Part shown: positions 1 to 64,000 of the stretch, piece by piece
Layout of the letters: each line of letters starts with the position of its first letter
Position numbering within the stretch: position 1 is the first letter of the stretch
Source of the DNA: an uncultured Actinomycetes bacterium
GTDB lineage: Bacteria; Actinomycetota; Thermoleophilia; Solirubrobacterales; Solirubrobacteraceae
Direction of reading: 5' to 3'
Assembly: GCA_963830405.1 (NCBI GenBank)
Contig: CAWHMB010000004.1
Location: 317,940 to 381,939 of the forward strand
Length of the DNA: 64,000 nucleotides
Notes under the pieces: model-generated
Seen by the model: only the letters and a program-made list of their open reading frames with translations
Databases searched by the model: none
What the model was told of the DNA's origin: nothing
Position numbers and translations under genes: made by a program

Positions 1-447
1 GCCGCCGCCGCCATCATCGTCATCGGGGTCGGGTTCGGTCTCCTTTCCACCGGGTTGGCGTTCCTGGTCGGTACGGTGCTGGCCGCGTCCATCCCGGTCG
101 CTCTGGGCGGGGGCCTGGTGCGATTGATCCGGGAGGATGGGGTAACAGTCCAGGCGGTCGCGGGGGCGCTCTCGATCTACCTGCTCGCCGGTTTGCTGTT
201 CGCGTCAGCGATCTCGTTTGTGGCTGCTGTTCAGAGCGGTCCGTTCTTCGCTCAGGCTGCCAACGTGACGAACGGCGATCGCGTGTACTACTCGTTCGCG
301 GTCCTTACGACTACGGGGTTCGGCGACTACACGCCCGCGACGCAGGTCGGGCACGCCCTCGCCGTGCTCGAGATGCTGACCGGGCAGCTGTACCTGGTCA
401 CCGTCATCGGAGTCCTTGTCGGCAACTTGGTCGCGAGGAAAAGATGA
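1..447 (+). CDS. K+ channel pore-domain (Ion_trans_2) membrane protein, 5' end outside window
   Basis: Frame open from base 1; pore motif VYYSFAVLTTTGFGDYTP followed by TM LAVLEMLTGQLYLV; paralogue of 56642..57340. Confidence 0.8.
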   Translation, partial: AAAAIIVIGVGFGLLSTGLAFLVGTVLAASIPVALGGGLVRLIREDGVTVQAVAGALSIYLLAGLLFASAISFVAAVQSGPFFAQAANVTNGDRVYYSFAVLTTTGFGDYTPATQVGHALAVLEMLTGQLYLVTVIGVLVGNLVARKR

Positions 448-512
448 ACGATCGCTCTGGCTGCCGGGCCCCCGATCGCGTTTCACAGCGCCGCGTACTC
501 CCGTCTAGCGCA

Positions 513-1082
513 TTACTTCGACGCGGCCGCGGTCGCTCGCCCGGAAGCTTCGCGAATCGCCCGCTTCTTCGCGCGGCTCACTTCCGCAATAGACGGCTGT
601 GGCACGTCGACGACTACGGTGCGGGCGAGCCAGTCCTGGAATCCGCGCCGCCGGCTGTCAAACAGGATCCGCACGAACCCGGCAAACAGCGGTAGCGCCG
701 CCAGGACGACCCCGATGCAGCGCACGACCGCCCACTTAGGCCTGACCTGCGCCCCGTCCGTCGTCAGCACCCGGATCTGCATCACGCGAGCACCCGGCGA
801 CTGTCCCGTCGTCGACCAGAAGATGACAAAGTAGGCGATCGACCCAAGGATGACCGCTGCTGCTCCGAGCGCGAGCAGGACAGTCCTCAGGGCCTGCGGG
901 ATATGCAGGAGCCCCAGGATGAGTGCGGCACCGAGTCCTGCCACGACGTCCACCAGGGCGATCAGTCCGGCGTCGATCGTGAACGAGATCGCTCTTGTGA
1001 CCAGGCCGGCATAGCGCACGTCCTGAGCGGGGGCGGTGCCCGCGGGCGCCGCACCGACCGCAGCCGCCCGCCCCCCGCTCAC
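513..1082 (-). CDS. RDD family membrane protein
   Basis: YAGLVTRAISFTID N-terminal motif, STTGQSPGARVMQIRV, RRRGFQDWLARTVVV C-terminal motif. Confidence 0.85.
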   Translation of the reverse strand: MSGGRAAAVGAAPAGTAPAQDVRYAGLVTRAISFTIDAGLIALVDVVAGLGAALILGLLHIPQALRTVLLALGAAAVILGSIAYFVIFWSTTGQSPGARVMQIRVLTTDGAQVRPKWAVVRCIGVVLAALPLFAGFVRILFDSRRRGFQDWLARTVVVDVPQPSIAEVSRAKKRAIREASGRATAAASK

Positions 1083-1618
1083 CAGCTGCTCGCCGCAGGT
1101 TCCGCGGGGAGCGCCCTCGGCGGACGGTGGGTCAGCCGTCGGGCGGCGCGCTCCATCCAGGAATCGGCCTGGCGCGACCGGCTCCGCATCTCGTCGCCGA
1201 GCTGATCGGCAAAGCCCAGCCCCTGCTCAGAGATCGCGGCGGTCACTGCCGGGCTGGCGGCGACCTCATCGACCAGGCGCCACAGGCCGTCGTCGGCCAG
1301 TAGCCGCTTGAGGAACCGGTCAAGCAGCCCGCTGTCGAACAGGCTGTCGACGAGTCGCGCGGCTGACTCGCTCGCCAGCGCTCGCTCCAGTGCCGCTTGA
1401 ATGGATGGACTGTTGAGCGCGGCGGTCAGAATCCGCTCCAACGCGTCGCTGTCGAGCACCCGATCGACCGCCCGCAGCTCCAGGCTCAGGCCCGCCTCGG
1501 CGCCAGCTTCCACCACGCCGGCTAGCGGCCTCAGCGTGGTTGTCGCCGCGCGGATGCCGAGGTCCGCGAGCGGTCGCAAGACGCGTGGTCGGAGGTTTCC
1601 TCGGGAGTCGACGGACAT
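1079..1618 (-). CDS. hypothetical helical protein, translationally coupled to RDD gene
   Basis: 179-aa ORF with 4-bp overlap into RDD start; a related remnant precedes the second RDD at 60182..60427. Confidence 0.6.
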   Translation of the reverse strand: MSVDSRGNLRPRVLRPLADLGIRAATTTLRPLAGVVEAGAEAGLSLELRAVDRVLDSDALERILTAALNSPSIQAALERALASESAARLVDSLFDSGLLDRFLKRLLADDGLWRLVDEVAASPAVTAAISEQGLGFADQLGDEMRSRSRQADSWMERAARRLTHRPPRALPAEPAASSW

Positions 1619-1661
1619 GGGTTAGCAGGGACCATCATGCCGCGCGGGAGCGCCGCTGCCA

Positions 1662-1678
1662 TCACCCAAATCAGGCGA
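1662..1678. promoter_or_regulatory. palindromic operator-like motif (2 mismatches)
   Basis: (CA)TCACCC-AAATC-AGGCGA(TG), intergenic. Confidence 0.55.
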
Positions 1679-1691
1679 TGCGTAACGACAC

Positions 1692-1844
1692 GTGTTGTTC
1701 GACCCGAACAACTGGTCGAAGACGAGCACGCAACTGCTGGAGCACCCCAACGTCCGGGCGACCGCGGCCAACTACCTTGTGGATCAGCTCTATGCCAACG
1801 ATAACGTCGCCGGGCTGATCAAGCAGGCGTTCCCCGGCGGGCCC
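1692..1844 (+). pseudogene. remnant of SHOCT-tailed membrane protein (paralogue of 57463..58905)
   Basis: LFDPNNWSKTSTQLLEHPNVRATAANYLVDQLY aligns by eye to LNTDNWTNTSSQLLRDKEIQTAVSAYTVNQLF; similarity ends at the DUF2252 stop. Confidence 0.6.
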
Positions 1845-3275
1845 TCACACCCCCGTCTGCGCGACGATCCTCCCGGACCTGACGGCCTTTGCCAGGGCCT
1901 TGTGGTCCTGCTCGTTCTGATCCGAGTACGCTCTGGAGAACTCGAGGACCGCCCGGTCGAAGGCGGAACTTTTACCGAGGTATGCGGCGATGGCTACTCG
2001 GTCGCCGCTGCGGGCGTGGGCGCGGGCGAGCGTCCAGCCGCACAGCCTGCCGTACGCGGTCATGCCCCGCGGGACCATCTGCTCGATCTCCGCCGAGCCC
2101 TTCCAGTCCTTGAGCTGCCGGCCGTAGAAGTCGCGAGCGACTCCGTCCAGGCCCGCGCTCACGTGCACCCACCCGAGGAAGATGTCGCTGGTGGCCTGCA
2201 TCAGCAGCTGTCCGGTGACCACCCGCTGACCGTGGTTCTTAAAGACGCTCTTGCCGACGTGTTCCTCCAGCACCGATGCTTCGGCCTCCTTTAGCTGCAA
2301 GAAGAGCGGATCATCCCGATCGCGGCCGGACAGCAACGCGATCCACGCCCGGGTGCCGACGCTTCCGACGCCGACAACCTTCCGCGCGAAATCCGAGAGC
2401 TGATATTGCTCGAGTAGCCCGCGCCTGGCGGACTCCAACGACCGGCGGTACGTCTGGATCAGCTCGTGCAGGTCTTCGAACACTTCGTCCAGCTCGGGCT
2501 CCGGAATAAGCGCGCGCAGCGGGACGATGAGCGGCGACTGATCGACGATCTCGGCACGGCCGTCGACGCGCTGTGTCAGCTTCGAGAACGCGGACATGCT
2601 GTCGCGCGTGCGCGCCTTCGCGAGCGTCTTCTTCGTGCGCTTGACCATCGAGCTCTTGAACTGGGAGGCGTGTTCCCGTAGCAAGGGTTCGATCTCCAGG
2701 CGCGCATACCAGACCGCGAGGTTTTCCATCCCCGCAAAGGTCCGCATGGCGCCGCGGTACTGGGCGACGGTGTCGAGCACGATCCGGTCCTGAGCCTTGA
2801 CCCTATAGCCGTTGTCGCGTGCCGCGATCAACATGCTCGCGGCGAGGCGCTTTACGTCCCACTCCCACGGCCCGGGGAGTGTCTCGTCGAAGTCGTTGAT
2901 GTCGAACACGAGCCGCCGCTCGGGTGAGGCGAAAACGCCGAAGTTCGACAGGTGCGCATCCCCGCAACACTGTACGTTCAGACCTGAGCGCGGTGTCCCT
3001 GCAAGATCATGAGCCATGATCTTGGCCGCCCCCCGGTAGAAGGTGAAGGGCGAGACCAGCATTCGCCCATAGCGAATCGGGACGAGCTCGGGCAAACGAG
3101 TCCTCGCCTGGTCCTCGAGCAGCTCGATCGGGTCGGCGCGATCTGCCGGCGCCTCGAACTCGGCATGACGGGATCTCGGTACCTCAGCGCGCGCTGCCTT
3201 GCCACGTGCTATCCGCTCTGCCACCGTAAGGTGAGGCGGATCGGCGGTTCGCGCTCGCTTGGCAGTCGTAGCCAC
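1845..3275 (-). CDS. DUF2252 family protein (copy 1, intact)
   Basis: RYGRMLVSPFTFYRGAA, CCGDAHLSNFG, FDINDFDE, KVVGVGSVGTR, RQLKDWKGS; GTG start at 3275 chosen because the longer ORF to 3314 overlaps the operator motif. Confidence 0.9.
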   Translation of the reverse strand: MATTAKRARTADPPHLTVAERIARGKAARAEVPRSRHAEFEAPADRADPIELLEDQARTRLPELVPIRYGRMLVSPFTFYRGAAKIMAHDLAGTPRSGLNVQCCGDAHLSNFGVFASPERRLVFDINDFDETLPGPWEWDVKRLAASMLIAARDNGYRVKAQDRIVLDTVAQYRGAMRTFAGMENLAVWYARLEIEPLLREHASQFKSSMVKRTKKTLAKARTRDSMSAFSKLTQRVDGRAEIVDQSPLIVPLRALIPEPELDEVFEDLHELIQTYRRSLESARRGLLEQYQLSDFARKVVGVGSVGTRAWIALLSGRDRDDPLFLQLKEAEASVLEEHVGKSVFKNHGQRVVTGQLLMQATSDIFLGWVHVSAGLDGVARDFYGRQLKDWKGSAEIEQMVPRGMTAYGRLCGWTLARAHARSGDRVAIAAYLGKSSAFDRAVLEFSRAYSDQNEQDHKALAKAVRSGRIVAQTGV

Positions 3276-3310
3276 GATCAGCCAGCGTGGCAGAACCGGG
3301 TAGCGATCCA

Positions 3311-3327
3311 TCACCCGATGCGGGTGA
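3311..3327. promoter_or_regulatory. palindromic operator-like motif (exact)
   Basis: TCACCC-GATGC-GGGTGA in divergent gap. Confidence 0.75.
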
Positions 3328-3338
3328 GAACGCCGGGC

Positions 3339-3355
3339 TCATCCATTCCGGATGA
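3339..3355. promoter_or_regulatory. palindromic operator-like motif (exact)
   Basis: TCATCC-ATTCC-GGATGA, 28 bp after previous copy. Confidence 0.75.
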
Positions 3356-3395
3356 CGACGATGGCCGCCCGGCGGGCGATACTGGCCCGCGGTCG

Positions 3396-5444
3396 ATGGA
3401 GGCGAACGATTCATACGGGCAGACGGTGACCTGGAACCCGCAGCTGCCTAGGTACCGCCTGCTGCACGTGTTGGTCTCGTGGCTGGTCGCCGGCGCGTCG
3501 CTGTTCATCGCAGCGGCGATCGTTCCGCACGTCAGCGTCGGGAACTTCGCAAATGCGCTGGTGGCCGCGGTGGTGATCGGGGCGCTGAACGCTGTGCTCC
3601 CACCCCTGGTTGCCGCACTCCGCCTGCCGTTCACGCTGGCGCTCGGCTTTGGGATCGTGCTGGTCCTCGACGCGCTGATGCTGCTGCTCGTATCTCACAT
3701 CACCACGAGAACGATCCGAGTCGACTCGTTCGGCTGGGCGCTTCTCGCATCGCTCGTCATCGCGGCGTTGACGCTCGTGCTGGAGGTGATCTTCGGCGCC
3801 AATGACGACGACACATACTCGCTGCGCGTGATCCGGCGGATCGCGCACCGCCAGGGCAAGGCAGTTCATACCGACACTCCCGGGATCATCTTCCTCGAGA
3901 TCGACGGGCTGGCTCGGCCTGTCCTTCAGCGGGCGATTCGTGATGGCAACGCGCCGGAGATGGCGAGTTGGCTCGAGACCCGCACGCACCGCCTAGAGGA
4001 ATGGGAGCCCGACCTGAGCTCACAGACCGGAGCCAGCCAGGCTGGGATCCTGTTGGGCTCAAATGAGGACATTCCGGCGTTCCGGTGGGTCGAGAAAGCC
4101 ACGGGGAAGCTGATGACCTGTTCGTCGCCCGACGACTGCGCCGAGATCGAGCGCCGGCTGGCGACCGGCCACGGGCTTCTCATCGACGACGGCGCCAGCC
4201 GTGGAAACCTGTTCTCCGGGGAGGCCGACGCGGTGATCCTGACGGTCAGCCGGATCAGCGCCGAGAAGAAGTCTAATCCCGGCTACCGCGCGTTCCTGGC
4301 CAACGGATTCAACGTCACCCGACTGCTGGTTCTGTTCTGCTGGGAAGCGCTGCTCGAGAAGGTGGCAGCGATACAGCAGCGGCGACGCAACGTATGGCCG
4401 CGCGGTCACCGCGGCGGCAAGTATCCGTTGCTGCGGGCAGCACTTTGCGTCGGCGTGCGGGACCTGATCGTGTTCGGCGTCCTGACCGACATGATGCGCG
4501 GGCGCCCGGCGGTGTACGCGACCTTCTCTAGCTACGACGAGGTCGCCCACCATTCGGGGCTCGAGCGGCCCGATACGCTCGAAGCACTGCGCAAGCTCGA
4601 CCAGCAGTTCAGGCGGATCGCGCGTGCCCGGCGCTTCGCGCCAAGGCCCTACGAGCTCGTGGTGCTCTCGGACCATGGGCAGACCCAGGGGGCCACGTTC
4701 AAGCAGCGAAACGGCTACGACCTGCAGGAGCTCGTCGAGCGCTCGATCAAAGGCGGCAAGGTCGCGCGTCTCCGAACGGGCGACGAGAACGACGCCGCGG
4801 TAGGGCATGTGGTCGCTGAAGCCACGGGCCGGACCGGCGCCCCCAGCGGCGACGGTATCGACAACCACGAGGTGATCGTGCTCGCGTCGGGCAATCTCGG
4901 GCTGATCTATCTGATGGACACACCCCATCGTTTGTGCATGGAGGAGATCAACGAGCGGCACCCTCGACTGCTCGAGGCCCTGCGCGAGCACCCGCACATT
5001 GGCTTCCTTCTCGTGCGCTCACGGGATCGCGGACCGCTGGCTCTCGGCCCCCGCGGCGCTCGCTACCTGGCCGAGGACACAGTGAAGGGCGAGGATCCCC
5101 TCGCGCTGTTTTCACCTAGCGCGGCCGGCCACCTGCGCCGGACGGACGGATTCGAGCATGTCGCCGACATCATGGTCAACAGCTTCTACGACGCAGACCT
5201 CGAGCAGGGATGTGCGTTCGAGGAGCTGATCTCATTCCACGGTGGGCTGGGCGGACCACAGACCGAGCCGTTCATCCTTCATCCCCGGGTGCTGCCGATG
5301 CCCCCGCGACGCATCGTCGGCGCGGCCGCAGCGCACGACATCCTGGCCGGCTGGCGGCGCTTGCTCCAAGACGAGCCGGCGGAACCTGGGCGACCGCCTC
5401 GCGATCTCGCGCCCGCCGCCGGCCTTACCGACCACTGGAGATGA
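3396..5444 (+). CDS. 4-TM phage-holin-like (YvlD/DUF360 type) domain fused to alkaline phosphatase/phosphodiesterase-superfamily domain
   Basis: N-terminal hydrophobic helices (VSVGNFANALVAAVVIGALNAVL...VDSFGWALLAS); metal ligands EIDGL, YDEVAHHSG, LSDHGQT, SFHGGL; start inferred. Confidence 0.75.
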   Translation: MEANDSYGQTVTWNPQLPRYRLLHVLVSWLVAGASLFIAAAIVPHVSVGNFANALVAAVVIGALNAVLPPLVAALRLPFTLALGFGIVLVLDALMLLLVSHITTRTIRVDSFGWALLASLVIAALTLVLEVIFGANDDDTYSLRVIRRIAHRQGKAVHTDTPGIIFLEIDGLARPVLQRAIRDGNAPEMASWLETRTHRLEEWEPDLSSQTGASQAGILLGSNEDIPAFRWVEKATGKLMTCSSPDDCAEIERRLATGHGLLIDDGASRGNLFSGEADAVILTVSRISAEKKSNPGYRAFLANGFNVTRLLVLFCWEALLEKVAAIQQRRRNVWPRGHRGGKYPLLRAALCVGVRDLIVFGVLTDMMRGRPAVYATFSSYDEVAHHSGLERPDTLEALRKLDQQFRRIARARRFAPRPYELVVLSDHGQTQGATFKQRNGYDLQELVERSIKGGKVARLRTGDENDAAVGHVVAEATGRTGAPSGDGIDNHEVIVLASGNLGLIYLMDTPHRLCMEEINERHPRLLEALREHPHIGFLLVRSRDRGPLALGPRGARYLAEDTVKGEDPLALFSPSAAGHLRRTDGFEHVADIMVNSFYDADLEQGCAFEELISFHGGLGGPQTEPFILHPRVLPMPPRRIVGAAAAHDILAGWRRLLQDEPAEPGRPPRDLAPAAGLTDHWR

Positions 5445-5489
5445 TGGCGTCTGCCGTGGGCTGACGGTAGTGCCGCCGCCTAGCCTGAG

Positions 5490-6767
5490 TTATGCCCCGG
5501 AGAGGTCCCGGCCGCGCAAGCGATGGTCCGGCGCAGGAACGCTTTCCATCACCGGTCCGGAGCCGCGCGCACGCGCTTCGTGCCACAGGGCATATCGCCT
5601 GGCCAGCGGCGCTGCCGTGAGACCGTGCGCGACCACCGACACGCCGATGGTCAGATAGCTCGCCAGCAGGATCGTCTCGGCGCCTGGCAGATGCGCCTCC
5701 TGGACGACGATCACGGCGAAGACGATCGACGCTAGACCCCGAGGGCCAAACCAGCCGAGAAAACCCACGGTTTGCCACTTGGCACGACTTCCGATCATCG
5801 CGATCGCTACGGGCAACATGCGAACAATTGTCAAGCTGGCCACCGCATATAGCGCTATCTGCCAAGTCACGTGCTTGAGCGCAGGGCCTAGCAGCAGCGC
5901 TCCGAAGATCAGGAACGTGACTCCGCCCAGCAGTCCTCCAAGTTCGTCGTTCAGCTGAAACGCACGCTCGGGCTCCCCTGCGACGAGCGCTCCGAAGATG
6001 GCTCCCGCAAGGAACGCCGCGATGAATCCCGAGCCCCCCAGAGAAGCCGCGAACCCGTAGGCAAGACCCGCCCCGGCGATAGGGATGACCTGGAGCCAGG
6101 CTCCGGTGATCATGTGACGGCGATAACCGACCGCGATGACAATGGCGGCGATTAGTCCTCCCACGACCCCTCCGAGGATCCCGTAGCCGATCTCCTCCGC
6201 CACGATGCTGACCGCCGAATGGGTCGTGGTCATCTTGTTCTCCACATCAGCCACTGCGAGCGTGATCAGCAGCAGCGGCACGCAGATCCCGTCATTGAGC
6301 CCGCTTTCGACATTGAGCCCTTGGCGGATGCGGGACGGGAGCCGCGGCTCGCTGACAACGGGCTGCCCGAGGGCGGCATCTGTGGGCGCCAGCACCACCG
6401 CCAGCACCACTGCCTCGGCTGTGCTCAGGTGGGTGAACATTGCGACCGCCAGGGCCGCCCCCACGACGATCGTGAGCGGCAGTCCGATACCCAGCAGACG
6501 AAGGGGGACCGCGCACTCCCGCCTGAGCACAGGCAACTTGATCCGTGAGGCATCGGCAAACAGCACCACCGCCAGGGTCGCCTCCGCCAGCGTGCGGACC
6601 GTCCCTCCGGTCGTGGACCCCGTCACCTCGTCGATCGCCAGCGGGCCCACCCATATGCCGATCAGAACAAACGCCATCGCGGGAGTGAACGACGTGTCCG
6701 TCAGTCGGCGCGACACACCAGCGACCGCGAGCAGCGCGGCTGCGATGATCGCAAGGTCCCATTTCAT
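5490..6767 (-). CDS. cation:proton antiporter (CPA1/NhaP-like), copy 1
   Basis: LAPTDAALG, NVESGLNDG, GWFGPRGLASIVF; about 12 TM. Confidence 0.9.
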   Translation of the reverse strand: MKWDLAIIAAALLAVAGVSRRLTDTSFTPAMAFVLIGIWVGPLAIDEVTGSTTGGTVRTLAEATLAVVLFADASRIKLPVLRRECAVPLRLLGIGLPLTIVVGAALAVAMFTHLSTAEAVVLAVVLAPTDAALGQPVVSEPRLPSRIRQGLNVESGLNDGICVPLLLITLAVADVENKMTTTHSAVSIVAEEIGYGILGGVVGGLIAAIVIAVGYRRHMITGAWLQVIPIAGAGLAYGFAASLGGSGFIAAFLAGAIFGALVAGEPERAFQLNDELGGLLGGVTFLIFGALLLGPALKHVTWQIALYAVASLTIVRMLPVAIAMIGSRAKWQTVGFLGWFGPRGLASIVFAVIVVQEAHLPGAETILLASYLTIGVSVVAHGLTAAPLARRYALWHEARARGSGPVMESVPAPDHRLRGRDLSGA

Positions 6768-6855
6768 ATGTCCGAAGCATCCCTCTCGGGTGCCGAGGGA
6801 CATCGCCCGGATCAGGTGACGCCTACCAGCCGGCATCTCGCTTCGTTCATGGTGA

Positions 6856-6891
6856 CCACCACTCTTGGGGTGCCCACCACTCTTGGCGTGC
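6856..6891. repeat. 18-bp tandem repeat x2
   Basis: ccaccactcttggggtgc / ccaccactcttggcgtgc, 1 mismatch. Confidence 0.85.
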
Positions 6892-6908
6892 CGGCGAGCA
6901 TTTCGCGT

Positions 6909-6920
6909 TCACCTGGGTGA
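6909..6920. promoter_or_regulatory. short palindrome TCACC-N2-GGTGA
   Basis: TCACC-TG-GGTGA; reverse complement context AATCACCCAGGTGAACG matches 11537..11553. Confidence 0.5.
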
Positions 6921-7093
6921 TTGCTCGGCGGGAGCCGTTCCTGGACCCAGGGGTCACTTAGCCTGACCCAATGACCGTCAGCCCGGCTGAACTCCGTCCT
7001 GCGAGGAGTAGCGATGACATCTAGTCCTCGCCAAGGAGAATGCACAGCCGTTGCAGCTAGCGGTACGGGACCAACCAACAGGAAAGGACCTTC

Positions 7094-7528
7094 ATGTCTA
7101 CGTCTGTAACACCTGAGACACCCAGACGCGAAGCCGCCTATGACAGCTACGCCGAGGAGCGCGGTTACGGCTGGGTCGTATTCGCAGGCACACTAATGCT
7201 GGTGCTGGGGACGATGAACGTCATCGAGGGCATCGCCGCGATCAGCAACGCGCACTTCTTCGTTCACAACACAAACTATGTCTTCGGGGACCTCAATGCG
7301 TGGGGTTGGGCAGTGCTTTGCGTAGGTGTGGCTCAGCTCGTGGTCGCACTGGGCGTGTTTGTCAAGAACCAGTTCGCACGTTGGACGGGCGTGGTCGTGC
7401 TCGGCCTGAACGCGATCGCGCAGTTGCTGATCATGCCCGCCTATCCGTTTTGGTCGCTCACGCTCTTCTCGATCGGCATCATCGGGCTCTACGGACTGGT
7501 CGCCTACGGTAAGCGGATCGAAGGCTGA
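7094..7528 (+). CDS. small 4-TM membrane protein (DUF7144-like)
   Basis: GWVVFAGTLMLVLGTMNVIEGIAAI...DLNAWGW...PAYPFWS; RBS GGAAAGGA. Confidence 0.75.
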   Translation: MSTSVTPETPRREAAYDSYAEERGYGWVVFAGTLMLVLGTMNVIEGIAAISNAHFFVHNTNYVFGDLNAWGWAVLCVGVAQLVVALGVFVKNQFARWTGVVVLGLNAIAQLLIMPAYPFWSLTLFSIGIIGLYGLVAYGKRIEG

Positions 7529-7577
7529 GCAGCCTTTTTCCCTCTCCAGGCCTTCTTCCCCTGCCGCTTAGGAGGAC

Positions 7578-7603
7578 GGGGCGTCGAGGCCGCTTGACGC
7601 CCC
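7578..7603. terminator. GC-rich hairpin between convergent genes
   Basis: ggggcgtcgag-gccg-cttgacgcccc, 11-bp stem with one G-U pair; no U-tract. Confidence 0.4.
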
Positions 7604-7705
7604 CATCCGGTCCCGGCCGTCCGTGACATGACCGGGAACGACGTGACGGTGGGGGGGTCGATCACGCCGGCGGGCGCGTTGAACACGCCGCTGCCGACGG
7701 CCCGT

Positions 7706-8926
7706 TCAGGCCGCAAATCGGTCCGCCAGCGTCGAGGTGAGGCCAGGAAGACCGCCCGTCGCGGCGGCCCAGGAACGCTGCCGATCCGCCCCATTGACCT
7801 CTGCCAGTCCCCGAACCTGATCGAGCTCCACCGAGCAGCCGAGGGCGGCTGCGTGTGCTTGGCACCTCGCGATTAGGGCCTCAGCGAGCGCTCGAACCGG
7901 CACCAGGCGGCGCTTCACCGGGTCGACCAATTGGGCATCCAGCCCGTCACGAGCAGCGAGGAAGCAGTTCTCCGCCAGAACTACTGACTCGACGTCGCCC
8001 TGCTTCGGCTTGCCCTCGAGAACCTGCCGCGCCAACGACTGAACCAACGCGATAAGAGGCGCGGTATCCGCAACAGTAGATTGCGCGTCCATCAACCGAA
8101 CCTCCACCGTTCCGAGCCGCGGCTGCAGGCGGACATCCCACCACAGAAAGCTCGGATCGGGCAGTGCACCCGAGGCGATTAGCGGGTCTACCGCCGCGAC
8201 ATAGTCCGTATAGCCGGTAAACCGCCGAAGCGTCCCGGTGCGGGGGAAGCCATGGAAGATCGCCGTCCGTGCGGAGGCGAATCCGCTGTCGCGCGCGTCG
8301 CAGAAGGGGGAGTTGGCAGACAGCGCGAGCAGCACCGGGAGAACGTCGCGGATGCCGTTCAGCAGCCGGATCGCGTCCTCAGGATCCGGAACGCCAACAT
8401 GCACATGAAGCGCCATCGTCGGTGCTCTGCGCACGAGCGAGCGCATCGACTCGGAGACCGCTCGGTAGCGCGTCGCGCCTGAGACCCGGGCTTCGTGTGT
8501 ACGCGCCATGGGATACGTCCCTGCACAAGCCGCGGTCAGACCGATTTCGCCCAGCTCGCTAGCCAGCCGGGAGCGCAGGCCTGCAAGCTCCGCCGCAGCC
8601 CTGGCGACGTCCAGGTGGATGCCCGTGTTCAACTCGATAACCGCCGCGTGGGTCTCCGGACAGGTGTGCTCAGCGAGATCCGTTGGGAGTCCCGAAAGCA
8701 CTCGGTCACTGGACTCCGCTAGCGAGTGGTCCGACGGCCGTAGGAGCATCAGCTCCTCCTCCACTCCAATCGTGTACTGCCGCTCCGCTCCGCGGCTCCA
8801 CCGCGCCCAGGTCGGCAGGGCGTCCGGACTCAGGCCGTTGCGCCCAAACACCGGCTCGGGGGAGAGCAACTCGACGTGACCGTCGGATGTCACCCCGAGA
8901 CGCTCGCTCCGCTCGTCAGGCATCAC
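7706..8926 (-). CDS. carboxylate-amine ligase, glutamate-cysteine ligase family 2 (YbdK-like)
   Basis: YTIGVEEELML, ALHVHVG, LALSANSPF, WWDVRLQPRLGTVEVRLMD. Confidence 0.85.
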   Translation of the reverse strand: MMPDERSERLGVTSDGHVELLSPEPVFGRNGLSPDALPTWARWSRGAERQYTIGVEEELMLLRPSDHSLAESSDRVLSGLPTDLAEHTCPETHAAVIELNTGIHLDVARAAAELAGLRSRLASELGEIGLTAACAGTYPMARTHEARVSGATRYRAVSESMRSLVRRAPTMALHVHVGVPDPEDAIRLLNGIRDVLPVLLALSANSPFCDARDSGFASARTAIFHGFPRTGTLRRFTGYTDYVAAVDPLIASGALPDPSFLWWDVRLQPRLGTVEVRLMDAQSTVADTAPLIALVQSLARQVLEGKPKQGDVESVVLAENCFLAARDGLDAQLVDPVKRRLVPVRALAEALIARCQAHAAALGCSVELDQVRGLAEVNGADRQRSWAAATGGLPGLTSTLADRFAA

Positions 8927-8998
8927 ACATCCGATACTTCGGGCTTCCCACGCGCTTTAGGATCCGCAGGACGATAAGCGCCCCCGGTCGCTCCTACG

Positions 8999-9015
8999 TC
9001 ACCCCGATGGGATGA
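8999..9015. promoter_or_regulatory. palindromic operator-like motif (exact)
   Basis: TCACCC-CGATG-GGATGA upstream of the ligase gene. Confidence 0.75.
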
Positions 9016-9026
9016 CGCATTCGTCC

Positions 9027-10496
9027 CTAGGCGTGTCGTGCGGCCGGATCAACTGCCTGTGGGACGGTCGGCTCAGCCGTGTCCGGCTGCTCCTCGGGAT
9101 TGGCCGAGAGCAGGAGAGCAGCTCCGAGGCCGATCAGCGCAAGGCCGGCGAGCACGAGCATCGCAAGGACGTAGGACTTGTTGCCGGTGGCGAGTTCTGA
9201 AACGAGGATCGTCCCCGCGATCGCCGTGCCCAGTGACGAGCCGAGGTTGGAGACGCTACGGGAGAGCCCAGAGATCTCGCCCTGCTTTTGCTCCGGAAAG
9301 CTGGACTGCACGATGTTGACCGATGGAGTCAGCATGACCCCTAGGCCAATGCCAACCACCGCCAGACCGGGTACGAAGGCCCAGACGCTCGACGAGGCCT
9401 TTACGAACGCGAGCAGAAGCCCGATGCCGGCGATCGTGACCACGAAGCCCGTGCGGATCAGCGTCCTCTGCGCGTATTTCTTCGCGAGTCGCTCAGCAGC
9501 AAGGGAGGAGATGAGGATCCCCGCCGTGGCCGCAGTGAAGATAACCCCAGTCTTGATCGCGGTGAAGCCGCGGACCGTCTGCAAGAAGACCGAGACGACG
9601 AACGTGGTTCCCATGAGCAGCAGCCATTGGATGTTCTGAGTGACGAGCCCGAGGTTGGAAGTGCGGTTGCGGAACAGACTGGTGGAGAGCAGCGGCTCCT
9701 TTCCGGCTCGTTCGCTCGATCGGGTGTGAAGGAAGAACCAGAGCAGGAATGCGGCTCCGAGTGCCAGGAATATGACCAACAAGGTGTTGTTGTTGCCTGC
9801 TTGCAGGATCCCGATGACGAGCAAGAACATGCCGCCCGCGGAGAGGATCGCGCCGACAATGTCGAACGGGCGCGTCGGGTCTGGCGGTATGGGGTCGGTG
9901 AGCTTGAGGGCGAGGTAGATAATCGTCGCCACAACAGCGGCTTGGAGCAGGAACGACGCTCTCCAACTGATTGTCGTGGTGATGAGGCCTCCGATTAGCG
10001 GGCCCGCAGCGGCGCCGATCCCGGCCGCGCCGCTGATGATCCCGAAGGCTCGGGCGCGCGACTGAAGGTCGCTGAAGGCGAGCGTCGCGAGGATGTAGAT
10101 CGGCGGAATCATCAACGCGGAGCCCACTCCTTCGAAGCCCGAGTAGCCGACGATCAATACGCCCAGCGTCGGCGCGAGTGCGGCGATCACGGCTCCGATT
10201 CCGTATAGGGTGAGGCCGCCGATCAGGCAGCGCTTGCGACCCTGAATGTCAGTCAGTTTGCTGCCGGGGATCATCAGGGCCGCCATGCACAGCAGAAAGA
10301 GCGTGATTGCGGTCTGCACGCCATGGATCGTGGTGTCGAGATCCTTGCTGATGTTGTTGATCGCGACGTTCATATTCGAGCCGGCGAAGCTTGCGACGAA
10401 CTGGGTTAGGGCCAGCGGAACGAGCATCTTCCGGGGCGAAATGCCGGAGCTCGTCGCGTTTGCGGTGCCAGGCTTCGGTGCAGAGTTCTCAGTCAA
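9027..10496 (-). CDS. MFS transporter, 14-TM DHA2-like
   Basis: GSKLTDIQGRKR loop motif, EGVGSALMIP, GPLIGG, many TM helices. Confidence 0.9.
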   Translation of the reverse strand: MTENSAPKPGTANATSSGISPRKMLVPLALTQFVASFAGSNMNVAINNISKDLDTTIHGVQTAITLFLLCMAALMIPGSKLTDIQGRKRCLIGGLTLYGIGAVIAALAPTLGVLIVGYSGFEGVGSALMIPPIYILATLAFSDLQSRARAFGIISGAAGIGAAAGPLIGGLITTTISWRASFLLQAAVVATIIYLALKLTDPIPPDPTRPFDIVGAILSAGGMFLLVIGILQAGNNNTLLVIFLALGAAFLLWFFLHTRSSERAGKEPLLSTSLFRNRTSNLGLVTQNIQWLLLMGTTFVVSVFLQTVRGFTAIKTGVIFTAATAGILISSLAAERLAKKYAQRTLIRTGFVVTIAGIGLLLAFVKASSSVWAFVPGLAVVGIGLGVMLTPSVNIVQSSFPEQKQGEISGLSRSVSNLGSSLGTAIAGTILVSELATGNKSYVLAMLVLAGLALIGLGAALLLSANPEEQPDTAEPTVPQAVDPAARHA

Positions 10497-10541
10497 TTCG
10501 GGTATAGGGTCCAGACGCAGCGGTGCGTTCGACTCCCACGC

Positions 10542-11393
10542 TCAAACGGTGACTGCGGCCCTCACGGGAGGCTTGACTCTGAACGGCCGGAGCTGGTCAT
10601 CGCCGATGCCGACGACTCCGTAGCTTCCTTCGGGTACTTCGTTCCAGGCGCCGGGAAGGTCACCGACGGGCTCCGAGAGCACCAGCCGTGCGTCGTCTGA
10701 GAGCTGTTGCAGGACTTCCCGCTCTGGATAGAGGACCCTCAGAGTCCGGACGTCGCGTGAGAAAAACAAAGAGCGCGACTTGCCCTCGCTCGAGTAGCGA
10801 AAGGCCCAAAGACGCTCGCCATCGGTCGTCGCGATCGTGCCCTGGAACGGATACCTGACGCCGCGTTGGGCCCCAGTCCCCTCGACTAGGCCGATCGCCT
10901 GCGCAACCGCCTCCGGTGGATTGTCCTCGAGCCCGAAGGTCAACGCTAGATAGAACAGCAGCTCGGTGTCGGTCTGTCCCTTGATCTCGGGAAAGAGCGA
11001 TTCGTCGATCGCCAGGACTAGGTCGCGCTTGATCAAATCGAGCCCGTCAATGAATCCGTTGTGCATGAACAGCCAGCGGCCGTGGCGGAATGGGTGGCAG
11101 TTCGTCTGTTGAACAGCGGAGCCGATCGCGGCGCGGATGTGGGCGAGGAAGAGGTGGGAACGAATATGGCTGGAGACCTCGCGGAGGTTCTGGTCGTTCC
11201 ACGCCGGCTCGATGCTGCGGAACACTCCGGGGATCGGCTCGGTGTCGTACCACCCGATACCGAAACCGTCACCGTTTGTTGGCTCCGCGCCGAGCCGCGA
11301 ATGCAAGCTCTGGTCGATCAGTGAATGAGCCGGCGTGTAGAGGGCTTTATCAATCGGCACCGGCGAACCGGCGTAAGCGAGCCAACGGCACAT
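10542..11393 (-). CDS. class II glutamine amidotransferase (Ntn hydrolase, EgtC/YafJ-like)
   Basis: N-terminal MCR nucleophile, NGDGFG, HIRAA, NCHPF, MHNG, GQTDTE. Confidence 0.9.
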   Translation of the reverse strand: MCRWLAYAGSPVPIDKALYTPAHSLIDQSLHSRLGAEPTNGDGFGIGWYDTEPIPGVFRSIEPAWNDQNLREVSSHIRSHLFLAHIRAAIGSAVQQTNCHPFRHGRWLFMHNGFIDGLDLIKRDLVLAIDESLFPEIKGQTDTELLFYLALTFGLEDNPPEAVAQAIGLVEGTGAQRGVRYPFQGTIATTDGERLWAFRYSSEGKSRSLFFSRDVRTLRVLYPEREVLQQLSDDARLVLSEPVGDLPGAWNEVPEGSYGVVGIGDDQLRPFRVKPPVRAAVTV

Positions 11394-11538
11394 GGGTCGG
11401 GCCTTTCATTATTGGTCGAGACTGACTGACGGCAAGTCACACGGTTCGCCAATCTTGCCGTGGTGGCTGTCGGCTGAACCGGTCGCATCGTGCGAGGCTA
11501 CGTCCGAGACGAGTCGAGGCGCCGCTCCCGCTCAGGAA

Positions 11539-11550
11539 TCACCCAGGTGA
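11539..11550. promoter_or_regulatory. short palindrome TCACC-N2-GGTGA
   Basis: TCACC-CA-GGTGA; forms the last 4 codons of the 11539..11787 ORF. Confidence 0.5.
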
Positions 11551-11787
11551 ACGTGAACGGCTCGCTGCTCCGATCGCCTGCGCGACGTCCATCGCCGTGA
11601 CACTGAGAAGCGTCAGGCCGAGATCCCACACGCGCTGCAGCAAACCGCTGAGTTCAGCTTGGTCTCGGACCGAACCCACAATCACGGTATTGCCACCCTC
11701 GGGCATCACACTCATACCGCGGAACTTTGATGCAACCAGACCGCCCAGCTCGCCCTCCACCTCCAGCCGATATGTGCGATCGCGCAT
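11539..11787 (-). CDS. small conserved actinobacterial hypothetical protein (possible ACT-like fold)
   Basis: YRLEVEGELG...GSVRDQAELSGLLQRVWDLGLTLLSV pattern. Confidence 0.65.
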   Translation of the reverse strand: MRDRTYRLEVEGELGGLVASKFRGMSVMPEGGNTVIVGSVRDQAELSGLLQRVWDLGLTLLSVTAMDVAQAIGAASRSRSPG

Positions 11788-11838
11788 TTCGGCACCATGG
11801 CACACATATGATCGGGGCTTTATGGTCCTCCGTCGGGT

Positions 11839-11850
11839 TCACCTAGGTGA
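11839..11850. promoter_or_regulatory. short palindrome TCACC-N2-GGTGA
   Basis: TCACC-TA-GGTGA; forms the last 4 codons of MalT-like gene 1. Confidence 0.5.
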
Positions 11851-14113
11851 GCGCGCTTCTTCAACGAGGCCCAACGCGTCAGCGCGAGCAACGGCGGCTT
11901 CGCGCGAGCAGACGCTGAGCTTGCGGTAAATCGCCCGGGTGTGTGATCGGACGGTGTTCGCTGAAAGAAACAGCTCTCCTCCGATCTCCCGCGCCGACAG
12001 GTTCGTCGAGAGGAGCCGGAGTACAGCGAGCTCTGCGTCACTGGGCGGTTCGAGCACGTCGCCGTTGCTCGCCTGCCGTCTCGCCCGATTGAGCTGTTTG
12101 GCGACATCGGCGACGAGCGCCGCAACCGTTCCGCTGTCGGTGAGCTCGGTGATCTCGTCGCTTGCCTGGCGCAGCGTGTCGTCAGCTTCGTCAAGCCGGC
12201 CGCGCCGACCGCGAACCTCAGCAAGCCGGACAAGCACGCGTGCGTGGTCGACGGTCGCCACCTGGTCGCGGAAGAATTGTTCAGCGTAGGCGAACTCCCG
12301 TTCGGCGCCCGCGAAATCGCTGTCGGCCGCCAGGACGGCGCCGCTCGCTACGGAGGCATTGGCACCCAGCCAACTTCTGCTGCTGGTAATGCCGCCGATG
12401 ATTGCTCGCGCCGTTTCGGCATGGCTGCGGGCGGACGCGAGCCGTCCGCGTTCAGCCGCGATGTGGGCGAGCGTCGAGTGAGCAACGGCGTAACCGGGGG
12501 CCAGCCGCCCGGCATCGGGATGATCGACGGCGCGGATCGCCGTAGTCCATGCCTCGTCGAGCTCCCCGGCGAAGTGGAGAGCGCGTGCGAGCATGGCCAT
12601 GGCCGCGACGAGAAAGTCCTCAGCGCCAATCTGCGCAAGCTCCACCGCCTCGCGAGCTTCTCTTACAGCCGCGCCGACCCCGTTGTCGATGCCGCAGGCG
12701 CGCACAGTTGCCAGCACCGCGTCGGCGTACACCCCGAACCGTTCTGGATGCTCTGATTTCGCGCGGCTGGCGAGTTCCACCAGTCGCCGTCGCTCCAGAG
12801 TCAGCTGACCAACAATGGTCGCGGCCGTCGCCGCGGCCCCGAGCAGTTCTGGATGCCCCATGAGACAGCCGTCCGGCAGCGTTCGAGCCCAGCCGAGCAG
12901 GGCTCCGGCTCGACCATTCCTGAGCATCGCCAGGTGACATTCACTCAAAAGCTCGGCGACGAGCTCGTGGTCCCGGGCCGCGGACGCGTGCGCGATTGCC
13001 TCGGGAAACATGCCCCGTGATCGCAGCCATTCGGCGGCGCGCCGAAGGATCTCCACCGCAGCGTCGGCGTCATCGGCCGCGAGCTGGGCCGCGGCGAATT
13101 CCGCAAAGAGCGGGTGGACACGGAACCACTCTCGACGCTCGAGGCCCACCACGAACATGTTGGAGTCCTCGAGATCGGCCAGCACCGCCGCCGAGTCCTT
13201 GCGACCGAGCACGGCGTCGCACAGCTCCGTCGTGAAGGCTCTCAGGATGGCCACGCGAAGCAGGAACGAGCGGTGGTCCGCGTCGAGCGTTTCGAGCACC
13301 TCGTGGCTCAGATACTCAGCGACGTAGCGATGATTACCGCCGAACTCGAGCACGGCGCGCCCTTGATCGTCCACGTTGCGGAGCCACAGGGCGGCCAGGT
13401 ACAGCGCGGCCGGCCAGCCGTCGGTTCGATTCCGCAGAATCTCGATCTGTTCGTCTTCGAGCTGGAGGCCACCGCGGTCAACGAGTAGCTCATGCGCTTC
13501 TGCAGCTGTGAACGCAAGCTCGTCAGCGCGCAACTCGACCACGGCACCGCGGGCGCGCAAGCGCGCCAGCCCCAGCGCGGGGTCAGCACGCGTGATCACA
13601 ACCAGACGCGCCGTCGCCGGGAGCCGATCGATCGCGTACTCTAGCGACGCAAGGCACCCCGTATCCGTAACGGTTTGAAGGTCGTCCAGCACGATTGTCA
13701 ACTGACGCCCGAACGCGAAGATCCCATTCATGAGCTCGTCCACGGTGACCTTGATCGGGATCCCGGGTACCTGAAGCCGCTTCAGCGCTCGACGGCCGAG
13801 TCCCTCGCGGACTCGATTGACCGCGAGCGACAACATATGTCCACAGCCGTGCGGGATCGTTGTCCTCGACGTCGAGTGTCACCCAGGCAAAGGCAGCGTC
13901 CGTGCTCTCGCACCAGGCGCGGACCGCCGTTGTCTTGCCGTAACCGGGCGGCGCCGCGACGAGCGTCAGGGCGGCGTCCGTACCGGCCCCGAGCGCCTGC
14001 GCGATGCGCGGGCGCTGCACCATCCCGCGTCGCTGCCTCGGCGGGGCGAGCTTGGCCTCGGACGGAGGGGGTGGCCCCTCCGCGAGAGGTAGCTCAGCAG
14101 ACTTTGCACCGAC
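11839..14113 (-). pseudogene. MalT-like STAND ATPase/LuxR-HTH regulator 1, split by a 1-bp frameshift near 13825
   Basis: ORF 13583..14161 has EAKLAPP and APPGYGKT; ORF 11839..13836 has VLDDLQ, DGWPAALYL and a LuxR HTH (SANTVRSHTRAIYRKL); removing one G at 13825 gives LWTYVVAAVNRV. Confidence 0.8.
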
Positions 14114-14200
14114 CCCTGTCCGGAAAGGGTGATTCCGCAAGGGCGCAAGTCGATCAGCCATCTCCCCCCGTTAGGTTCGACCGTTGCCGGCTGCTGGTCC

Positions 14201-14217
14201 TCACCCGAAAGGGGTGA
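14201..14217. promoter_or_regulatory. palindromic operator-like motif (exact)
   Basis: TCACCC-GAAAG-GGGTGA upstream of MalT-like gene 1. Confidence 0.75.
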
Positions 14218-14282
14218 TCCTGCTGGGCTCACGTAAGAAGCGGGCGCGGCGCTAATCAAGCGTGACGTCACTGCATGCTCGA

Positions 14283-14540
14283 TCAGCCCGCGCCGAGGAT
14301 GCTCGTCTTCTGCCTTGCGAACTCCTCATCCGTGAGAACGCCCTGCTCGTGGAGCTTCCCGAGCTCACCCAGTCGTTGGGTGTCCTCGGCGGTGATCCCG
14401 CGCGGGGCGGAAGAAGCCGGAGCGGCATAGGCCCGCTGCTGCTCCTCCTCCTGCTGGCGCTCCCGGTGCTTGCCGAAAGCATATGCTCCCCCTCCCACCG
14501 CGGCTGCACGCAGCAGGGGACGCCGTCTGAAGAATGGCAT
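14283..14540 (-). CDS. SHOCT domain protein
   Basis: RRRPLLRAAAVGGGAY N-terminus; LGELGKLHEQGVLTDEEFARQKTSIL SHOCT C-terminus. Confidence 0.85.
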   Translation of the reverse strand: MPFFRRRPLLRAAAVGGGAYAFGKHRERQQEEEQQRAYAAPASSAPRGITAEDTQRLGELGKLHEQGVLTDEEFARQKTSILGAG

Positions 14541-14542
14541 CT

Positions 14543-14893
14543 CTACTCCTCGCCCTCTCCGTCGACCGCCAGCCCCATCGCGAGCATTATCTCCGGCGCA
14601 GCCGCGATGATTCTCGGACCACCGACCTGGGGTGCGACTGCTCGCAGCACGCCGATGAAATCCTCAGCGCTCACTCCCTCCTCCAAGGCGTTTGCGACCT
14701 GCCACGCGTAGGAGGCCGGCGGCGCATCGAGGGCGATAAGCGTTGCAATCTTCACTAGTGCGAACGTGCGCGGGTCCAGGCCGCTGCCCTCGCGATTGAG
14801 CTCCCGCAGACCTACCGCGTCCTCGAGAACCTCGAGGTTGCCGGCCGAGATCCCGGACAGCGTCCGATGAGTGTCTGCTCCAACAAGTGCCAT
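14543..14893 (-). CDS. CMD/AhpD-fold protein, subfamily A copy 1 (no CxxC)
   Basis: LDPRTFALVKIATLIALDAPPASY...GVLRAVAPQVGGPR; RBS AAGGA. Confidence 0.75.
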   Translation of the reverse strand: MALVGADTHRTLSGISAGNLEVLEDAVGLRELNREGSGLDPRTFALVKIATLIALDAPPASYAWQVANALEEGVSAEDFIGVLRAVAPQVGGPRIIAAAPEIMLAMGLAVDGEGEE

Positions 14894-14965
14894 CTGTATT
14901 CCTTTCAATCGACGGTGCAGCCGCGGCGCCGAACGGCGTCGGCTGCGGTTCGAAACTGCGGAGCG

Positions 14966-15478
14966 CTACGAGCGTGCCGTCGCCTCTGCTGCAGGCTGCA
15001 GCGCCTCTTGCAGCTTTTTCGTGTCATCTTCGGAGAGCGACGTCTTGATCACAGTGCCGCCGTACTGCTGCAGCGCGGCGATCGCCTTATCGGGCGTCGC
15101 CTGCTCGACCACCACGAACAGCGCAGAGGTGCCCGGCTGAACGTAGTCGCGTACCTGCTGCTGGAACGCCTTGTCGATCCCCTTCTCGCCGAAATGCCCG
15201 AACAGCGCGCCCATTCCGGCGCCCAACGCCAGTCCCGCGAACGGGATGAAGAACAACAGTCCGAACAAAAATCCCCAGAATCCACCCCACCATGCGCCCG
15301 CGCCGGCCGATGCGCCGCCGTGGGAGGTATGCACGTGATATTTGCCATCCAGGTCGCGCGAGATCGCAGCAACCTGATCGGCCTGGATGATCAAATCTGC
15401 CTCCAAGCGCGAGACGGTCGCCCGCGCCTGCTCGGCGGTCTCCTGATCGGGGTATCCGATCGCAACTAACGTCGCCAT
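14966..15478 (-). CDS. DUF1269 family protein, copy 1
   Basis: MATLVAIGYP, glycine-zipper GAWWGGFWGFLFGLLFFIPFAGLALGAGMGAL, PGTSALF, GGTVIKTSLS. Confidence 0.85.
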   Translation of the reverse strand: MATLVAIGYPDQETAEQARATVSRLEADLIIQADQVAAISRDLDGKYHVHTSHGGASAGAGAWWGGFWGFLFGLLFFIPFAGLALGAGMGALFGHFGEKGIDKAFQQQVRDYVQPGTSALFVVVEQATPDKAIAALQQYGGTVIKTSLSEDDTKKLQEALQPAAEATARS

Positions 15479-15580
15479 AAAGTCACGTCTCCTGGTGGAA
15501 TTTGCTGAAATTGCCCCAGCGATCCGGTTCGACACGAGGCTACGTCGCCTCCGAACGGACAAGCGGCTAACGGCACTGAT

Positions 15581-15592
15581 TCACCCAGGTGA
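15581..15592. promoter_or_regulatory. short palindrome TCACC-N2-GGTGA
   Basis: (T)TCACC-CA-GGTGA(A) about 100 bp upstream of DUF1269. Confidence 0.5.
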
Positions 15593-15650
15593 ACGCGATC
15601 GGTTGCGCCGGGAATGGAAGCAGTGCCAGTCGGGCCCAGGACGCCGGTCA

Positions 15651-16940
15651 TCAGGCCAGCGTCGCGTCGGCCGGCGCGCCATGCAGAACGAATTTCGCCA
15701 GCGCCTCGACCACCTGCCATGGTTTGTCGGGCTCAAGCGCAGATGGAGAAGCGCCGGGATGGTGAGGCGCGATCCTGACGCGCAGAGCACCCGCACGGAC
15801 CTGGAACTGGAGTGGTGGATCGAGCCGGGTGGCCTCGCCGTCAATCCCCGCTGCCACCTGTGCACCCGAGTCGACCTCGAAGGCGGGTGTGATCCATTGT
15901 TGCATCCCCAGCTTTCGCTCGGTGGAGCCATCGCCGGAGAAGGTGATCGGAGCTAGGACCGTAACGCCGAGGACGGCCTGATCGAGGTGCGGCCGCGTGC
16001 CCGATCCGAGCGCGTGCCCGAGCCGATACGCGTTGTTGGACACAAGGATGGCCACGGCGGACTCGTGTCCCGCCGGACTGCGCCAGACCAGGCCCGGGGG
16101 CCCGGCGTCCGCTCCGAGTGAATCGGGAACGGTGTCAAGCAGCGTGTGCAGCTTCGCCGCTCGATAACCGGCACGCTGCACGGCCTCGGCGTACAGCCCA
16201 AGCGAGACGTTGTTGACGAACAGTCGTCCGTTGACCTCCGCGAGATCGACGCGCCGCTCACCGCCGTTGACAAACGCGTCTAGTGCCCCGACGACATCGT
16301 CTCGGTCGACGCCGAGGTCGAGCGCGAAGTGGTTACGCGTGCCTGCTGGTATGCAGGCGTATGGCAGATCGAGCTCGGCGGCGACCATCGCCACGATCGC
16401 CTGAGACCCATCCCCTCCCGCCATCGCGAGCGCGTCCGCGCCCGTCCCCACAGCGCCGCGGACGAGTTGTTCGAGGTCGTCTCCGTAGCGTAACTCGATG
16501 GGTTCAATGCCACGCCGGCGAGCCTCGTCCGCCAAGTGGTACCGCTCTGCCTTTCCGCCTCCCGACAGCGGGTTGTAGAACAGGACGGGCTTGCGTGGGC
16601 GCTGTGCCGATGGCCATTCCACGTGGGCTTTGAAGGCCTCGCGCGCGGCGGTCACCGCGCCGGCCACGCCCGCCAACAAGAGCAGGTCTGCGAGCACCCG
16701 GCCTTCGACGATCACCAGCACGACCGCGCCGGCGAGCAGCAGCGCAGCGAGTATCAGGGCCAGGGTACGGGGCACACCACGCCGTCGGACGCCGTACCAG
16801 GCCGAGCAAAGTGCGAGGGCGGCGCAAGCGAGCACCGACAGGCCGTTGGGGAAGTGGGACACCGCGAGCACAACGGCGAGCACGATCGCCGTGAGCGCCA
16901 AAAGGAGTGCAGTTGCCGACCAGATCCTGCGCACCGTCAT
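15651..16940 (-). CDS. diacylglycerol/lipid kinase family protein with N-terminal TM helices
   Basis: FYNPLSGGGK, AGGDGS, IPAGTRNHFALDLG, VNNVSLG. Confidence 0.85.
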   Translation of the reverse strand: MTVRRIWSATALLLALTAIVLAVVLAVSHFPNGLSVLACAALALCSAWYGVRRRGVPRTLALILAALLLAGAVVLVIVEGRVLADLLLLAGVAGAVTAAREAFKAHVEWPSAQRPRKPVLFYNPLSGGGKAERYHLADEARRRGIEPIELRYGDDLEQLVRGAVGTGADALAMAGGDGSQAIVAMVAAELDLPYACIPAGTRNHFALDLGVDRDDVVGALDAFVNGGERRVDLAEVNGRLFVNNVSLGLYAEAVQRAGYRAAKLHTLLDTVPDSLGADAGPPGLVWRSPAGHESAVAILVSNNAYRLGHALGSGTRPHLDQAVLGVTVLAPITFSGDGSTERKLGMQQWITPAFEVDSGAQVAAGIDGEATRLDPPLQFQVRAGALRVRIAPHHPGASPSALEPDKPWQVVEALAKFVLHGAPADATLA

Positions 16941-17025
16941 CCCTCCGGTCTGGCCGAACCTGCAGTACCCGTGTCGCCTATTAGTCTCACGGCACGTATG
17001 GTGGTCCTCTCGCCGGGCCGCTCCA

Positions 17026-17042
17026 TCACCTCATCGGGGTGA
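17026..17042. promoter_or_regulatory. palindromic operator-like motif (1 mismatch)
   Basis: (CA)TCACCT-CATCG-GGGTGA in divergent gap. Confidence 0.65.
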
Positions 17043-17128
17043 GGGCCCGCTCGTGCTGGGAAGGGTGCCGACCTTTCTCAGGCCGCGCCCGGCGGGTCGG
17101 GTAACGTTTATCTGAGGCTCGACGGGGT

Positions 17129-17467
17129 ATGGCCAAAGCACACATGCGCGACGAGGGACTTCGCGACGATTATCTCTTCGTTGAGCGGCAGCCGGCCGCA
17201 CTATCGCGGCCGCGGCTCGTCCTGATCGCGGCCCTGCTCACCGTGCTGCTCAGCGCCGCCACCTGCGCCCTCGCGATCCTTGCTCCGGCGCCGCCGGCAG
17301 CCGTGCCGCTGGTCCTGACGATCTGCGTCGGATGTCCGATGTTCTCCGGCTGGGAGGTCCCGAATGCCGTCGCCGCCTTGCGGGCGAGGCGTGGTGGCAA
17401 GGAACTGGCCAAGCTCCGGCGGACTCTCGACGATTTGCCCGAGACCGAGCACCCGCTCGGTCTCTGA
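17129..17467 (+). CDS. hypothetical 2-TM protein
   Basis: 112-aa ORF with two hydrophobic segments. Confidence 0.5.
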   Translation: MAKAHMRDEGLRDDYLFVERQPAALSRPRLVLIAALLTVLLSAATCALAILAPAPPAAVPLVLTICVGCPMFSGWEVPNAVAALRARRGGKELAKLRRTLDDLPETEHPLGL

Positions 17468-17502
17468 TCTCGGGGCGCCACCTAACCCTTGGGTGGTCTG
17501 AA

Positions 17503-17519
17503 TCACCCGGATCGAAGGA
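17503..17519. promoter_or_regulatory. weak copy of operator-like motif
   Basis: TCACCC-GGATC-GAAGGA(TG), 2 mismatches. Confidence 0.35.
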
Positions 17520-17713
17520 TGCACGCGAAGGCAGCGCGAGGACGGCGCTGATCGCCGGTGCTGCCCTGGGACTCGCGCGGGTCGTGTCATCAGCGCCCGG
17601 GCTGGCGCTGGCGATCGACGACTTCGAGGCCGAAGACTCACGGGTGACCCGACTCGGCGCGGCGCCCACGAAGGACGTGCTCGCGCTCATCGACGAGTGC
17701 GAGCCGTCGATAG

Positions 17714-18310
17714 TCAGCAACCTCGGGCGCCGAGTACGCCCGCTGTGAGGTCGGCGATAACCGAGCCCAGCAGAGCGCCCGCCAAGATGTCCCCGGGGTA
17801 ATGGACCCCGGTGTGAATGCGCGAGTAGGCAACCAGAGCCGATAACGCGTGCAATGGCGCTCCGGCGACGGGCAGCACGGTCCCGACGCCTCCCGCGAAC
17901 GCAACGGCGGCGGCGGTGTGACCTGACGGAAACGAGCGCGATCCCGGCATTCGAATCTGCCGGGTGACCGGGACCTCCTGTGCCGTACGGTCGGGGCGAG
18001 GACGACGCCCGAGTGGCTTGACCACGAGGTTGACGAAGGCGGCGGTAGTTGCCACTGATGCAAGCCCCGTGGCGGCGGCGCGCCGTCCGCGCGGTCCGCC
18101 GGCTACCGCCAGCAGCGCGCCGGACCCGATTGACAGCCGCGAGTAGTCGGCAGCACGCGAGAGCCGCCGCATCGCCCGATCGAGCCGCGGCGTCGAGGTG
18201 CTGGCCACCGCATCGTAGACGGCGAAGTCGATCCGCTCCGCCTCCGCCAGCCAGGACCCGCGCCGGTCGGGGATGGCACTCTTGGATCTTGATGCTGTAG
18301 CGGCCATCAT
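17714..18310 (-). CDS. PAP2 family phosphatase
   Basis: KPLGRRPRP, SFPSGHTAAA, SRIHTGVHYPGDI. Confidence 0.85.
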   Translation of the reverse strand: MMAATASRSKSAIPDRRGSWLAEAERIDFAVYDAVASTSTPRLDRAMRRLSRAADYSRLSIGSGALLAVAGGPRGRRAAATGLASVATTAAFVNLVVKPLGRRPRPDRTAQEVPVTRQIRMPGSRSFPSGHTAAAVAFAGGVGTVLPVAGAPLHALSALVAYSRIHTGVHYPGDILAGALLGSVIADLTAGVLGARGC

Positions 18311-18453
18311 GGTTGACAGAGCTTGCCCACCCATGGTCCGGCCGAGCACCGCGCCGCGCATCGTCCGGATCAGGTTACGTCCGGCTCCGGCGTCGAACTT
18401 GCACTCAGCTGGTCAGGATGGGGGCGCGACCGGCAGGTTCAGCTCTTCGGCCG

Positions 18454-18640
18454 GGGAACGCGCGCGACGATCAGGGTCCGCTGTTTCTGCAAGCCAAGGA
18501 GGCGCAAGCATCGGTTCTGGAGGGCTTCGCCGGAGCCAGCGACTACCGTAACTGCGGCGAGCGCGTCGTAGTCGGCCAACGGCTCATGCAGGCGGCCAGC
18601 GACATCCTCCTTGGATGGCTGCACGTCACAGGCTTCGGGG
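18454..18640 (+). pseudogene. DUF2252 internal fragment (copy 3)
   Basis: PLFLQAKEAQASVLE...GERVVVGQRLMQAASDILLGW closely matches copies 1 and 2. Confidence 0.8.
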
Positions 18641-18693
18641 CCGCCGGCAGTCCCAACGGGATGCCGCCCAGCGGGTACTGACGACGTCCTGGG

Positions 18694-19665
18694 TCAAGTC
18701 GTGCCAGCTGACGCGTCGCCGGGCCTACGTGCGGCGGTGAGGGTAGCGCTCATCTTGATCGCCCTCACTGACCCGGTGGCGCCCGCTTGGAGTGTCACTC
18801 CGAGGGCCAGCAGGAAAATCCCTAGGACGAGAATGAGCGCGGTGCTCGATCCGAGCATCAGAATCCCGAGGCGTCCGAGCAAGTAGGGCGGGGTGCAAAC
18901 AGCCGCGCTCAAGGCGCCGATGACCGCGGTGGTGGCCAGCTTGTCGCGCCTTGACTGGTTCGGCGGCTTTACGCCGATCAAGCGCGACGGGATGGCCACG
19001 TAACAGACCATCATCACGCCGACGACGATCCCCAATGAAATCGTGAACCAGGGGCGTCCCCACCGGGTTACCACCGTCGTAGAGAACGCAAGCAGCAGCC
19101 CGACAATGGCGCCCGAGATCACGATCGGCTCCAGCTGTCGGCGGGCTTGCGCGACGGCGGGTCGGATGTCGGGGCGACCGGGTCGTGAGATCGCGAACGC
19201 GAACACTGCGTTGAGAAAGAAGCTTGCGACGGTAACCGCGACGATCAGCAGAACGAATGGGATGAGCCCCGGGCCTCGTAGCACGTTGAAGGATCTGCCG
19301 TGCAGGAGGTGCGCCTTGAGGTCGAGTATCGCCAGCCAGATCCACATCGCCGGGAGGATCTGCACCAGCGTGAGCCGCCAGTTGGAGACCAGCAGCCTGA
19401 GCCCGTTGAACAGCATCACAAACGCGGCTACGAGAAATGCGAGTGGGGCGAAGACGCGCCGCGATTGGCTCAGACGCAGGATCGCCTCCTCGATCTTCTT
19501 CTCGTCGTTGGCCTGGATCGCCTCCACCAGCGAGGGGATGCGATCTGAGAGGATCGCCCAGCGTCGACCGAGCCTCCCCGTCGAGGGCTCGGCAGAGGAC
19601 GCTGCAGGATCGGGACCGTCCGGCTCGTTCCGTGGTGGTTGGCTCCACGCGGGAAAGCCGGTCAT
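18694..19665 (-). CDS. hypothetical multi-pass membrane protein
   Basis: 323-aa ORF with about 7 hydrophobic segments. Confidence 0.65.
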   Translation of the reverse strand: MTGFPAWSQPPRNEPDGPDPAASSAEPSTGRLGRRWAILSDRIPSLVEAIQANDEKKIEEAILRLSQSRRVFAPLAFLVAAFVMLFNGLRLLVSNWRLTLVQILPAMWIWLAILDLKAHLLHGRSFNVLRGPGLIPFVLLIVAVTVASFFLNAVFAFAISRPGRPDIRPAVAQARRQLEPIVISGAIVGLLLAFSTTVVTRWGRPWFTISLGIVVGVMMVCYVAIPSRLIGVKPPNQSRRDKLATTAVIGALSAAVCTPPYLLGRLGILMLGSSTALILVLGIFLLALGVTLQAGATGSVRAIKMSATLTAARRPGDASAGTT

Positions 19666-19748
19666 GGTGGAGTCAGGGCCCGCCGACCTGATGCAACTGA
19701 CATCCGTAGGACGTGAGAATCGGGCCCTAGCAGGGATGCGACCCGGCC

Positions 19749-20762
19749 CTATCGGCGGTTGGAGATGACTGCGGTGGAGATCACCAGTGAGAGGGCGACG
19801 AGCGCGCCGAGCGCGGCGACCCAGCTGAACCCGGTGGTGTTCTTGACGTGATTGGCAACCGCGACGAACGCGATCGGGATCGCTACCGAAAGGAAGAGCA
19901 GGCCCGTGCGGAGGATCGCGCGCTTGTCGTGCCCCCGGTCACGTCGCTTATCGGCGGCGGCGATCGCGGCGTCGACGGTCTCCTCCTCGCCGTCGTAGAA
20001 GACCAGCGCCCGCCGCCCGAGCTGGCGCGCATGCGTCTCGCAACCCCAGGCCATCAAGACCATGAAGGTGAACGGCACCACCCAGGTGGTGATCCAGATC
20101 CCGATGCCCAGCAGTACGCTGAACACCGCCCTGAGCCGCTCAAGCCACCCTTGCTTGGGCGGCTTGGCCGACGAAGGAGACATGAACCCGCCGAACACCA
20201 GCAGCAGGTACGCGCTGTGAACCCACATGCGCAGCGACCGCCGATGCTCCGGCCGGTCGGGCAGCCTCTTCTCCCGGACCGTGGTGAGCGCGGCCTGCGC
20301 GGTCTCGACGCTCGGGTGCACGCCGCGCAGCGCGAGCATCTCGGCCGCCGTCCGCAAACTCCCCGGGTCGCGGCCGTACAGCGCCGCAATACGCAGCGTC
20401 ATCCGCATCTCCTGCAACAGGTACATGAGATAGCCGGGCACCAGCGCGATGAAGAACGGCGTACCGGAGATCGCACCATCAATACGCGCGACCTGCGCCG
20501 ACTGCACACGCAACTCCTCAGAAAGCACCGCCACCGGAATATCGGGGCGAGCCGTCCGCGCAGAGTCAGCCCACCTCCGTGACTCATCTCGATGACGATC
20601 AGTCACATACAGAGTGAGCCGCTCGGCGACGTGCTCGGGATCCCGATACACGATCCGCACAAGCTCGCGCGAGCCGGAGAACACCCGGCGGATCCGGCTC
20701 CTCGGGCGCGGGGCCTCGCTTGGCTGGGCATGGCCCGATGTGGGCTCGTCAGCTGACGCCAC
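19749..20762 (-). CDS. membrane protein with weak EcsC-like segment
   Basis: YLLQEMRMTLRIAALYGRDP segment plus C-terminal TMs; start inferred. Confidence 0.55.
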   Translation of the reverse strand: MASADEPTSGHAQPSEAPRPRSRIRRVFSGSRELVRIVYRDPEHVAERLTLYVTDRHRDESRRWADSARTARPDIPVAVLSEELRVQSAQVARIDGAISGTPFFIALVPGYLMYLLQEMRMTLRIAALYGRDPGSLRTAAEMLALRGVHPSVETAQAALTTVREKRLPDRPEHRRSLRMWVHSAYLLLVFGGFMSPSSAKPPKQGWLERLRAVFSVLLGIGIWITTWVVPFTFMVLMAWGCETHARQLGRRALVFYDGEEETVDAAIAAADKRRDRGHDKRAILRTGLLFLSVAIPIAFVAVANHVKNTTGFSWVAALGALVALSLVISTAVISNRR

Positions 20763-21258
20763 CGGGTGACCTTGGCAATCCGGGCTGACCGAGTTGTGTT
20801 TCAATCCTCGCCAGTCGTGCGCTGATCTCCTCAAGCCGCTGCTCCTCGTCCGCGTCAGACTGCGCGACAAACCGTCGGCGGCTGCTCTCCACTAGCGATG
20901 CCGTGACCGAGGCCGTGATGACGGCGAGAAAGCCGATTCCGGCGAGCATCACAACGGCGGCGATGAATCGCCCGTTCGACTGCTTGGGCGTGACGTCCCC
21001 GTAGCCGACCGTCGTCACTGTCTGCAGCGCGAACCACAGCCCCTTGCCGATCGTGGGGTACTCCCGATGGTCGACGACCCGTTCGAGGATCCCGCCCGCA
21101 ACCGTGATCAGCACCGTAAATGCGGCGATGATGACCGCCGCCCGGCGCGCCGTCAGCGACTCGCGCAGCAGCAACCGGGCCGTGAGCGGAACCTTGGCCG
21201 GTCGATCACCAGAATCGTTAGGCGCATCCGCAGACGGGCGATCCTCAGGCTCGGGCAA
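20749..21258 (-). CDS. KcsA-like two-TM K+ channel
   Basis: LWFALQTVTTVGYGDVTP canonical selectivity filter. Confidence 0.9.
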   Translation of the reverse strand: MPEPEDRPSADAPNDSGDRPAKVPLTARLLLRESLTARRAAVIIAAFTVLITVAGGILERVVDHREYPTIGKGLWFALQTVTTVGYGDVTPKQSNGRFIAAVVMLAGIGFLAVITASVTASLVESSRRRFVAQSDADEEQRLEEISARLARIETQLGQPGLPRSPGGVS

Positions 21259-21412
21259 CGAAGACCATCCCTGCCGATCAGGCGGCCGCGAGAAACCGAC
21301 GCGCCGGATCGCGCCTTGGTCGGCGCGGCGTCGGTGGCCGCATCCTCGGTGGACGCATAGGCGGTCGCAACGCGGCCTCCGGGGCCGCCAGCATCGCCCA
21401 CAACATCACTCT

Positions 21413-21754
21413 TTAGCGCCCCGCGATCTCATCGATGCAGACCGTCGCGGCAAGGATCAGCGCGTCATTCTCGCCGGGTGCAACCTCGATCCCATACGTG
21501 TCGCGGACGCGGAGCTTCTTCTCCTGAATCTTGAACAGCTTCTCGCCCGACGGAGTCTCGAGAACGAACATACTCCCGATGCGAAGTGCCTTGCCATCGA
21601 CCTTGAACGCGCGCCGACCGTCCTCCGTCTCGATCCAGAAGTCATCACCGATCGCGAAGATCTTCTCCCGCATCTGGCAGCGCGCCGCCGAGTCCGTCGT
21701 GTCGTCGCAACATGGCATGTCCTTCTCCATTCCGGTGGCATCCCGGCGCACCAT
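21413..21754 (-). pseudogene. LURP-one/scramblase-like protein, apparently internally deleted
   Basis: MREKIFAIGDDFWIE...FKVDGKALR...IQEKKLRVRDTYGIEVAPGENDALILAATVCID; shorter than I recall for the family. Confidence 0.65.
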
Positions 21755-21826
21755 CCGGTTAGTCGGCCAAATGAGGGCTCCGCTTGTTTCCTGGCCGCAG
21801 CGTCCGTGTCATCGTGCGGCTCGTCA

Positions 21827-21843
21827 TCATCCCAATCGGGTGA
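21827..21843. promoter_or_regulatory. palindromic operator-like motif (exact)
   Basis: (CA)TCATCC-CAATC-GGGTGA. Confidence 0.75.
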
Positions 21844-22277
21844 TCGCGGCCCTTCTCCGAGCGCAAACCGAGTGTCTCGGAATCATCGTTGCGGCAGGTT
21901 CTTCTCGGCGCCGGCCGGCGTGGGACTGCTGGTTGGCGAACAACGCGGAAGCGCTAGCCTAGGCCGAATTGCGCCAGCCGTGGATACTCGGACGCACGAC
22001 GTTTGAGTGCTCGGCAGCGCGATTGGTCAGGAGGCGTCGAGCGGTGCTGGTTGGTGATCGTCTCAGCCCATCGAGCAAGCGTCGGAGCAAGTGAGGCCGC
22101 GCATACTCGAGTGTGACATTCCGAATGCGCCTTCTCCAGTCCACCGTTACGCGTACAGATTGGCTGCCATAAAGCGGGAGTCGCGCTTAACCAATCGTGA
22201 TGTCGTTCATTCTGCCGAGGAGCGCACGGCGCCGTGCGCGACGGGTCCAGCCACAACGTCTGATTGACGCGGGTTGA

Positions 22278-22655
22278 TCAAAGGGCGTGCAGCACGGACA
22301 CCAGCGCGGCGACAAGGGCGACGGCAACGAGCACGGCCGCGACTGTCACCGTCGCCAACAGAGCGACCCAAGCGCGTCGGGTCCAACGCCCGAGTCGCGT
22401 GCGGGCCAGGACCAGACCGGCGGACAGGAGGCTTCCGAGCGGCGCGCCACGCTGTGCGACGAGCGCCGCGCCGACGCGCTGCTCCCAGCGGACCGTCATC
22501 CGCGCAGCCTCCCGGCGGGCGCTCATCCGGTACCAGGGCAGGCGTCGGCTTCGCGCCCGCCAGTATCCAAGCGCCTCGACGCCATCGTCCAGATCCGGAG
22601 GCGCCAGCAGGAATCGCTGCAGCTGCTCGTCGGCGAATCGCGATCCGGTTCCCAT
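22278..22655 (-). CDS. hypothetical protein with C-terminal TM
   Basis: 125-aa ORF with hydrophobic tail. Confidence 0.45.
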   Translation of the reverse strand: MGTGSRFADEQLQRFLLAPPDLDDGVEALGYWRARSRRLPWYRMSARREAARMTVRWEQRVGAALVAQRGAPLGSLLSAGLVLARTRLGRWTRRAWVALLATVTVAAVLVAVALVAALVSVLHAL

Positions 22656-22844
22656 GCATTTGATTCAAGCAGATGGCTCTCGTGAGGCCGGCACGCTCGG
22701 CACGCTCCTCGCGAGCCAGATCGACGGTCTCCGTCAGAGCTCAGACGCCTGACTGGACGATCGCCAGCTTCGGTTATTGCTTCACGAGGCCACTGCCGCC
22801 GAGGATCGCAAGGAGGCTGCCGAGGGCCGGGTGCCCGCTGGGCG

Positions 22845-23062
22845 TCAGGACCGACCGGCGGCCGCCAGCGCGTCGCTCAGCTGCTCCTCTGTCTCATTGT
22901 CCAGCGAGGTCTGGATGAATTGTCCAGCGAGGTCTGGATGACCTTGCCCTGAATCTCGATCTCCGGTAGCACCTCGTCCAGCGTGATGCGGCGGACGAGC
23001 ATGATCACGGCGGCCTCGGCCTCGGAAGAGGGAGTGGACCCTTCCACCTGAGGCTGTCGCAC
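22845..23062 (-). pseudogene. DUF1269 C-terminal remnant broken by a 23-bp duplication
   Basis: Removing one repeat unit gives AVIMLVRRITLDEVLPEIEIQGKVIQTSLDNETEEQLSDAL, resembling ALFVVVEQATPDKAIAALQQYGGTVIKTSLSEDDTKKLQEAL. Confidence 0.6.
22896..22941. repeat. perfect 23-bp tandem duplication
   Basis: attgtccagcgaggtctggatga x2. Confidence 0.95.
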
Positions 23063-23091
23063 GCGGCTGGCACGATCGCACCGCGTCGGTC

Positions 23092-24552
23092 TCAGCCGAC
23101 ATCCGTAGCGAGGTCGGCTTCCTCCAGATGCTGTTCTTCGCGCTCCGTGGCGGGTATGTCCAGCTCGCGTGCGGCCTGGATCGCGGCGCGCCCGAGAGCG
23201 TTGGCGTAGGTGGGGAACGAGAATGGTACGAGGGCGAGCTGCTCGACCGTCATCCCCGAAGCGATGGCGATCGCCGCCAGTTGAGCCAGTTCAACTGCAC
23301 GCTCCCCGACGATGTGGCAGCCGAGGATGCTGTGGAGTCTGCGGTCGGCGATCAGTTTGCAGAAGCCGACCGGGCGGCCGTCGATAATCGGCCGGGGCAT
23401 CGACTCGAACGATTGCGTCGCAACGATGATGTCGTGCGTCTCTTGGGCTGTCGTCTCGGTGAGCCCCACGGAGGCGTATTCGGGGTCGGTAAAGCTGCCG
23501 AGCGGACTCACCTCCGCCGGGAGCGAGGTCGTACTTCCGAGCACGGCGTTTGTTGCGGCGATGTACGCCTCACGCACCGCTTCGTGGACGACCATCACGT
23601 GCCCGGTTACGTCGCCGGCGGCGAAGATGTGTGGCGCCGTCGTGCGAAGTTCAGCGTCCACCCGGACATAGCCCCGCTGGTCTGTCTCCACTGCCGCCGC
23701 GGCAAGGTTGAGTTCGGCAGTGTCTGCAACCCAGCCGATCGCTGCGACCGCCACGGTCGCTTCAATCGCGCTTCGACCCTCGTTCTTCGAGTGGATCAGC
23801 CGTACGCCGGCGGGACAGGACTCGAAGCGCTCAATCGTCCCGGCATCCTCGAGGACGTGGACTCCGGATGCTTTGAGCGAGGCCTTGACCGTCGTCGCGA
23901 CGTCTCGGTCTTCGCTCATCAGGATCCGCGGCCCGGCCTCGAATAGGGTCACGCGCGAGCCGAAGGCGTCGAAGATCGAAGCGACCTGCACGCCGGTCGC
24001 CCCAGCGCCGATCACGAGCATCGACGGCGGGGCAGAGGAAAGGGCCCAGGCATCGCTGTGGGTGGAGGTCAGCTCGAAGCCGGGCAGTGGAAGTCGGCGT
24101 GACGCTCCGCCTGTGCAGATGATGATCTTCTCCGCACTGAGTTGTGGTCCGGGCTCGCTTTCAATGGTGTGGGGGCCGGTGAAGCGGGCCGGGCCGGCGT
24201 GCTCGTGAACCGCTACGCCGGACTGCCGGAGATCTTCGCGTAGCGCTGAATGCGTGCGCACGTCGCCGGTGACCTCTCGCACACGCTCGAGCAGCCTCGA
24301 GTAGTCGAGCGACGGTGCACCAGCGGTGATCCCGTACCGCGGGAGCTGTCTTGCTTCGCGTATCAGGCGTGCGGCCTGCGCGAGCGTACGGACGGGGACA
24401 GGCCCGTCGTTGGCAGCCATACCTCCGAAGGCGTCCCGGGTGACGAGCGCGGTTTGGGCTCCGAGTCGCGCGCAGCGAAGCGCCGCGACGACGCCGGCTG
24501 GCCCGGCGCCGATTACGAGGACGTCCAGCGTCTCACGGTCCGACGCAGCCAT
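23092..24552 (-). CDS. dihydrolipoamide dehydrogenase-family flavoprotein lacking the redox-active disulfide
   Basis: GAGPAG FAD motif, GAGATG NAD motif, AAGDV; active-site region GGMAANDGPVPVR has no Cys; C-terminal FPTY instead of HPT. Confidence 0.85.
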   Translation of the reverse strand: MAASDRETLDVLVIGAGPAGVVAALRCARLGAQTALVTRDAFGGMAANDGPVPVRTLAQAARLIREARQLPRYGITAGAPSLDYSRLLERVREVTGDVRTHSALREDLRQSGVAVHEHAGPARFTGPHTIESEPGPQLSAEKIIICTGGASRRLPLPGFELTSTHSDAWALSSAPPSMLVIGAGATGVQVASIFDAFGSRVTLFEAGPRILMSEDRDVATTVKASLKASGVHVLEDAGTIERFESCPAGVRLIHSKNEGRSAIEATVAVAAIGWVADTAELNLAAAAVETDQRGYVRVDAELRTTAPHIFAAGDVTGHVMVVHEAVREAYIAATNAVLGSTTSLPAEVSPLGSFTDPEYASVGLTETTAQETHDIIVATQSFESMPRPIIDGRPVGFCKLIADRRLHSILGCHIVGERAVELAQLAAIAIASGMTVEQLALVPFSFPTYANALGRAAIQAARELDIPATEREEQHLEEADLATDVG

Positions 24553-24586
24553 CCTTCGATGTTCCGCGCCGCAGCGGCCGTCGTCC

Positions 24587-24603
24587 TCGTCCGTTTCGGG
24601 TGA
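24587..24603. promoter_or_regulatory. palindromic operator-like motif (1 mismatch)
   Basis: TCGTCC-GTTTC-GGGTGA in 77-bp divergent gap. Confidence 0.65.
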
Positions 24604-24629
24604 AGCGATAATGTGAGAGCCTCAACGGC

Positions 24630-25676
24630 ATGCGAGCAATCACAGCTGTGCCAGGCGAGCGCGGAGCCGTGGGCGTCGAAGAGGTCCCCGAACCAGGGCA
24701 CGGGGACGGTGCTCTGCTGGTCCAGGGTCGCCTGATGGGCGTTTGCGGCACGGACCGCGAGATAGCCGAAGGTGAATACGGCGAGCCGCCGCCTGGCGAT
24801 ACGAAGCTGATCATCGGCCACGAAGGTCTCGGTGAGGTGCTCGAAGCACCGGCCGGATCAGGGTTTCAAGCGGGCGACCTGGTGGTGGGGATCGTGCGCC
24901 GTCCAGATCCGGTCCCGTGTCCGGCGTGTGCCGCGGGCGAGTGGGACATGTGTCGCAATGGCCAGTTCGCCGAGCGAGGGATCGTCCGCCGCCACGGATA
25001 CGGAAGCGAGCAGTGGCGCGTTGAACCGGAGTTCGCGCTGCCGATCCCCACTGGGCTCGACGAGCTTGGCGTGTTGCTGGAGCCGACCTCCGTATTGGCA
25101 AAGGCATGGGATCAAGTCGACCGGATCTCCCAGCGGGCTTTCTTCGTCCGCGGCCGCGCGCTGGTCACCGGTGCGGGTCCAATCGGGCTGCTGGCGTGCC
25201 TTTTGGGCGTACAGCGTGGCTACGAGGTGCATGTCGTCGACTTGGCCGTCGGAGGTCCCAAGCGCGATCTCGTCGAGACCCTCGGCGCGCACTATCACGC
25301 CGGCGATGCCGCGGATGTCGACGCGGATGTTGAGGTCGTGATCGAGTGCACCGGCCTTGGCTCGGTCGGACGCTCCGCCGGACAGAGGCTGGTCAGCGGC
25401 GGGATCATGTGCCTGACCGGGATCATGAACCTCGCCCCGCAGTTCGACACCGATGCGACCACGATGAATCGCAACGCGGTGCTGAGAAACCTGGTCCTCT
25501 TCGGTACGGTGAACGCAGGTCGCCGGCACTGGGAGCAAGCCGTCGATGCGCTGGCCACCGCCGATCCGGCATGGCTGGGCGGGATCATCACGCGGCGCGT
25601 CCCGCTCACTAACTGGGCCGCGGCGCTGGACCGGCAGCCTGACGACATCAAGGTCGTCGTGGATCTCGCCGCATGA
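24630..25676 (+). CDS. zinc-dependent glucose 1-dehydrogenase-like (MDR superfamily)
   Basis: GVCGTD, IGHEGLG, LLEPTS, GAGPIG, FGTVNAGRRH. Confidence 0.85.
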   Translation: MRAITAVPGERGAVGVEEVPEPGHGDGALLVQGRLMGVCGTDREIAEGEYGEPPPGDTKLIIGHEGLGEVLEAPAGSGFQAGDLVVGIVRRPDPVPCPACAAGEWDMCRNGQFAERGIVRRHGYGSEQWRVEPEFALPIPTGLDELGVLLEPTSVLAKAWDQVDRISQRAFFVRGRALVTGAGPIGLLACLLGVQRGYEVHVVDLAVGGPKRDLVETLGAHYHAGDAADVDADVEVVIECTGLGSVGRSAGQRLVSGGIMCLTGIMNLAPQFDTDATTMNRNAVLRNLVLFGTVNAGRRHWEQAVDALATADPAWLGGIITRRVPLTNWAAALDRQPDDIKVVVDLAA

Positions 25677-25689
25677 CCTACACCGATCA

Positions 25690-26095
25690 GGAAGCTTGCG
25701 CCCGCCGAGGCGACCAGCCCATACGCCCGCGGCCGCCCGGCCGGCTAGAAATTCGACGCCATCAACGCGACGATCGCCGGCAAGATCAACGCGGCACCAA
25801 CACCCTCCAGGAACGACCATCCGAACATCAGCACGGCGAGACTCTGGGAGATGGCGGTGATGAACGAACCGCAACCGTAGATCACACACCCGATCGCGAA
25901 CGCACGCTTACGACCCAGGATCTGACCGAGCTTCCCGCCCGTGATCATCAACGAAGCCATCACCAGCGTGAAGACCGTGATCGCGGTCTGAATCACGGCC
26001 ACCGTCGTACCCACATCCTTGGTGACCGTCGCGATCGACACGTTCATCACCGAGCTGTCGAGCGTCATCAAGAACTGGCCCGAGGCCAGCGTCAA
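25690..26095 (-). pseudogene. truncated MFS transporter (paralogue of 9027..10496)
   Basis: First about 4 TMs (GGKLGQILGRKR, EGVGAALILP), in-frame TAG at 25745, short continuation RPRAYGLVASAG, then similarity is lost. Confidence 0.8.
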
Positions 26096-26451
26096 TGCAC
26101 GACCCCGAAGCGCTCGCTGCCTGCCCGCTCCTGTCCATCACGCCGCGAACGTATCAAGCAAGCATCGCGGCGGTCCTGGCAATCCGAACCGGACCGACGG
26201 CGCCGGGTCCGCGAGGATGGCGGGCCCGGTCTGATAACCCACCGCACGCAGCCGCCCTGTTCCGCACCAACGGTGCACGGCCTTGCGAATCAGCGTCAGC
26301 TCGAGCCTTCCGCCCTCACTGCTCGCGACCCGGTTCCGAAGCGCGGTGATCTCGGCGAGCGTTTCGGGCGGCCAAAACCGAACGGCGGGGCCGTGGACAG
26401 CGCGCTTTCTGACAGATCCTATGGCCCCGTTTCGTCGTGCTTGGGGACGGG

Positions 26452-27534
26452 TTAGCGTACGTCGATGTAGATCACTTCGATCGCGTTGTTTCCGTAGCCG
26501 AGCCTGTTCCAGATCGGCACTTCGGGCTGCGCTCTTCCGGCCAAGTCTGTCGCGCGGGTGCGGAGGCTCTTGCGGCCGGCATCCTCCGGCACCCACTCGA
26601 ACGACCAGTTCTGCCACTGGTAGGGGCCTTTCGGGGTTTCGAGATGCGCGGGGAGCCACTCCGATTCGCCGGTGAGGCTGATGTCGACGTTGGTCACGGG
26701 GCCCGTGCCTGACCAGGCCTTCCCACGAACGACGTACGGCTCGCCGGCACGAATCGTGGCGCCGCGGCGAGGATCCGTAATGCGGGCGCGGGGCCGCATG
26801 AGGGTCACGCGTTCAGCCGGCCGATCGGCCCACTGGTACAGGTAGTGACCGCTTTCGAACTCGCCGACGAACGGCTGGGTGAGCACTTCGATCCGCTTGA
26901 GCCACTTCACCGAGGCGACCCCGTACCAATGCGGGACGATCAGGCGAAACGGCGACCCGTGATCGGGGTTGAGTGGCTCGCCGTTCATCTCGTAGGCGAT
27001 CAGAATCTCAGACGACGGATCCGCAGCGTGCACGAGCGTCAGTGACCGTTCGAAGGAGAGGTCGGATGCGTCGATGTCCTTGAGCACGGGGTTGAGGATG
27101 TACGACCCATGGTCTGCGCCGGCGAACAGCACCTCAACGCCGGTGTCGAGCGGCTTGGCATGCTCAAGCACGTCGTGCAGCAGCGCGCCCTTCCAGGTTG
27201 CTGTGGAGACCGCGTAATCGCCCCAGGGTTCGCCCGCGGGTAGGGGTCGCATCGCGAGGCGCCCGTTTCCGGCGCACTCGAGGGTGACTACCCGCTCGAT
27301 GGCGCGCATCGCTTTCAGATCGTCGAGCGTGAGCGTGTGGGGATGCCCGACCGCGCCGCCGATCTCGAGACGGCCGTCGTGGTCGGGAACGGGGAAGTTG
27401 CTGCGGACGTAGTGCAGCAGCGTCGGGGTGATGTCGGTTTCGAGGGCCTCGGGCGGCGCCTCAGCGTTGAACGGCTGGGGGTGGATCATCGTCAGTGCCG
27501 CACGTTCGTCTTCCTGATTGTCTGCCAGAGCCAC
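26452..27534 (-). CDS. sulfite oxidase-family molybdopterin oxidoreductase
   Basis: HYVRSNF, TLECAGNGR (Mo-ligating Cys), MNGEPL.PDHGSPFRL, SVKWL, GKAWSG; AGGAGG RBS before GTG. Confidence 0.9.
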   Translation of the reverse strand: MALADNQEDERAALTMIHPQPFNAEAPPEALETDITPTLLHYVRSNFPVPDHDGRLEIGGAVGHPHTLTLDDLKAMRAIERVVTLECAGNGRLAMRPLPAGEPWGDYAVSTATWKGALLHDVLEHAKPLDTGVEVLFAGADHGSYILNPVLKDIDASDLSFERSLTLVHAADPSSEILIAYEMNGEPLNPDHGSPFRLIVPHWYGVASVKWLKRIEVLTQPFVGEFESGHYLYQWADRPAERVTLMRPRARITDPRRGATIRAGEPYVVRGKAWSGTGPVTNVDISLTGESEWLPAHLETPKGPYQWQNWSFEWVPEDAGRKSLRTRATDLAGRAQPEVPIWNRLGYGNNAIEVIYIDVR

Positions 27535-27566
27535 GTGGCCTCCTGGGATGAGCGGAATGTCCCGGT

Positions 27567-28424
27567 CTAGTAGTCGGAGTCTTGGAAGGCGGGGTCTCGG
27601 TCTTCGTTGAATGCGCCGATGCCCTCGATCCGGTCTGGGTGGACCGCTGAGCGCCAATGCGCCTCCATCATGATGGCGATTGCCTGCTCGGTTGGTTGTC
27701 CGTGGCCGAGGCGTACCGCGCTTTTCACTGCCCGTACGGCGGTCGGTGAGTTGCTGGCGATCTTCTCGGCGATTCGGTAGGCCGCTTGCATCAGTTCCGA
27801 CTGCCGGTGGATCTCGTTCACCATGCCGAGGCGGTGCGCTTCCTGAGCCGTTATCGGATCGCCCGTCATCAGCATCTGCATCGCTTTCCCGGGCGGCAGG
27901 ACGCGCGGGAGGAAGACTGGCGATCCGCCGCCGGCGGACAGGCCGATCATGGCTTCGGGCTGGCCGAACATCGCGTTTTCTGAGGCGATGATGAAGTCGG
28001 TGCTCTGGGTGATCTCGGATCCACCACCGTAGGCAATGCCGTTGACGGCGGCGAAGATCGGCGTTCTCAGCTCCCGGAGCGTGTGCAGGGTGCGATCGAA
28101 GTCCTGGCGCTGGCGAAGCCAGTCCTCTTTGGTCATGCTCTTGCGCTGCCTGAGGTCGCTGCCGACAGAGAAGGCGCGGTTCCCCGCGCCGGTGATGATC
28201 GCCGCCCGCACGGCTGGGCGCACGGCGATAGTTTCCAGGATCTCGGTGAGCCGCGCACCCATCTCAGTGGTGATGGCGTTGTCGGCGTGTGGCCGGTTTA
28301 GGGTGATCACGGCGATCGCACCGTCGCCCGGGTAGTCGAGCAGCACTGGATCATGGGGTTCGTCGGCACTCGCAGCAGGCGGTCCGAAGTCGAGTGTCTT
28401 CCAACGGTCAGTGTTTGAAGCCAC
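27567..28424 (-). CDS. enoyl-CoA hydratase/crotonase family protein
   Basis: ITLNRP..DNA, AFSVGSDL, AVNGIAYGGGSE, FGQPEAMIG. Confidence 0.9.
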   Translation of the reverse strand: MASNTDRWKTLDFGPPAASADEPHDPVLLDYPGDGAIAVITLNRPHADNAITTEMGARLTEILETIAVRPAVRAAIITGAGNRAFSVGSDLRQRKSMTKEDWLRQRQDFDRTLHTLRELRTPIFAAVNGIAYGGGSEITQSTDFIIASENAMFGQPEAMIGLSAGGGSPVFLPRVLPPGKAMQMLMTGDPITAQEAHRLGMVNEIHRQSELMQAAYRIAEKIASNSPTAVRAVKSAVRLGHGQPTEQAIAIMMEAHWRSAVHPDRIEGIGAFNEDRDPAFQDSDY

Positions 28425-28433
28425 GCGTTTCTC

Positions 28434-29780
28434 CTACTCGGTTTCGAGCTGTCCGAGCCAGCGCAGGGCGAGCAGGCCGGGGGCAAAGCAGTACTCGCCG
28501 CCGCGCGTGACGACGAACGGCGGGATCTCTGTCAGTCTGCGCCTGATCGGCCGCCTGGGGATCGTGAACATGCCGGAGCCGGCGGGACGGCCCACGAGTG
28601 GATCGGCTTCCGGTGGCGCTCCGATGAAGATGCCGTCGTTCAGCCACTGGGTCTTGACGAACTCGAACTGGCGTTTCAGGCGCGAGCCGGCGAAGACGAA
28701 TACGATGCCGCGGTCTTGCCCGTCGTCCTCGAGCACTCCGTGGGGCAGCATCGGCCCATAGCTGGTGCCTCGGCGGATCATGCGGTGCAGCCGGACATCG
28801 ACGCTGCCCTCGGCGTCGAGCGCATCCCGCGGGTTTGCCCGACGAGAGTGCGCTCCCAGAGGGCACTTGAACCCACGCGGATCGTCACCGTAGAGAAAGG
28901 CGTTGTTCCGGGAGTCGTCCGCCCCCAGCCCTCCGTCGTCACCGTCGGGCGCGACCGCAAGCGGCGCGCCGCTCTGCCACCGCCCTACGATTTTCGCACC
29001 AAGCTCGGCCTCCTCGTCTGGCGACTTCGCCTTCTCGCGGAGGTACCGGCGGTAGGCCGCGACACGCGTGTGGAGTTTGCGAAAGACGATGTACGTGCCG
29101 TTTCGGCCGAGCACCGCGGGTGTGGGCATTGGCGGTAACGATCCGCTTTCGTCCGGGTAGCCCAGAATGAATTCGCCGGGTTTGATCGGTTGCTCAAGCG
29201 GGGTCGATGACGCGATGCCGCTGCCCTCGATCGCTGGCTGTCCGATCCCGTCCTTGAAGCCAAACGACGTGCGTCCGGTCGGCAGCTGGTAACAGTCCTG
29301 CCGCCAGATCACCTCAACCCCAGGCAGCCGCTCCTGGGCTCGGTGAGCCCTATCGCGCAGCGCGTCCAGGCGAGCCGAGTCGGCGCAGAGCACGGAGAGC
29401 GCGACGTGCACCTGCGGGGTTCCCAGTGGTGATTCCCAATGCTCGGGAGCGCTGTCGCCGACGTCTCCGAGCTCTGCGGCGCGTGCGGCCATTCCCTGGC
29501 GAAATTCGGGCGCGAAACTGGCCAGCGAATCCCGAGGCACGCCGAGCGCCTTGAGTCCGTTGTACGTGAAGGCCACGGTGGTCCATCCCGCCGCGGCCTG
29601 ATCGGGGGCGATCCGGCCGGATTCAACCAACGGGTGCAGGCGTCTGACCAGCTCACGACCCGCCTGGCGATCGTCGATCCGAAGCAGCAGGTAGGTGCCG
29701 ACGTACGGGGATGGGCGCGGGTGAAGGGCGCCGCTCTGGATGTCATCCAAATCCAGCTCGATGCCCTCGCTGTTGCTCAT
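28434..29780 (-). CDS. dye-decolorizing (DyP-type) peroxidase
   Basis: LDDIQ, GFKDGIGQP (GxxDG), GAHSRRANPRD, RMIRRGTSYG, TRGGEYCFAP. Confidence 0.85.
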   Translation of the reverse strand: MSNSEGIELDLDDIQSGALHPRPSPYVGTYLLLRIDDRQAGRELVRRLHPLVESGRIAPDQAAAGWTTVAFTYNGLKALGVPRDSLASFAPEFRQGMAARAAELGDVGDSAPEHWESPLGTPQVHVALSVLCADSARLDALRDRAHRAQERLPGVEVIWRQDCYQLPTGRTSFGFKDGIGQPAIEGSGIASSTPLEQPIKPGEFILGYPDESGSLPPMPTPAVLGRNGTYIVFRKLHTRVAAYRRYLREKAKSPDEEAELGAKIVGRWQSGAPLAVAPDGDDGGLGADDSRNNAFLYGDDPRGFKCPLGAHSRRANPRDALDAEGSVDVRLHRMIRRGTSYGPMLPHGVLEDDGQDRGIVFVFAGSRLKRQFEFVKTQWLNDGIFIGAPPEADPLVGRPAGSGMFTIPRRPIRRRLTEIPPFVVTRGGEYCFAPGLLALRWLGQLETE

Positions 29781-29793
29781 CAGCGAGCTCACG

Positions 29794-30918
29794 CTAGTGG
29801 TGCTCCGGCTGCGCCGGCGGGGACGGGTTCGGCGTCGCCAGGTAGGGGAACACCTCCGAAGCGGGCCTCGAAGCCTGGTCGACGCCATCCCTGACAACGG
29901 GGCCGACGCCAGCGTTGATCAGGAGCGTCAACATCGTGTCCATCATGTCGTCGTTGAGCGCACGCCCGCCGCAGGTGGCGTGCGCGCCCCCATCGATCAG
30001 CGCACGCTCGATCTCGAAATACGACCCGGACGCCGCAAACGGCTTCGTCACGTCAACGACCAGGTAGTCGGCGAGAATGAGCTCCGTGAGGGGATGGTTG
30101 CCGTCCTGATAGGTCCAGTCCGGCCTGCCGTCGAGGCTGTCCCAGAAGTGGAGATTCGCGTTCAGCCGTGCGTGGTAGGCCCCGCTGTAGCCGTCGGCGA
30201 GGTGAAACCCGTCCTCCATGTTGTAGATGTCCCGGATCTCCAGATCGCGGTTGACCGGATCGAACTGCTTCGGCGCAAGCAACAGGTTCTTCACCTCCGG
30301 ACGGCCGACGCGCTCGATGCGGATGTCCAACCTGCCTCGCGTCAGCGTCTCGGAGAGGACGCCGACCAGCTGTGCACCAGGCAGGTACTTCGCACAATCG
30401 AGCTCGAGCACGAGACTCAGCACGTTCTTCCCATCCATGTAGATCGAGCCGGGATCGGTGAACGCGAGCTGTCCGGTGGCGATGGTCTTGAGCGTGGCCG
30501 GGGCGTCCATGATGAACGGATCCCAGCGCACTCCCGCGAACGCTCGTACGCCATCTGCCGAGCCGCCATGCTCGTCGTTTACCGTGAACGAGGCCGTCTC
30601 CCCTCTCGGCGTGTGGCAGGTGCACTCCTGCGACCCGTCGCCGACGGGTTCGGAGAACACGCAGTCGAACACGAACTCCTCAGCATCGTGAACGTCGAAG
30701 GGAGCTTGACCAGGCTGGGCATCGATCACCGCGACCGGCCGAAGACGGAAGCGGTACACGAGCCCGTCGGAGAACGTCGCTGTCGCCGGCGCGAACGGCA
30801 GGGTGTTCTGCACGAGCACGAGGTGACCCGGCTGCTCTGGACTCGGAAACGCATAGACATCGGTGATGTCTGCAATCGGATCGGCCAGTGCGCGCGGGCC
30901 GGAGATGTGGTCTGACAA
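29794..30918 (-). CDS. DUF4331-like protein
   Basis: MSDH...DPIADITDVYAF N-terminus; GRALNDD..D and FPYLATP C-terminus. Confidence 0.7.
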   Translation of the reverse strand: MSDHISGPRALADPIADITDVYAFPSPEQPGHLVLVQNTLPFAPATATFSDGLVYRFRLRPVAVIDAQPGQAPFDVHDAEEFVFDCVFSEPVGDGSQECTCHTPRGETASFTVNDEHGGSADGVRAFAGVRWDPFIMDAPATLKTIATGQLAFTDPGSIYMDGKNVLSLVLELDCAKYLPGAQLVGVLSETLTRGRLDIRIERVGRPEVKNLLLAPKQFDPVNRDLEIRDIYNMEDGFHLADGYSGAYHARLNANLHFWDSLDGRPDWTYQDGNHPLTELILADYLVVDVTKPFAASGSYFEIERALIDGGAHATCGGRALNDDMMDTMLTLLINAGVGPVVRDGVDQASRPASEVFPYLATPNPSPPAQPEHH

Positions 30919-30938
30919 GTGTCTGCCCGCCTCGGCTG

Positions 30939-31487
30939 TCAGTCCGCGGCCTCGTCGAGCAGCGGCTTCAACGCTGGGTGCTCGAGTGCCTCTCCGGCGT
31001 TGGGCTCGTCGAGCGCTAGCTGGAAGGCGCGGTTCACCCGCTGGGCCTTGCGGATCTCCTTGACGGTACCGCCGTAGTTCCTGGCGTACGCGGCGGCGGT
31101 GACCTGCGCGCCCAGGACGAACTCCTGAACCGCTTCGAGGTTCGGAAGGCCTTCATAGCCCTCGACATGCGAGAAGACGGCATCGAACAGTGCCAGCGTT
31201 GGCCCCGATGTGAAGAAGTCGTCCATGTAAGCGTCCCAGGGACCGTCAAAGCTCGTCGCGAAAAGGAGACGGGTGTCGCCGTCGAACAGCACGAACCTGG
31301 CCTCGTGAATGGTCGCGATCGCCATGTCGTACTCGCCCGGCCGGTATCCGGGGTGGTTCTGGAGATCGTGCAGAGCCTTCCGCAAGTCGCCTGCATGCCC
31401 GTCCTTGACCTTGAAGAACAAGCTGAACTCGCTCGCCGGTCCGACGGTTACGCCCGGGCGGCCACCGCCGGTCGCTGGTTCACTCAT
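30939..31487 (-). CDS. small conserved protein of DyP-peroxidase neighbourhoods
   Basis: TIHEARFV...LLFATSFDGPWDAYMDDF...FSHVEGY; first gene of co-oriented operon. Confidence 0.65.
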   Translation of the reverse strand: MSEPATGGGRPGVTVGPASEFSLFFKVKDGHAGDLRKALHDLQNHPGYRPGEYDMAIATIHEARFVLFDGDTRLLFATSFDGPWDAYMDDFFTSGPTLALFDAVFSHVEGYEGLPNLEAVQEFVLGAQVTAAAYARNYGGTVKEIRKAQRVNRAFQLALDEPNAGEALEHPALKPLLDEAAD

Positions 31488-31627
31488 CCGCACCCCCTAA
31501 CTCGGTCGTCCTCGCCGTACCGGCGAAGCATACCCAGCTCCCGAGCGACCTCCATTGGCGCGCCAGCGAGCCCGGTGTCCGCCCTGAACCCGCAGCTGAA
31601 GACCGTCACGGTACGGGTCCGTGCATT

Positions 31628-31644
31628 TCACCCGTTTCGGTCGA
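31628..31644. promoter_or_regulatory. operator-like motif (2 mismatches)
   Basis: TCACCC-GTTTC-GGTCGA(TGC); near-identical to 59702 copy, both upstream of CMD-A genes. Confidence 0.6.
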
Positions 31645-31717
31645 TGCGCTGATGCTCCGAGCCTTCGATTGTGGGTCTCCACGCAGTCGTCGGATCGGAT
31701 CTCTGAAGGGAGACCAT

Positions 31718-32065
31718 ATGCCTGTTGTTGGAGCGGACACTCATATGACGCTGTCGGGTGTCGCGTCCGGCGATGTCACGCTGCTGGACGCGGTGCTGGG
31801 GCTACGCGACGCGGAGCTCGGGCGCACCGGCCTGGACGCGCGGACATTCGCGTTGGTGAAGATCGCCGCTTTGGTCGCCCTCGACGCACCGCCGGCCTCG
31901 TATTCCTGGCAGGTCACCAACGCGCTGGCCGATGGCGCGACCGCGGAGGACATTCTTGCGGTGCTTCGGGCCGTCGCGCCCCAGGTCGGCGGGCCGAAGG
32001 TCGTCGCTGCCGCGCCGGAGATCATGGTGGCGCTCGGACTGGCGCTGCCCGAGGGCGGGAAGTAG
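31718..32065 (+). CDS. CMD/AhpD-fold protein, subfamily A copy 2
   Basis: MPVVGADTH...FALVKIAALVALDAPPASY...VGGPKVVAAAPEI; RBS GGGAGA. Confidence 0.75.
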   Translation: MPVVGADTHMTLSGVASGDVTLLDAVLGLRDAELGRTGLDARTFALVKIAALVALDAPPASYSWQVTNALADGATAEDILAVLRAVAPQVGGPKVVAAAPEIMVALGLALPEGGK

Positions 32066-32070
32066 CTGAG

Positions 32071-32357
32071 ATGCCACTTCATGCGACGTCGCCCGCTACT
32101 GCGGGCCGCGGCGGTAGGCGGAGGCGCCCACTACATGGGCCAGCGCCGCGCCGACATGAGAGCGCGACAAGCAAGCCAAGACCAGCGCATCGACAAGCTC
32201 GAGTACCGGCGGGCAGCGGCACCTGCCGCCGCGCAGGGGTGGAGGCGTCTGTTCGGACTCGATCCAGCGGCTCCCAGCAGCTAGGCCAGCTGCGCGAGCA
32301 AGCATCCTCTCCGACGAGAAGTTCGCACAGCAAAAGGCGAAGGTGCTAGCCGGTTAG
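32071..32357 (+). pseudogene. SHOCT protein with several frameshifts
   Basis: RRRPLLRAAAVGGGAHY start; QQLGQLREQ and ILSDEKFAQQKAKVLAG lie in different frames. Confidence 0.75.
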
Positions 32358-32411
32358 CCAGTTCGCGGTCCCTTTTCGGGACGATGCGAGAACCGAGGTG
32401 CAGCAACGTCC

Positions 32412-32828
32412 GTGACCCAACCGAATGCCCATCCACCGGGCTCAGTCTCGCCGAGAAACCGGGACGTCACAGTCCTCGCCGTTGACGACGGCGCGTCGTG
32501 TCGTGCGGCGCTGCGGGAGTTGATTGCCAGTGCGCGCGGTTTCGCGCTTGTGGGCGAGGCATGCTCGGGCGAGGAGGCAACGCGCGCGGTCAAGCTGCTC
32601 CTGCCCCAGCTAGTGCTGATGGACGTGAGAATGCCGGGCATGGGGGGCATCGCTGCAGCGGGGCAGATTCTCGACCGCCACCCGAGCGTAACTGTGATAT
32701 TGATGTCGGTCGAGGACCCATCGCTTCACGCCGGCGCCAGGTCGCTGGGCAGCACGGTTCTGTGTACACGCAAGCAAGAGCTCCGGGCCGGCAGGCTAAG
32801 GGAGCTCTGGCAGATGCGCCCCAACTGA
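32412..32828 (+). CDS. stand-alone response regulator receiver protein, copy 1
   Basis: VLAVDD, LVLMDVRMPGMGG, conserved Lys (TRKQEL); no output domain. Confidence 0.8.
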   Translation: MTQPNAHPPGSVSPRNRDVTVLAVDDGASCRAALRELIASARGFALVGEACSGEEATRAVKLLLPQLVLMDVRMPGMGGIAAAGQILDRHPSVTVILMSVEDPSLHAGARSLGSTVLCTRKQELRAGRLRELWQMRPN

Positions 32829-32842
32829 ACATCGCCGTCTCA

Positions 32843-32859
32843 TCACCCACCTTGGGCGA
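32843..32859. promoter_or_regulatory. palindromic operator-like motif (1 mismatch)
   Basis: (CA)TCACCC-ACCTT-GGGCGA(TG). Confidence 0.7.
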
Positions 32860-32896
32860 TGCGGACCAAGACGTGCGAAGTACGCTCGGCTGCCAC

Positions 32897-33259
32897 ATGG
32901 TCGGACGAGAGGAACACCTGCTTCGTCGACTGACCGCGGGCGATGAGGGCTCGCTTCGGATGGTTCTGGCGATGGCGCCGGCGAGCACTGCGGTCGGCGT
33001 CGAATTCGAGGCGGTCCTGACGCGCAGGACCAGAATGCTCGTTCGGCTGGCGGCACTGCTCGCCCTCGATGCATCGACCGCGTCACTGCGCTGGGCTGCC
33101 GAGCTTGCGGCCTGCGCCGGAGCCGACGATGCGGACATCGTTGGCGTGCTGATCGCGGTGGCCCCCGACGTCGGTGCGGCGCAGATTGTTTCCATCGCGC
33201 CGAGACTCGCCCTCGCGATCGGTTACGAGATCGACCTGGACGACTGGGACGGGTCCTGA
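32897..33259 (+). CDS. CMD/AhpD-fold protein, subfamily B (convergent with MalT-like 2)
   Basis: LLRRLTAGDE...LVRLAALLALDA...GVLIAVAPDVG...PRLALAIGY. Confidence 0.7.
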   Translation: MVGREEHLLRRLTAGDEGSLRMVLAMAPASTAVGVEFEAVLTRRTRMLVRLAALLALDASTASLRWAAELAACAGADDADIVGVLIAVAPDVGAAQIVSIAPRLALAIGYEIDLDDWDGS

Positions 33260-33262
33260 GCC

Positions 33263-35596
33263 CTACGCTCCGAGAAGGCCAGCGCGGGACGCGTGTGCCA
33301 CCGCCTCGGACCGGGACGCGGCATCGAGCTTGCGGTAGATCGCATGTGCTTGGGTCTTGACCGTATTGACCGAGACATCAAGACGCTCAGCTATCTCGCG
33401 AAACGAGCGGTGGCTCGGGAGGAACCTCAGAATTCGAAGTTCGGCGATGGTCAGCGACGAGGGACCCAGCAGCGCGGTTTCCGCCAGCGTGTCGATCTGT
33501 CCCCACGCCTGGTCGAAGTACCGTTGGAAGATGACCACGCCGGCCGTCGCGCGGGCCAGTCGCGATGCCTCAGCCAGCAGCGTCCGGGCCCGCACGGTGT
33601 CGGCCAACCCGAGAGCGGCACGTGCCAGCATGATTCGGGCTTCGGCGCCATACCATGGAAGGAAGTCGCCGAGGACGGCCAGGAGGTCGGCGGCATGACG
33701 GAGATCGCGCTTCGCTTCGTCCGCGCGCCCTTGGTGGGCACGGGTGGCTGCCGACACCGCAAAAACCAGCGCGGAGAGCGGGTATCCCGAGAGCCAGGGG
33801 CCGTCGACGACGATCGTCGCCCGGTCCGCCAGCTCGGTCGCGGTCTCCCAGTCGTCGTGCTCGATCGCCAGGATTACAAGTTGAGCGAGGCACAGCGCCG
33901 TGACGGTAGGCGCAGCTCCGCCGCTCAACTGCACGCCCTCCTCGAGCTGCTGCTTGGCGCTTTGGCAGTGACCCGTCAAGAAGTCGGCCGTGCCGCGGAG
34001 CAAATAGCAGACGGGGCGCCAGGCGCTGTGCTCCGGTTCGAGCTCGAGCGCGCGGGTCGCAGCGCGCGCCATGTCGACCGCGGCCACCCTGGGCGCCATC
34101 GCCTCGATGATCGCGATTCCGGCCCCCAGTGACTCTGTGCCTTTGGCCGCTCGGCCCCGCTCGACAGCCTCCCTGGCAAGCAGCCCCCATCGCCGGGCCT
34201 CAACGACCTTTCCGGTCGCGAGCCAACTGTGCGCCGCGGCGAGTGCGAGCGGTGCGTAGTCGGCGATCTGTTCGGTGCTGAAACGGCTCAGCCAGCCTTG
34301 AACGATGTCCGTGCGCCCATGGCTGACGTATGCGACCATGTTGGCCCAGAGCAGATCGCCGGTCCGCTCGACATCGTCGGCGGCCACAGCGTGATCGATC
34401 GCACGGTCGACGTCGTGGTGCCGCCTGAGCCAAGTACTCGCGCGCCGGTGCAGTCGAGTCTCGACCTCGGGCTCGATGCGGCGCAGTTCCGCTTGGAGCA
34501 TCTCCCGGAAGAGCCCGTGCAAGCGGAATCGCTCATGCTTGCGGTCCAGCGGCGCGAGCATTAGATCGGAGCGGGCCAAGCGCGCCAGTGTCATCGCCGA
34601 CCCACGTTGCTTGAGCGTCGCGTCGCAGAGCGGACCGGACAGCTCGTCGAGCACCGAGCTGCGGATCAAGAAGCGTGCGGTATCGGGCGAGAGCGCTGAC
34701 AGCAACTCATCGCGGAAGTACTCGGCGATCAGGGGATCACCCCCTCCGAAGCCGCGCAGGCCGGCGACTGGGTCGTGTTCGCTGCGCAGCGAAAGCGCCG
34801 CGAGGTACAAGCCCGCCGGCCATCCCTCGGTTAGCTCTAGCAGCGCCCGCAGCTCATCGAGCTTGGGCTCGAGCCCGGCCGAGCGGAGCAAGCTCGCCGC
34901 TTCCGTAGGGCTCATCTTCAGATCGTCCGTCCGGAGCTCGATCAGCGCTCTGTGCGCACGGAGCCGACCGACGGGCAGCGGCGGCTCGACCCGCGACGCC
35001 AGCGCAACCTGCGATCCCTGGCGCATCTGCTCGGTCAACGCCATCACGACGGCTCTCAACAGCGGAGCGCGGATAGCGTTCGCATCATCGAGCACAACGA
35101 CGCATTCGCCAACTTCACAGTGCAGGCATCGCAGAAGCCACGGCAGCGCCGCGTTCCCGTCGCGCTGGAGCACCGATGCCAAATCGTGCTTCACCTCCGG
35201 GCCGATCCAGCCGAGGTCCGAAAACGGCTGCACGATTGACGTCGCGATCGCGTCACCATCTCGCTGGTCGATAGCCAGCCGGACGAAGGGGCGCTCGTCG
35301 AACTCGGCCCAGTCAGCCAGCAGCGTCGACTTCCCATAACCGGCTGGTGCGACGATCAACGCCACTGTGGCGTCGCGGGCGCTGCTCAGGCGTTCGACCA
35401 GAGCATCACGCCGAACGAATCCTTCGCGGAACGGCGGCATCCCATAAGCAAGCTCCGAAGAACGCGCTGCCACCACGGCCCGCATCCGCAGTGCGGCCGG
35501 TGAATCCGGCGAGGCGCTAGTGACGGTCGCTCTCGCCGCCATGCCGGTGGGCTTGAGTGCGTCTTTGCTCGCTGGGCCTGTGGACACAGTATTCAT
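33263..35596 (-). CDS. MalT-like STAND ATPase/LuxR-HTH regulator 2
   Basis: APAGYGKST, VVLDDA, EGWPAGLYL, SVNTVKTQAHAIYRKL; start uncertain (ORF open to 35677). Confidence 0.9.
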   Translation of the reverse strand: MNTVSTGPASKDALKPTGMAARATVTSASPDSPAALRMRAVVAARSSELAYGMPPFREGFVRRDALVERLSSARDATVALIVAPAGYGKSTLLADWAEFDERPFVRLAIDQRDGDAIATSIVQPFSDLGWIGPEVKHDLASVLQRDGNAALPWLLRCLHCEVGECVVVLDDANAIRAPLLRAVVMALTEQMRQGSQVALASRVEPPLPVGRLRAHRALIELRTDDLKMSPTEAASLLRSAGLEPKLDELRALLELTEGWPAGLYLAALSLRSEHDPVAGLRGFGGGDPLIAEYFRDELLSALSPDTARFLIRSSVLDELSGPLCDATLKQRGSAMTLARLARSDLMLAPLDRKHERFRLHGLFREMLQAELRRIEPEVETRLHRRASTWLRRHHDVDRAIDHAVAADDVERTGDLLWANMVAYVSHGRTDIVQGWLSRFSTEQIADYAPLALAAAHSWLATGKVVEARRWGLLAREAVERGRAAKGTESLGAGIAIIEAMAPRVAAVDMARAATRALELEPEHSAWRPVCYLLRGTADFLTGHCQSAKQQLEEGVQLSGGAAPTVTALCLAQLVILAIEHDDWETATELADRATIVVDGPWLSGYPLSALVFAVSAATRAHQGRADEAKRDLRHAADLLAVLGDFLPWYGAEARIMLARAALGLADTVRARTLLAEASRLARATAGVVIFQRYFDQAWGQIDTLAETALLGPSSLTIAELRILRFLPSHRSFREIAERLDVSVNTVKTQAHAIYRKLDAASRSEAVAHASRAGLLGA

Positions 35597-35640
35597 GCAG
35601 TATTCATGTGGCGCCGCTTTGTCGCCCCCTGAGTTGTCTC

Positions 35641-36333
35641 TCATCGACACCCATCCCGCAAGGTGGCACGCCACCACGTTGCGAGGGGTGGCACCACCCC
35701 CTTTTCATGGGTCTCCGCTGATTCTTTTGGGATCACCCCGTTCGCGTGATGCGCCCGGTGCAGAGCGCTCCTAGTCTTGGATGTGCGGTCGCTCGAAGTA
35801 ATTGGCACGGCCGCGGCCACGGTCGTGCCACCTCCGGCCTGGGAGTCGATGTCGAGGTGACCGTGGACCGCGGCTAGCCGGTCGCGCATGTTGCGCAGCC
35901 CCACCCCGTCGTGAGCGGCGGCAACGTCGAACCCGGGACCGTCATCGCTCACATCGAGGTGAAGTTCGTTGGCGTCGGCATACAGCCGGATTGAGATGTG
36001 GGTCCCGGGGCCGCCGTGCTTGGTGGCGTTCTGGACCGCCTCCAGGCAGCAGAAGTACAGCGGCGCTTCGAGCTCGGGCGCAAAATCGCCGGCGTGCTCC
36101 TCGGTGAACGTGACCCGCCTGGCCGAACTGGCAGCCAGGAGTCGGAGCGTGCCGGCCAGCCCGGAGTTGGCGAGCACCGTGGGGTAGATCCCGCGGCCGA
36201 GGTCGCGGAGCTCATCGATCGCTACTTCGAGCTCCTCTGCCAACTCGCTCAGCCGGGCGCGCAGCTCGGGCTGATCGGACGTCATCTCGCCGGCAAGGTC
36301 GCCTCTACGACTAGCTGCCACCGCCGCCCCCAA
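35641..36333 (-). pseudogene. sensor histidine kinase C-terminal fragment (HATPase only)
   Basis: IDELRDLGRGIYP, EAVQNATKH, DDGPGF, GVGLRNMRDRL, GGGTTV; no H-box (compare ERDIHDG in 61688..63538) and no sensor domain. Confidence 0.7.
35733..35749. promoter_or_regulatory. palindromic operator-like motif (1 mismatch)
   Basis: TCACCC-CGTTC-GCGTGA(TG) upstream of MalT-like 2. Confidence 0.65.
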
Positions 36334-36770
36334 TGATGCAGCGAGCCGGCTGAAGTCCTCGGGGAGAACCGGAGTTGCGCCCGGAGGGCGTGCGAAGAAT
36401 CAGGCGAAGTGTTGATCAAGGTCAGCGCGGTGTCCAAACAGAGGAAGCACTAGTCACGGCCTCCGGATGTGTATGAGCAGCACCCGCCAACCCTGGCGCG
36501 CCGCCGTGGGCCGCCCGCGAGCGTGAGCGATCTGTTTGGATCGGCTACTGCTATCAGTTACCGCAGCGCAGCCGACCTTAGACAGCAGTATACCGCTCGG
36601 TCTCGGGATCCTGTGAACGCCTCGATACCTCGGGAGGATGGGTCTGTGGCACCGCAGCCTGTAATCCCCAGGAGAGCCGCTCATTCGTTGTCGAGGCACA
36701 CCGCTAAGCAGCGCTCACCCAGGGCTAGGGCATGCTTGAGCGAATATTCAGGCACAACATTCTGTCCGCA

Positions 36771-36787
36771 TCACCCACTTCGGTGGA
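36771..36787. promoter_or_regulatory. operator-like motif (2 mismatches)
   Basis: (CA)TCACCC-ACTTC-GGTGGA(TG). Confidence 0.6.
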
Positions 36788-36823
36788 TGCGGGATTAGGA
36801 GGTCGCCCTTAGCGTCCTAGACG

Positions 36824-37150
36824 GTGGACCCGTCAGAAGAGCTTCTCCGCCGGCTGGCGCTGAATGACGAGAACTGCGTCGCCATGGTCCTCGCCAGCGG
36901 CTCGGGCCCGGGTGTCGATGTGGCGTTGCTCCCGAAGGTGGACCTACTCGTCAGGCTGGGCGCGCTTGTCGCGGTTGGTGCTGCCACAGCATCGCTTCGG
37001 CGCACGGTCGAGCTCGCCGTAGCCGCGGGCGCCACGGAGGCGGAGATCGTCGGCGTGCTGGTGGCGGTCGCTCCAACCGTAGGACTCGCCCGGGTCGTGG
37101 CGATCGCCCCGAAGCTGGCGCTAGCGATCGGCTACCGGGCCGAAGATTGA
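36824..37150 (+). CDS. CMD/AhpD-fold protein, subfamily B (divergent from MalT-like 2)
   Basis: PSEELLRRLALNDE...LVRLGALVAVGA...GVLVAVAPTVG...LALAIGY. Confidence 0.7.
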   Translation: MDPSEELLRRLALNDENCVAMVLASGSGPGVDVALLPKVDLLVRLGALVAVGAATASLRRTVELAVAAGATEAEIVGVLVAVAPTVGLARVVAIAPKLALAIGYRAED

Positions 37151-37445
37151 CGGCGCGCGAGCGACCCGGCGGCGTTTCGCCACGTTCGAGACCGACATTC
37201 GGTCGAACCTAAGCGTTTCGCGCCGGCGGGCTAGTCCATCCCAGGATTGGACGGCTCGTGTTCCGGGGAGAAGAGCGATCTCGCGGAAGACCTCGTGTCC
37301 TACGAGAACTAAACGTTGCATCTCGCTTGCCCAGATACGTTGAACTTCGCGACCGGCTCAGGGAGGAGCGGCTTCCACTGGTTGTTTTCCGCCTGGCCGA
37401 GCAGCAGAGCTCCGGGTTCTGAGCGACGACCGTCGGCTCCTGCAG

Positions 37446-38126
37446 TTAGCCGAGTACGCCGACGGTGCCCTTGATCAAAAAGGCGAGGCTGAGGACGGTC
37501 AAGCCGACGAGCGCGAATCGATGCAAGTGCTGGCTGACCCATGCCTTGGCCCGGTCGACCGCTCTAGGGGTCCAGTCAGGGGCGAAAACGAAGCCGCCGA
37601 GCGGTAGTTCGAGGAGTATGAGCATCACGAGGTTGAAGCCCAGGACCAGTAGCACGGTGGTCGTCGTCCCATAGTGCAGCTCGTGAATCGCATGTAGTCC
37701 GAGGAGATAAGACGCGCCAGGTAGCGTGAGGAGTGCACCGATGACGAACGTCGTGCGTGGCGAGCCCTTGCTCAGCTCCCGCTGCCAGCGGGGCGGCTTC
37801 TTGGGTTTCCCAGAGCGCTTGCGCGCGCGCCGGGCTACGAGACGCCGATCCCGTCCGCTCCCGACCACGAAGGCGCCAACAAGCGCGATGCCCCCGAGCG
37901 CCAGGTCCGCCACGGGGCTGAGCGTGTGCTGGGTGGTGTTCGCAGCGCTTGATCCGCTGATTGCGAAGACGATCACAAGACCGAGCGTGATACTCATCGT
38001 CAGCGCCCCGCAGAGATAGCCGGCCATCAAGCGCTTCGGGTTTTGTAGGAGCAGCATCAACGTGGCAACGGCGATCAGGGTCGGATTCGCCGCTGAGGTG
38101 AGCGACAGGAGAATTACGTGCCGCAA
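37446..38126 (-). CDS. GAP family membrane protein, copy 1
   Basis: AANPTLIAV, KPPRWQRELSKGS, LLTLPGASYL, LLELPL; about 6 TM. Confidence 0.75.
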   Translation of the reverse strand: MRHVILLSLTSAANPTLIAVATLMLLLQNPKRLMAGYLCGALTMSITLGLVIVFAISGSSAANTTQHTLSPVADLALGGIALVGAFVVGSGRDRRLVARRARKRSGKPKKPPRWQRELSKGSPRTTFVIGALLTLPGASYLLGLHAIHELHYGTTTTVLLVLGFNLVMLILLELPLGGFVFAPDWTPRAVDRAKAWVSQHLHRFALVGLTVLSLAFLIKGTVGVLG

Positions 38127-38262
38127 GAGCCTCCTTCAGCACCCGCGGCTCGCCTGGGTAGTCGATCGAGTTGCGGCGTCAACATCACGGGGAACTGGTC
38201 GGCGCTTAGCCACCGCTCATGCCTGGCTGAATCGAGGCTAGAGCGCCGCCAGACGGCGGGCA

Positions 38263-38279
38263 TCACCCTGTTGGGATGA
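38263..38279. promoter_or_regulatory. palindromic operator-like motif (exact)
   Basis: (CA)TCACCC-TGTTG-GGATGA. Confidence 0.75.
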
Positions 38280-38577
38280 GCCTCGAGGGCGAGGATCGGC
38301 CGGAGGCCTTGGTCCATGCGGGTGTTCGCTGGCGGCGTTGACACCTGCTGGCCTCGTATGCCGCCCGCACGCGGGGAGCCTGTGAGCGTGACGGTGTCGA
38401 TGCCTGATGGGGGTCGTCGCTGGGCTCGACCGAGTGCACGCAACCGCCGCGGCGACGATGGCCGCCCATTGGGCCCGGTGGGAGGTGTGATTCCGACTGC
38501 GATGCCGAGCAGCGCGAGACCGAATTGGATTCCCACGCGCCAAACGCTTGCGTCGTACGTCTGCTTACCGGTTCTCA

Positions 38578-38594
38578 TCACCCTATCTGGAGGA
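38578..38594. promoter_or_regulatory. palindromic operator-like motif (1 mismatch)
   Basis: (CA)TCACCC-TATCT-GGAGGA(TG). Confidence 0.65.
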
Positions 38595-38685
38595 TGCGGC
38601 GTCGGCCGCCCGGGTCCAAGGTTCCACGTGTTACACAACAGGCCCGCCGCGCGAAGACCTTGTGGGGGCCAATCGGGGAGGACTC

Positions 38686-39090
38686 GTGCGATTTCTGCTC
38701 AACATCATTTGGCTTGTGCTGTGCGGCTTTTGGATGGCGGTGCTCTATGTAATCGCCGGACTCGTGATGTGCGTGTTGATCATCACGATTCCATTCGGCC
38801 TACAGGCGTTCAAGCTCGCTGGCTTCATGCTCTGGCCGTTCGGCCGCACGGTAGTTCACCGCCGCGACGCCGGTGTAGGGTCGTTCATCGGCAATGTGCT
38901 CTGGGTCGTCCTCGTCGGCTGGGAATTGGCGATCGGGCACATCGTGACCGCCTTCGTCCTAGCGATCACGATTATCGGCATCCCGCTCGCGCTGGCCAAT
39001 GCGAAGCTCGTGCCGATCTCGCTGCTTCCGTTCGGGAGGGTCATCGTGCCGGTAGACCAGGTCGCCGCAACGGATGCAGGCTCCTTCTGA
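38686..39090 (+). CDS. YccF-domain inner membrane protein
   Basis: Two YccF repeats: NIIWLVLCG...IITIPFG...WPFG and GNVLWVV...ITIIGIP...LPFG; RBS GAGGA. Confidence 0.85.
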   Translation: MRFLLNIIWLVLCGFWMAVLYVIAGLVMCVLIITIPFGLQAFKLAGFMLWPFGRTVVHRRDAGVGSFIGNVLWVVLVGWELAIGHIVTAFVLAITIIGIPLALANAKLVPISLLPFGRVIVPVDQVAATDAGSF

Positions 39091-39121
39091 GTTGGAGGAT
39101 GCAGCCTCCTTCTGAGTTGGA
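39072..39121. repeat. 25-bp tandem duplication across the YccF stop codon
   Basis: ggatgcaggctccttctgagttgga / ggatgcagcctccttctgagttgga, 1 mismatch. Confidence 0.9.
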
Positions 39122-39131
39122 GACACGGGTT

Positions 39132-39148
39132 TCGTACGAATCGGGTGA
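39132..39148. promoter_or_regulatory. operator-like motif (2 mismatches)
   Basis: TCGTAC-GAATC-GGGTGA(TG). Confidence 0.5.
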
Positions 39149-39227
39149 TGCGGCCCGATCATGGTGCGCTTTCATCAAGCGCATCGCGCACGACCGCGAC
39201 TGACGTTAGCGACACAAGCGAGGGGCA

Positions 39228-39794
39228 ATGTCTCCATTTACCTATCAGACGATCAAGCTGAGCAAGGGCAAGCACGTCTCGCCCAGGGAGGGCGCCTGCG
39301 TGATGGAGCTCGCCTCGATGCTTTCAAACGAGCGATTCAGCGACCATCCTTGGTCGGTGTGTCCTGTGATCGGGGCGTTTGTCCGCGCTTATAACGATTC
39401 AATCGACGATCGCCGCCGGCAGGATCTTTATGCATACGCGGCCAAGGTCGTGGGCAGCCGGACCTCGGCCGAGGTGCGGCGTGTCCGCAGCGAACGGGTG
39501 ACTGAATGGGCGTGCGAGATGCTCCGGTCCAGGCGGCCGCGATTGCTCTTCCCTTGGGCCACACGAGCGCTGGCTCGGGCGGAACGGGGCTCGACGACTC
39601 AGTTTGGCGTGTGCGCGGTTAAGTCGATCTCGAGCCACACGGATGAGACACACGCGGCCGTGCTCACGCTGATAGATGAGTTGCTTCGGATCGGGACGGG
39701 CGATGTACCAGCACTGTCGTCCCCGTCGCTGACCGCCGATTCAATTTGGCGTGTGGCAGCGCAGGACTCTGGCCGCGTCAGCGCCAAGGCCTAG
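39228..39794 (+). CDS. hypothetical protein with Cys/His-rich N-terminal motif
   Basis: LSKGKH..P..GACVMELASML...FSDHP.SVCPVIG...YND; 188 aa. Confidence 0.65.
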   Translation: MSPFTYQTIKLSKGKHVSPREGACVMELASMLSNERFSDHPWSVCPVIGAFVRAYNDSIDDRRRQDLYAYAAKVVGSRTSAEVRRVRSERVTEWACEMLRSRRPRLLFPWATRALARAERGSTTQFGVCAVKSISSHTDETHAAVLTLIDELLRIGTGDVPALSSPSLTADSIWRVAAQDSGRVSAKA

Positions 39795-39831
39795 GCCAAC
39801 AAGCACGCGAGCGGACTCGCTGCAGAGGTGC

Positions 39832-40109
39832 CGCGATGGCGAGCGCCTGTGGGCGTTTCGTTCCTCGAGCGAAGGAAATCGCGCTCTCTGTTCTACACCG
39901 GCAACGTCTCCACCCTCTATCCGGAGCGTGACATCTTCCAAGAGGTCTCCGATTACTCTCGGCCTGGTGGTCTCCGAGCCAATGGGCGATCTTCCGGAGT
40001 CTGGAACGAGGTGCCGGAGTCGTCCTACGGGGTCGTGGGCCAAGGGGAGGACTACATGAAGACCTTTGCCGTCAGACCACCTTCGAAGGCAGTGCCTGTC
40101 AGCACGTAA
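39832..40109 (+). pseudogene. C-terminal remnant of class II glutamine amidotransferase
   Basis: DGERLWAFR, KSRSLFY, LYPERD, VSEPMGDL, WNEVPESSYGVVG spread over different frames; match 10542..11393. Confidence 0.8.
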
Positions 40110-40117
40110 GACGGGCG

Positions 40118-40175
40118 GTGCGCCCGAGAGGACGCGAACCTCGACGGACCCAGCGGCCCACGAGGCCCTCAGCCT
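40118..40175 (-). repeat. degenerate direct repeat of tRNA-Leu 3' part (att-like)
   Basis: 58 bp, 53/58 identical to 41086..41143. Confidence 0.85.
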
Positions 40176-40205
40176 GGAGTGCAACCTGCAGTGCGCTCGC
40201 GGCGC

Positions 40206-40757
40206 CTACTGCGTGCCGGGGGGATGGCGGCTGTCCCCGAACGCCGCCGCCTCCGCCTTCTCGCGTGCGCGGTCAGCCGATTGGGCTTCTGCAGCGGCCT
40301 CGCCGGCGCGCTCACGGGCCTCCTCGAGCTCCTCTGCCCGCTGCTGCGCCTCGCGCTCCAGTTCGCGGGCTCGCCGGTTGGCTTCCTCGGCTTCGACCCG
40401 TCGCTGGTGGATCAAGCTCGCGCTGAAGAGCGGGCCGGGAGATTGCAGCGTGACCTTGAACCGGGCGCCCACCGAGGCGACCTGCTCCGCGCTCAGCTCG
40501 TCTTCAGCCGTGCTGCTCCCTGCCTGACCGATCTGTTCGGCGCTGTATGGAACTCGGACGTAATCTCGGCTGAGCACCGCGTCGGCGGCGGGGACCAATG
40601 TGACTTGGCGGCCCAACATCCCACGTTTGACCGACAGCAGAATCGGCTCCTCGGTACCGGAGTCGTAATACACATCTTCCAGACGCCCGGCTTTCTCGCC
40701 GACGCCATCCACTACATCCTGCCCACGCCACGTCTCGATGCGTTCAACGGTTGGCAT
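40206..40757 (-). CDS. PRC-barrel protein with coiled-coil tail
   Basis: WRGQDVVD..GEKAGRLEDVYYD...LVP...VRVPY; EAEEANRRARELERE tail. Confidence 0.75.
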   Translation of the reverse strand: MPTVERIETWRGQDVVDGVGEKAGRLEDVYYDSGTEEPILLSVKRGMLGRQVTLVPAADAVLSRDYVRVPYSAEQIGQAGSSTAEDELSAEQVASVGARFKVTLQSPGPLFSASLIHQRRVEAEEANRRARELEREAQQRAEELEEARERAGEAAAEAQSADRAREKAEAAAFGDSRHPPGTQ

Positions 40758-41086
40758 CCCTAACGGCTCCTTGTATCGCCTTCTTAACGCCCATCGTCGC
40801 CACCTGAACCTCGATCCTGTGCGGTTCCAGCCGCTCGGCGGCCTGTCCGTGCACAGCCCGAGGCCGGGCCCTTTGCCAGCGCCCTCCCATATCGGACCAC
40901 TTGCAGGGAAGCCGAGCAAGGGTGTGCGCACCCGAGCTCGCCACCAGCCGACACGCGTGGGAGGCGGTGACGCAGCTCGACACCCACATATTTCTGTGGC
41001 TGCAGACCGAGCCCGAGCGGCTGGGCGAGCGTCTCGCCCTCGTGCTGGTGTCCGTCGCCGACCGGCGGTTGGTTTGCCCTCCCAAG

Positions 41087-41172
<86 letters not shown>

Positions 41173-41412
41173 TTGCGGCGCCAGTATAGCCCTGGCCAGG
41201 CGCCCGGCGGGAGCGATTTGTGGACCCCGGCTACTCCTGTGAGGAGCGAGTGGCGTTTGGGTAATCCCCAAATCTCAGTCAAGACGAAAAATGGACGAGG
41301 AGGCACTCGCGATCTGACCTGCGTGCACCCTCGCGCTGGTGCAGCCCGGGTATGAGACTGAAGTGGGCGTGCGCGCGACAGCGCGGGCAGGGATAGCGTC
41401 GAAAGGTTCCCA

Positions 41413-41823
41413 GTGACCGATTCGGAGAAGGCTCAATTTCTCGACACAGACCGCGGCCCCGGTCGAGAGATCAAGGTGCTGGTGGTAGACGACAACAAAG
41501 CATTTCGTAACGCGATGGACGATTTGGTCGCGGCGGCTCCCGGGTTCGTCCTGGCCGGCGTGGCATGCTCGGGCGAGGAGGCGATTCGCGCTGTCGATGA
41601 GCTGGCCCCGCAGCTGGTGCTGATGGACATCCTCATGCCCGGCATGGGCGGGATCGCGGCCGCGCGGGCGATCCTCAGCAATTCTCCCAGAGTGATGGTC
41701 GTGCTGACCTCGGTCGACGACCACGCGCTGCGCGTAGCGCTTGACTGCGGCATCGCCTGCGAGCGTAAGCAGGATCTTCGGCCGCGCCGGCTCGGCCAGT
41801 TGTGGGAGATCCACCACAACTGA
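41413..41823 (+). CDS. stand-alone response regulator receiver protein, copy 2
   Basis: VLVVDD, LVLMDILMPGMGG, ERKQDL; paralogue of 32412..32828. Confidence 0.8.
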   Translation: MTDSEKAQFLDTDRGPGREIKVLVVDDNKAFRNAMDDLVAAAPGFVLAGVACSGEEAIRAVDELAPQLVLMDILMPGMGGIAAARAILSNSPRVMVVLTSVDDHALRVALDCGIACERKQDLRPRRLGQLWEIHHN

Positions 41824-42096
41824 GGCTGGCCGGTTCCGTCCGACTCAGAAGAACGCGGCGCCGGTCGCCTCAGAAGTACGCGGCGTCGGTTGACTGGGCG
41901 TGGTCAATCGGAACGATTGCTGAGCAGAACCCAGAGGAAGGTGGCCATGCCGCTCCCTTTCGACGCGCCGATCCGTCCGACCGGCTGGTGTCGCCAAGTT
42001 TCGGTCGCGGCGGAGGGTCGGGCAAGGTTGTAGACACCCAGGCATCGGTGTGCCGACAGGTGTGTCGACAGGCATCGTCGCCCAACATAGGGGTGA

Positions 42097-42113
42097 TCAC
42101 CCGATCAGGATGA
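42097..42113. promoter_or_regulatory. palindromic operator-like motif (exact)
   Basis: TCACCC-GATCA-GGATGA(TG). Confidence 0.75.
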
Positions 42114-42148
42114 TGATCGCGGGCGTTCCATGACAGTAGCTTTGGACG

Positions 42149-43558
42149 ATGGCTGACGGCGGTGCAGCCGCTCCCACGGATGCGAGTTCGCCCAGCGGGG
42201 GAGAGGATCCTAACGCGACCCTCCTAAGCAGGGGATTCTTGGTCCTGCTCGTAATCGCGGCGATCGTAGGTGTCGTCGTATCGCTTGCAGCGTGGTGCTT
42301 CCTCGCGCTGGTCTACCAGATCCAGCGCGAGCTGTATCACCACCTCCCAAGTGCTCTTGGCTATCAACACGGTCCACCGCTCTGGTGGTCGCTGCCGATT
42401 CTGGCGATCTCCGGGCTGATCACCGCCTCTGCGATCGTCCGCTTGCCCGGCAAGGGCGGGCACATCCCAGCCGAGGGACTGAAAGTGGGGGGCGGACCGA
42501 CGCTGCCGGTCGAGCTGCCCGGGATCATTCTGGCGGGCATGGCCTCGATCGGCCTGGGGATGGTGATCGGCCCCGAGGCCCCGCTGATCGCACTTGGCGC
42601 CGGGCTCGGAGTGGCAACGATCAAGCTCGCGCGCAAGGAGGCACCGCCCCAGCTGCTCGTGGTCGTCGCGGCCACGGGGAGCTTTGCCGCTCTGTCGTTC
42701 GTCTTTAGCTCGCCGCTGATCGCGGCGGTCATCCTGCTCGAAGCGACAGGGTTGAGCCGGGACAGGCTTCCGATCGTGCTGCTGCCCGGGCTGCTCGGTG
42801 CCGGGATCGGGACTTTGGTATCGATCGGCATGGGGTCGTTCACCGGGCTCAGCAGCAGCGCCTACGCGCTTGGCCCTCTTTCGCTCCCGGCTTTTCAGCG
42901 TCCGACGCTCGCCTCGTTTGCGTGGACGATCCCGTTGGCGGTGATCGTCGCCGTGGTCGCCCATCTGATCAGGACCGGTGGCATCGGCACGCAGCGGATC
43001 GTGCGCTCGCGCCAATTGCTCCTGCTGCCCCTGTGCGGGCTGATCGTCTCAGGGCTGGCGATCGCGTTCTCGCAGGCCGCCGGCAAGGGCGTGAACGAGG
43101 TGCTGTTCTCCGGTCAGGACGCCCTTCCGGGCCTGGTGTCCGGCGCGGGGACATGGTCGCTTTCCGCGCTCGCTCTACTGATCGTGTTCAAGGGGCTCGG
43201 CTATTCGATCGCGCTCGGCAGCTTCAGGGGCGGCCCCACGTTTCCGGCAATCTTCCTGGGCGCGGCGGGGGGCATCATGGCCTCCCACCTGTCGGGCTTC
43301 CCGATCACGGCGGCGGTCGCGGTCGGGATCGGCACCGGGACTGTCGCGATCTTGCGCCTGCCGCTGTCGGCGGTCGTGATCGCCACGCTGCTGACTTCGA
43401 AGGCGGGTCCTGGAGCCGAACCACTCGTGATCGTGGGAGTCGTCGTCACGTACCTCGTCACATTGCGGCTGTCCGCGCTGCGGACGGTCGCGGAGCCCAG
43501 CGTGCCGGCAACCGCGGCGAGCGGCTCGCGCGCCCCGGCTCCTGCCGCGCTGAAGTGA
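42149..43558 (+). CDS. ClC family chloride channel/transporter
   Basis: GPEAPLIALG (gating Glu), FRGGPTFPAIFLG, LRLPLSAVV; about 11 TM. Confidence 0.8.
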   Translation: MADGGAAAPTDASSPSGGEDPNATLLSRGFLVLLVIAAIVGVVVSLAAWCFLALVYQIQRELYHHLPSALGYQHGPPLWWSLPILAISGLITASAIVRLPGKGGHIPAEGLKVGGGPTLPVELPGIILAGMASIGLGMVIGPEAPLIALGAGLGVATIKLARKEAPPQLLVVVAATGSFAALSFVFSSPLIAAVILLEATGLSRDRLPIVLLPGLLGAGIGTLVSIGMGSFTGLSSSAYALGPLSLPAFQRPTLASFAWTIPLAVIVAVVAHLIRTGGIGTQRIVRSRQLLLLPLCGLIVSGLAIAFSQAAGKGVNEVLFSGQDALPGLVSGAGTWSLSALALLIVFKGLGYSIALGSFRGGPTFPAIFLGAAGGIMASHLSGFPITAAVAVGIGTGTVAILRLPLSAVVIATLLTSKAGPGAEPLVIVGVVVTYLVTLRLSALRTVAEPSVPATAASGSRAPAPAALK

Positions 43559-43568
43559 GCCTCCGGAA

Positions 43569-43946
43569 TCAGAACGAAACTACGACGATCGCCAGAGTCG
43601 CCGCCGCGAGCACCACGGCAGCTGCGGTGAGGCCCATCACCACCGGAGAAGAGAGCTCGTCGTAGCCGCCCCGACGCAGGGCCTCCGCGGCGCGGCGCTG
43701 ACGCACTGCGCCGAGCACCAGGACCGCAACCGCGATCGCCGCGTAGCCCACACCGATCAGCCTCAAGGGCCATCTCGCCCCTCCGGTCAGGCCTGGGAGC
43801 AGGCGACCGACGGCGATCGCCACGGCGGCTGCGCCCAAGCCGGTGCGCCACCAGGCCAGCCAGGTCCGCTCGGCCGCCAGCCACGTCCGCCGAGACACAT
43901 CTGCGTTGGGCGCAGCCCGGGGATCGGCGGCGGGCGGTGTCGTCAT
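43569..43946 (-). CDS. DUF202/YidH family membrane protein
   Basis: RTWLAAERTWLAWWRTG motif plus 3 TM. Confidence 0.85.
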   Translation of the reverse strand: MTTPPAADPRAAPNADVSRRTWLAAERTWLAWWRTGLGAAAVAIAVGRLLPGLTGGARWPLRLIGVGYAAIAVAVLVLGAVRQRRAAEALRRGGYDELSSPVVMGLTAAAVVLAAATLAIVVVSF

Positions 43947-44054
43947 CTCGGCGCGGGCAGTAGAGCAGCTTCAGCACCGCGTACCGTCTCGGTCACGAGC
44001 ATCCGACTCAGATCTACGTGGTCGCTCACACTGCCCCGCCAGCCATGGGCCCGC

Positions 44055-44756
44055 TCACCAGTTGACGATTCCGCGAACGATCAGGAGGACCCCGATCACG
44101 GCGCCGGCGACCACCCCAATCCGTCCACCCCGTCGGCTCAGCCAGCTGCTGAACCGCTGAACGGTGGCTCCTGTCTGCTCCGGTCTGATCGCGTAGCCGA
44201 GCAACGGAAGCTCCAACAGGATGAGCATGATCACATTGAACGCCAGGACGACGATTACCGTCGTGGCCGTCCCAATCTTCTGCTTATGCAGTAGCTCCAT
44301 CCCGGCGATATAGGACGCACCTGGGAAGCTCAGCAGCACCCCGACCACAAACGTGTCGCGAGCAGAGCCCTTGCTGAGCTGGCGCCGCCAGCGGGGCGGC
44401 GGCTTGTCCTTGGTGCGCTCGCGTCTGCGCTCGCTCCAAGCGCGGCGCCGGCGGTCGCGGCCGCTTCCAACGACTGCCACGACCACCAGAATGAGGGCGC
44501 CGAGGACCAGGTTCAGGACCGGGTTGACACTGTGCTTTGCCGTGCTCGACGTGCTCGAGCTTGGCGACGCGAACACGAGCACAAGACCCAAGCTGATGCT
44601 CGTGAGCGCCGCTCCGATCAGGTAGCCGGTCAGTAGCCGCTTGGGCTTTTCCAGCGCCAGCATGACCGTCACGGCGGCCAGCAGCGTCGGGTTAAGCGCG
44701 GCAGTGAACGCGAATGCGAATACCTGGCCCACGCGCCGACGGTACGGCTCCGACAT
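44055..44756 (-). CDS. GAP family membrane protein, copy 2
   Basis: AALNPTLLAAV, KPPPRWRRQLSKGS, LSFPGASY, LLELPL. Confidence 0.75.
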   Translation of the reverse strand: MSEPYRRRVGQVFAFAFTAALNPTLLAAVTVMLALEKPKRLLTGYLIGAALTSISLGLVLVFASPSSSTSSTAKHSVNPVLNLVLGALILVVVAVVGSGRDRRRRAWSERRRERTKDKPPPRWRRQLSKGSARDTFVVGVLLSFPGASYIAGMELLHKQKIGTATTVIVVLAFNVIMLILLELPLLGYAIRPEQTGATVQRFSSWLSRRGGRIGVVAGAVIGVLLIVRGIVNW

Positions 44757-44766
44757 CCGCGGGTAA

Positions 44767-44783
44767 TCACCCGATGCAGGTGA
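44767..44783. promoter_or_regulatory. palindromic operator-like motif (1 mismatch)
   Basis: TCACCC-GATGC-AGGTGA. Confidence 0.7.
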
Positions 44784-44805
44784 ACTTGCCGCGGCTGTTG
44801 AGGGC

Positions 44806-45792
44806 TCAGTGGAAGTCGGCGGCGCAGCGGAAGCCAAGGTTGCCGGTCGCCGAGTCCGGCTCGTTGCCCTGGCGTGCGGAGACGCGGTAGCGCCGGCAGT
44901 AAGACTCGTGACACAGATGAGAGCCGCCCTTCTGCACTCTGTGCGTCCCGGTCGGCGGTCCGACTGGGTCAGTACGGCGGTCGCGGGCTCGGAATACAGG
45001 ATCGAACCAGTCGGCTGTCCACTCCCAGACGTTGCCCGTGGCGTTGTAGATGCCGAAGCCATTCGGCGCGAAGGCATCCACGGGACACGTGCCGTAGTAG
45101 CCATCGCCAAGCGTGTTCTCGCTCGGGAACCGTCCCTGCCAGACGTTCATCCGATGCTCGCCTTTGGGCTCGAGCTCCTCGCCCCAGGGAAACGTCCTCT
45201 CGGCCAGACCGCCGCGCGCGGCGAACTCCCATTCGGCCTCGGTCGGCAGGCGCTTGCCCGCCCAGGAGCAGTAGCTGAGCGCGTCGTTGAACGAGACCTG
45301 AACCACTGGATGTTCGCCTCGGTCGGCAATATCCGACTGTGAACCCTCCGGGTGGCGCCAGTCGGCCTCGTAGACCTGGCGCCACCAAGGCGCAGCGGCG
45401 ACGGCGCGCGTCGCCGGAAATTCGTCCGGTAGCAGGCCGCCGAACACGAATGACCAACCGAAGAGCTCCGCTTCGGTGACATATCCGGTGGCGGCGACGA
45501 ACTTGTCGAAGTCGGCGTTCGAAACGGCGCACGCGTCGATCAGGAAGCGGGAAACCTCCACCTCTCGTGGCGTTTCGCCGTCGTCGGGGTATGCCCATGG
45601 ATTCTGGCTGCCGATGACGAATACGCCGCCTGAGAGCGAGACCATCCCGCTAATAGAGACCGGCGCAGTCCTGTCTACCGTCACGGCAGGGCCTGCCGCG
45701 GCCGCCGAGTGGGCGCCTTTGACGGCACCTCGCGACGGGTTACAGCAGCCGCCCGAAGAGTGCGAGTTAGGTTCGGGCTCGGAGCCGGTCAT
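44806..45792 (-). CDS. formylglycine-generating enzyme (SUMF1/FGE)
   Basis: GGCCNP, RLPTEAEWEFAARGG, GNVWEW, KGGSHLCHESYCRRYR, GNLGFRC. Confidence 0.9.
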   Translation of the reverse strand: MTGSEPEPNSHSSGGCCNPSRGAVKGAHSAAAAGPAVTVDRTAPVSISGMVSLSGGVFVIGSQNPWAYPDDGETPREVEVSRFLIDACAVSNADFDKFVAATGYVTEAELFGWSFVFGGLLPDEFPATRAVAAAPWWRQVYEADWRHPEGSQSDIADRGEHPVVQVSFNDALSYCSWAGKRLPTEAEWEFAARGGLAERTFPWGEELEPKGEHRMNVWQGRFPSENTLGDGYYGTCPVDAFAPNGFGIYNATGNVWEWTADWFDPVFRARDRRTDPVGPPTGTHRVQKGGSHLCHESYCRRYRVSARQGNEPDSATGNLGFRCAADFH

Positions 45793-45815
45793 CCGATCAT
45801 CCAAGCACGACCCGC

Positions 45816-47126
45816 TCAATGCCCCTCACCCGAACTGGATGATCCCGCCGCGGCCGGCGCGGGCCGGGCCGGGCCGGCTGGTCGATGGGCAGCGGTCGGG
45901 ACGCTCTCCATCGTCGGTAGCCGCTCTCGCTTGTGCGAGCGATACCAGCGCGCGTAGCGATCGGCGAGCGGCGCCGCGGACATGCCGTGGGCCACCACGG
46001 AAAGCCCGACGGTGACATACGTCGTTAGGAGGATCGTCTGCACGTGCGGCAGGTGCGAGCCTTCGACGACGATCACCGCAAAGACGATCGAGGCCAGGCC
46101 CCGCGGCCCGAACCAGCCGAGGAACGCGAGCGTCGGCCAGCGGGCGCCCGTCCCCAGCATGGCGATCGCCACCGGCAGCATGCGGACGGCCGTTAGACTG
46201 AGCGCGGCATAGGCGACGATGCTCCAGCTCAGGTGGGCAAGCGCCGGTCCGAGCAGGACCGCGCCGAACGCAAGGAATGTCAATCCGTCGAGCAGCGCGC
46301 CCAACCCGTCGTTGAAGCGGGAGGCGTCGTCCGATTCCCGGACCAAGGCTCCGAACAGCATGCCGGCGAGGAATGCGGCGATGAAACCGGAGCCGCCGAG
46401 GGCGGCGGCGACGCCGTAGGCGAGCGTGGCTCCGGCCACCGGGATGACCTGCAGCCACGTGTCGGCGATCAGCTCCGTGCGCCGGCCGATCCCCACGACA
46501 GCCGCGACGAGGAGGCCGGCGCCCGCGCCGCCCAACAGGCCGTAGCCGATCTCCTCGGCGACAATCGTGATCGCATGGTGCCCGTTGGCTACATGCGACT
46601 CGACGTCGGCCGCTGCGAGCACGATGAACAAGAGCGGGACGCAGATGCCGTCGTTGAGGCCGCTCTCGACGTTCAGACCTTGCCGGATCCTCGACGGGAG
46701 CCGCTGATCGCTGACGACGGCTTGTCCGAGCGCCGCGTCAGTGGGCGCCAGTAACACCGCCAGCACCAGCGCCTCAGCGATCGTGAGCTGATTGAAGATG
46801 ACGGCTGCCAGCAACGCGCCGAGGCCGATCGTCAGTGGCAGCCCGACGCCGAGCAGCCGCAGCGGCACGACGTACTCGCGACGTAGCGCATCGAGCCGGA
46901 TTCGCGACGCGTCGGCGAACAGGACCACGGCGAGTGTCGCCTCGGCCAGTGTCCGGACCGCCGCGCCGCCCGGCGAAGGATCGACTTCGCCGGCGACCTC
47001 AGGTCCGATCAGCACGCCGAGCGCGACGAACACCATCGCTGTGGTCACCGGAGTGCCCGAAAGGCGACGCGACACGGCAGCGACGCCGAGCACCGCGAGC
47101 GCCACGATGGCCAAAGACCAGCTCAT
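45816..47126 (-). CDS. cation:proton antiporter (CPA1/NhaP-like), copy 2
   Basis: LAPTDAALG, NVESGLNDG, GWFGPRGLASIVF; close paralogue of 5490..6767. Confidence 0.9.
   Translation of the reverse strand: MSWSLAIVALAVLGVAAVSRRLSGTPVTTAMVFVALGVLIGPEVAGEVDPSPGGAAVRTLAEATLAVVLFADASRIRLDALRREYVVPLRLLGVGLPLTIGLGALLAAVIFNQLTIAEALVLAVLLAPTDAALGQAVVSDQRLPSRIRQGLNVESGLNDGICVPLLFIVLAAADVESHVANGHHAITIVAEEIGYGLLGGAGAGLLVAAVVGIGRRTELIADTWLQVIPVAGATLAYGVAAALGGSGFIAAFLAGMLFGALVRESDDASRFNDGLGALLDGLTFLAFGAVLLGPALAHLSWSIVAYAALSLTAVRMLPVAIAMLGTGARWPTLAFLGWFGPRGLASIVFAVIVVEGSHLPHVQTILLTTYVTVGLSVVAHGMSAAPLADRYARWYRSHKRERLPTMESVPTAAHRPAGPARPAPAAAGSSSSGEGH
45826..45842. promoter_or_regulatory. palindromic operator-like motif (exact)
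   Basis: TCACCC-GAACT-GGATGA in antiporter 3' tail, just upstream of FGE. Confidence 0.7.
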
Positions 47127-47192
47127 GACGCGTGCAGAGGTCCTCCTTCGGAAATGGGGGAGCCAGTCTCTGCCGAAGCGACCTGGCCGGCA

Positions 47193-47209
47193 TCCCCCTC
47201 AACGGGTGA
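47193..47209. promoter_or_regulatory. palindromic operator-like motif (1 mismatch)
   Basis: (CA)TCCCCC-TCAAC-GGGTGA. Confidence 0.55.
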
Positions 47210-47259
47210 GGGCGTGGTGCCGACCAGCCGCACGGCCCGCAGCGATTCTGGATCACAGA

Positions 47260-47276
47260 TCACCCGATGCGGATGA
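47260..47276. promoter_or_regulatory. palindromic operator-like motif (exact)
   Basis: TCACCC-GATGC-GGATGA(TG) upstream of arylsulfatase. Confidence 0.75.
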
Positions 47277-47362
47277 TGTCCGGGCGTTGCGGTCTGGGAG
47301 CGTTGTGTTGCACGCCGCTCCGCGCGTATCAACCAGATCCTTTGTGAATTGAGGCAGCCACG

Positions 47363-49717
47363 ATGAGCAAGCCGTTCGAGGGCATCACCAACGTCGACAT
47401 TCGCGACTCGGTCCCCGACTGGGGGCCGTTTGAGCCTCCGAAGGCGCCAGAGGGCGCGCCCAGCGTGCTGTATATCGTGCTCGACGACGTCGGCTTCTCG
47501 GCGATCGGCTGCTATGGCGGCCCCGTCGAGACGCCGAACATGGACCGGATCGCTGCCAGCGGCGTCCGCTATACGCAATGGCACACCACGGCGCTGTGCT
47601 CGCCGACGCGGTCGTGCCTGCTTACGGGTCGCAACCATACGCGCAACAGCATGGCGTGCATCACCGAGGCCGCGATCGGGTTCCCGAACGCGAGCGGAAC
47701 GGTTCCGCCGGAGAACGGCATGCTGCCGGAGATCCTCGGCGAGCTCGGCTGGAATACGTACATGACGGGCAAATGGCACCTGTGCCCGACCGATGAGATG
47801 CACCTCGCTTCGACGCGACGCAACTGGCCGACGGGCCGCGGGTTTGAGCGCTTCTACGGCTTCCTCGGCGCCGAGACCAACCAGTGGCATCCCGACCTGG
47901 TCTACGACAACCATCCCGTCGAGCAGCCCTCGCAGCCGGAGGACGGCTATCACCTGACGGTGGACCTGACCGACAAGGCGCTCGAGTTCATCCAGGACGC
48001 CAAGGCGGTCGCCCCGGACAAGCCGTTCTGCCTCTACTACGCGCCGGGGGCTTGCCACGCCCCGCATCATGTGCCAATCGAGTGGATCGAGAAGTACGAG
48101 GGCCACTTCGACATGGGCTATGAGGCGATGCGCGAGCAGACTCTCGCGCGCCAGAAGCAGCTCGGCATCGTGCCCGAGGACACGGAGCTCCCACCGGTCA
48201 ACCCGATCGGGACCCCGCAGGACCGCAAGGGCCCTGAAGGGTTGCCGTTCCCAGCGGTCGACTTCACGCGCCCGTGGGCTTCGCTGTCGGATGACGAGCG
48301 CAAGCTGTTCTGCCGGATGGCCGAGGTGTATGCGGGATTCCTCGCCCACGCCGACGATCAGATCGGTCGGCTGCTCGCGTACCTGGAGGAGACCGAACAG
48401 CTCGAGAACACGATGATCGTGTTGGTCTCGGACAACGGCGCCAGCGGCGAGGGCGGACCGAATGGCTCCGTCAACGAGAACAAGCTGTTCAACGGAGTGC
48501 CAGACGATGTCGAGGCGAACCTCGCGATGCTCGACGAGCTCGGCGGTCCGAACACATACAACCACTACCCCAACGGCTGGGCGATGGCTTTCAACACGCC
48601 GTTCAAGATGTGGAAGCGCTACGAGTTCGAAGGCGGGGTCTCTGATCCGTGCGTCATCTCCTGGCCCAAGGGACTACAGGCCAAAAATGAAATTCGCCAC
48701 CAGTACCACCACGCGATCGACATCGTTCCGACGATTCTCGACTGCCTTGGAGTCGAGCCTCCCGAGACGATCAAGGGGCACGTCCAGAGCAGCTTCGACG
48801 GAATCAGCATGCGTTACAGCTTCGATCAGGCAACAATCCCGACGGCGCGATCGACGCAGTTCTACTCGATGCTCGGCTCTCGGGCGATCTGGCACGATGG
48901 CTGGAAAGCCGTCACCCCGCACCCCACGATCGCCGGCTGGAGCCATTTCAACGACGACACGTGGGAGCTGTACAACGTCGAGGCCGACCGAGCAGAGCTC
49001 CACGACCTCGCGGACGAGCACCCGGACAAGCTGCGAGAATTGATCAACCTGTGGTTTTCCGAAGCGGGTGCCAACGGAGCGTTCCCGCTCGATGACCGCT
49101 CGCCGGTCGAGATCCTGAACACGCCGCGGCCGCAGCTAACCAGCCCGCGCAACCGCTACCGCTACTTCCCTGACGTGGCCGGCGTCCCGGAAGCGCAGGC
49201 GGTAAACATCCGCAACCGCGACTACATCGTCGCTGCGGTCCTCGACATCCCTGCGCCCGGCGCGAGTGGGGTGCTGTTCGCACAGGGCTCGCACTTCGGC
49301 GGTCATTCTCTATACGTCAAGGACAACCGGCTGCACTACGTCTACAACTTCGTCGGCGTCGCCGAGGAGAATATTGTCGCGACCGAGGACCTGCCCGTCG
49401 GTGAGAACCTGATCGTGTCGGCGTCGTTCGTCAAGGATGGTGAGGACCCACCGGGAGTCTCCACAGGGATCGTGTCGCTGTATCACGGCGACGAAAAGGT
49501 CGGCGAGGGCCGAATCAAGACCCAGCCGTCGCAGTTCGGCATCTCCGGCACCGACCTGACCGTCGGGCGCAGCAGGTCTCGCGTCACCGACAGCTACCCC
49601 GGCGAGCGGCCCTGGGTTTTCACGGGCGGGACGATCAAGACCGTCGCTGTCGACGTCAGCGGCGAGCCGTACGTCGACCTCGAGCGCGAGGCCGCCGCGA
49701 TGATGGCGCGGGAGTAG
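47363..49717 (+). CDS. arylsulfatase (Cys-type, formylglycine-dependent)
   Basis: VLDDVGF, LCSPTRSCLLTGR (CxPxR), GKWHL, SDNGAS; no obvious signal peptide. Confidence 0.9.
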   Translation: MSKPFEGITNVDIRDSVPDWGPFEPPKAPEGAPSVLYIVLDDVGFSAIGCYGGPVETPNMDRIAASGVRYTQWHTTALCSPTRSCLLTGRNHTRNSMACITEAAIGFPNASGTVPPENGMLPEILGELGWNTYMTGKWHLCPTDEMHLASTRRNWPTGRGFERFYGFLGAETNQWHPDLVYDNHPVEQPSQPEDGYHLTVDLTDKALEFIQDAKAVAPDKPFCLYYAPGACHAPHHVPIEWIEKYEGHFDMGYEAMREQTLARQKQLGIVPEDTELPPVNPIGTPQDRKGPEGLPFPAVDFTRPWASLSDDERKLFCRMAEVYAGFLAHADDQIGRLLAYLEETEQLENTMIVLVSDNGASGEGGPNGSVNENKLFNGVPDDVEANLAMLDELGGPNTYNHYPNGWAMAFNTPFKMWKRYEFEGGVSDPCVISWPKGLQAKNEIRHQYHHAIDIVPTILDCLGVEPPETIKGHVQSSFDGISMRYSFDQATIPTARSTQFYSMLGSRAIWHDGWKAVTPHPTIAGWSHFNDDTWELYNVEADRAELHDLADEHPDKLRELINLWFSEAGANGAFPLDDRSPVEILNTPRPQLTSPRNRYRYFPDVAGVPEAQAVNIRNRDYIVAAVLDIPAPGASGVLFAQGSHFGGHSLYVKDNRLHYVYNFVGVAEENIVATEDLPVGENLIVSASFVKDGEDPPGVSTGIVSLYHGDEKVGEGRIKTQPSQFGISGTDLTVGRSRSRVTDSYPGERPWVFTGGTIKTVAVDVSGEPYVDLEREAAAMMARE

Positions 49718-49785
49718 GGCCCGGGGGAACCTAGGCCGGCATCGCAATAACAGGCATGCACTCGGCGGACCAGGTCATCGTCGCG

Positions 49786-51271
49786 TCATAGTCCTTCTTG
49801 GGCCACGATCCGGCCGGACTTGACGGCCGCGATCAGCGCCTGGTAGTCGCGCTCGTTCTGCTCGGCGTAGGCCTTGCAGAACTCGAGGATCGCGCGGTCG
49901 AAGCGCGCGCCCTTGCCGAGGTAGGCGGCGATCGCTATCCGGTCACCGCTGCGGGCATGGGCTCGTGCGAGCGTGCAGCCACACAGTGCGCCGTACAAGG
50001 CCACGCCCTTGGGGACCATCTGCTCGATTTCTGCGGATCCCTTCCAGTCCTTGAGCTGGCGGCCGTAGAAGTCGCGCTCCCTGCCGTCGAGCCCGCTCTC
50101 GACATGCAACCAGCCGAGGAAAATGTCGCTGGCGGCCTGCATCAACCGTTGCCCGACGACGACTCGCTCGCCATGGTTTGAGAACTCGCTCGGGCCGAGA
50201 AACTCCTCGAACACCGAGGCCTCCGCCTCCTTCATCTGCAGGAACAGGGGGTCCTCTCCATCGCGACCGACCATCAGCGCGATCCAGGCGCGGGTGCCGA
50301 CACTGCCAACGCCCACAACCTTGCGGGCGAAGTCGGCGAGATGGAACTTCTCGAGCAACACGCGGCGGTCGAACTCGAGCGAGTCGCGGTAGCCGCCCAG
50401 CAGCCCACGCAGATTGTCGAACAGGCCCGGCTCGCCCTCAGCGAGCAGCTTCTCGATGGGCACGATCAGCGGCGCCTGGTCCACGATTCGAATTTGGCCG
50501 TCCTCCACCTGGGTCAGCTTGTTGAATGCGGACATGCTGTCGCGAGTCCGGGCCTTGGCAAGCGCCTTCTTGGTTCGCTTGGCCATCTTCGGCTTGAGCT
50601 GCGCTCCGAGCTCTTGGACCGCGTTCTCGACATCCATGCGTGCGTACCAAACGTCGAGGTTCTTCATTCCCGCGAATCCTTCCATTGCGGTGCGGTAGGC
50701 CTCAACTGGTGGCTAAAACGATCCGCTCCTGTTTCTTGACCGAGAAGCCGTTGTTGATCGCGGCGATGAGCATGCTCACGGCCAGACGCTTGACATCCCA
50801 CTCCCACGGTCCTGGAAGCGTCTCGTCAAAGTCGTTCAGGTCGAACACAAGGCGGCGCTCGGGAGAGGCGAACACGCCGAAGTTCGAAAGGTGCGCGTCG
50901 CCGCAGCACTGAACCTGCAACCCGGAGCGCGGCGTTCCCGCCAAGTCGCTGGCCATAATCAGCGCCGCGCCTCGGTAGAAGGTAAACGGGGAGACAAGCA
51001 TCCGGCCGTAGCGGATCGGGACCAGCTCGGGCACACGCGTCCTGGCTTGACGTTCGAGCAGCTCGATCGGATCGGGACGCTGGGGCGCGGGCTCGTAGAG
51101 CGCGTGGCTCGAGTGGGGCACTTCGGCTCTGGCTGCCTTGCCACGCGCCGCACGCTCTGAAACCGACGCGTGCGGTACCGCTTGACTGAGCAGCCGTTCC
51201 CGCGCAGCCGCCTCCTTCTTGCGCGCCGCTTCGGTCCCATTCTTCCGTGAGCCACTCGTCGTGATCGCCAT
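49786..51271 (-). pseudogene. DUF2252 family protein (copy 2) with a 1-bp frameshift at about 50707
   Basis: ORFs 50702..51271 and 49786..50685 join as IVLATVEAYRTAM if one base at 50707 is removed. Confidence 0.85.
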
Positions 51272-51381
51272 CGCAATCGCTCTCTCTCTCGCTCGTTAGG
51301 GGGACACCCCACGATGCTCCCCACACGGGCCTGGAGCCAGCCAGGGTGCGAGCACCACGCTCGAGTGGGGGAGACGCATTC

Positions 51382-51398
51382 TCATCCTGATCGGATGA
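51382..51398. promoter_or_regulatory. palindromic operator-like motif (exact)
   Basis: TCATCC-TGATC-GGATGA in divergent gap. Confidence 0.75.
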
Positions 51399-51443
51399 CG
51401 TACCTCGCCCCACCCCTGGGACAATCGGCCTAGCTCATTTGCG

Positions 51444-52091
51444 ATGCGATTCGACCTTGATAGCCGCGTAGTCTGCGCAGATGGCGAGTTCGGGGAACTC
51501 GCGGATGTGATCATCGACCCGGGTACGCGGCGCGTGACGCATCTCGTAGTTCAGCACTACGGTAGGCACGACTCTGCCCGGTTGGTGCCGATCGATCGAG
51601 TTCAAGCTCGGCCGGCGGAGGAGGACCCGACGATCCTGCTGGACTGCTCGATCGCTGAGGTCAGCGCCCAAAGGACGCTCGAGACGTCGGCATACCTGCC
51701 GCTTGGTCAGCGTCCGGTCGAGGGCCCGGACTCGGACGTGGGCATCGAGGGGGCTTTCGAGCTGCCGCCCAACTACTCGCTCGGAGTGAATGCGCTGGAC
51801 GCCGGCATGGGACCGATGGATGTCGACCCCCACGTCACGGAGACCTACGACCGGATTCCGAAGGGCACGGTCGAGATTCGGCGCGTGAGCGAGGTGACAT
51901 CATCCGACGGCCACCACCTTGGGCATGTCGTGGGTCTCGTCGTTGATGAGCGGGGCCAGATCGCTCAGCTCTTCCTCGAGCATGGCCACCTGTGGGCCAA
52001 GCGGCAGACCTCGATCCCGATCGGGTCGATCGATCGGATCGAGTCCGACGAGGTGGTGCTCATCCTGTCCCACGATGAGGTCGTCGGCTGA
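51444..52091 (+). CDS. tandem PRC-barrel protein
   Basis: VVCADGEFGELADVIIDP..RRVTHLVV and VTSSDGHHLGHV.GLVVD. Confidence 0.75.
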   Translation: MRFDLDSRVVCADGEFGELADVIIDPGTRRVTHLVVQHYGRHDSARLVPIDRVQARPAEEDPTILLDCSIAEVSAQRTLETSAYLPLGQRPVEGPDSDVGIEGAFELPPNYSLGVNALDAGMGPMDVDPHVTETYDRIPKGTVEIRRVSEVTSSDGHHLGHVVGLVVDERGQIAQLFLEHGHLWAKRQTSIPIGSIDRIESDEVVLILSHDEVVG

Positions 52092-52116
52092 GTTCGGTTC
52101 GCACGCTGCGCCAGGG

Positions 52117-52239
52117 GTGGTTTACGTCGCCGGCCCGCTGATCGGAGCGGCGATCGCCGTCGGGTGGGCGAGGATCCTCCGAGATCGTGGCGGCGACCCG
52201 GTCTCCAGTGCACCCGGGTCCGGCGTCCTAGACCCCTGA
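52117..52239 (+). pseudogene. possible C-terminal remnant of MIP/aquaporin
   Basis: VYVAGPLIGAAIAVG resembles the last MIP helix; no NPA motifs upstream. Confidence 0.45.
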
Positions 52240-52253
52240 AATCGGATCGACCC

Positions 52254-52919
52254 GTGCTCAGCCTCGCAGTTGCTGTGGTGGCCATCGCACTACCTGACTG
52301 CATCAACCCATCTTTGATCGGCGCTGACCTGGTTCTTGCCGCGGGGCAGCGGCCTGTACGGCGGACAGTTGTATTCGCGCTCTCGGCCTGGATCGTGACG
52401 TTTCTGGTCGGCGTAGCGCTCGCCCTCGGCCTGGGCGACCTGGTCCTGTCGATCGTGCCGAAACCTGGCGCGTCGCTCAAGTACGCCCTGATTGCGGTAG
52501 CGGGGCTCGTCCTACTCGTCGGCGGCACAGTGGTTTGGATCCGTCGCAAGGCGCTGGCGAACTCTGGCCCACCGCATCACGCCGAGCCCAGGCCGCGGGG
52601 TTCGCCCGGGCTGCTTGGCGCCGGTATCGCGGGACTGGAGATGCTTACCGCGTTTCCCTATTTTGCGGCCATCGCGATGATCACTGGCTCGAGCGTCTCG
52701 AACCTCAGCAAGCTCGGGCTGCTGGTTCTCTACTGCGCGGTGTACACGCTACCCCTGATTGGCATCGCAGTCGTATGCATCGTCCTGGGCAGGCGCGCCG
52801 CGGGTGTAATCCAACCGGTGGTCGCTTGGACATTCAGCCGCTGGCCCGCGATCGTCGGACCGCTGGCGGCGATCATCGGAGTCGGTCTCACGGCGTACGG
52901 GACCGTCAAGCTCGGCTAA
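52254..52919 (+). CDS. GAP family membrane protein, copy 3
   Basis: ALPDCINPSLI, LEMLTAFPYFAAI, YTLPL; about 6 TM. Confidence 0.7.
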   Translation: MLSLAVAVVAIALPDCINPSLIGADLVLAAGQRPVRRTVVFALSAWIVTFLVGVALALGLGDLVLSIVPKPGASLKYALIAVAGLVLLVGGTVVWIRRKALANSGPPHHAEPRPRGSPGLLGAGIAGLEMLTAFPYFAAIAMITGSSVSNLSKLGLLVLYCAVYTLPLIGIAVVCIVLGRRAAGVIQPVVAWTFSRWPAIVGPLAAIIGVGLTAYGTVKLG

Positions 52920-52921
52920 AC

Positions 52922-53272
52922 CTAGGACTCAGCGGTCGACGCTCGGCCGTTCTCAAGGTCGTAGCCGATCGCCATCGCGAGTCGTGAAGCCGAGGCGACG
53001 AGGCTGGCAATCCCGATCGCCGGGCCGAGCGCGACGAGGACGCCTACGATCTCGCTCGGGGTCGCGCCGGCCGCGGCTGCCTGGTCGACGGCTTCCCGCA
53101 GCGACGGGGTGGTGGCCCCCACGGCGAGCAATCCCGCTAGCCGGACGAGGCGTTCGACCTTGGCACTCAGCTCCGCCGTGCCATCTCCGCCTAGCTGCCG
53201 CGTGAGGACCAGGCCGAGCACCCTCTCGTCGTTCAGTGCGAGGCGGCGAAGGAGTTCTTCCGATGGCTCCAC
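52922..53272 (-). CDS. CMD/AhpD-fold protein, subfamily B (divergent from MalT-like 3)
   Basis: EPSEELLRRLALNDE...LVRLAGLLAVGA...GVLVALGP...LAMAIGY. Confidence 0.7.
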   Translation of the reverse strand: MEPSEELLRRLALNDERVLGLVLTRQLGGDGTAELSAKVERLVRLAGLLAVGATTPSLREAVDQAAAAGATPSEIVGVLVALGPAIGIASLVASASRLAMAIGYDLENGRASTAES

Positions 53273-53307
53273 AGCTGTCGATGCTAGGTTCGGCGGCCGG
53301 CAGCGCA

Positions 53308-53324
53308 TCGCCTGAACCGGATGA
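53308..53324. promoter_or_regulatory. operator-like motif (2 mismatches)
   Basis: (CA)TCGCCT-GAACC-GGATGA between CMD-B and MalT-like 3. Confidence 0.6.
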
Positions 53325-53482
53325 GGTTCTGCGCCTCCCGATCGGCGAGGATCGGTGGTGGACCGTGGACAAACGCGTCACGAGCTGGCTATGCCGGCGC
53401 CCGATCACAGTGGTAGGCGCATCCCGGATTAACGCAGGCGCACCACCTTGTCGGTATGACCGTCTGCGCGGACGATTAGGCG

Positions 53483-55666
53483 GTGCCCGGTGCAACGGCT
53501 CTGGACGGCGAGCTGGTGACAGTCGAGCATGCTCGGCAGCCGTTTGCGATCGACCTACCCGATGCCAAGTTCAGAGCTCCCCGGGCGTGCGGGGCTCTCG
53601 CTCGCCGCAGCGAGCTGCTTAGGCGTCTGGAACGCGAGCGGGCGCATCCCCTTGTCCTCTTGACGGCGCCGGCGGGTTACGGCAAGACGACCCTGTTAAA
53701 GCAGTGGACCGAAGAAAGTCGGCGCCCGTTTGCGTGGGTGATGCTCGACGAAGTCGACGGTGACTCGGAGGGCATCGCCGATTCGATTGCCTACACCCTG
53801 GCTACGATCGGAATCGAGCCCAGTCTCAGACGCAGCTTCGTGCTGGTCCTGGATGACGCTCATGTCGTCCCGCCCGGAGTTTTGAAAGACGCGCTGCTCG
53901 GCGTCCTGGGTTGGCTCCCCGAGGGCTGCCAGATAGCTGTGGCTTCGAGGTGCGCACCGCCGCTGGCACTCGGCCGAATGCGGGCTCAGCAGATGCTCGT
54001 CGAGCTAGGAGCCGGGGACCTCTCGCTGTCGGCCGTCGAGGCGAGATGTGCGCTTCGGGGGAGCGCGCTCGAGCTGGACTCGAACGCCGTCCAGGCCCTC
54101 GTCACTCGGGCGGAGGGGTGGCCTGCGGCAATCGGACTGGCGGCGACCTTGTGGGCCCAGCCTGAGCAGGCGGAGAACCCATCCGAGCTGAGGGGAGACG
54201 ACCACGCGATCTCCGAATACTTCCGCACAGAGGTGCTAGCCGGGCTTTCGGCCCCGGCTACCCGCTTCTTGATGCGCAGTTCGGTGCTCGAACGCTTGTC
54301 GGGAGAGCTGTGCGACGAGGTGCTTGAACGCAAGGGGTCGGCGAGTCTGTTGGCCGAGCTGGCACGTGCGAACCTGCCGCTGCGCACGGTCGATGCCAGC
54401 CACGAGTGGTATCGCGTCCACGGCCTGCTCCGAGAGATGCTGCAGACAGAGCTTCGGCGAACCGAGCCGGAGCTTCCCGCCGTGCTGCATAGGCGGGCGA
54501 GTGACTGGTGGCGCAGAGCGGGAGACATAGACCGCGCTATTGACCACGCCCGTAAGGGAGAGAATCTCAAGCTCACCGGTGAGCTTCTGTGGGCACACCT
54601 CCCCCGGTATTTGGGCGAGGGAAACAACCACATGGTCCAGGGCTGGCTGGAAGGAGTCGCAGCCGAGCGGATCAAGGGATGTGCGCCACTTGCGCTCGTG
54701 GCGGCACACAGTCATCTGGCGTCTGGTCGCGTTGCCGTCGCGGAGCAGTGGGCTCGGTCGGCGGCTGTCAGCTTTTCTGAGGCCAACGAGGGCCCGACCA
54801 GTCCCGAGCGGGCCGGCGTGGCCATGATCGAGGCGTGGAACGCACGCCATGGAGCAGCGGTGATGGGGGACGACGCACGTCGCGCGTATGAGCTGCTGCC
54901 CGCCGACAGTGCGTGGCGAGCGAGCTGCTGCTTCCTGCGTGGCACCGCGGCGCTGCTGATTGGCGACGAGGCCGAAGCTGAGCGGCACCTCGATGAGGGA
55001 CTGGCACGCGGCACCGTGCTGGCACCGATCACCGCGTCGTTGTGTCTTGCGCAGCTGGCCATCCTCGCCTCGCAGCGACATCAGACCGACTATGCGTCAG
55101 ACCTGGCCTGGCGCTCCCATTCCGTCGCCGACGAGCGCCAGCTCGGCGACTACCCCACCTCAGCACTGGTGTTGGCCGTCTATGCCGCGGCCGCCATGCG
55201 CGAGGGCCGCGTCGATGAGGCAAAGGCGACCGTGTCTCAATGTCTGGGCCTGCTCGATCGGCTCGACGATGTCGTCTGGCTCCGCTCCGAAGTTCTAATC
55301 CTGCTTGGGCGGGTCTCGCTAGCTCTCGGCGACGTTGCGCGCGCCCGCGAGCTACTCGCGGATGCTTCGCGATACGCACGTCGAGTGCGCGGCGTGGCCG
55401 CCTTCCAGCGGTGGTTCGATGATGCCTGGAACGAGTTTGATGCACGCGCTGAGGTAGCGCTTACCGGAGTCGCCGCGCTGACGACCGCAGAGCTTCGAGT
55501 TCTCCGGTTCCTGCCGACGCACTACTCATTCCACGAGATCGCGGTACGGCTGCACGTATCGTCGAATACCGTCAAGACTCACGTCCACGCCGTGTATCGC
55601 AAGCTCGATGCGTCCTCCCGCTCACAAGCGGTCGCACGGGCGCTCGATTCCGGGCTCCTGAGCTAG
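53483..55666 (+). CDS. MalT-like STAND ATPase/LuxR-HTH regulator 3
   Basis: DAKFRAP, APAGYGKTT, VLDDAH, EGWPAAI, SSNTVKTHVHAVYRKL. Confidence 0.9.
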   Translation: MPGATALDGELVTVEHARQPFAIDLPDAKFRAPRACGALARRSELLRRLERERAHPLVLLTAPAGYGKTTLLKQWTEESRRPFAWVMLDEVDGDSEGIADSIAYTLATIGIEPSLRRSFVLVLDDAHVVPPGVLKDALLGVLGWLPEGCQIAVASRCAPPLALGRMRAQQMLVELGAGDLSLSAVEARCALRGSALELDSNAVQALVTRAEGWPAAIGLAATLWAQPEQAENPSELRGDDHAISEYFRTEVLAGLSAPATRFLMRSSVLERLSGELCDEVLERKGSASLLAELARANLPLRTVDASHEWYRVHGLLREMLQTELRRTEPELPAVLHRRASDWWRRAGDIDRAIDHARKGENLKLTGELLWAHLPRYLGEGNNHMVQGWLEGVAAERIKGCAPLALVAAHSHLASGRVAVAEQWARSAAVSFSEANEGPTSPERAGVAMIEAWNARHGAAVMGDDARRAYELLPADSAWRASCCFLRGTAALLIGDEAEAERHLDEGLARGTVLAPITASLCLAQLAILASQRHQTDYASDLAWRSHSVADERQLGDYPTSALVLAVYAAAAMREGRVDEAKATVSQCLGLLDRLDDVVWLRSEVLILLGRVSLALGDVARARELLADASRYARRVRGVAAFQRWFDDAWNEFDARAEVALTGVAALTTAELRVLRFLPTHYSFHEIAVRLHVSSNTVKTHVHAVYRKLDASSRSQAVARALDSGLLS

Positions 55667-55704
55667 GACGCTGAGAGCGCCTCACCGTCGCGCCCGCTCC
55701 GAGC

Positions 55705-56082
55705 TCAGTTTCCATCCCAGCCCTCGATCTCGATGTCGTACCCGATAGCCAGCGCCAGTCGAGGAGCGGCGGCTACGACCCTTGCCGAGCCGACGACGGA
55801 GGCCACGGTCGCGAGGACCTCGACGATCTCCTCGTCCTCTGCTCCCGCTTTGAGCGCGAGCTCGACCGCCCACCGCAGCGAGGTCGTCGAGCCACCCGCA
55901 GCCAGCAGCGCGGCCAAGTGGATGAGCGCGCCAGTCCGGGGTGACAAGGCGCGCGCAGGTGGGGACTGAGGTGACCATTTCGCGGCTGAGGGGACCGCGA
56001 GCACCGACCGCAGCAAGTTCTCATCGCTGGCGGCCAGTCCACGAAGCAGCTGCTCGGTCCCGATTGCGCGCGCGGGGCTCAC
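55705..56082 (-). CDS. CMD/AhpD-fold protein, subfamily B (convergent with MalT-like 3)
   Basis: LLRGLAASDE...SLRWAVELA...PRLALAIGYDIEIEGWDGN. Confidence 0.7.
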   Translation of the reverse strand: MSPARAIGTEQLLRGLAASDENLLRSVLAVPSAAKWSPQSPPARALSPRTGALIHLAALLAAGGSTTSLRWAVELALKAGAEDEEIVEVLATVASVVGSARVVAAAPRLALAIGYDIEIEGWDGN

Positions 56083-56120
56083 CTCAGGTTGGAGGCTCCT
56101 AGCCGGATCCCCACTTCGCC

Positions 56121-56137
56121 TCGCCCCGATCGGGTGA
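56121..56137. promoter_or_regulatory. palindromic operator-like motif (1 mismatch)
   Basis: TCGCCC-CGATC-GGGTGA(TG) in divergent gap. Confidence 0.7.
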
Positions 56138-56189
56138 TGCTGCTAGAGCCCGCTCGGGGGATGCTCACCCGTGGAAACCGATCGGGAGG

Positions 56190-56639
56190 TTGGTCGTGGA
56201 CCCCAAAATCGCGCGTAGGCTCGCTTCTCGCGGTCATCGAGGGCAGCGCACACGGTTTGGCGAGGCCGTCATCGAACACCTTCGACGAGTCGCAGCCGCG
56301 GTGCCGCCGGAAGCACAGCCCGTCGCGTGGCTACACGATCTGCTGGAAATGACCAGCATTAGCCGGTCTCGGCTGCGCGCTTCGGGCCTCACCGTCGCCG
56401 ACGAGCTGGCCTTGGACCTTCTCGCGCACCGCGCCGATGAATCCTACGACGCGTACGTCCTCAGAATCGCCGATGCAGCCGGCAGAGCCGGGTTGATCGC
56501 GCGGATGGTGAAGCTGGCCGATCTCGACGACCATCTCGCTCACAACCGGATTCCGGTCGGTGCTCCGCCGTACGCCTGGGCTCGCCGGTGCATGCTGGAG
56601 CGCCTGGACGCAGAGACTTCGACGGCAGTTGCAAGCTGA
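56190..56639 (+). CDS. small HD-domain protein (small alarmone hydrolase/Mesh1-like)
   Basis: HRGQ...IEHLRRVA...VAWLHDLLE...YDAYVLRI...VKLADLDDH. Confidence 0.65.
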   Translation: MVVDPKIARRLASRGHRGQRTRFGEAVIEHLRRVAAAVPPEAQPVAWLHDLLEMTSISRSRLRASGLTVADELALDLLAHRADESYDAYVLRIADAAGRAGLIARMVKLADLDDHLAHNRIPVGAPPYAWARRCMLERLDAETSTAVAS

Positions 56640-56641
56640 TC

Positions 56642-57340
56642 ATGACGACGACTGGCGACGCATTGCCGGCCGACGGGGGGCGCGAAAACGCTGCCCGTGG
56701 CCCCCGCTTCCGTTACTTCGTCGTGCTCGGGCTGATTTTGGGCTCCGTCGTGTTCTTGATCGGAGCACCAGCCGCTGACTGGTCGCGCGCCGTCGTCGCC
56801 GCGATCGAGGGGGCTGCCCTGGTTGTCACGATCGCAACGTCGCGCGAACGCGAGATCGTCCGCCGCCGGAGAGCGATCGCAGTCGGCCTGGCGATGACGG
56901 CGCTCGTCATGCTGATCGCGTTCGGCGAGCTTCCCCGCTCGCTCATCGCCCTGCTTGGTGTGTGCGTCACCGCGGGGATTCCGATCGCGCTCGTGCGAGG
57001 GCTGCTGCGGCTGTTTCGAAACGCAGGTGTGACGGTCCAGGCGGTGGCCGGTTCGCTCGCCATCTACCTGTCGATCGGGCTGATCTTCGCGTGGGTGATC
57101 GGCTTCGTGGCGCAGGTCGAGGACACGCCGTACTTCGCCCAGCACACCAGCGGTACGCAAGGCGACAAGGTCTACTTCAGCTTCACCGTGCTGACGACCA
57201 CGGGCTTCGGCGACTTCACTCCCGCGACGGCGGTCGGGCACGCGATCGCGGTGATCGAGATGCTCACCGGCCAGCTGTATCTGGTCACGGTCATCGGACT
57301 GGTGATCGGAAGCTTCACGGCACGTCGCCGCTTGCCGTGA
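56642..57340 (+). CDS. K+ channel pore-domain membrane protein
   Basis: YFSFTVLTTTGFGDFTP, IEMLTGQLYLV; paralogue of 1..447. Confidence 0.85.
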   Translation: MTTTGDALPADGGRENAARGPRFRYFVVLGLILGSVVFLIGAPAADWSRAVVAAIEGAALVVTIATSREREIVRRRRAIAVGLAMTALVMLIAFGELPRSLIALLGVCVTAGIPIALVRGLLRLFRNAGVTVQAVAGSLAIYLSIGLIFAWVIGFVAQVEDTPYFAQHTSGTQGDKVYFSFTVLTTTGFGDFTPATAVGHAIAVIEMLTGQLYLVTVIGLVIGSFTARRRLP

Positions 57341-57462
57341 ACGGGGGCTCCTCGCTCGCGGCCGTGGCCCGGGGGGCCGGCACCCCAAGGTTCGTGGTGC
57401 GCACCTCGATTGAGGGACGGGCAGGCTGGCTTGCCAGGACGCCGCTGCGGACGGATGCTCGC

Positions 57463-58905
57463 ATGATGGGCGAACAGCCCCCCAGTGGCTCGCCGGATCC
57501 CGTTGCGTCCGCGACCACAGCTCGGGCACCGGCGCCTCGTCGGAACCGAATCCTGATCGGCAGCCTGTTCGTACTTGCCACCGTCGTGGGGTTCTTCGCA
57601 GTCCTCGCCGTGTGGACGAACCGGCAGGCGCTCAATACCGACAACTGGACCAATACCAGTTCGCAACTGCTCCGGGACAAGGAGATCCAGACGGCGGTCT
57701 CCGCCTACACGGTGAACCAGCTCTTCAAGTCGGGGGTCCCTCAAGCGGAGATCAAGGCCGTTCTGCCGACGAAGTTGCAGCCCGTCGCCGGTCCGGCCGC
57801 GGCGGGGCTGCAGCAACTCGCCGGGCAGCTCGCACCGCGGGTCCTGGCCTCGCCACAGGTCCAGACGGCCTGGCGTGAGGCCAACCGCGCGGCGCACAGG
57901 ACCCTCCTGAAAATACTCAGCGGCGGCAACTCGCTCGCCACGACTCACGGTGGGGTGGTCACGCTCAATCTCCGCGCAATCGTCGACCAGCTGGCGAGCG
58001 CCCTGGGCGTGCAGTCGCAGGTAGCCGCTGTGCAGCAAAAGCTCAAAGCAAATGCCGGCACGGTGAGAGCGACGGCGAAGAAGGCCGGCATCACCTTACC
58101 TCCGTCGAGCGGCCAGCTGGTGATCCTTCGCTCCAACCAGCTCAGGACGGCGCAGGACATCGGCAGCGGCATCAACGGTTTGGCGCTCGTGCTTCCGCTA
58201 ATCGCCTTTGCGCTGTTCATCCTTGCCGTGTGGCTATCCAGAGGTCATCGCCAGCAGGCACTGAGGCTGACGGGCTGGTGCTTCGTTGCCATCGGCATAT
58301 TGGATCTCGTGATCCGGCGCATCGCCGGTAACGAGTTAGTCAACGGACTGGTCAAGAATCCGGCGAATAAGCCGGCAGCTCACCACGCGTGGGCGATCGG
58401 CACGACGTTGCTGTACGACATCGCGGCCGCGCTGGTCGTGTACGGGCTGGTCCTTGTCGTCGCAGCGTGGCTCGGGGGCCGGACGCGGCCAGCGGCAGCT
58501 CTGCGGCGCGCGCTCGCTCCGACTCTGCGTGAACGTCCCGCTGCCGGCTACATCGCGGTGTATGTCGGGCTGCTGCTTGTGATCTTCTGGGGTCCGACAC
58601 CGGCCACCCGGCAGATCGCCTACATAATCGGGTTCATCGTCTTGCTCGCCGTCGGTATGCACGTTCTTCGCAGTCAAACGGCCAGGGAGTTCCCGACGGC
58701 GCAGCACGGGGACACGATGCGCTCGATGCGGGCTTGGAACGAGCGGCGTCAGCAGCGCGTCTCGCAGACCCCGATGCAGCTGCAAGAAGAGCGGAACGGC
58801 GGCCGCGTCGCTGAACTGGAGCGGCTGGCAACGCTGCACGACAACGGTGCGCTTACTGATGAGGAGTTCGCGGCAGAGAAAGCCATGCTCATGCATCAAC
58901 CGTAA
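57463..58905 (+). CDS. multi-pass membrane protein with C-terminal SHOCT domain
   Basis: N-terminal TM, large soluble region, 5 TMs, LERLATLHDNGALTDEEFAAEKAML; start inferred. Confidence 0.75.
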   Translation: MMGEQPPSGSPDPVASATTARAPAPRRNRILIGSLFVLATVVGFFAVLAVWTNRQALNTDNWTNTSSQLLRDKEIQTAVSAYTVNQLFKSGVPQAEIKAVLPTKLQPVAGPAAAGLQQLAGQLAPRVLASPQVQTAWREANRAAHRTLLKILSGGNSLATTHGGVVTLNLRAIVDQLASALGVQSQVAAVQQKLKANAGTVRATAKKAGITLPPSSGQLVILRSNQLRTAQDIGSGINGLALVLPLIAFALFILAVWLSRGHRQQALRLTGWCFVAIGILDLVIRRIAGNELVNGLVKNPANKPAAHHAWAIGTTLLYDIAAALVVYGLVLVVAAWLGGRTRPAAALRRALAPTLRERPAAGYIAVYVGLLLVIFWGPTPATRQIAYIIGFIVLLAVGMHVLRSQTAREFPTAQHGDTMRSMRAWNERRQQRVSQTPMQLQEERNGGRVAELERLATLHDNGALTDEEFAAEKAMLMHQP

Positions 58906-58985
58906 GTCACAGAAGCGCTCAGGAGAAGCTCGCAACCGACCCGGGCGGCTTATCACGTTGCGCGAGCCAACCCGGATGCATAATT

Positions 58986-59681
58986 GTGAGGATGGTTCTG
59001 CGCGTGGCGCTAGCCGACGACAGCTACCTGGTCCGTGAGGGATTGCGCCAGGTGCTGGGTGGAGTCCAGGAGCTGGAACTGATCGCAATATGCGATGACG
59101 TCTACTCTCTCGTCGAGGCGATTGATAACGATCGCCCGAATGTCGTCGTAAGCGATATCCGCATGCCGCCTTTCCGCGACCGCGAGGGCATTCGTCTGGC
59201 CGGCCAGCTTCGTGAGACTCATCCAGAGATCGGCGTGGTGATCCTCAGTCAGTACGCCGATCCCAGCCTCGCACTGGACTTGTTTCGGTCCGGGTCCGAG
59301 GGGCGGGCGTATCTACTCAAGGAGCGGGTCGCAGAGCGCGGCGAGCTGGTGAACGCGATCCAAGCGGTCGCGGACGGTCGTTCGGTGGTCGACCCGAAGA
59401 TCATCGACGGGCTGATCGCCCACCGCGTGCGTTCGTCGCAATCCCCACTCGATGAGCTCACGGCGCGCGAACGCGAGGTGCTCGCGGCCGTTGCGGCCGG
59501 CAAGAGCAACGCTGCGATCGCGGCTTCGCTGTTTCTGACCAAGCGAGCCGTCGAAAAACATATAAATGCGATCTTCATGAAACTGAATTTGCGCGAGTCC
59601 GAAGACACGAGCCGGCGCGTAATGGCCGCGCTGATATTCCTCGCCGATGAAGACATGCAAGCGGGTTCGCCCGAGATCTGA
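58986..59681 (+). CDS. NarL/FixJ family response regulator
   Basis: LADDS, VSDIRMPP, YLLKE, LTAREREVL...GKSNAAIA...AVEKHINAIFMKL. Confidence 0.9.
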   Translation: MRMVLRVALADDSYLVREGLRQVLGGVQELELIAICDDVYSLVEAIDNDRPNVVVSDIRMPPFRDREGIRLAGQLRETHPEIGVVILSQYADPSLALDLFRSGSEGRAYLLKERVAERGELVNAIQAVADGRSVVDPKIIDGLIAHRVRSSQSPLDELTAREREVLAAVAAGKSNAAIAASLFLTKRAVEKHINAIFMKLNLRESEDTSRRVMAALIFLADEDMQAGSPEI

Positions 59682-59701
59682 GCGCCCGGCGTCCGCAAAT
59701 C

Positions 59702-59718
59702 TCATCCCTTTCGGTCGA
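59702..59718. promoter_or_regulatory. operator-like motif (2 mismatches)
   Basis: TCATCC-CTTTC-GGTCGA(TGC). Confidence 0.6.
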
Positions 59719-59792
59719 TGCGGGCCCGCTGGGTTGGCTCGAGAGTAGATCGGTAGTGCAGCCGTCGATCGATCTTCCGAAGGGAGAGCCAC

Positions 59793-60140
59793 ATGCCCGT
59801 AGTAGGCGCGGATACACACGAAACCCTGGCAGGCGTCGCAACCGGCGATATGACGATGCTCGAGGAGGCCCTCGGGATTCGGGAGGCGTTGGAGGAGCGC
59901 GCCGGTCTCGACGCGCGGTCGTTTGCGCTGGTAAAGATCGCCGCGCTGATCGCACTCGATGCGCCGCCGGCGTCATATGCGTGGCAAATCGGCAACGCGC
60001 TCGCCGCCGGCGTGACGCCTGAAGACATCCTTGGGGTGCTGCGTGCGGTGGCGCCACAGGTCGGCGGTCCCAAGGTCGTCGCGGCCGCGCCCGAGATCAT
60101 GGTGGCGCTCGGACTGGCACTCCCCGAGGGCGCCGAGTAG
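59793..60140 (+). CDS. CMD/AhpD-fold protein, subfamily A copy 3
   Basis: MPVVGADTH...FALVKIAALIALDAPPASY...VGGPKVVAAAPEI; RBS AGGGAGA. Confidence 0.75.
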   Translation: MPVVGADTHETLAGVATGDMTMLEEALGIREALEERAGLDARSFALVKIAALIALDAPPASYAWQIGNALAAGVTPEDILGVLRAVAPQVGGPKVVAAAPEIMVALGLALPEGAE

Positions 60141-60150
60141 GTGATCTGAG

Positions 60151-60427
60151 ATGCCCTTACTGCGACGTCGTCCTCTGCTTCGTGGGTCGGCGCGTCCTTG
60201 CTGGGCCGACGAGGTGGGCAATTCTGGGTGCGCTGGACACCACGCTTTCCGCCCTTGACGCCTCGCTGAGCTCGCCGCTGGCTCAGGAGGCCGGCGAGCG
60301 GATCAGGACCAGCTCGGTGATGGCCGACGTGATCGAGCCGACGCTGCGGCGCACGATCGATAGCCCGGAAGCCGAGCGCCTGATCCGAGAACTCGTCGAC
60401 AGCCGCCTCATAAGCTATCCCGTATGA
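60151..60427 (+). pseudogene. fused remnants: SHOCT-gene start plus piece of RDD-partner gene
   Basis: MPLLRRRPLLR at 60151, then TLRRTIDSPEAERLIRELVDSRL resembling ALERALASESAARLVDSLFDSGL of 1079..1618. Confidence 0.55.
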
Positions 60428-60443
60428 CGGGACAGCGATCCTC

Positions 60444-60890
60444 TATGCCGGGGCCGTCACCCGCACGATCGCGATCGTGCTCGACGCCTTGCGGATCAAC
60501 GTCGTCGCGCTCGCCGTGACCGGCGCCCTGCTAGTCATGCGCTCCGGGTTCGGCGTTACGGGCAAGCACCACGACGTAGACGCCGTAATCGCCGCCGCCC
60601 TATTCGCCGTCTGGGTCGTCTCATATTTCGTCGTCTTCTGGTCCACCACCGGGCAGACACCCGGTAACCGGGTCATGCAGATCCGCGTACTGCGCTCCGA
60701 CGGCGGGCGGCTGCGGCCGTACCAGGGATTCATTCGGCTCGGCGGGATAGTGCTCTCGCTGCCGCTGTTCTGGGGCTACCTGCCGATCCTTACGAGCGCT
60801 CGCCGAAGAGGCGTGCCCGATGCTCTCGCGGGCACCGTGGTGGTAGTTACCGACAACGATGGCATGCCTGGGCAGCCCCGGCCCACGTAA
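60444..60890 (+). CDS. RDD family protein, copy 2 (native start apparently lost)
   Basis: YAGAVTRTIAIVLD at 60444, WSTTGQTPGNRVMQIRV, RRRGVPDALAGTVVV; in-frame TAA at 60411 and first start codon (GTG 60477) lies after the YAG motif. Confidence 0.7.
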   Translation, partial: YAGAVTRTIAIVLDALRINVVALAVTGALLVMRSGFGVTGKHHDVDAVIAAALFAVWVVSYFVVFWSTTGQTPGNRVMQIRVLRSDGGRLRPYQGFIRLGGIVLSLPLFWGYLPILTSARRRGVPDALAGTVVVVTDNDGMPGQPRPT

Positions 60891-60901
60891 CGGAACGCAC
60901 G

Positions 60902-61588
60902 TCAACTGCCCAGGGCGATCCTCTCCGCCTCACACCGGGCAACGTGCTCCAGCGTATGCAGGCGTCGGAGCGGCGGTGACTTCAGCGTGCGGCCGGTGAA
61001 CAGGGTTGCGAGCGCGCAAGTCAAAAAGCACCCTGCTCCCAACGCCGTGGTCCAGTTCGCGGCCGCCTGGCTGAGTATCGAGCCGGTCGATGGCACGACG
61101 TGGCCGGCGACCGCCGAGACGCCGAACAAAACGCATCCGAGCAGGTTGATCGAGGGCTCCCACCATCCCGAGCCGTCATGAGCGGGGAGCCAGCCGTGCC
61201 GTGACGAAGCGCGGTACGCGATCGCAGCCGAGACCAGGAAGCAGATCGAGCCAAGGGCATCCGGCCGCCAGACGAGCTTGTTGTACTCGGAGTTGGCCAG
61301 AGCCGTATGCATGGCTCTAAACGTGGTCACGTTGAAGAACAGCGTGCCGGCGCACTGAATCGCGGCCGCCCACCAGGCTGCTCGACCCGCGGCGGGCGAG
61401 CGGCGCTCGGGAAAAGCGAGCGCGGCCTGCAACGCCCCACCGGCGGTGAACAGGGTGGAGCCGACGAAGAAGGTGACGGAGTCGGCAGTATCTCCGACGA
61501 GGCTCGCGTAGCCCGGAAACGGACCGATCACAAAGCAAGCCGACCCGGTCGCGAAGAACAGGGCCATCCAGCGCTCGCGAGTCAACAC
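60902..61588 (-). CDS. multi-pass membrane protein (YrhK-like repeats possible)
   Basis: About 6 TM; FFVGSTLFT, AGTLFFN, WRPDALGSICF. Confidence 0.6.
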   Translation of the reverse strand: MLTRERWMALFFATGSACFVIGPFPGYASLVGDTADSVTFFVGSTLFTAGGALQAALAFPERRSPAAGRAAWWAAAIQCAGTLFFNVTTFRAMHTALANSEYNKLVWRPDALGSICFLVSAAIAYRASSRHGWLPAHDGSGWWEPSINLLGCVLFGVSAVAGHVVPSTGSILSQAAANWTTALGAGCFLTCALATLFTGRTLKSPPLRRLHTLEHVARCEAERIALGS

Positions 61589-61687
61589 TGATCCTGGGGA
61601 ACGGACGCGGATCGGAGCGTTGCTCGGCTGCTCACCGGTTCCAGGCTGACGTTACTAATCCGACCGTGGTGCCTTTGGACCGATCGT

Positions 61688-63538
61688 TCAAACGACGGCG
61701 GATCTACGCCGCAGCTCCAGTGGTGAGGCTGGGATGGTTGCTGCGATCGTGGTGCCCCGGTCAGGACCAGACTGAATCCTGAGCCTCCCTCCGACAGCGG
61801 CTAGCCGGTCGCGCAGATTTCTGAGGCCGGTGCCTGGTCGCTGATTCTCTGCATCAAAGCCAAGGCCGTCGTCGTGGACCTCGAAATTCAGCTCCTCGTC
61901 TTGCCAAACCCTGACGGAGACGCAGGTCGCACCTTCAGCGTGCTTGACCGCGTTCTGCACGGCCTCCGAGCAAGAGAAGTAGAGCGTCGTTTCAATCGGG
62001 CGCGAGTACCGGCCGAGCCCTTCCGCGTAGACAGTCGTGGGAAGGCCTGTGGCCCTGGCGAGCATTGTCAGCGCTCCTCGCAGTCCGGTCTCCGCGAGCT
62101 CCGTGGGGTAGATCCCGTGGGCGAACGACCGGACCTCGTCGATCGTCGCATCGACCTCCTGTCCCAACGCACGGACTAGATCTCCTCCGGCGGCGTCCTG
62201 ACAGCCGATCTGCTCGGCGGCCAGTGCCAGCTTGATCCGCAGTGAGACGAGACGCTGCTGCGCACCATCGTGTATATCTCGCTCAATCTTCCGCCGCTCG
62301 CGACGTTCGGCATTGACGCCGACCGCCAGTGCTTCGGCGAGTTCCTTGAGCGAGGAACGCAGCTTTTCGCTGAGTCGATAGTTCTCGAGCGCGGCCAGCG
62401 CGTAGGATCCGGCCGTCTCGACGAGTCCCTGGTCCTCGGAGAGCGCTGGGTCGTGGACGACCGCGACCCGCCAGCTACCGTTCGCGATCTCGGTCACGGC
62501 ATGCTCGATCCCATCCTGGGGCATCGGGACCTGCTTGCCGGATTCGTCAAGCCACGCTCCGCCGTCATCCGGGAATGAGCGCAGGATCTGTAACGACGGG
62601 TCCTCGAGCGCGTCGGCCATCGCGCGGCCGGCCCCTAACTGATCGGCGCCGGTTTTCAGTTCTCGCGCGATTTGATCCAGCACCTTGGCGGCGAACAGGC
62701 GTCGATAAAGTCGGCCCGCTGCGGCTGCCAGCGCGACGGCGGGGAGGGACAGCACGTAGATCCAGCTCAGGACATGCAAGCTCGCAGTATCAGGGCCGGC
62801 CGCCCGGGCACGGAAGTAAACGGCGAGGATGACGACTTGAGCGACCGCGATCAGCGCAATCGGGCTGTTCATCCGGCGCAGCAGCGCTCCCGAGTTCCGC
62901 GCGCGCTGAATCACCATTGCCGCCACCGCGATAAGCACCGCGACCGTCAGGAGCTCGCGGAGCGGTTCGACGACGTTGGCCACCAGCGCCGGCGTCGAAT
63001 TGGCAAGCGCAAACGCGTTTCGCGGGCAGCCCCCCGTGCACATCGACCACGGCGAGGGGTTCGGGTACTGAGCAATCAGGGCTGTTGGCAGGTAGAGCAG
63101 CGCGACGAGAAGCGCCCCGGCGCCGAATAGTCGCCTGGAAACAGTCTCAGTCAGTCGCCCCGATGGGTAGCTGAGCAGCAGGTACACGACCGCCAGCTCG
63201 GCGAGCCATTGGCTCACCCGACCGGCGCTGTAGACGGTGGATTCGGGTGATCCGGCGAGCGCCGAGAGCGACCACACGAGCCCGCAGGCGATCAATACGC
63301 GCGCGAAACGGAGATCCTGTCCCCGCGCCAGATTGTAGAGCCCGACGCCAAACACGGCTGCCGCGCCGGACAGGAACACAGCTAGTGCGATGCTGCGGCT
63401 GCCTTGCGGTGCGCTGAGGAGCGCCGACCCAACGACGACGGTCGTGCCCAGGCAGACGGTGAGCGGCATCGCCAACCGCTTCGCGATCGGCACCGGAGGG
63501 CGCAACGCGAGCGAGGTCTGCTGAGTTAGCTCGTCCAC
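61688..63538 (-). CDS. membrane sensor histidine kinase (HisKA_3/NarX-like)
   Basis: About 7 TM, IERDIHDGAQQRLV H-box, EAVQNAVKH, DDGLGF, GTGLRNLRDRL; start uncertain (ORF open to 63721). Confidence 0.9.
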   Translation of the reverse strand: MDELTQQTSLALRPPVPIAKRLAMPLTVCLGTTVVVGSALLSAPQGSRSIALAVFLSGAAAVFGVGLYNLARGQDLRFARVLIACGLVWSLSALAGSPESTVYSAGRVSQWLAELAVVYLLLSYPSGRLTETVSRRLFGAGALLVALLYLPTALIAQYPNPSPWSMCTGGCPRNAFALANSTPALVANVVEPLRELLTVAVLIAVAAMVIQRARNSGALLRRMNSPIALIAVAQVVILAVYFRARAAGPDTASLHVLSWIYVLSLPAVALAAAAGRLYRRLFAAKVLDQIARELKTGADQLGAGRAMADALEDPSLQILRSFPDDGGAWLDESGKQVPMPQDGIEHAVTEIANGSWRVAVVHDPALSEDQGLVETAGSYALAALENYRLSEKLRSSLKELAEALAVGVNAERRERRKIERDIHDGAQQRLVSLRIKLALAAEQIGCQDAAGGDLVRALGQEVDATIDEVRSFAHGIYPTELAETGLRGALTMLARATGLPTTVYAEGLGRYSRPIETTLYFSCSEAVQNAVKHAEGATCVSVRVWQDEELNFEVHDDGLGFDAENQRPGTGLRNLRDRLAAVGGRLRIQSGPDRGTTIAATIPASPLELRRRSAVV

Positions 63539-63824
63539 CGGTAGGACCCCGGGCTCTGAGGCGGGGACCCACAACACTGAGCAGCCCGGCGGCGACTCAC
63601 GAAAGCAGTGCGTACACGGCGGTACCTGGTCATGTGGGTCCCATTGGTATGTGGAATCGACTACGAACCGAGGCGGTGTAGCCGGCCTGCGACCGTTAGC
63701 CCACTTCGCATCTGCGCGCAATGCCCCAGACGATCAGAGACCCCCTATGAAGCATCGCCTCCAAAAGGCTACCACTGCCAACTGGCTCGCCCAAAAATGC
63801 GGAATGGTGGGGTTCTGGCGCAGC

Positions 63825-63841
63825 TCATCCTTTTGGGGTGA
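63825..63841. promoter_or_regulatory. palindromic operator-like motif (exact)
   Basis: TCATCC-TTTTG-GGGTGA(TG) upstream of DUF1269 copy 2. Confidence 0.75.
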
Positions 63842-63910
63842 TGCTCCCCGCGTGTCGGCGCGCGACGGTTGCCGTCAGCACCAGCAACAAAGGAGAAAGG
63901 AGAGTTAGCA

Positions 63911-64000
63911 ATGGCAACTCTGATTGCAATCGGCTATCCGGATCAGACGACCGCCGAGGATGCGAGGCAGACCGTCCAGCGTCTCGAGGCGGATCTGATC
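63911..64000 (+). CDS. DUF1269 family protein, copy 2 (runs off window)
   Basis: MATLIAIGYPDQTTAEDARQTVQRLEADLI vs MATLVAIGYPDQETAEQARATVSRLEADLI; RBS AAGGAG. Confidence 0.85.
   Translation, partial: MATLIAIGYPDQTTAEDARQTVQRLEADLI

Follow-up and report, generated by a model that had tools for sequence, protein, structure and literature searches.

The window, by which we mean the whole 64-kb stretch of DNA that was analysed, from an uncultured Solirubrobacterales bacterium of soil, is a real case of an already known kind of regulon, the MalT-activated region, and it is larger than the one described in Actinoplanes. About half of its transcription units carry, at a fixed promoter position, an operator whose consensus is the 23-bp palindrome gcATCACCCgaWtcGGGTGATgc. 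We consider it likely that the region is a MalT-box regulon island, in which one or more resident MalT-like STAND-LuxR proteins bind the box and activate transcription. The observations behind this reading are the motif itself, its enrichment, its geometry relative to -10 elements and start codons, its conservation in Solirubrobacterales and its co-location with MalT-like genes.

The 23-bp scoring matrix was built from related loci only, with the window left out. Scored with it, the window holds 28 boxes of at least 12 bits against 0.2 expected, and no window site falls between 8 and 13 bits. The simpler pattern TCACCC-N5-GGGTGA, with at most one mismatch, has 15 occurrences in the window; the expectation from 200 dinucleotide shuffles is 0.2. 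Together with 37 Solirubrobacterales loci orthologous to that of M3, one of the three MalT-like genes, the window gives 231 boxes in 791 kb, 73% of them outside ORF bodies, which is where 19% of the sequence lies. All 135 of the sites compared have A or T at the centre, though this position was outside the search pattern, and the preferred half-site is GGGTGA, with C at position 4 in 74%.

About 90% of the 231 copies have a -10-like nAnnnT at a fixed distance downstream. It is found on at least one side of 206 of 230 sites, compared with about 13% at control offsets, and on both sides of 45 sites (about 20%), compared with 1% or less. The A..T of this element begins at box centre+31 to 33 in 57 of 65 leaderless and 88 of 123 leadered promoters, and this fixed spacing places the box centre near -43, so that the proximal half-site would occupy or abut the -35 position. 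No -35 consensus of the promoters' own was found. Start codons cluster sharply at 43-47 nt from the box centre (60 observed against 11 expected, p = 1e-26), and Shine-Dalgarno-like sequences are present in 10 of 65 leaderless-class and 52 of 104 leadered promoters. Because the start codon sits at this distance and a Shine-Dalgarno is absent, many target genes are, as judged from sequence, leaderless.

Table 1. Boxes, MalT-like genes and two-component genes of the window, with presumed targets (strand in brackets).
Coordinates	Strand	Feature	Bits	Target or remarks
1659-1681		Box	22.7	-10 CATGAT (-), TSS near 1627; CMD-like 1079-1618, then RDD 513-1082
3308-3330		Box, perfect core	24.4	Leaderless DUF2252 1845-3275 (-)
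3336-3358		Box, TCATCC/GGATGA type	19.4	Holin_4_2/phosphodiesterase gene 3396-5444 (+)
6800-6822		Box	21.7	Leaderless Na/H exchanger 5490-6767 (-)
8996-9018		Box	23.4	GCS2 7706-8926 (-), leader about 38 nt
11839-14161	-	M1, MalT-like STAND-LuxR, frameshift-split		Pfam, translations
14198-14220		Box, perfect core	25.7	M1 (-)
17023-17045		Box	18.5	DAGK 15651-16940, then DUF1269 14966-15562 (-)
17500-17522		Weak box	15.0	No correctly spaced -10 on either side; function doubtful
18358-18380		Weak box	13.1	PAP2 17714-18361 (-)
21824-21846		Box	27.1	LOR-like 21413-21754 and K-channel gene downstream (-)
24584-24606		Box	22.0	Leaderless pyridine-nucleotide-disulphide oxidoreductase 23092-24552 (-)
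31625-31647		Box, -10 on both sides	21.9	Candidates CMD-like 31652-32065 (+), uncharacterised gene 30939-31493 (-)
32840-32862		Weak box	13.5	Just 3' of stand-alone receiver gene 32412-32828
33263-35677	-	M2, MalT-like STAND-LuxR, 804 aa		Pfam
35730-35752		Box	24.2	Within 3' end of HATPase gene; sole -10 faces (+)
36768-36790		Box, bidirectional	20.4	Leaderless CMD 36824-37150 (+)
38260-38282		Box	24.2	SfLAP/GAP 37446-38126 (-)
38575-38597		Box	20.1	YccF 38662-39090 (+)
39129-39151		Box	22.2	Upstream of uncharacterised gene 39228-39794; -10 geometry ambiguous
42094-42116		Box	25.7	Leaderless ClC channel 42149-43558 (+)
44764-44786		Box	18.8	SfLAP/GAP 44055-44756 (-)
45823-45845		Box	23.7	Na/H exchanger stop/FGE start junction; no correctly spaced -10 found
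47190-47212		Box	15.6	Na/H exchanger 45816-47126 (-)
47257-47279		Box	27.5	Sulfatase 47363-49717 (+)
51379-51401		Box, TCATCC/GGATGA type	21.5	PRC-barrel 51444-52091, then SfLAP 52164-52919 (+); frameshifted DUF2252 gene on opposite side
53305-53327		Box, bidirectional	21.0	Leaderless CMD-like 52922-53272 (-); M3 (+), TSS near 53359
53483-55666	+	M3, MalT-like STAND-LuxR, 727 aa		Pfam, PDB
56118-56140		Box, bidirectional	24.9	CMD 55705-56082 (-); (+) unit with K channel 56588-57340, possibly reaching the response regulator gene; arrangement recurs at about 12600 in most loci
58986-59681	+	NarL/DevR-type response regulator (receiver + GerE)		Pfam
59699-59721		Box	19.5	CMD 59793-60140, then RDD 60477-60890 (+)
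61688-63721	-	HisKA_3 histidine kinase, 677 aa		Pfam
63822-63844		Box	23.4	112 nt upstream of kinase gene; -10 faces (+), gene past window end

An earlier note on this DNA had recognised three MalT-like STAND-LuxR genes, and this identification held: M1, M2 and M3 all have a GerE HTH and weak TPR_MalT matches in Pfam, and M3 matches the MalT NOD structure 8bob at 7e-29 in a PDB search. M3 carries Walker A (APAGYGKTT) and Walker B (LVLDDAH) motifs, is 46% identical to M2, and has more than 4000 homologues, those named coming throughout from Solirubrobacteraceae MAGs. M1 is split by a frameshift into an N-terminal ORF (13583-14161) with Walker A PPGYGKTT and a main ORF (11839-13836) with the TPR_MalT and GerE parts. 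The translations give the recognition helices as they had been quoted, LSANTVRSHTRAIYRKL, VSVNTVKTQAHAIYRKL (M2) and VSSNTVKTHVHAVYRKL (M3). At the positions presumed to contact bases the three are not alike (KTH, KTQ, RSH), so they may not all recognise the same box.

The operators that had been placed upstream of these genes, at 14201, 35733 and 53308, are real sites under the matrix from other loci, scoring 25.7, 24.2 and 21.0 bits in that order. The M1 ATG at 14161 is 48 nt from its box centre (14209), with a predicted TSS at about 14166. The M2 box, centred at 35741 and 64 nt upstream of M2, is present, yet no -10 at the right spacing faces M2; the box at 36768-36790 could provide a minus-direction promoter leading into the HATPase gene and M2. 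The M3 box does have an M3-directed -10, retained at 16 of the 25 loci that bear the site, counting the window, but it is common to M3 and a divergent CMD-like gene, and it lies nearer the latter (44 nt, against 167 nt for M3).

The earlier note had known of no described system with this operator and gene set, but one had been published in 2020: in Actinoplanes, genetic evidence shows that MalT (ACSP50_3915) activates a 51-gene "large genomic region" (Droste et al. 2020, PMC7567727). Deletion of malT lowers 42 of the 51 genes and overexpression raises 39 of them, and the only regulators in the region are two MalT-like genes (PMC7567727). The Actinoplanes motif, TCATCC-5nt-GGATGA, overlaps the -35 upstream of 17 TSS, its 3' end lies 34.4 +/- 1.0 nt from the TSS, and its half-site is the E. 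coli MalT box core GGA(T/G)GA (cited in PMC7567727). DUF1269, DAGK, class II GATase, MFS, SHOCT and DUF2252 are found in the region and its counterparts in relatives (PMC7567727).

Like the region of Actinoplanes SE50/110, the window has a palindromic TCAYCC-N5-GGRTGA at the same promoter position, the box centre here being 31-32 nt from the A of the -10. Both are large contiguous regions in which most genes are uncharacterised or concern membrane or transport, with at least two MalT-like regulators among them. DUF1269, diacylglycerol kinase, class II glutamine amidotransferase and MFS are common to both, SHOCT and DUF2252 are a likeness to the Actinoplanes relatives, and maltose-utilisation genes are absent from both. 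The host, in contrast, belongs to Thermoleophilia (Solirubrobacterales) rather than Micromonosporaceae, GGGTGA is preferred here over the GGATGA of Actinoplanes, the extended 23-bp consensus with its invariant central A/T is defined here, and the region exceeds that of Actinoplanes in size, its 28 boxes spanning at least 62 kb. Further differences are the three MalT-like paralogues, the DevR-like two-component system conserved next to M3, the many genes of the CMD-like, SfLAP, PRC, ion-channel, sulfatase and FGE families, and the prominence of leaderless and bidirectional promoters, whereas the arginine-deiminase operon is absent from the window.

In Nonomuraea gerenzanensis, a stretch of about 24 kb next to two tandem MalT-like genes with NTVKTH..SIYRKL helices has 10 boxes, and four other 50-kb regions have 0-1 boxes each. 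The gene families of this box island are DUF1269, DUF7144, SHOCT and RDD. It contains no homologue of the response regulator or kinase at E < 1e-6, which argues against the DevR-like two-component system beside M3 as the binder. Around more distant MalT-like genes, whose helices differ (KAY, LRTH, IKWH), no box cluster was found. By analogy, this co-clustering and the Actinoplanes genetics (PMC7567727) support the earlier proposal that MalT-like regulators drive the box genes. The box is co-located with MalT-like genes in three actinobacterial orders. Within Solirubrobacterales, box density is flat over 10 kb on both sides of M3 and likewise over all 64 kb of the window, so that co-location with any one regulator there is weak evidence.

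Which protein binds, whether it activates or represses, what induces it and what physiological role it has are matters of inference. One or more of M3 and M2 (and M1, if intact) would most likely bind the palindrome as HTH dimers. With the box centred about 43 bp upstream of the TSS, at promoters that have only the -10-like nAnnnT, the bound protein would recruit RNA polymerase in the fashion of a class-II-type activator, and a single symmetric box could serve two divergent promoters. The regulators lie inside their own regulon, which would create positive feedback, and activation may need ATP and a ligand, as in E. coli MalT. That the effect is activation rather than repression is suggested by analogy with the Actinoplanes deletion and overexpression data. 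The regulon may serve as a programme of the stationary-phase or ion/osmotic-stress type; the earlier note had suggested that one signal might drive it, possibly in envelope, ion or desiccation stress.

Two further genes of the window, which the earlier note had not considered, code for a NarL/DevR-type response regulator and a HisKA_3 kinase. The best PDB match of the response regulator, and its closest solved structure, is DevR/DosR (3c3w, 2.7e-21). At 70-80% identity it is better conserved than any other protein of the locus, and the helix LTKRAVEKH[IV]N[AS]IF does not vary between loci. M3-response regulator-kinase synteny is seen at about 32 of 37 loci, with boxes at the response regulator and kinase genes in 14 and 15 cases; Pfam gave no domain in the N-terminal 470 aa of the kinase. 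Palindromes of about 20 bp overlapping the -35 are typical of dimers of GerE-type response regulators. The box might then be the site of this regulator, phosphorylated by the kinase, in a DosR-like dormancy regulon with the MalT-like genes as mere targets. We find this unlikely, however, because the box is unlike the Dev box, the regulator's helix has Glu at the position where MalT, NarL and DosR have a base-contacting Lys, and the Nonomuraea island has its two MalT-like genes without such a pair. The identical box type is also under a MalT-like activator in Actinoplanes, where the regulators are two MalT-like genes only (PMC7567727). The response regulator is a conserved neighbour of M3 and probably a regulon member.

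Overlap or abutment of the -35 is also common among repressor operators, and the box could in principle occlude the -35 of genes that are then de-repressed. This seems very improbable for promoters without a -35 consensus of their own, whose rigid geometry and about 20% symmetric bidirectional boxes are typical of activator dependence, and in Actinoplanes expression falls when MalT is lost and rises when it is overexpressed (PMC7567727). It is scarcely credible that the palindrome, which could fold into a 6-bp stem closed by a 5-nt loop, acts as an RNA hairpin in a leader or terminator, or that it is a dispersed repeat, instead of a protein site. Leaderless genes have the box about 43 nt before their start codon/TSS, so that it would not be transcribed, the C/A versus U/G asymmetries are in our reading independent of gene strand, Rfam has no family match for the palindrome, and the 23-bp unit is conserved across orders and locked to the -10 element.

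The favoured MalT-like binders share the architecture of E. coli and Klebsiella MalT (STAND NTPase, helical sensor region, GerE HTH), and the MalT recognition helix, TIKTH, resembles NTVKTH here. In E. coli the MalT box is an asymmetric decamer, arrayed as direct repeats at a few mal promoters of which some are assisted by CRP, whereas here there is one perfect inverted repeat per promoter, at dozens of promoters and without maltodextrin genes. GGRTGA agrees with the E. coli core half-site GGA(T/G)GA, whose proximal copy also overlaps the -35 (as cited in PMC7567727). DevR/DosR-DevS of Mycobacterium tuberculosis is similar in its GerE-family dimer site of about 20 bp overlapping the -35, in the many little-characterised stress genes that it drives, and in the DevR-like response regulator and HisKA_3 kinase encoded in the island; the box sequence, however, is unrelated to the Dev box, and it is MalT-like genes, not the response regulator, that accompany the motif.

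The target families that had been named for the window were all recovered by Pfam: DUF2252, DUF1269, CMD, SfLAP/GAP, YccF, PRC, ClC, Na/H exchanger, DAGK, sulfatase and FGE. Among sequencing runs, the source of the window sequence is soil DNA only.

The operator motif reported in the earlier note is real in the window. Allowing up to one mismatch, the pattern TCACCC-N5-GGGTGA is found at 15 places, whereas 200 dinucleotide-preserving shuffles give an expectation of 0.2. To extend the motif, 135 sites matching this pattern were aligned from the window and 37 orthologous Solirubrobacterales loci (L001-L037), which gave the 23-bp palindromic consensus gcATCACCCgaWtcGGGTGATgc, called the box here. 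Its centre base is A or T in 135 of 135 sites, though this base lies outside the search pattern. The consensus can also be written TCAYCC-N5-GGRTGA, with C favoured at position 4. A scoring matrix was then derived from the other loci only, leaving the window out, and used with a threshold of 12 bits. It found 28 window sites at or above the threshold (0.2 expected) and none between 8 and 13 bits, and the three sites the earlier note had placed near MalT-like genes, at 14201, 35733 and 53308, score 25.7, 24.2 and 21.0 bits. Window and loci together hold 231 boxes in 791 kb, and 73% of them fall outside ORF bodies, a fraction that makes up 19% of the sequence.

The boxes follow a precise promoter grammar, in which a 22-nt gap separates the 23-bp palindrome from a downstream nAnnnT. 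Distances between a box centre and the nearest following start codon peak sharply at 43-47 nt (60 cases against 11 expected, p = 1e-26), and this class shows the A..T signature of a -10 hexamer 11-14 nt ahead of the start codon. Shine-Dalgarno-like sequence precedes 10 of 65 genes in this leaderless class, compared with 52 of 104 in the longer-distance class. The A of the -10 lies 31 to 33 nt from the centre in most promoters, leaderless (57 of 65) and leadered (88 of 123) alike. A correctly spaced -10 is found on at least one side of 206 of 230 boxes and on both sides of 45, as compared with about 13% and at most 1%, respectively, at control offsets. The -10 position and the start-codon peak together put the box centre near -43, relative to a transcription start site (TSS) inferred from sequence; with leaderless starts 43-47 nt from the centre, some 35 nt lie between the start and the 3' end of the 17-mer. 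Sites of class-II-type activators have this geometry, and the proximal half-site of the box would substitute for the -35 hexamer. The same geometry means that many targets are leaderless and that two divergent promoters share the box in about one fifth of cases. The palindromes at 53316, 56129, 36779 and 31636 in the window, and at L003:12633, L004:7895, L010:12624 and L021:3542 in the orthologous loci, sit almost exactly midway, some 43-47 nt each way, between two divergent leaderless start codons. Both genes at these places appear to be driven from one dimer site.

The earlier note knew of no described system of this kind, but one exists: motif, position and partly shared gene families match a region of Actinoplanes sp. 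SE50/110 (Droste et al. 2020, PMC7567727). In that 51-gene region, 17 mapped TSS are preceded by 5'-TCATCC-5nt-GGATGA-3', whose 3' end is 34.4 +/- 1.0 nt away from them, and the authors noted that the motif matches the E. coli MalT box core GGA(T/G)GA (PMC7567727). Deletion of malT lowered 42 of the 51 genes and overexpression raised 39 of 51, while maltose-utilisation genes were unaffected by either; expression of the region goes up during growth and on maltose (PMC7567727). The evidence linking MalT to the box in Actinoplanes is genetic (PMC7567727). The Actinoplanes genes include DUF1269 (twice), diacylglycerol kinase (DAGK), class II glutamine amidotransferase (GATase) and MFS transporters, and relatives of the strain carry SHOCT and DUF2252 in counterpart regions (PMC7567727).

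The window resembles this region in several ways. A palindromic box of the TCATCC-5nt-GGATGA type stands ahead of many genes of one region and overlaps the -35, its 3' end being some 34-35 nt away from the TSS; the start sites of the window are inferred and not measured. MalT-like genes lie inside the region itself, two of them in Actinoplanes, three in the window and two in an island of Nonomuraea gerenzanensis. DUF1269, DAGK, class II GATase, MFS, SHOCT and DUF2252 are found both in the window and in supplementary Tables S3 and S4 of the paper, which is a partial overlap. The window differs in having a notably larger regulon, and it comes from an uncultured actinobacterial order that branches deeply. 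No new kind of regulatory mechanism comes to light; what the window adds to a known kind of regulon is the central-W 23-bp consensus, the fixed -10 spacing, the leaderless and bidirectional use, and a linked two-component system. Literature searches found no follow-up papers to Droste et al. 2020 and nothing relevant on the TCACCC/GGGTGA palindrome or on DUF1269/DUF2252.

Regulatory genes and commonest box targets in the window, and the box island of a second genome
Feature	Position	Strand	Description
M1	11839-14161	-	frameshifted MalT-like STAND-LuxR
M2	33263-35677	-	MalT-like STAND-LuxR
M3	53483-55666	+	MalT-like STAND-LuxR
RR	58986-59681		NarL/DevR-type response regulator; closest solved relative DevR/DosR
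Kinase	61688-63721		HisKA_3 kinase (Pfam)
Six related small CMD/AhpD-like genes	1079-1618, 31652-32065, 36824-37150, 52922-53272, 55705-56082, 59793-60140		a box precedes each
L038	NZ_LT559118.1, 8.085-8.126 Mb		Nonomuraea gerenzanensis locus carrying the box island with MalT-like genes

The three MalT-like proteins carry the N-terminal P-loop NTPase (NOD) feature of the MalT/LAL family, with Walker A/B motifs GYGKTT/LVLDDAH in M3, GYGKST/VVLDDAN in M2 and GYGKTT/IVLDDLQ in M1, and M3 matches the MalT NOD structure 8bob at 7e-29. All three have a C-terminal GerE/LuxR helix-turn-helix (HTH; PF00196 at 1.8e-10, 1.8e-8 and 5.7e-11). Matches to PF17874 TPR_MalT are weak, at 24-26 bits under a cut-off of 45 bits; precomputed PF17874 is listed for many orthologues. 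Identity outside the HTH is 31-46%, and translation bears out the recognition helices as first read, which differ at KTH, KTQ and RSH.

M1 has its ATG at 14161, with 48 nt between it and the box; the -10 is GAACCT, and the TSS is predicted to lie near 14166. A 1-nt frameshift breaks the gene into 13583-14161 and 11839-13836 (both minus strand) with a junction at about 13830-13850, where ...DPARLWTYVV closes the N-terminal frame and SLAVNRVREGLG continues in the main frame. Since the junction is away from any obvious homopolymer, M1 is either a true pseudogene or carries an assembly error. M2 has a box 64 nt upstream, without a correctly spaced -10 toward it; its transcription may instead begin at the bidirectional box at 36779 and take in the upstream HATPase gene. 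This gene (35641-36333, minus strand) encodes a HATPase_c-only protein of 230 aa and overlaps M2 at the M2 start, and M2 is followed by a stand-alone receiver (32412-32828). These two may serve M2 as minimal phospho-signalling partners of its own. At M3, 44 nt separate the box from a divergent, leaderless CMD-like gene, an arrangement kept in 25 of 25 site-bearing loci, window included, and 16 of these 25 have a -10 (GAsGAT) from the box toward M3.

Two readings of the box that involve no MalT-like activator were rejected. A sigma-factor promoter with a SigF/SigB-like GGGTA -10 does not fit a symmetric palindrome with a separate nAnnnT -10 22 nt downstream, and an RNA hairpin does not fit an element upstream of the inferred TSS for which Rfam gave no match. 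A serious rival was a DosR-like model, in which RR binds the box. The window holds a NarL-family response regulator with a HisKA_3 kinase, as in DevR/DosR-type regulons, and DevR/DosR is the closest solved relative of RR. The cluster of M3, RR and kinase (53483-63721 in the window, about 10000-21000 in L001-L037) is conserved in about 32 of the 37 Solirubrobacterales loci. RR is 70-80% identical across the loci, and six (L001, L002, L011, L021, L027 and L036) have a tandem duplicate of it. No Pfam domain was found in the 470-aa N-terminal region of the kinase. With the three genes co-conserved, the helices of M3 and RR both nearly invariant, and box density flat over 10 kb either side of M3, these loci cannot discriminate M3 from RR as the binder.

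The chromosome of Nonomuraea gerenzanensis was used as an independent test of whether box and regulator are co-located. Ten boxes lie in about 24 kb beside two tandem MalT-like genes with the helices NTVKTH..SIYRKL, and 0-1 in each of four other 50-kb stretches; Nonomuraea is the one genome for which this locality of the box was shown. The island holds no homologue of RR or of the kinase, so co-occurrence of regulator and motif fails for RR, and the regulators of the Actinoplanes region are likewise MalT-like only (PMC7567727). The RR model was down-weighted on these grounds. Both genomes point to the MalT-like protein as the regulator that always accompanies the box, and this assignment, already made in the earlier note, is supported by homology to the experimentally studied Actinoplanes system (PMC7567727). 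MalT-like genes from plasmids of Streptomyces, Deinococcus and Chroococcidiopsis, which are more distant and have other helices, showed no box cluster, and this ties the box to a subfamily and not to LuxR-STAND proteins in general. The central A/T is kept less strictly in the Nonomuraea boxes. The 11.85-Mb Nonomuraea chromosome is listed as a plasmid in PLSDB, almost unannotated.

The window has a G+C content of about 66%, and its gene map was built from an ORF listing, a codon-usage caller and Pfam. Besides the regulators it contains two stand-alone receivers, a HATPase gene, K+ channels, Na+/H+ exchangers, a sulfatase with FGE, and DUF1269, DUF7144, YccF, RDD, SHOCT, ClC, DAGK, PAP2, GCS2, class II GATase and MFS. 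Several families are multi-copy: CMD-like (six related genes), SfLAP/GAP (three), DUF2252 (two) and PRC (two). CMD/AhpD-like genes are the commonest target family of the box, with 56 members across window and loci. The Nonomuraea island shares DUF1269, DUF7144 (three copies), SHOCT and RDD. A block of ordinary metabolic genes occupies about 22-31 kb, and no box lies in the stretch at about 25.7-31.5 kb (Moco oxidoreductase, enoyl-CoA hydratase, DyP-like, DUF4331).

In flavour, these genes recall a programme for ion, envelope or general stress. A wider reading is possible but rather doubtful: the MalT-box island would be an ancient, Actinomycetota-wide programme for stationary phase or ion/osmotic stress and not a maltose response, in which several STAND-LuxR paralogues that differ in their sensor domains would each pass on a different signal to the one box they share, and which in Solirubrobacterales would have grown to take in promoters by the dozens or hundreds, leaderless and often bidirectional, and been linked up with a DevR-like two-component system. 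Altogether the analysis links an under-noticed Actinoplanes paper to uncultured soil bacteria of a very abundant group, and extends the MalT-box "large genomic region" over at least three actinobacterial orders. The grammar lets the regulon, leaderless starts and bidirectional promoters be predicted in genomes without expression data, and it marks DUF1269, DUF2252, DUF7144, CMD-like, SfLAP and PRC proteins as one predicted co-regulated programme.

Homologues of the MalT-like and RR proteins come overwhelmingly from soil metagenomes, and the named ones are Solirubrobacteraceae or Solirubrobacterales MAGs. A search of sequencing runs found near-identical sequence only in soil-metagenome DNA runs, and no RNA runs holding window sequence.

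The second DUF2252 gene (minus strand) is broken into two frames, 49786-50685 and 50702-51271, with the junction at about 50700-50715 beside a TTTT run; either a homopolymer error of long-read sequencing or a pseudogene could account for the split. The 116-aa ORF at 25745-26095 (minus strand) matches an MFS transporter over its N-terminal third only and is thus probably a gene remnant. The 647-aa ORF at 56962-58905 (plus strand), whose sole match is a C-terminal SHOCT, overlaps the K-channel ORF at 56588-57340 and was not called by the codon-usage caller, which makes any gene model for 57.3-58.9 kb provisional. A tRNA-Leu(GAG) gene at 41086-41172 (minus strand) overlaps the 5' end of the longest PRC-barrel ORF (40206-41129), so the true start of that gene must be further downstream.

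Follow-up and report, generated by a model that had tools for sequence, protein, structure and literature searches.

A 17-bp palindrome is repeated throughout a 64-kb stretch of soil metagenome DNA (hereafter, the window), which belongs to the genome of an uncultured member of the Solirubrobacterales (Thermoleophilia). Its sequence context indicates that the copies are parts of some 28 promoters that serve a single large, co-regulated gene island. In our preferred reading, to which we give a probability of roughly 0.78, the palindrome would be recognized by a dimeric activator with a LuxR/GerE-type HTH, with one or more of the MalT-like LALs of the island as the likeliest binder. According to Droste et al. 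2020 (PMC7567727), the motif, its promoter position, and a MalT-like activator have been known in Actinoplanes since 2020; the window is a new and distant example.

All 11 exact matches to TCAYCC-N5-GGRTGA and all 15 listed copies with one or two mismatches in the original prediction were found again, the exact ones at the coordinates given. In 100 dinucleotide shuffles of the 64-kb window, 0.03 exact matches were expected and one at most was obtained; the earlier estimate, about 0.02, had assumed a GC content near 67% (measured 63–68%, mean ~66%). With up to two mismatches, 35 matches were present in the window against 9.4 ± 3.2 expected, so that a few of the two-mismatch matches are due to chance. 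A 23-bp weight matrix trained on the 26 listed copies recovered all of them and added two (6803 and 18361), which brings the total to 28. Every site scored at least 15.5 bits, and nothing scored between 10 and 15 bits. After correction of mis-called gene starts, 26 of the 28 sites lie in the intergenic ~17% of the DNA; each of the other two (35733 and 45826) runs into the 3' end of one gene and is upstream of the next.

The spacer, previously taken to be free in sequence, has the consensus GAWTC with A or T at the centre in 96% of copies, giving a full consensus of TCAYCC-GAWTC-GGRTGA. The proposed extension of both arms to CA...TG holds on the promoter-proximal side (T 76% and G 95% at +9/+10); the distal side is not conserved. 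This spacer conservation and the one-sided TG are new relative to earlier knowledge. The arms are symmetrically conserved, the distal one (T 99%, C 96%, A 90%, C 96%, and C 88%) as well as the proximal one, and no conservation is seen in the flanking bases past ±3 bp of the palindrome.

A -10-like hexamer (nAnnnT) is located 31 bp from the palindrome centre at 26 of the 28 window sites. Of all 151 sites, 130 have it within +30 to +32, compared with 14% of random intergenic positions and 7–19% at other offsets. The stricter TANNNT peaks sharply at +31. With 17-bp spacing, the conserved T/G at +9/+10 falls on -34/-33 of a -35 hexamer. The distance to the -10 therefore places the site in the position of a class II activator, at about -43 and beside a residual -35 "TG". 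A site that overlaps the -35 region inside a promoter reads as an activator site, not as a repressor operator. The sites and regulator genes are listed in Table 1.

Table 1 Candidate activator sites and regulator genes of the window. The -10 elements, transcription start sites (TSSs), and targets of the sites are predictions from the sequence; a dot marks sites given no single strand.
Feature	Position (strand)	Predicted -10	Predicted TSS	Predicted target or remark
Site	1662–1678 (-)	CATGAT 1634–1639	~1627	1079–1618 (hypothetical) and 513–1082 (RDD)
Site	3311–3327 (-)	CACGCT 3284–3289	~3277	DUF2252 (1845–about 3233); back to back with 3339
Site	3339–3355 (+)	GATACT 3378–3383	~3390	Holin_4_2/phosphodiesterase membrane protein gene, end 5444
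Site	6803–6819 (-)	GATGCT 6776–6781	~6769	Na+/H+ exchanger (5490–about 6765), near-leaderless
Site	8999–9015 (-)	TATCGT 8971–8976		GCS2 carboxylate-amine ligase gene 7706–8926
Site	14201–14217 (-)	GAACCT 14173–14178	~14166	LAL1 (frameshifted N-terminus, start 14161); probably also GATase gene 10542–11393 and MFS gene 9027–10496
Site	17026–17042 (-)	CACCAT 16998–17003		Diacylglycerol kinase gene 15651–16940; probably also DUF1269 14966–15478, CMD 14543–14908, and 14283–14540
Site	17503–17519 (.)			Weak, right arm degenerate (GAAGGA); function doubtful because no -10 at canonical offset
Site	18361–18377 (-)	GACCAT 18333–18338		Weak (15.5 bits); upstream of PAP2 phosphatase gene (17714–about 18320)
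Site	21827–21843 (-)	GACGCT 21799–21804		Top score of window (27.1 bits); LOR-like 21413–21754, K+ channel 20749–21258, 19749–20762, 18694–19665
Site	24587–24603 (-)	GAACAT 24559–24564	24552	Pyridine-nucleotide disulphide oxidoreductase gene 23092–24552; TSS is the start codon, hence leaderless
Site	31628–31644 (+)	GATTGT 31667–31672		CMD gene 31718–32065; weaker opposite-strand -10 may serve operon 25745–31493
Site	32843–32859 (+)	TACGCT 32881–32886	~32893	Hypothetical gene, true start near 32896, end 33259
Site	35733–35749 (+)	TAGTCT 35772–35777		Toward antisense strand of histidine-kinase remnant; no canonical -10 on LAL2 side
Site	36771–36787 (+)	TAGCGT 36810–36815	36822	CMD-like 36824–37150, leaderless; second -10 (AATATT) on minus strand
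Site	38263–38279 (-)	TAGCCT 38235–38240		SfLAP membrane protein gene 37446–38126
Site	38578–38594 (+)	CAAGGT 38617–38622		YccF gene 38662–39090
Site	39132–39148 (.)			Left arm degenerate; upstream of 39228–39794; orientation ambiguous because sole canonical -10 is on minus strand
Site	42097–42113 (+)	TAGCTT 42137–42142	42149	ClC chloride channel gene 42149–43558; TSS is the start codon, hence leaderless
Site	44767–44783 (-)	TACCGT 44739–44744	~44732	SfLAP (44055–about 44732, leaderless) and DUF202 gene 43569–43946
Site	45826–45842 (-)	GATGAT, non-canonical +33		Upstream of FGE-sulfatase gene 44806–45684; overlaps last codons of Na+/H+ exchanger gene
Site	47193–47209 (-)	GAGACT 47165–47170		Na+/H+ exchanger gene 45816–47126
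Site	47260–47276 (+)	GAGCGT 47298–47303		Arylsulfatase gene 47363–49717
Site	51382–51398 (+)	GACAAT 51420–51425		PRC-barrel 51444–52091 and SfLAP 52254–52919; no canonical -10 toward divergent split DUF2252 gene (49786–51271)
Site	53308–53324 (.)	TAGCAT (-); GAGGAT (+)	53274 (-)	Bidirectional: minus, leaderless gene 52922–53272; plus, upstream of LAL3
Site	56121–56137 (.)	GAGCCT (-); GATGCT (+)	56086 (-)	Bidirectional: minus, CMD gene 55705–56082; plus, operon 56190–59681 (hypothetical gene, K+ channel, SHOCT membrane protein, NarL-type response regulator)
Site	59702–59718 (+)	GAGAGT 59741–59746		CMD 59793–60140, then 60182–60427 and RDD 60477–60890
Site	63825–63841 (+)	GACGGT 63864–63869		Toward gene starting past window end; no canonical -10 on histidine kinase side
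LAL1	11839–14161 (-)			MalT-like, frameshift-split: P-loop part 13583–14161, remainder 11839–13836
LAL2	33263–35677 (-)			Intact MalT-like STAND/LuxR (P-loop, WHD_MalT, TPR, GerE HTH); candidate binder
LAL3	53483–55666 (+)			Intact MalT-like regulator; candidate binder
NarL/DevR-type response regulator	58986–59681 (+)			REC and GerE HTH; island member, rival candidate binder
HisKA_3 histidine kinase	61688–63721 (-)			Multi-pass membrane N-terminus; probable partner of the response regulator

We propose that a dimeric activator would bind TCAYCC-GAWTC-GGRTGA, with the centre of the palindrome at about -43. The residual -35 "TG" directly follows the palindrome, and a weak -10 of the sigma-A type (nAnnnT) lies a further 17 bp on. 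Of the three MalT-like LALs (STAND ATPase and LuxR HTH) of the island, one or more would most likely be the activator. Switched on by a ligand and ATP, the LAL would bind the palindrome and, as in class II activation, touch RNA polymerase around the -35 region. About 28 promoters, covering most of the ~64 genes in the window, would thus be turned on together. The island encodes ion channels and exchangers, CMD/AhpD-like, DUF2252, DUF1269, SfLAP, and PRC-barrel proteins, diacylglycerol kinase, a sulfatase and its maturase, oxidoreductases, the LALs themselves, and a two-component system.

The MalT-like proteins and the NarL regulator had both been named as candidate binders; the three LALs are the most likely ones, and the NarL-type regulator is a weaker candidate. 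LAL2 is homologous to Escherichia coli MalT (8bob, E = 1.9e-24), whose box core GGA(T/G)GA corresponds to one half-site of the window palindrome. The recognition helices of LAL3 and LAL2 are close (SSNTVKTHVHAVYRKL and SVNTVKTQAHAIYRKL, respectively). The split of LAL1 reflects a pseudogene or else an error in the assembly.

The regulon, called unnamed in the original prediction, has a published counterpart. Droste et al. describe a region of Actinoplanes sp. SE50/110 with the motif TCATCC-5nt-GGATGA, in which the distance from the motif 3' end to 17 mapped TSSs is 34.4 ± 1.0 nt (PMC7567727), compared with ~35 nt predicted in the window. Deletion of malT, a LAL gene, lowered the expression of 42 of 51 genes and its overexpression raised that of 39 of 51; in the available text, that MalT itself binds the motif is an assumption (PMC7567727). 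The gene families DUF1269, SHOCT, diacylglycerol kinase, class II amidotransferase (GATase), MFS, and paired LALs are common to the window and SE50/110, and DUF2252 to the window and A. missouriensis (PMC7567727).

Conservation upstream of orthologues was found in other Solirubrobacterales, where the site is kept in 9 of 12 DUF1269, 4 of 7 holin-phosphodiesterase, 6 of 16 diacylglycerol kinase, and 5 of 12 ClC orthologues. The -10 spacing is kept in 31 of 43 sites outside this order, in loci of Ilumatobacteraceae, Streptomyces, Kitasatospora, and Streptosporangiaceae. Outside Solirubrobacterales, sites are present in 7 of 8 loci with an adjacent LAL and in 16 of 51 without one, and loci picked by LAL similarity alone have 6–8 sites per 22 kb. 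Dense stretches adjoin site-free stretches of 9–14.5 kb, which encode purD, ABC1, SpoIIE, transposase, MacB, and PGI/6PGD. The reach of the system into Thermoleophilia, Acidimicrobiia, and Streptomyces relatives is new.

The same promoter architecture could instead serve the NarL/DevR-type regulator, phosphorylated by the HisKA_3 kinase, with the LALs as regulon members or upstream inputs, an arrangement that we regard as unlikely. This regulator combines a canonical receiver domain with a GerE HTH. Its closest relative of known structure is DevR/DosR (E = 2.7e-21), an activator that acts through palindromes near -43 to switch on a clustered dormancy regulon. Another member of the NarL family, BldM, binds TCACcCgnncGgGTGA, with the same half-sites (TCACCC/GGGTGA) as the window palindrome and a spacer one bp shorter. 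GerE-HTH NarL-type response regulators are present in nearly all motif islands, and homologues of the window regulator are found in motif-rich loci L009, L010, L012, L016, L021, L059, and L082–L084. Also against our preferred reading, no LuxR-type gene was found within 21 kb at motif-rich loci L041, L029, L034, and L004, and LAL2 and the LALs of L082 and L084 have no correctly oriented site of their own. Against the response regulator as binder, its genes in L010, L012, and L084 lie on the border of the site-dense zone or beyond it. Seven loci with sites from Streptomyces, Kitasatospora, and Streptosporangiaceae (L051, L058, L063, L066, L067, L071, and L077) have a LAL and no response regulator within 21 kb; L059 is the sole exception among the loci with sites from these groups. 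The positions aligned with KTVKNY of DevR read RAVEKH in the window regulator, and its recognition helix (TKRAVEKHINAIF) presumably differs from that of BldM. The SE50/110 region, with the same motif, contains no regulator genes other than its two LALs, and its control by malT is seen on both deletion and overexpression (PMC7567727).

It is very unlikely that an alternative sigma factor uses the right arm and "TG" as its -35 element, with an incidental palindrome and no separate activator. The fixed distance to the -10-like hexamer and the better conservation of the promoter-proximal flank would suit such a promoter, but the equally conserved distal arm (about -51 to -46) is too far upstream for sigma region 4 to reach. 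In addition, the nAnnnT -10 and the TG at -34/-33 look housekeeping-type, no sigma factor gene was found in the window, and the SE50/110 regulon depends on a LAL (PMC7567727). Non-regulatory repeats (REP/MITE-like) or RNA hairpins (terminators or 5'-UTR structures) have a negligible probability: the palindrome is short, GC-rich, abundant, and intergenic and could fold into a hairpin of 6-bp stem and 5-nt loop, but its flanks are not conserved, no T-run follows it, no Rfam family matches it, mixed arms (TCACCC...GGATGA, e.g., at 42097 and 21827) occur on the strand whose RNA stem would have a C-A mismatch, the sites precede the predicted starts and would therefore mostly not be transcribed, the -10 spacing is fixed, and orthologues in different classes keep an upstream site while the DNA around it diverges. 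The symmetric arms, intergenic placement, fixed -10 distance, conservation upstream of orthologues, and site-free neighbouring DNA support the earlier view of a dimeric HTH site that defines a regulon, not a REP or MITE.

Six predicted TSSs (24552, 42149, 36822, 53274, 56086, and 14166) coincide with a start codon or are no more than 5 nt away from one, which suggests that at least six mRNAs of the window are leaderless.

The palindrome TCAYCC-N5-GGRTGA occurs 11 times in exact form in the window, compared with 0.03 copies expected from dinucleotide-preserving shuffles, and 35 matches are found when up to two mismatches are allowed (9.4 ± 3.2 expected). All 11 exact copies of the original prediction were confirmed in their positions, and its 15 degenerate copies are all among the 35 matches. 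A symmetrised 23-bp weight matrix trained on these 26 copies found 28 sites in the window: the 26 themselves and two further sites starting at 6803 and 18361. Every one of the 28 scores at least 15.5 bits and none falls between 10 and 15 bits, indicating that the sites form a discrete set and not the tail of a continuum. The spacer had been described as free in sequence, but it has the consensus G-A-W-T-C, with A or T at the middle base in 96% of copies. The GC content of the window is 63–68%, and the fourth arm position is biased toward C/G (TCACCC/GGGTGA, approximately 58%). Genes were called with a codon-usage model and annotated with Pfam, and their starts were corrected by Pfam matches and homologue alignment; several begin downstream of the longest-ORF start. 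After this correction, 26 of the 28 sites are intergenic, while the intergenic share of the window is approximately 17%. The other two lie over the final codons of one gene, ahead of the next gene. The sites are dense from end to end, and approximately 30 of the roughly 40 transcription units have one upstream.

Spacing was analyzed over 185 pairings of a site with a gene, taken from the window together with 80 related loci. Counted from the palindrome centre, TANNNT has 5 occurrences at +30, 17 at +31, and 4 at +32, and 0–2 at any other offset. The −10 hexamer nAnnnT is present at +30 to +32, in one orientation or both, at 130 of 151 sites overall and at 26 of the 28 in the window, compared with 14% of 16,091 random intergenic positions and 7–19% at other offsets of the same sites. 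Because both orientations have it at only 17 sites, most sites appear to serve one direction. Once the sites are oriented by the −10, both arms are almost invariant. The proximal arm is followed immediately by T (76%) and G (95%), whereas the mirror positions upstream are weak; the suggested extension of the arms to CA...TG holds on the promoter-proximal side and fails on the distal side. With the −10 set at −12 to −7, the palindrome is centred at approximately −43, its proximal arm covers −40 to −35, and the TG falls at −34/−33, which is the place of TTG in a −35 hexamer with a 17-bp spacer.

The −10 begins 22 nt past the motif in 130 of 151 sites, placing the predicted transcription start site (TSS), taken as 7 nt past the −10 hexamer, approximately 35 nt from the motif end. 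Predicted TSSs coincide with, or lie no more than 5 nt from, the start codons at 24552, 42149, 36824, 53272, 56082, and 14161, and the spacing between site centre and start codon is most often 40–49 nt. Both observations indicate that, by their predicted starts, many island mRNAs are leaderless. Leaderless mRNAs are common in Actinomycetota. Close pairs such as 3311/3339 and 47193/47260 are predicted to be back-to-back divergent promoters. With the transcription starts positioned in this way, the layout is that of a class II activator-dependent promoter. The site, previously called an operator, is instead a predicted activator site inside the promoter.

The window genes make up no single pathway. 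They include two DUF2252 genes, a DUF1269 gene, six genes for small CMD/AhpD-like proteins, and three for SfLAP membrane proteins, together with two PRC-barrel proteins, YccF, DUF202, DUF7144, SHOCT, and MFS proteins. Ion transport is represented by two Na+/H+ exchangers, a ClC channel, and three K+-channel-like proteins. A diacylglycerol kinase, PAP2, a GCS2 ligase, a class II amidotransferase, oxidoreductases, and an arylsulfatase with its FGE maturase are also encoded. The regulators are three MalT-like LALs (STAND ATPases with a LuxR HTH) and a NarL-type response regulator with a HisKA_3 kinase.

Coordinates of regulators and of other individually discussed features in the window
Feature	Position	Strand	Remark
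DUF2252 gene	1845-3314	-	True gene after correction of gene calls
LAL1, split by frameshift	11839-14161	-	P-loop N-terminus (APPGYGKTT) in ORF 13583-14161; remainder 11839-13836 in other frame
LAL2	33263-35677	-	
Histidine-kinase remnant	35641-36399	-	Partial HisKA_3 + HATPase_c; no sensor or N-terminus
PRC-barrel gene	40206-40757		
tRNA-Leu(GAG) gene	41086-41172	-	Mid-island
Receiver-only gene	41413-41823		
Second DUF2252, split	49786-51271	-	189-aa and 299-aa ORFs (50702-51271, 49786-50685)
LAL3	53483-55666	+	
Response regulator, NarL type	58986-59681	+	
HisKA_3 kinase	61688-63721	-	

The regulon had been regarded as unnamed, but a regulon of this type, with the same motif and a MalT-like activator, is already published for Actinoplanes. 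As reported by Droste et al. 2020 (PMC7567727), Actinoplanes sp. SE50/110 has a block of 51 adjacent genes (ACSP50_3900–3950), of which 41 are co-regulated, and MEME identified the motif 5'-TCATCC-5nt-GGATGA-3' ahead of 17 mapped TSSs, where it overlaps the −35. The sole regulators described there are two MalT-like LALs. Deletion of ACSP50_3915 (malT) lowered the expression of 42 of the 51 genes and overexpression raised that of 39; in the accessible portion of the report, direct binding of MalT to the motif is assumed and not demonstrated (PMC7567727). The motif and parts of the region were found in four other Micromonosporaceae, and the authors proposed horizontal transfer (PMC7567727).

The Actinoplanes region shares with the window the motif repeated upstream of many genes, a single site per promoter, a size of at least 50–60 kb, many short operons, and more than one LAL/MalT-like regulator gene inside the region. 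The gap between the motif's 3' end and the TSS is 34.4 ± 1.0 nt as measured in Actinoplanes (PMC7567727), and approximately 35 nt as predicted in the window. Droste et al. list SHOCT, three DUF1269, diacylglycerol kinase, class II glutamine amidotransferase, and MFS genes in Actinoplanes and DUF2252 in A. missouriensis (PMC7567727); all of these families, as well as many uncharacterized small membrane proteins, are common to the window and Micromonosporaceae. The agreement in motif, gene families, and TSS distance argues that the window is a distant homolog of the Actinoplanes region. The two differ in host, a Solirubrobacterales soil MAG as opposed to Micromonosporaceae, and in the fourth arm position, where the window favours C/G. 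Relative to the published description, the window has three LALs as well as a NarL/HisKA_3 two-component system, absent from the Actinoplanes region, and its specific cargo comprises the six CMD and three SfLAP proteins, sulfatase plus FGE, ClC, the two Na+/H+ exchangers, and the K+ channels. Unlike that region, it has no arginine deiminase operon, glucosidase, or amylase.

The LALs are the probable binders of the palindrome, ahead of the response regulator, and we estimate the probability at about 0.78. They are favoured by the genetics in Actinoplanes, the homology of LAL2 to MalT, the identity of the half-site with the MalT box core, and co-occurrence at loci. LAL2 aligns to residues 15–414 of E. 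coli MalT (8bob, E = 1.9e-24), which belongs to the same regulator family, and close homologs carry the JGI name 'maltose regulon positive regulatory protein'. The half-site GGATGA corresponds to the core of the E. coli MalT box, GGA(T/G)GA, which is also quoted in a second paper; Droste et al. note the same match (PMC7567727). LALs located beside DUF2252, from Solirubrobacterales to Streptomyces, have the common recognition helix S(V/A/I)NTVKT(H/Q)...(V/I)YRKL. Sites were found in 7 of 8 non-Solirubrobacterales loci with such an LAL, compared with 16 of 51 without one, and three loci picked by LAL similarity alone repeat the gene families and have 6–8 sites per 22 kb. The original prediction of a dimeric HTH site that defines a regulon, which counted the MalT-like proteins as candidate binders, is supported.

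It is unlikely that the palindrome is bound by the NarL-type response regulator, even though its nearest solved relative is DevR/DosR and GerE-HTH response regulators are present in most Solirubrobacterales islands. The Actinoplanes region has no response regulator (PMC7567727), nor do most Streptomyces-type loci with sites, and the response regulator gene lies at the island edge in three relatives. A comparison of recognition helices between the LALs and the response regulator favours neither. A further point in favour of the response regulator is that BldM, of the same family, binds TCACcCgnncGgGTGA, in which the half-sites are the same and the spacer is shorter by one bp. This orphan response regulator of the NarL family controls development, and its group I site in Streptomyces venezuelae, TCACcCg...cGgGTGA, is bound by a GerE-type HTH homodimer and has been footprinted (Al-Bassam et al. 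2014, PMC4125116). Its hexamers are 4 bp apart in a site of 16 bp, as opposed to 5 bp and 17 bp in the window. We rejected a BldM regulon on this 5-bp gap, which the matrix behind all 151 called sites presupposes, every called site fitting 5 bp. Unlike those in the window, BldM sites have no island organization.

The DosR/DevR system of Mycobacterium tuberculosis and OsdR of Streptomyces coelicolor resemble the predicted window regulon in having clustered stress genes under a GerE-HTH activator, and the DevR-like regulator and HisKA_3 kinase of the island recall DosR/DevR. The DosR site lies near −43. However, their motif, AGGGCCGATCGGCCCT / GGGAC...GTCCC, of the GGGAC/GGGCC...GTCCC/GGCCC type (PMC5069765), differs from TCAYCC...GGRTGA, as does their gene content (USPs, nitrate reductase, and hspX) from that of the window. 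DosR and OsdR motifs were rejected, as were those of CsoR, CRP, and BldD, because the sequence or spacing differs. In E. coli and Klebsiella, the MalT site overlaps or replaces the −35 of activator-dependent promoters, as predicted in the window. E. coli MalT promoters have arrays of asymmetric boxes including direct repeats, often with CRP. In contrast, each window promoter has one inverted repeat with a 5-bp spacer, and Pfam annotation found no maltose/maltodextrin (mal) genes among the window genes; an E. coli-type MalT regulon was therefore rejected. A pure sigma-factor −35 was dismissed because the distal arm (−51 to −46) is conserved equally to the proximal arm; a SigB/SigF-type promoter (GTTT...GGGTA) does not fit in spacing, and no sigma factor gene was found in the window. 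An RNA hairpin was excluded by the location of the sites upstream of predicted starts and by C-A mismatches in the transcribed strand at 42097 and 21827, and Rfam at gathering thresholds detected tRNA-Leu only in the window. A REP or MITE origin is dismissed by flanks that are not conserved beyond ±3 bp and by the fixed 22-bp distance to a gene-directed −10.

The nearest DUF2252 homologs are in uncultured Solirubrobacterales MAGs (up to 80% identity). Among sequencing runs, the window sequence was found in soil metagenome DNA only, and no RNA runs carrying it were found. The matrix detected 4–11 sites per 21 kb in eleven Solirubrobacterales loci, nearly all intergenic, and none in several other loci of this order. 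A site is present upstream of orthologs of DUF1269 (9 of 12), holin-phosphodiesterase (4 of 7), diacylglycerol kinase (6 of 16), and ClC (5 of 12), and likewise of several CMD and LAL orthologs. Outside Solirubrobacterales, 31 of 43 sites have the same −10 spacing; they occur beside DUF2252 in an Ilumatobacteraceae MAG (Acidimicrobiia) and in Streptomyces, Kitasatospora, Streptosporangiaceae, and other Actinomycetes. In five related loci (L010, L012, L016, L021, and L084), site-rich stretches, in which the median spacing is approximately 2 kb, adjoin site-free stretches of 7.8–14.5 kb, which encode purD, ABC1 kinase, SpoIIE phosphatase, transposase, MacB/FtsX, and PGI/6PGD/RpiA. Within the scanned loci of relatives, the sites therefore appear to mark islands and not all promoters of the genome. 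Two loci on a complete MAG chromosome, L004 and L082 (OY969904.1, 2,361,068–2,414,396), are 10 kb apart with 9 and 6 sites, respectively; as both are site-dense, the island there would span at least 53 kb.

New in this study are the reach of the regulon, which takes in Thermoleophilia, Acidimicrobiia, and several families of Actinomycetes; a spacer conserved in part, a one-sided TG read as a −35 remnant, and the predicted leaderless starts; and the three LAL paralogs plus a two-component system in one island. Literature searches on Solirubrobacter promoters and on LuxR with GGGTGA found nothing relevant. A regulon known once, from an industrial Actinoplanes strain, is thereby extended to deep-branching uncultured soil Actinomycetota, with the motif, −10 spacing, and part of the cargo conserved across classes. 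We tentatively suggest, as a reading that may well prove wrong, that this is an ancient Actinomycetota-wide LAL/MalT island regulon for stress or dormancy, with several LALs acting on one site, and not a recently transferred speciality of Micromonosporaceae. The regulon would span Thermoleophilia, Acidimicrobiia, and Actinomycetes with a core of DUF2252, DUF1269, CMD, diacylglycerol kinase, and ion transport. In Solirubrobacterales, it would have expanded to at least 28 promoters and several LAL paralogs with one DNA site, and these paralogs would let different signals converge on one promoter set. If so, a general stress or dormancy response would be run by STAND ATPases, not by an alternative sigma factor. 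The island reveals no new mechanism. It does provide a promoter model for annotation (palindrome, TG, 17 bp, nAnnnT, and often leaderless) applicable to dozens of uncharacterized operons in abundant soil bacteria, and suggests that the DUF2252, DUF1269, CMD, and SfLAP proteins are linked in function.

Several further features of the islands were observed. Small PAS + GerE HTH proteins are encoded beside an LAL in L082 (13081–13719) and L084 (12656–13270); they are a third LuxR-HTH type, which could compete for or share the palindrome, and the window has no counterpart. In another relative, L002, an identical 33-bp sequence, gcTCATCCTTTTTGGGTGAtgcggggg, is found at sites 8954 and 14214, each preceding a DUF1269 paralog with 85% identity to the window protein, which points to recent duplication of the gene together with its promoter. 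In L021, a DDE transposase (DUF772/DDE_Tnp_1; 12415–13818) lies exactly at the end of the site-dense stretch, hinting that the islands are mobile or subject to rearrangement.

Paralogs are crowded in the 64 kb of the window: six CMD/AhpD-like genes (14543, 31718, 36824, 55705, 59793, and one weak), three each of SfLAP, LAL, and K+-channel-like genes, and two each of DUF2252, Na+/H+ exchanger, RDD, and PRC-barrel genes, most with their own promoter copy. Either LAL1 is a pseudogene or its frameshift is a homopolymer error from a long-read assembly. The split DUF2252 may be a decaying paralog; the DUF2252 side of site 51382 has no canonical −10 (CGTGGT). The predicted promoter at site 35733 runs antisense into the kinase remnant, and its LAL2 side is without a canonical −10. 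The tRNA-Leu gene neighbours the receiver-only and PRC-barrel genes, and no upstream site was found for any of the three. At 44806–49717, the arylsulfatase (784 aa) and formylglycine-generating enzyme genes flank a Na+/H+ exchanger gene, each with its own palindrome promoter, and a sulfatase is linked to sites in two related loci (L077 and L083) as well.

Follow-up and report, generated by a model that had tools for sequence, protein, structure and literature searches.

A Conserved Cysteine-Less Flavoprotein Family of the Disulfide Reductase Fold and Its Sugar Dehydrogenase Neighbors

The window analyzed here, a stretch of 64,000 nucleotides from an uncultured Solirubrobacteraceae bacterium, encodes a flavoprotein of the disulfide reductase fold. 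Throughout the family, which is under purifying selection, other residues stand in for its redox disulfide, its His-Glu dyad, and its flavin-side Lys/Glu pair. The family is real, conserved, misannotated, and apparently uncharacterized; a partial literature search found no paper on it. Judged from sequence, the favored reading, held with modest confidence, is that of an FAD-dependent NADH:acceptor oxidoreductase, or diaphorase, which represents an undescribed subfamily and closes an NAD+/NADH loop. The electrons of NADH probably pass to a non-sulfur acceptor such as quinone or oxygen.

Fold and Active Site

The flavoprotein gene and its diagnostic segments are as follows.

23092–24552, minus strand: Cys-less flavoprotein of the disulfide reductase fold, 486 aa (domain matches, model, and alignment)
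24388–24426, minus strand: GGMAANDGPVPVR, residues 43–55; redox Cys replaced by A46 and P51, flavin-N5 Lys by R55
23986–24009, minus strand: GAGATGVQ of the NAD domain, an NAD-type GxGxxG; nicotinamide-binding Glu replaced by Gln189
23938–23940, minus strand: Glu205, the NAD-specificity residue (equivalent to E. coli Lpd E205)
23200–23217, minus strand: FPTYAN, residues 446–451; Phe446 and Asn451 at the positions of the His-Glu dyad

Pyr_redox_2 and dimerization domains are found by Pfam. The model has a pLDDT of 94.5 and a TM score of 0.89 to lipoamide dehydrogenases; it is based on a 102-sequence alignment, and an earlier 20-sequence model (pLDDT 53) was discarded. The protein has the FAD, NAD(P), and interface domains of the superfamily together with the GD motif and a pair of GxGxxG motifs, and its nucleotide-binding motifs are both intact. 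At the conserved GR motif, its sequence is GW.

The first-pass annotation had described the loss of both redox cysteines in GGMAANDGPVPVR and FPTYAN in place of HPTxxE, and alignment to E. coli Lpd bears out both. Cys45 and Cys50 of Lpd correspond to Ala46 and Pro51, such that the CxxxxC of E3, glutathione reductase, and MerA is missing. His445 and Glu450 correspond to Phe446 and Asn451, and the C-terminal dyad of E3 and glutathione reductase is likewise missing. Classical dithiol chemistry at this active site is impossible. The combination of intact cofactor sites and an absent dithiol is shared with LpdA- and Irc15p-like diaphorases.

A further replacement had been overlooked. Arg55 and Gln189 take the place of the flavin-side Lys/Glu pair at 81/81 loci, while Lys and Glu occupy these positions in all 128 outgroup sequences, including SthA and LpdA. 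In the superfamily, the Lys hydrogen bonds to flavin N5 and the Glu, which is nearly always conserved, binds the nicotinamide carboxamide; together they stabilize the FAD–nicotinamide complex (PMC1924876).

Conservation and Distribution

Among 120 homologues of 71–82% identity, A46 is invariant (120/120), and P51 and F446 are each found in 119/120; A46 and P51 are present at 81/81 genome loci. The same genome harbors a second divergent pair, in which the flavoprotein is 76% and the glucose dehydrogenase (GDH) 86% identical to those of the window, with dN/dS between the copies of 0.17 and 0.13, respectively. Given the near-invariance and the dN/dS of 0.17, the residue changes are neither errors nor decay, and a pseudogene reading of the flavoprotein is ruled out. 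The second copy (L081:8568-12734) consists of MarC, lactonase, and GDH divergent from the flavoprotein and is inserted near hisS–aspS. A DyP operon beside it was considered and rejected, as the cassette does not contain DyP.

Relatives are found in seven phyla: Actinomycetota (Solirubrobacterales and others), Pseudomonadota, Acidobacteriota, Myxococcota, Planctomycetota, Binatota, and Rokubacteria. Across phyla, identity remains at 60–80% and surface conservation is very high. Occurrence is patchy, with the family present in 12/201 genomes of the order. Among 400 genomes sampled across the phylum, only this one has a close member, and the plasmid search yielded nothing at E < 1e-100.

Phylogeny and Family Placement

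Phylogenetic analysis, as had been proposed, places the flavoprotein family in its own clade (100/100) within a larger Arg/Gln clade (100/100). Locus L122 was excluded from the trees, Irc15p is absent from them, and the unpublished genomes G201 and G247 underlie none of the claims made here. SthA and LpdA form separate clades, each with 100/100 support, and the flavoprotein belongs to neither. Support for the deep placement of the family is weak, and the AU test does not reject SthA as its sister (p = 0.25). The protein scores below all 25 listed NCBIfam cut-offs, including those of E3 (317 versus 409), MerA (296 versus 454), SthA (NF003585, 242.8 versus 465), and LpdA (NF005883, 203.2 versus 479). 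The likeness to SthA and LpdA drawn in the first-pass annotation is thus one of analogy rather than membership. Proper E3 genes are present elsewhere in the same genome, and the database annotation as dihydrolipoamide dehydrogenase E3 is wrong for the function of this protein.

The sister group (~40–47% identity) has likewise lost the dyad and carries the Arg, the Gln, and the Trp. CxxxxC is kept in four sister proteins (P0124, P0130, P0138, and P0139), which fall in no NCBIfam family. Reconstruction of cysteine loss gives three state changes. In the simplest reading, the Arg/Gln-type changes preceded the loss of the cysteines, which may have occurred more than once. Uniqueness of the double cysteine loss is ruled out by Irc15p, four actinobacterial SthAs, and one LpdA. 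At locus L165, the genes around P0124 are of an unrelated GAF/SpoIIE-STAS type.

Sugar Dehydrogenase Neighbors and the Shared Operator

The flavoprotein gene is divergent from a GDH gene, and the two are separated by a gap containing a palindrome.

24630–25676, plus strand: Zn-dependent MDR glucose/aldose 1-dehydrogenase, 348 aa, with catalytic Zn ligands C39/H64/E65 and Asp204
24587–24603, no strand: one degenerate TCAYCC-N-GGRTGA operator, the motif found island-wide, within the 77-bp gap (24553–24629), by motif scan
31628–31644, no strand: TCAYCC-N-GGRTGA operator upstream of the DyP operon, by motif scan

The GDH matches Pfam Glu_dehyd_C (6e-57), and its best match is the Haloferax GDH (3.5e-41). 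The Zn ligands and the predicted sugar-site residues T41, E115, E151, and N295 that mark an MDR glucose 1-dehydrogenase are present and conserved. A divergent GDH is found at 21/80 flavoprotein loci, all in Actinomycetota, and at the second copy described above; two of the 21 are frameshifted, and a further GDH remnant lies in L043. GDH is absent from 37/58 actinobacterial and 22/22 other loci. The pairing is therefore not family-wide but limited by lineage, and the lack of conservation that the first-pass annotation had named as refuting its reading is partly borne out. A recurrent link to an NAD-reducing sugar dehydrogenase is nevertheless borne out, as 12 other actinobacterial loci, which are close kin, carry G6PDH, and GDH and G6PDH occur together in 0/80. 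A gluconolactonase-family gene is found at 27 loci, 16 with GDH and 11 with G6PDH. None of these partners (GDH, G6PDH, or the DyP cassette described below) is found at 12/80 loci. All such neighbor counts overstate independence, since many loci are akin and the genes sit in a co-regulated island; as that island is also mobile, adjacency may reflect hitch-hiking.

The link to the flavoprotein is tighter when viewed from the GDH side. In the 201-genome sample of the order, 4/4 GDH copies of at least 85% identity adjoin the flavoprotein, and the GDH group at 51–57% identity does not. A lactonase gene comes after GDH in relatives and is retained by the second copy but missing from the window, where a truncated MFS gene (116 aa, window 25673–26095) abuts the GDH stop; together, these suggest a deletion.

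The single operator reported for the 77-bp gap is confirmed as one degenerate copy. In the window, the palindrome gives 31 strand-hits against 1.5 expected, and most related flavoprotein/GDH pairs retain it in their gap. Approximately 20 sites (window 3311–63841) mark an island-wide regulon. On the contig, the palindrome is enriched in this region, and matches also cluster at C1 850–900 kb. A LuxR/MalT-like gene (33263–35677) is a candidate regulator. No sigma-70 promoters or terminators were found by scan. Just 3′ of the flavoprotein gene lies a short tandem duplication of ~19 bases (ttgtccagcgaggtctgga, window 22911–22942).

Coenzyme Signatures

Glu205 corresponds to the residue changed to switch E. 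coli Lpd to NADP (PMC5817062). This position is E/D in 58/59 actinobacterial copies and Gln in 17/22 non-actinobacterial ones, and Arg is absent from the flavoprotein at the positions of R198 and R204 of GR in the alignment. In the GDH, the second Rossmann strand ends in Asp204 (23/23); the protein is a glucose dehydrogenase homologue, as had been stated, of the Zn-MDR type, but looks NAD+-preferring rather than NAD(P)-dependent. Its signature agrees with that of the flavoprotein, in support of the first-pass proposal that the latter reoxidizes the cofactor of the GDH. The linked G6PDHs (L010:3547-4986 and 11 similar loci) have Asp-Ile where the E. coli enzyme has Gly-Arg50. Absence of that Arg marks enzymes that are not NADP-specific (PMC8546961), and the linked G6PDHs are predicted from sequence to be NAD+-preferring. 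With NAD-type signatures in all three enzymes, the actinobacterial module looks NAD(H)-only.

The DyP Cassette

A peroxidase operon is the other recurrent neighbor.

28434–29780, minus strand: DyP peroxidase of class V (C), with Deinococcus DrDyP as a close relative
29794–30918, minus strand: DUF4331-like protein of the DyP operon
30939–31493, minus strand: EthD-like protein, 184 aa, first gene of the DyP operon

The DyP of the window matches DrDyP with an E value of 6e-126, and the EthD-like protein shares 28% identity with the ~190-aa protein that partners DyP in other phyla. All 22 non-actinobacterial flavoprotein loci contain a co-directional cassette of EthD-like protein, class V DyP, and ThuA-like protein, and DyP is near the flavoprotein in 17/58 actinobacterial loci, as in this window. 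In the reciprocal search, only 12/80 loci of this DyP subfamily (7/49 with long flanks) have the flavoprotein. The dependence is one-way, and an obligate partnership is ruled out. Complex prediction for the two proteins scored 0.00, which is no answer and counts neither way. DyPs that work with quinone reductases and lipoamide dehydrogenase have been reported (PMC11789138).

In the cassette (L167–L246), the EthD-like ~190-aa protein is present in 74/80 and the 338-aa ThuA-like protein in 66/80 loci; no Pfam family covers either of these partners. An SBF transporter frequently accompanies the cassette. At three near-identical metagenome loci of one lineage (L190:3756-5210, L189, and L197), a Cys-less SthA-clade protein, which in L190 scores 433 bits against the cut-off of 465, replaces the flavoprotein after the cassette. 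Divergent from the DyP operon of the window are two small ORFs without CxxC (31652–32065 and ~32900–33259); they are CMD/AhpD-like by eye and have no NCBIfam match at 1e-20.

Proposed Function

Beyond sequence, fold, tree, and neighborhood, we infer every step. As in all relatives, NADH would deliver its hydride to the re face of FAD. Since the si face has no disulfide, FADH2 would hand its electrons directly to a non-thiol acceptor, which may be a quinone, a phenoxy radical, a metal, or O2, possibly bound where D49, R55, and F446 line the vacated pocket. The actinobacterial enzyme would be co-regulated with an NAD+-type GDH (elsewhere G6PDH), usually plus a lactonase, such that oxidation of a sugar to its lactone would yield NADH and the flavoprotein would consume it, giving back NAD+. 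Beside the DyP cassette, it may act as an optional helper that re-reduces quinones or radicals or supplies H2O2. Irc15p, LpdA, and the DyPs reported to work with quinone reductases or lipoamide dehydrogenase set precedents for this reading.

The first-pass annotation proposed a transhydrogenase or quinone reductase, a plausible chemistry, and the latter, or a diaphorase, fits. The former would shuttle hydride between NADH and NADP+ in ping-pong fashion at a single re-face site, converting GDH-made NADH to NADPH or the reverse; it is less likely than a diaphorase and, overall, unlikely. Pyridine nucleotide is confined to the re face of the flavin (PMC1924876), so a transhydrogenase must fit both coenzymes at one site, which the NAD signature of Glu205 and the absence of NADP-binding arginines disfavor. 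The single-residue rule is not absolute, as one Streptomyces-type SthA has Glu-Lys at this site, and the Gln205 of most non-actinobacterial members could admit NADP. SthA also functions without a disulfide, has Tyr at the His position, and includes actinobacterial members without both cysteines; LpdA has both activities (PMC2440308), the sister relation to SthA is compatible with the AU result, and an SthA-clade protein takes the place of the flavoprotein after the DyP cassette in that one metagenome lineage. However, the flavoprotein lies outside the SthA clade, scores below the SthA cut-off (243 versus 465), and belongs to a family that lost the Lys/Glu pair SthA and LpdA keep.

Loss of that pair, which stabilizes the FAD–nicotinamide complex (PMC1924876), could also lead to slow or no turnover, as in an FAD/NADH-binding redox sensor or scaffold with a stable reduced or charge-transfer state. 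Such a role would account for the joint replacement of five positions with catalytic or cofactor-tuning roles (the two Cys, the His-Glu dyad, the Lys, and the Glu), one of them a Glu that the superfamily nearly always conserves (PMC1924876), and for the very high surface conservation at 60–80% identity. It is nonetheless improbable, as Arg and Gln are conservative, invariant swaps already present in the CxxxxC-keeping sister proteins, and no conserved signaling partner adjoins the gene. Least plausible, and very unlikely, is persistent disulfide reduction through C146, C398, and C412, even though all 120 homologues and all 81 loci have these cysteines. These residues align to buried hydrophobic strand positions that in the 128 outgroups are mostly Ala, Val/Ile, and Ala/Val, respectively; in the model, C146 lies in the FAD-binding ATG motif and C398 and C412 in interface-domain strands. 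The sister group lacks C412, and the flavoprotein has neither a CxxC nor a C-terminal thiol arm. We infer structural roles for all three.

An extension of the diaphorase proposal, which is speculative and on balance doubtful, is that the Arg55/Gln189 swap retunes the flavin to suit a new acceptor and that the flavoprotein serves an undescribed class V DyP system of the cytoplasm as its dedicated NADH-using arm. This system would comprise the EthD-like protein, DyP, a ThuA-like or DUF4331 protein, and a feed from an NAD+-linked sugar dehydrogenase. The physiological role of class V DyPs is open (PMC8197335, PMC10820274); the extension, if true, would point to their physiological reaction, and the flavoprotein may thus offer a handle on them.

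Comparison with Known Systems

Common in soil metagenomes, with members in at least seven phyla, the family carries an annotation as lipoamide dehydrogenase, a function it is unable to have. E3 is nonetheless its best HMM (317 bits), with a TM score of 0.89 and the NAD-type Glu205 in common; the flavoprotein differs in falling below the cut-off of 409 and in lacking CxxxxC and His-Glu. In 2-KPCC, too, the dyad His has given way to Phe (PMC8358701), but that enzyme keeps and needs both cysteines.

SthA (NF003585) shares the absent disulfide and an aromatic residue in place of His, and some members lack both cysteines, yet it keeps the Lys, the Glu, and usually the C-terminal Glu. M. tuberculosis LpdA (Rv3303c; NF005883), which has quinone reductase (PMC6296175) and transhydrogenase activity, resembles the flavoprotein in its incomplete dithiol and absent His-Glu dyad; in contrast, it keeps Lys/Glu, has no acid at position 205, and retains one Cys in most members. 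Yeast Irc15p has the Lpd fold and has lost both redox cysteines; it oxidizes NADH with menadione, DCPIP, or ferricyanide but not disulfides (PMC6296175). However, Irc15p arose recently as a paralogue of Lpd1 and retains the His-Glu dyad, whereas the flavoprotein has lost it and forms a separate bacterial clade.

The idea of a Cys-less diaphorase is thus already known, and the same loss has occurred in other branches; it is this family that is undescribed. It represents a further independent case of the fold abandoning thiol chemistry and a natural test of the role of the conserved flavin-side Lys/Glu pair, and its sister proteins preserve an intermediate state in which Arg/Gln is present, the dyad is gone, and CxxxxC is kept.
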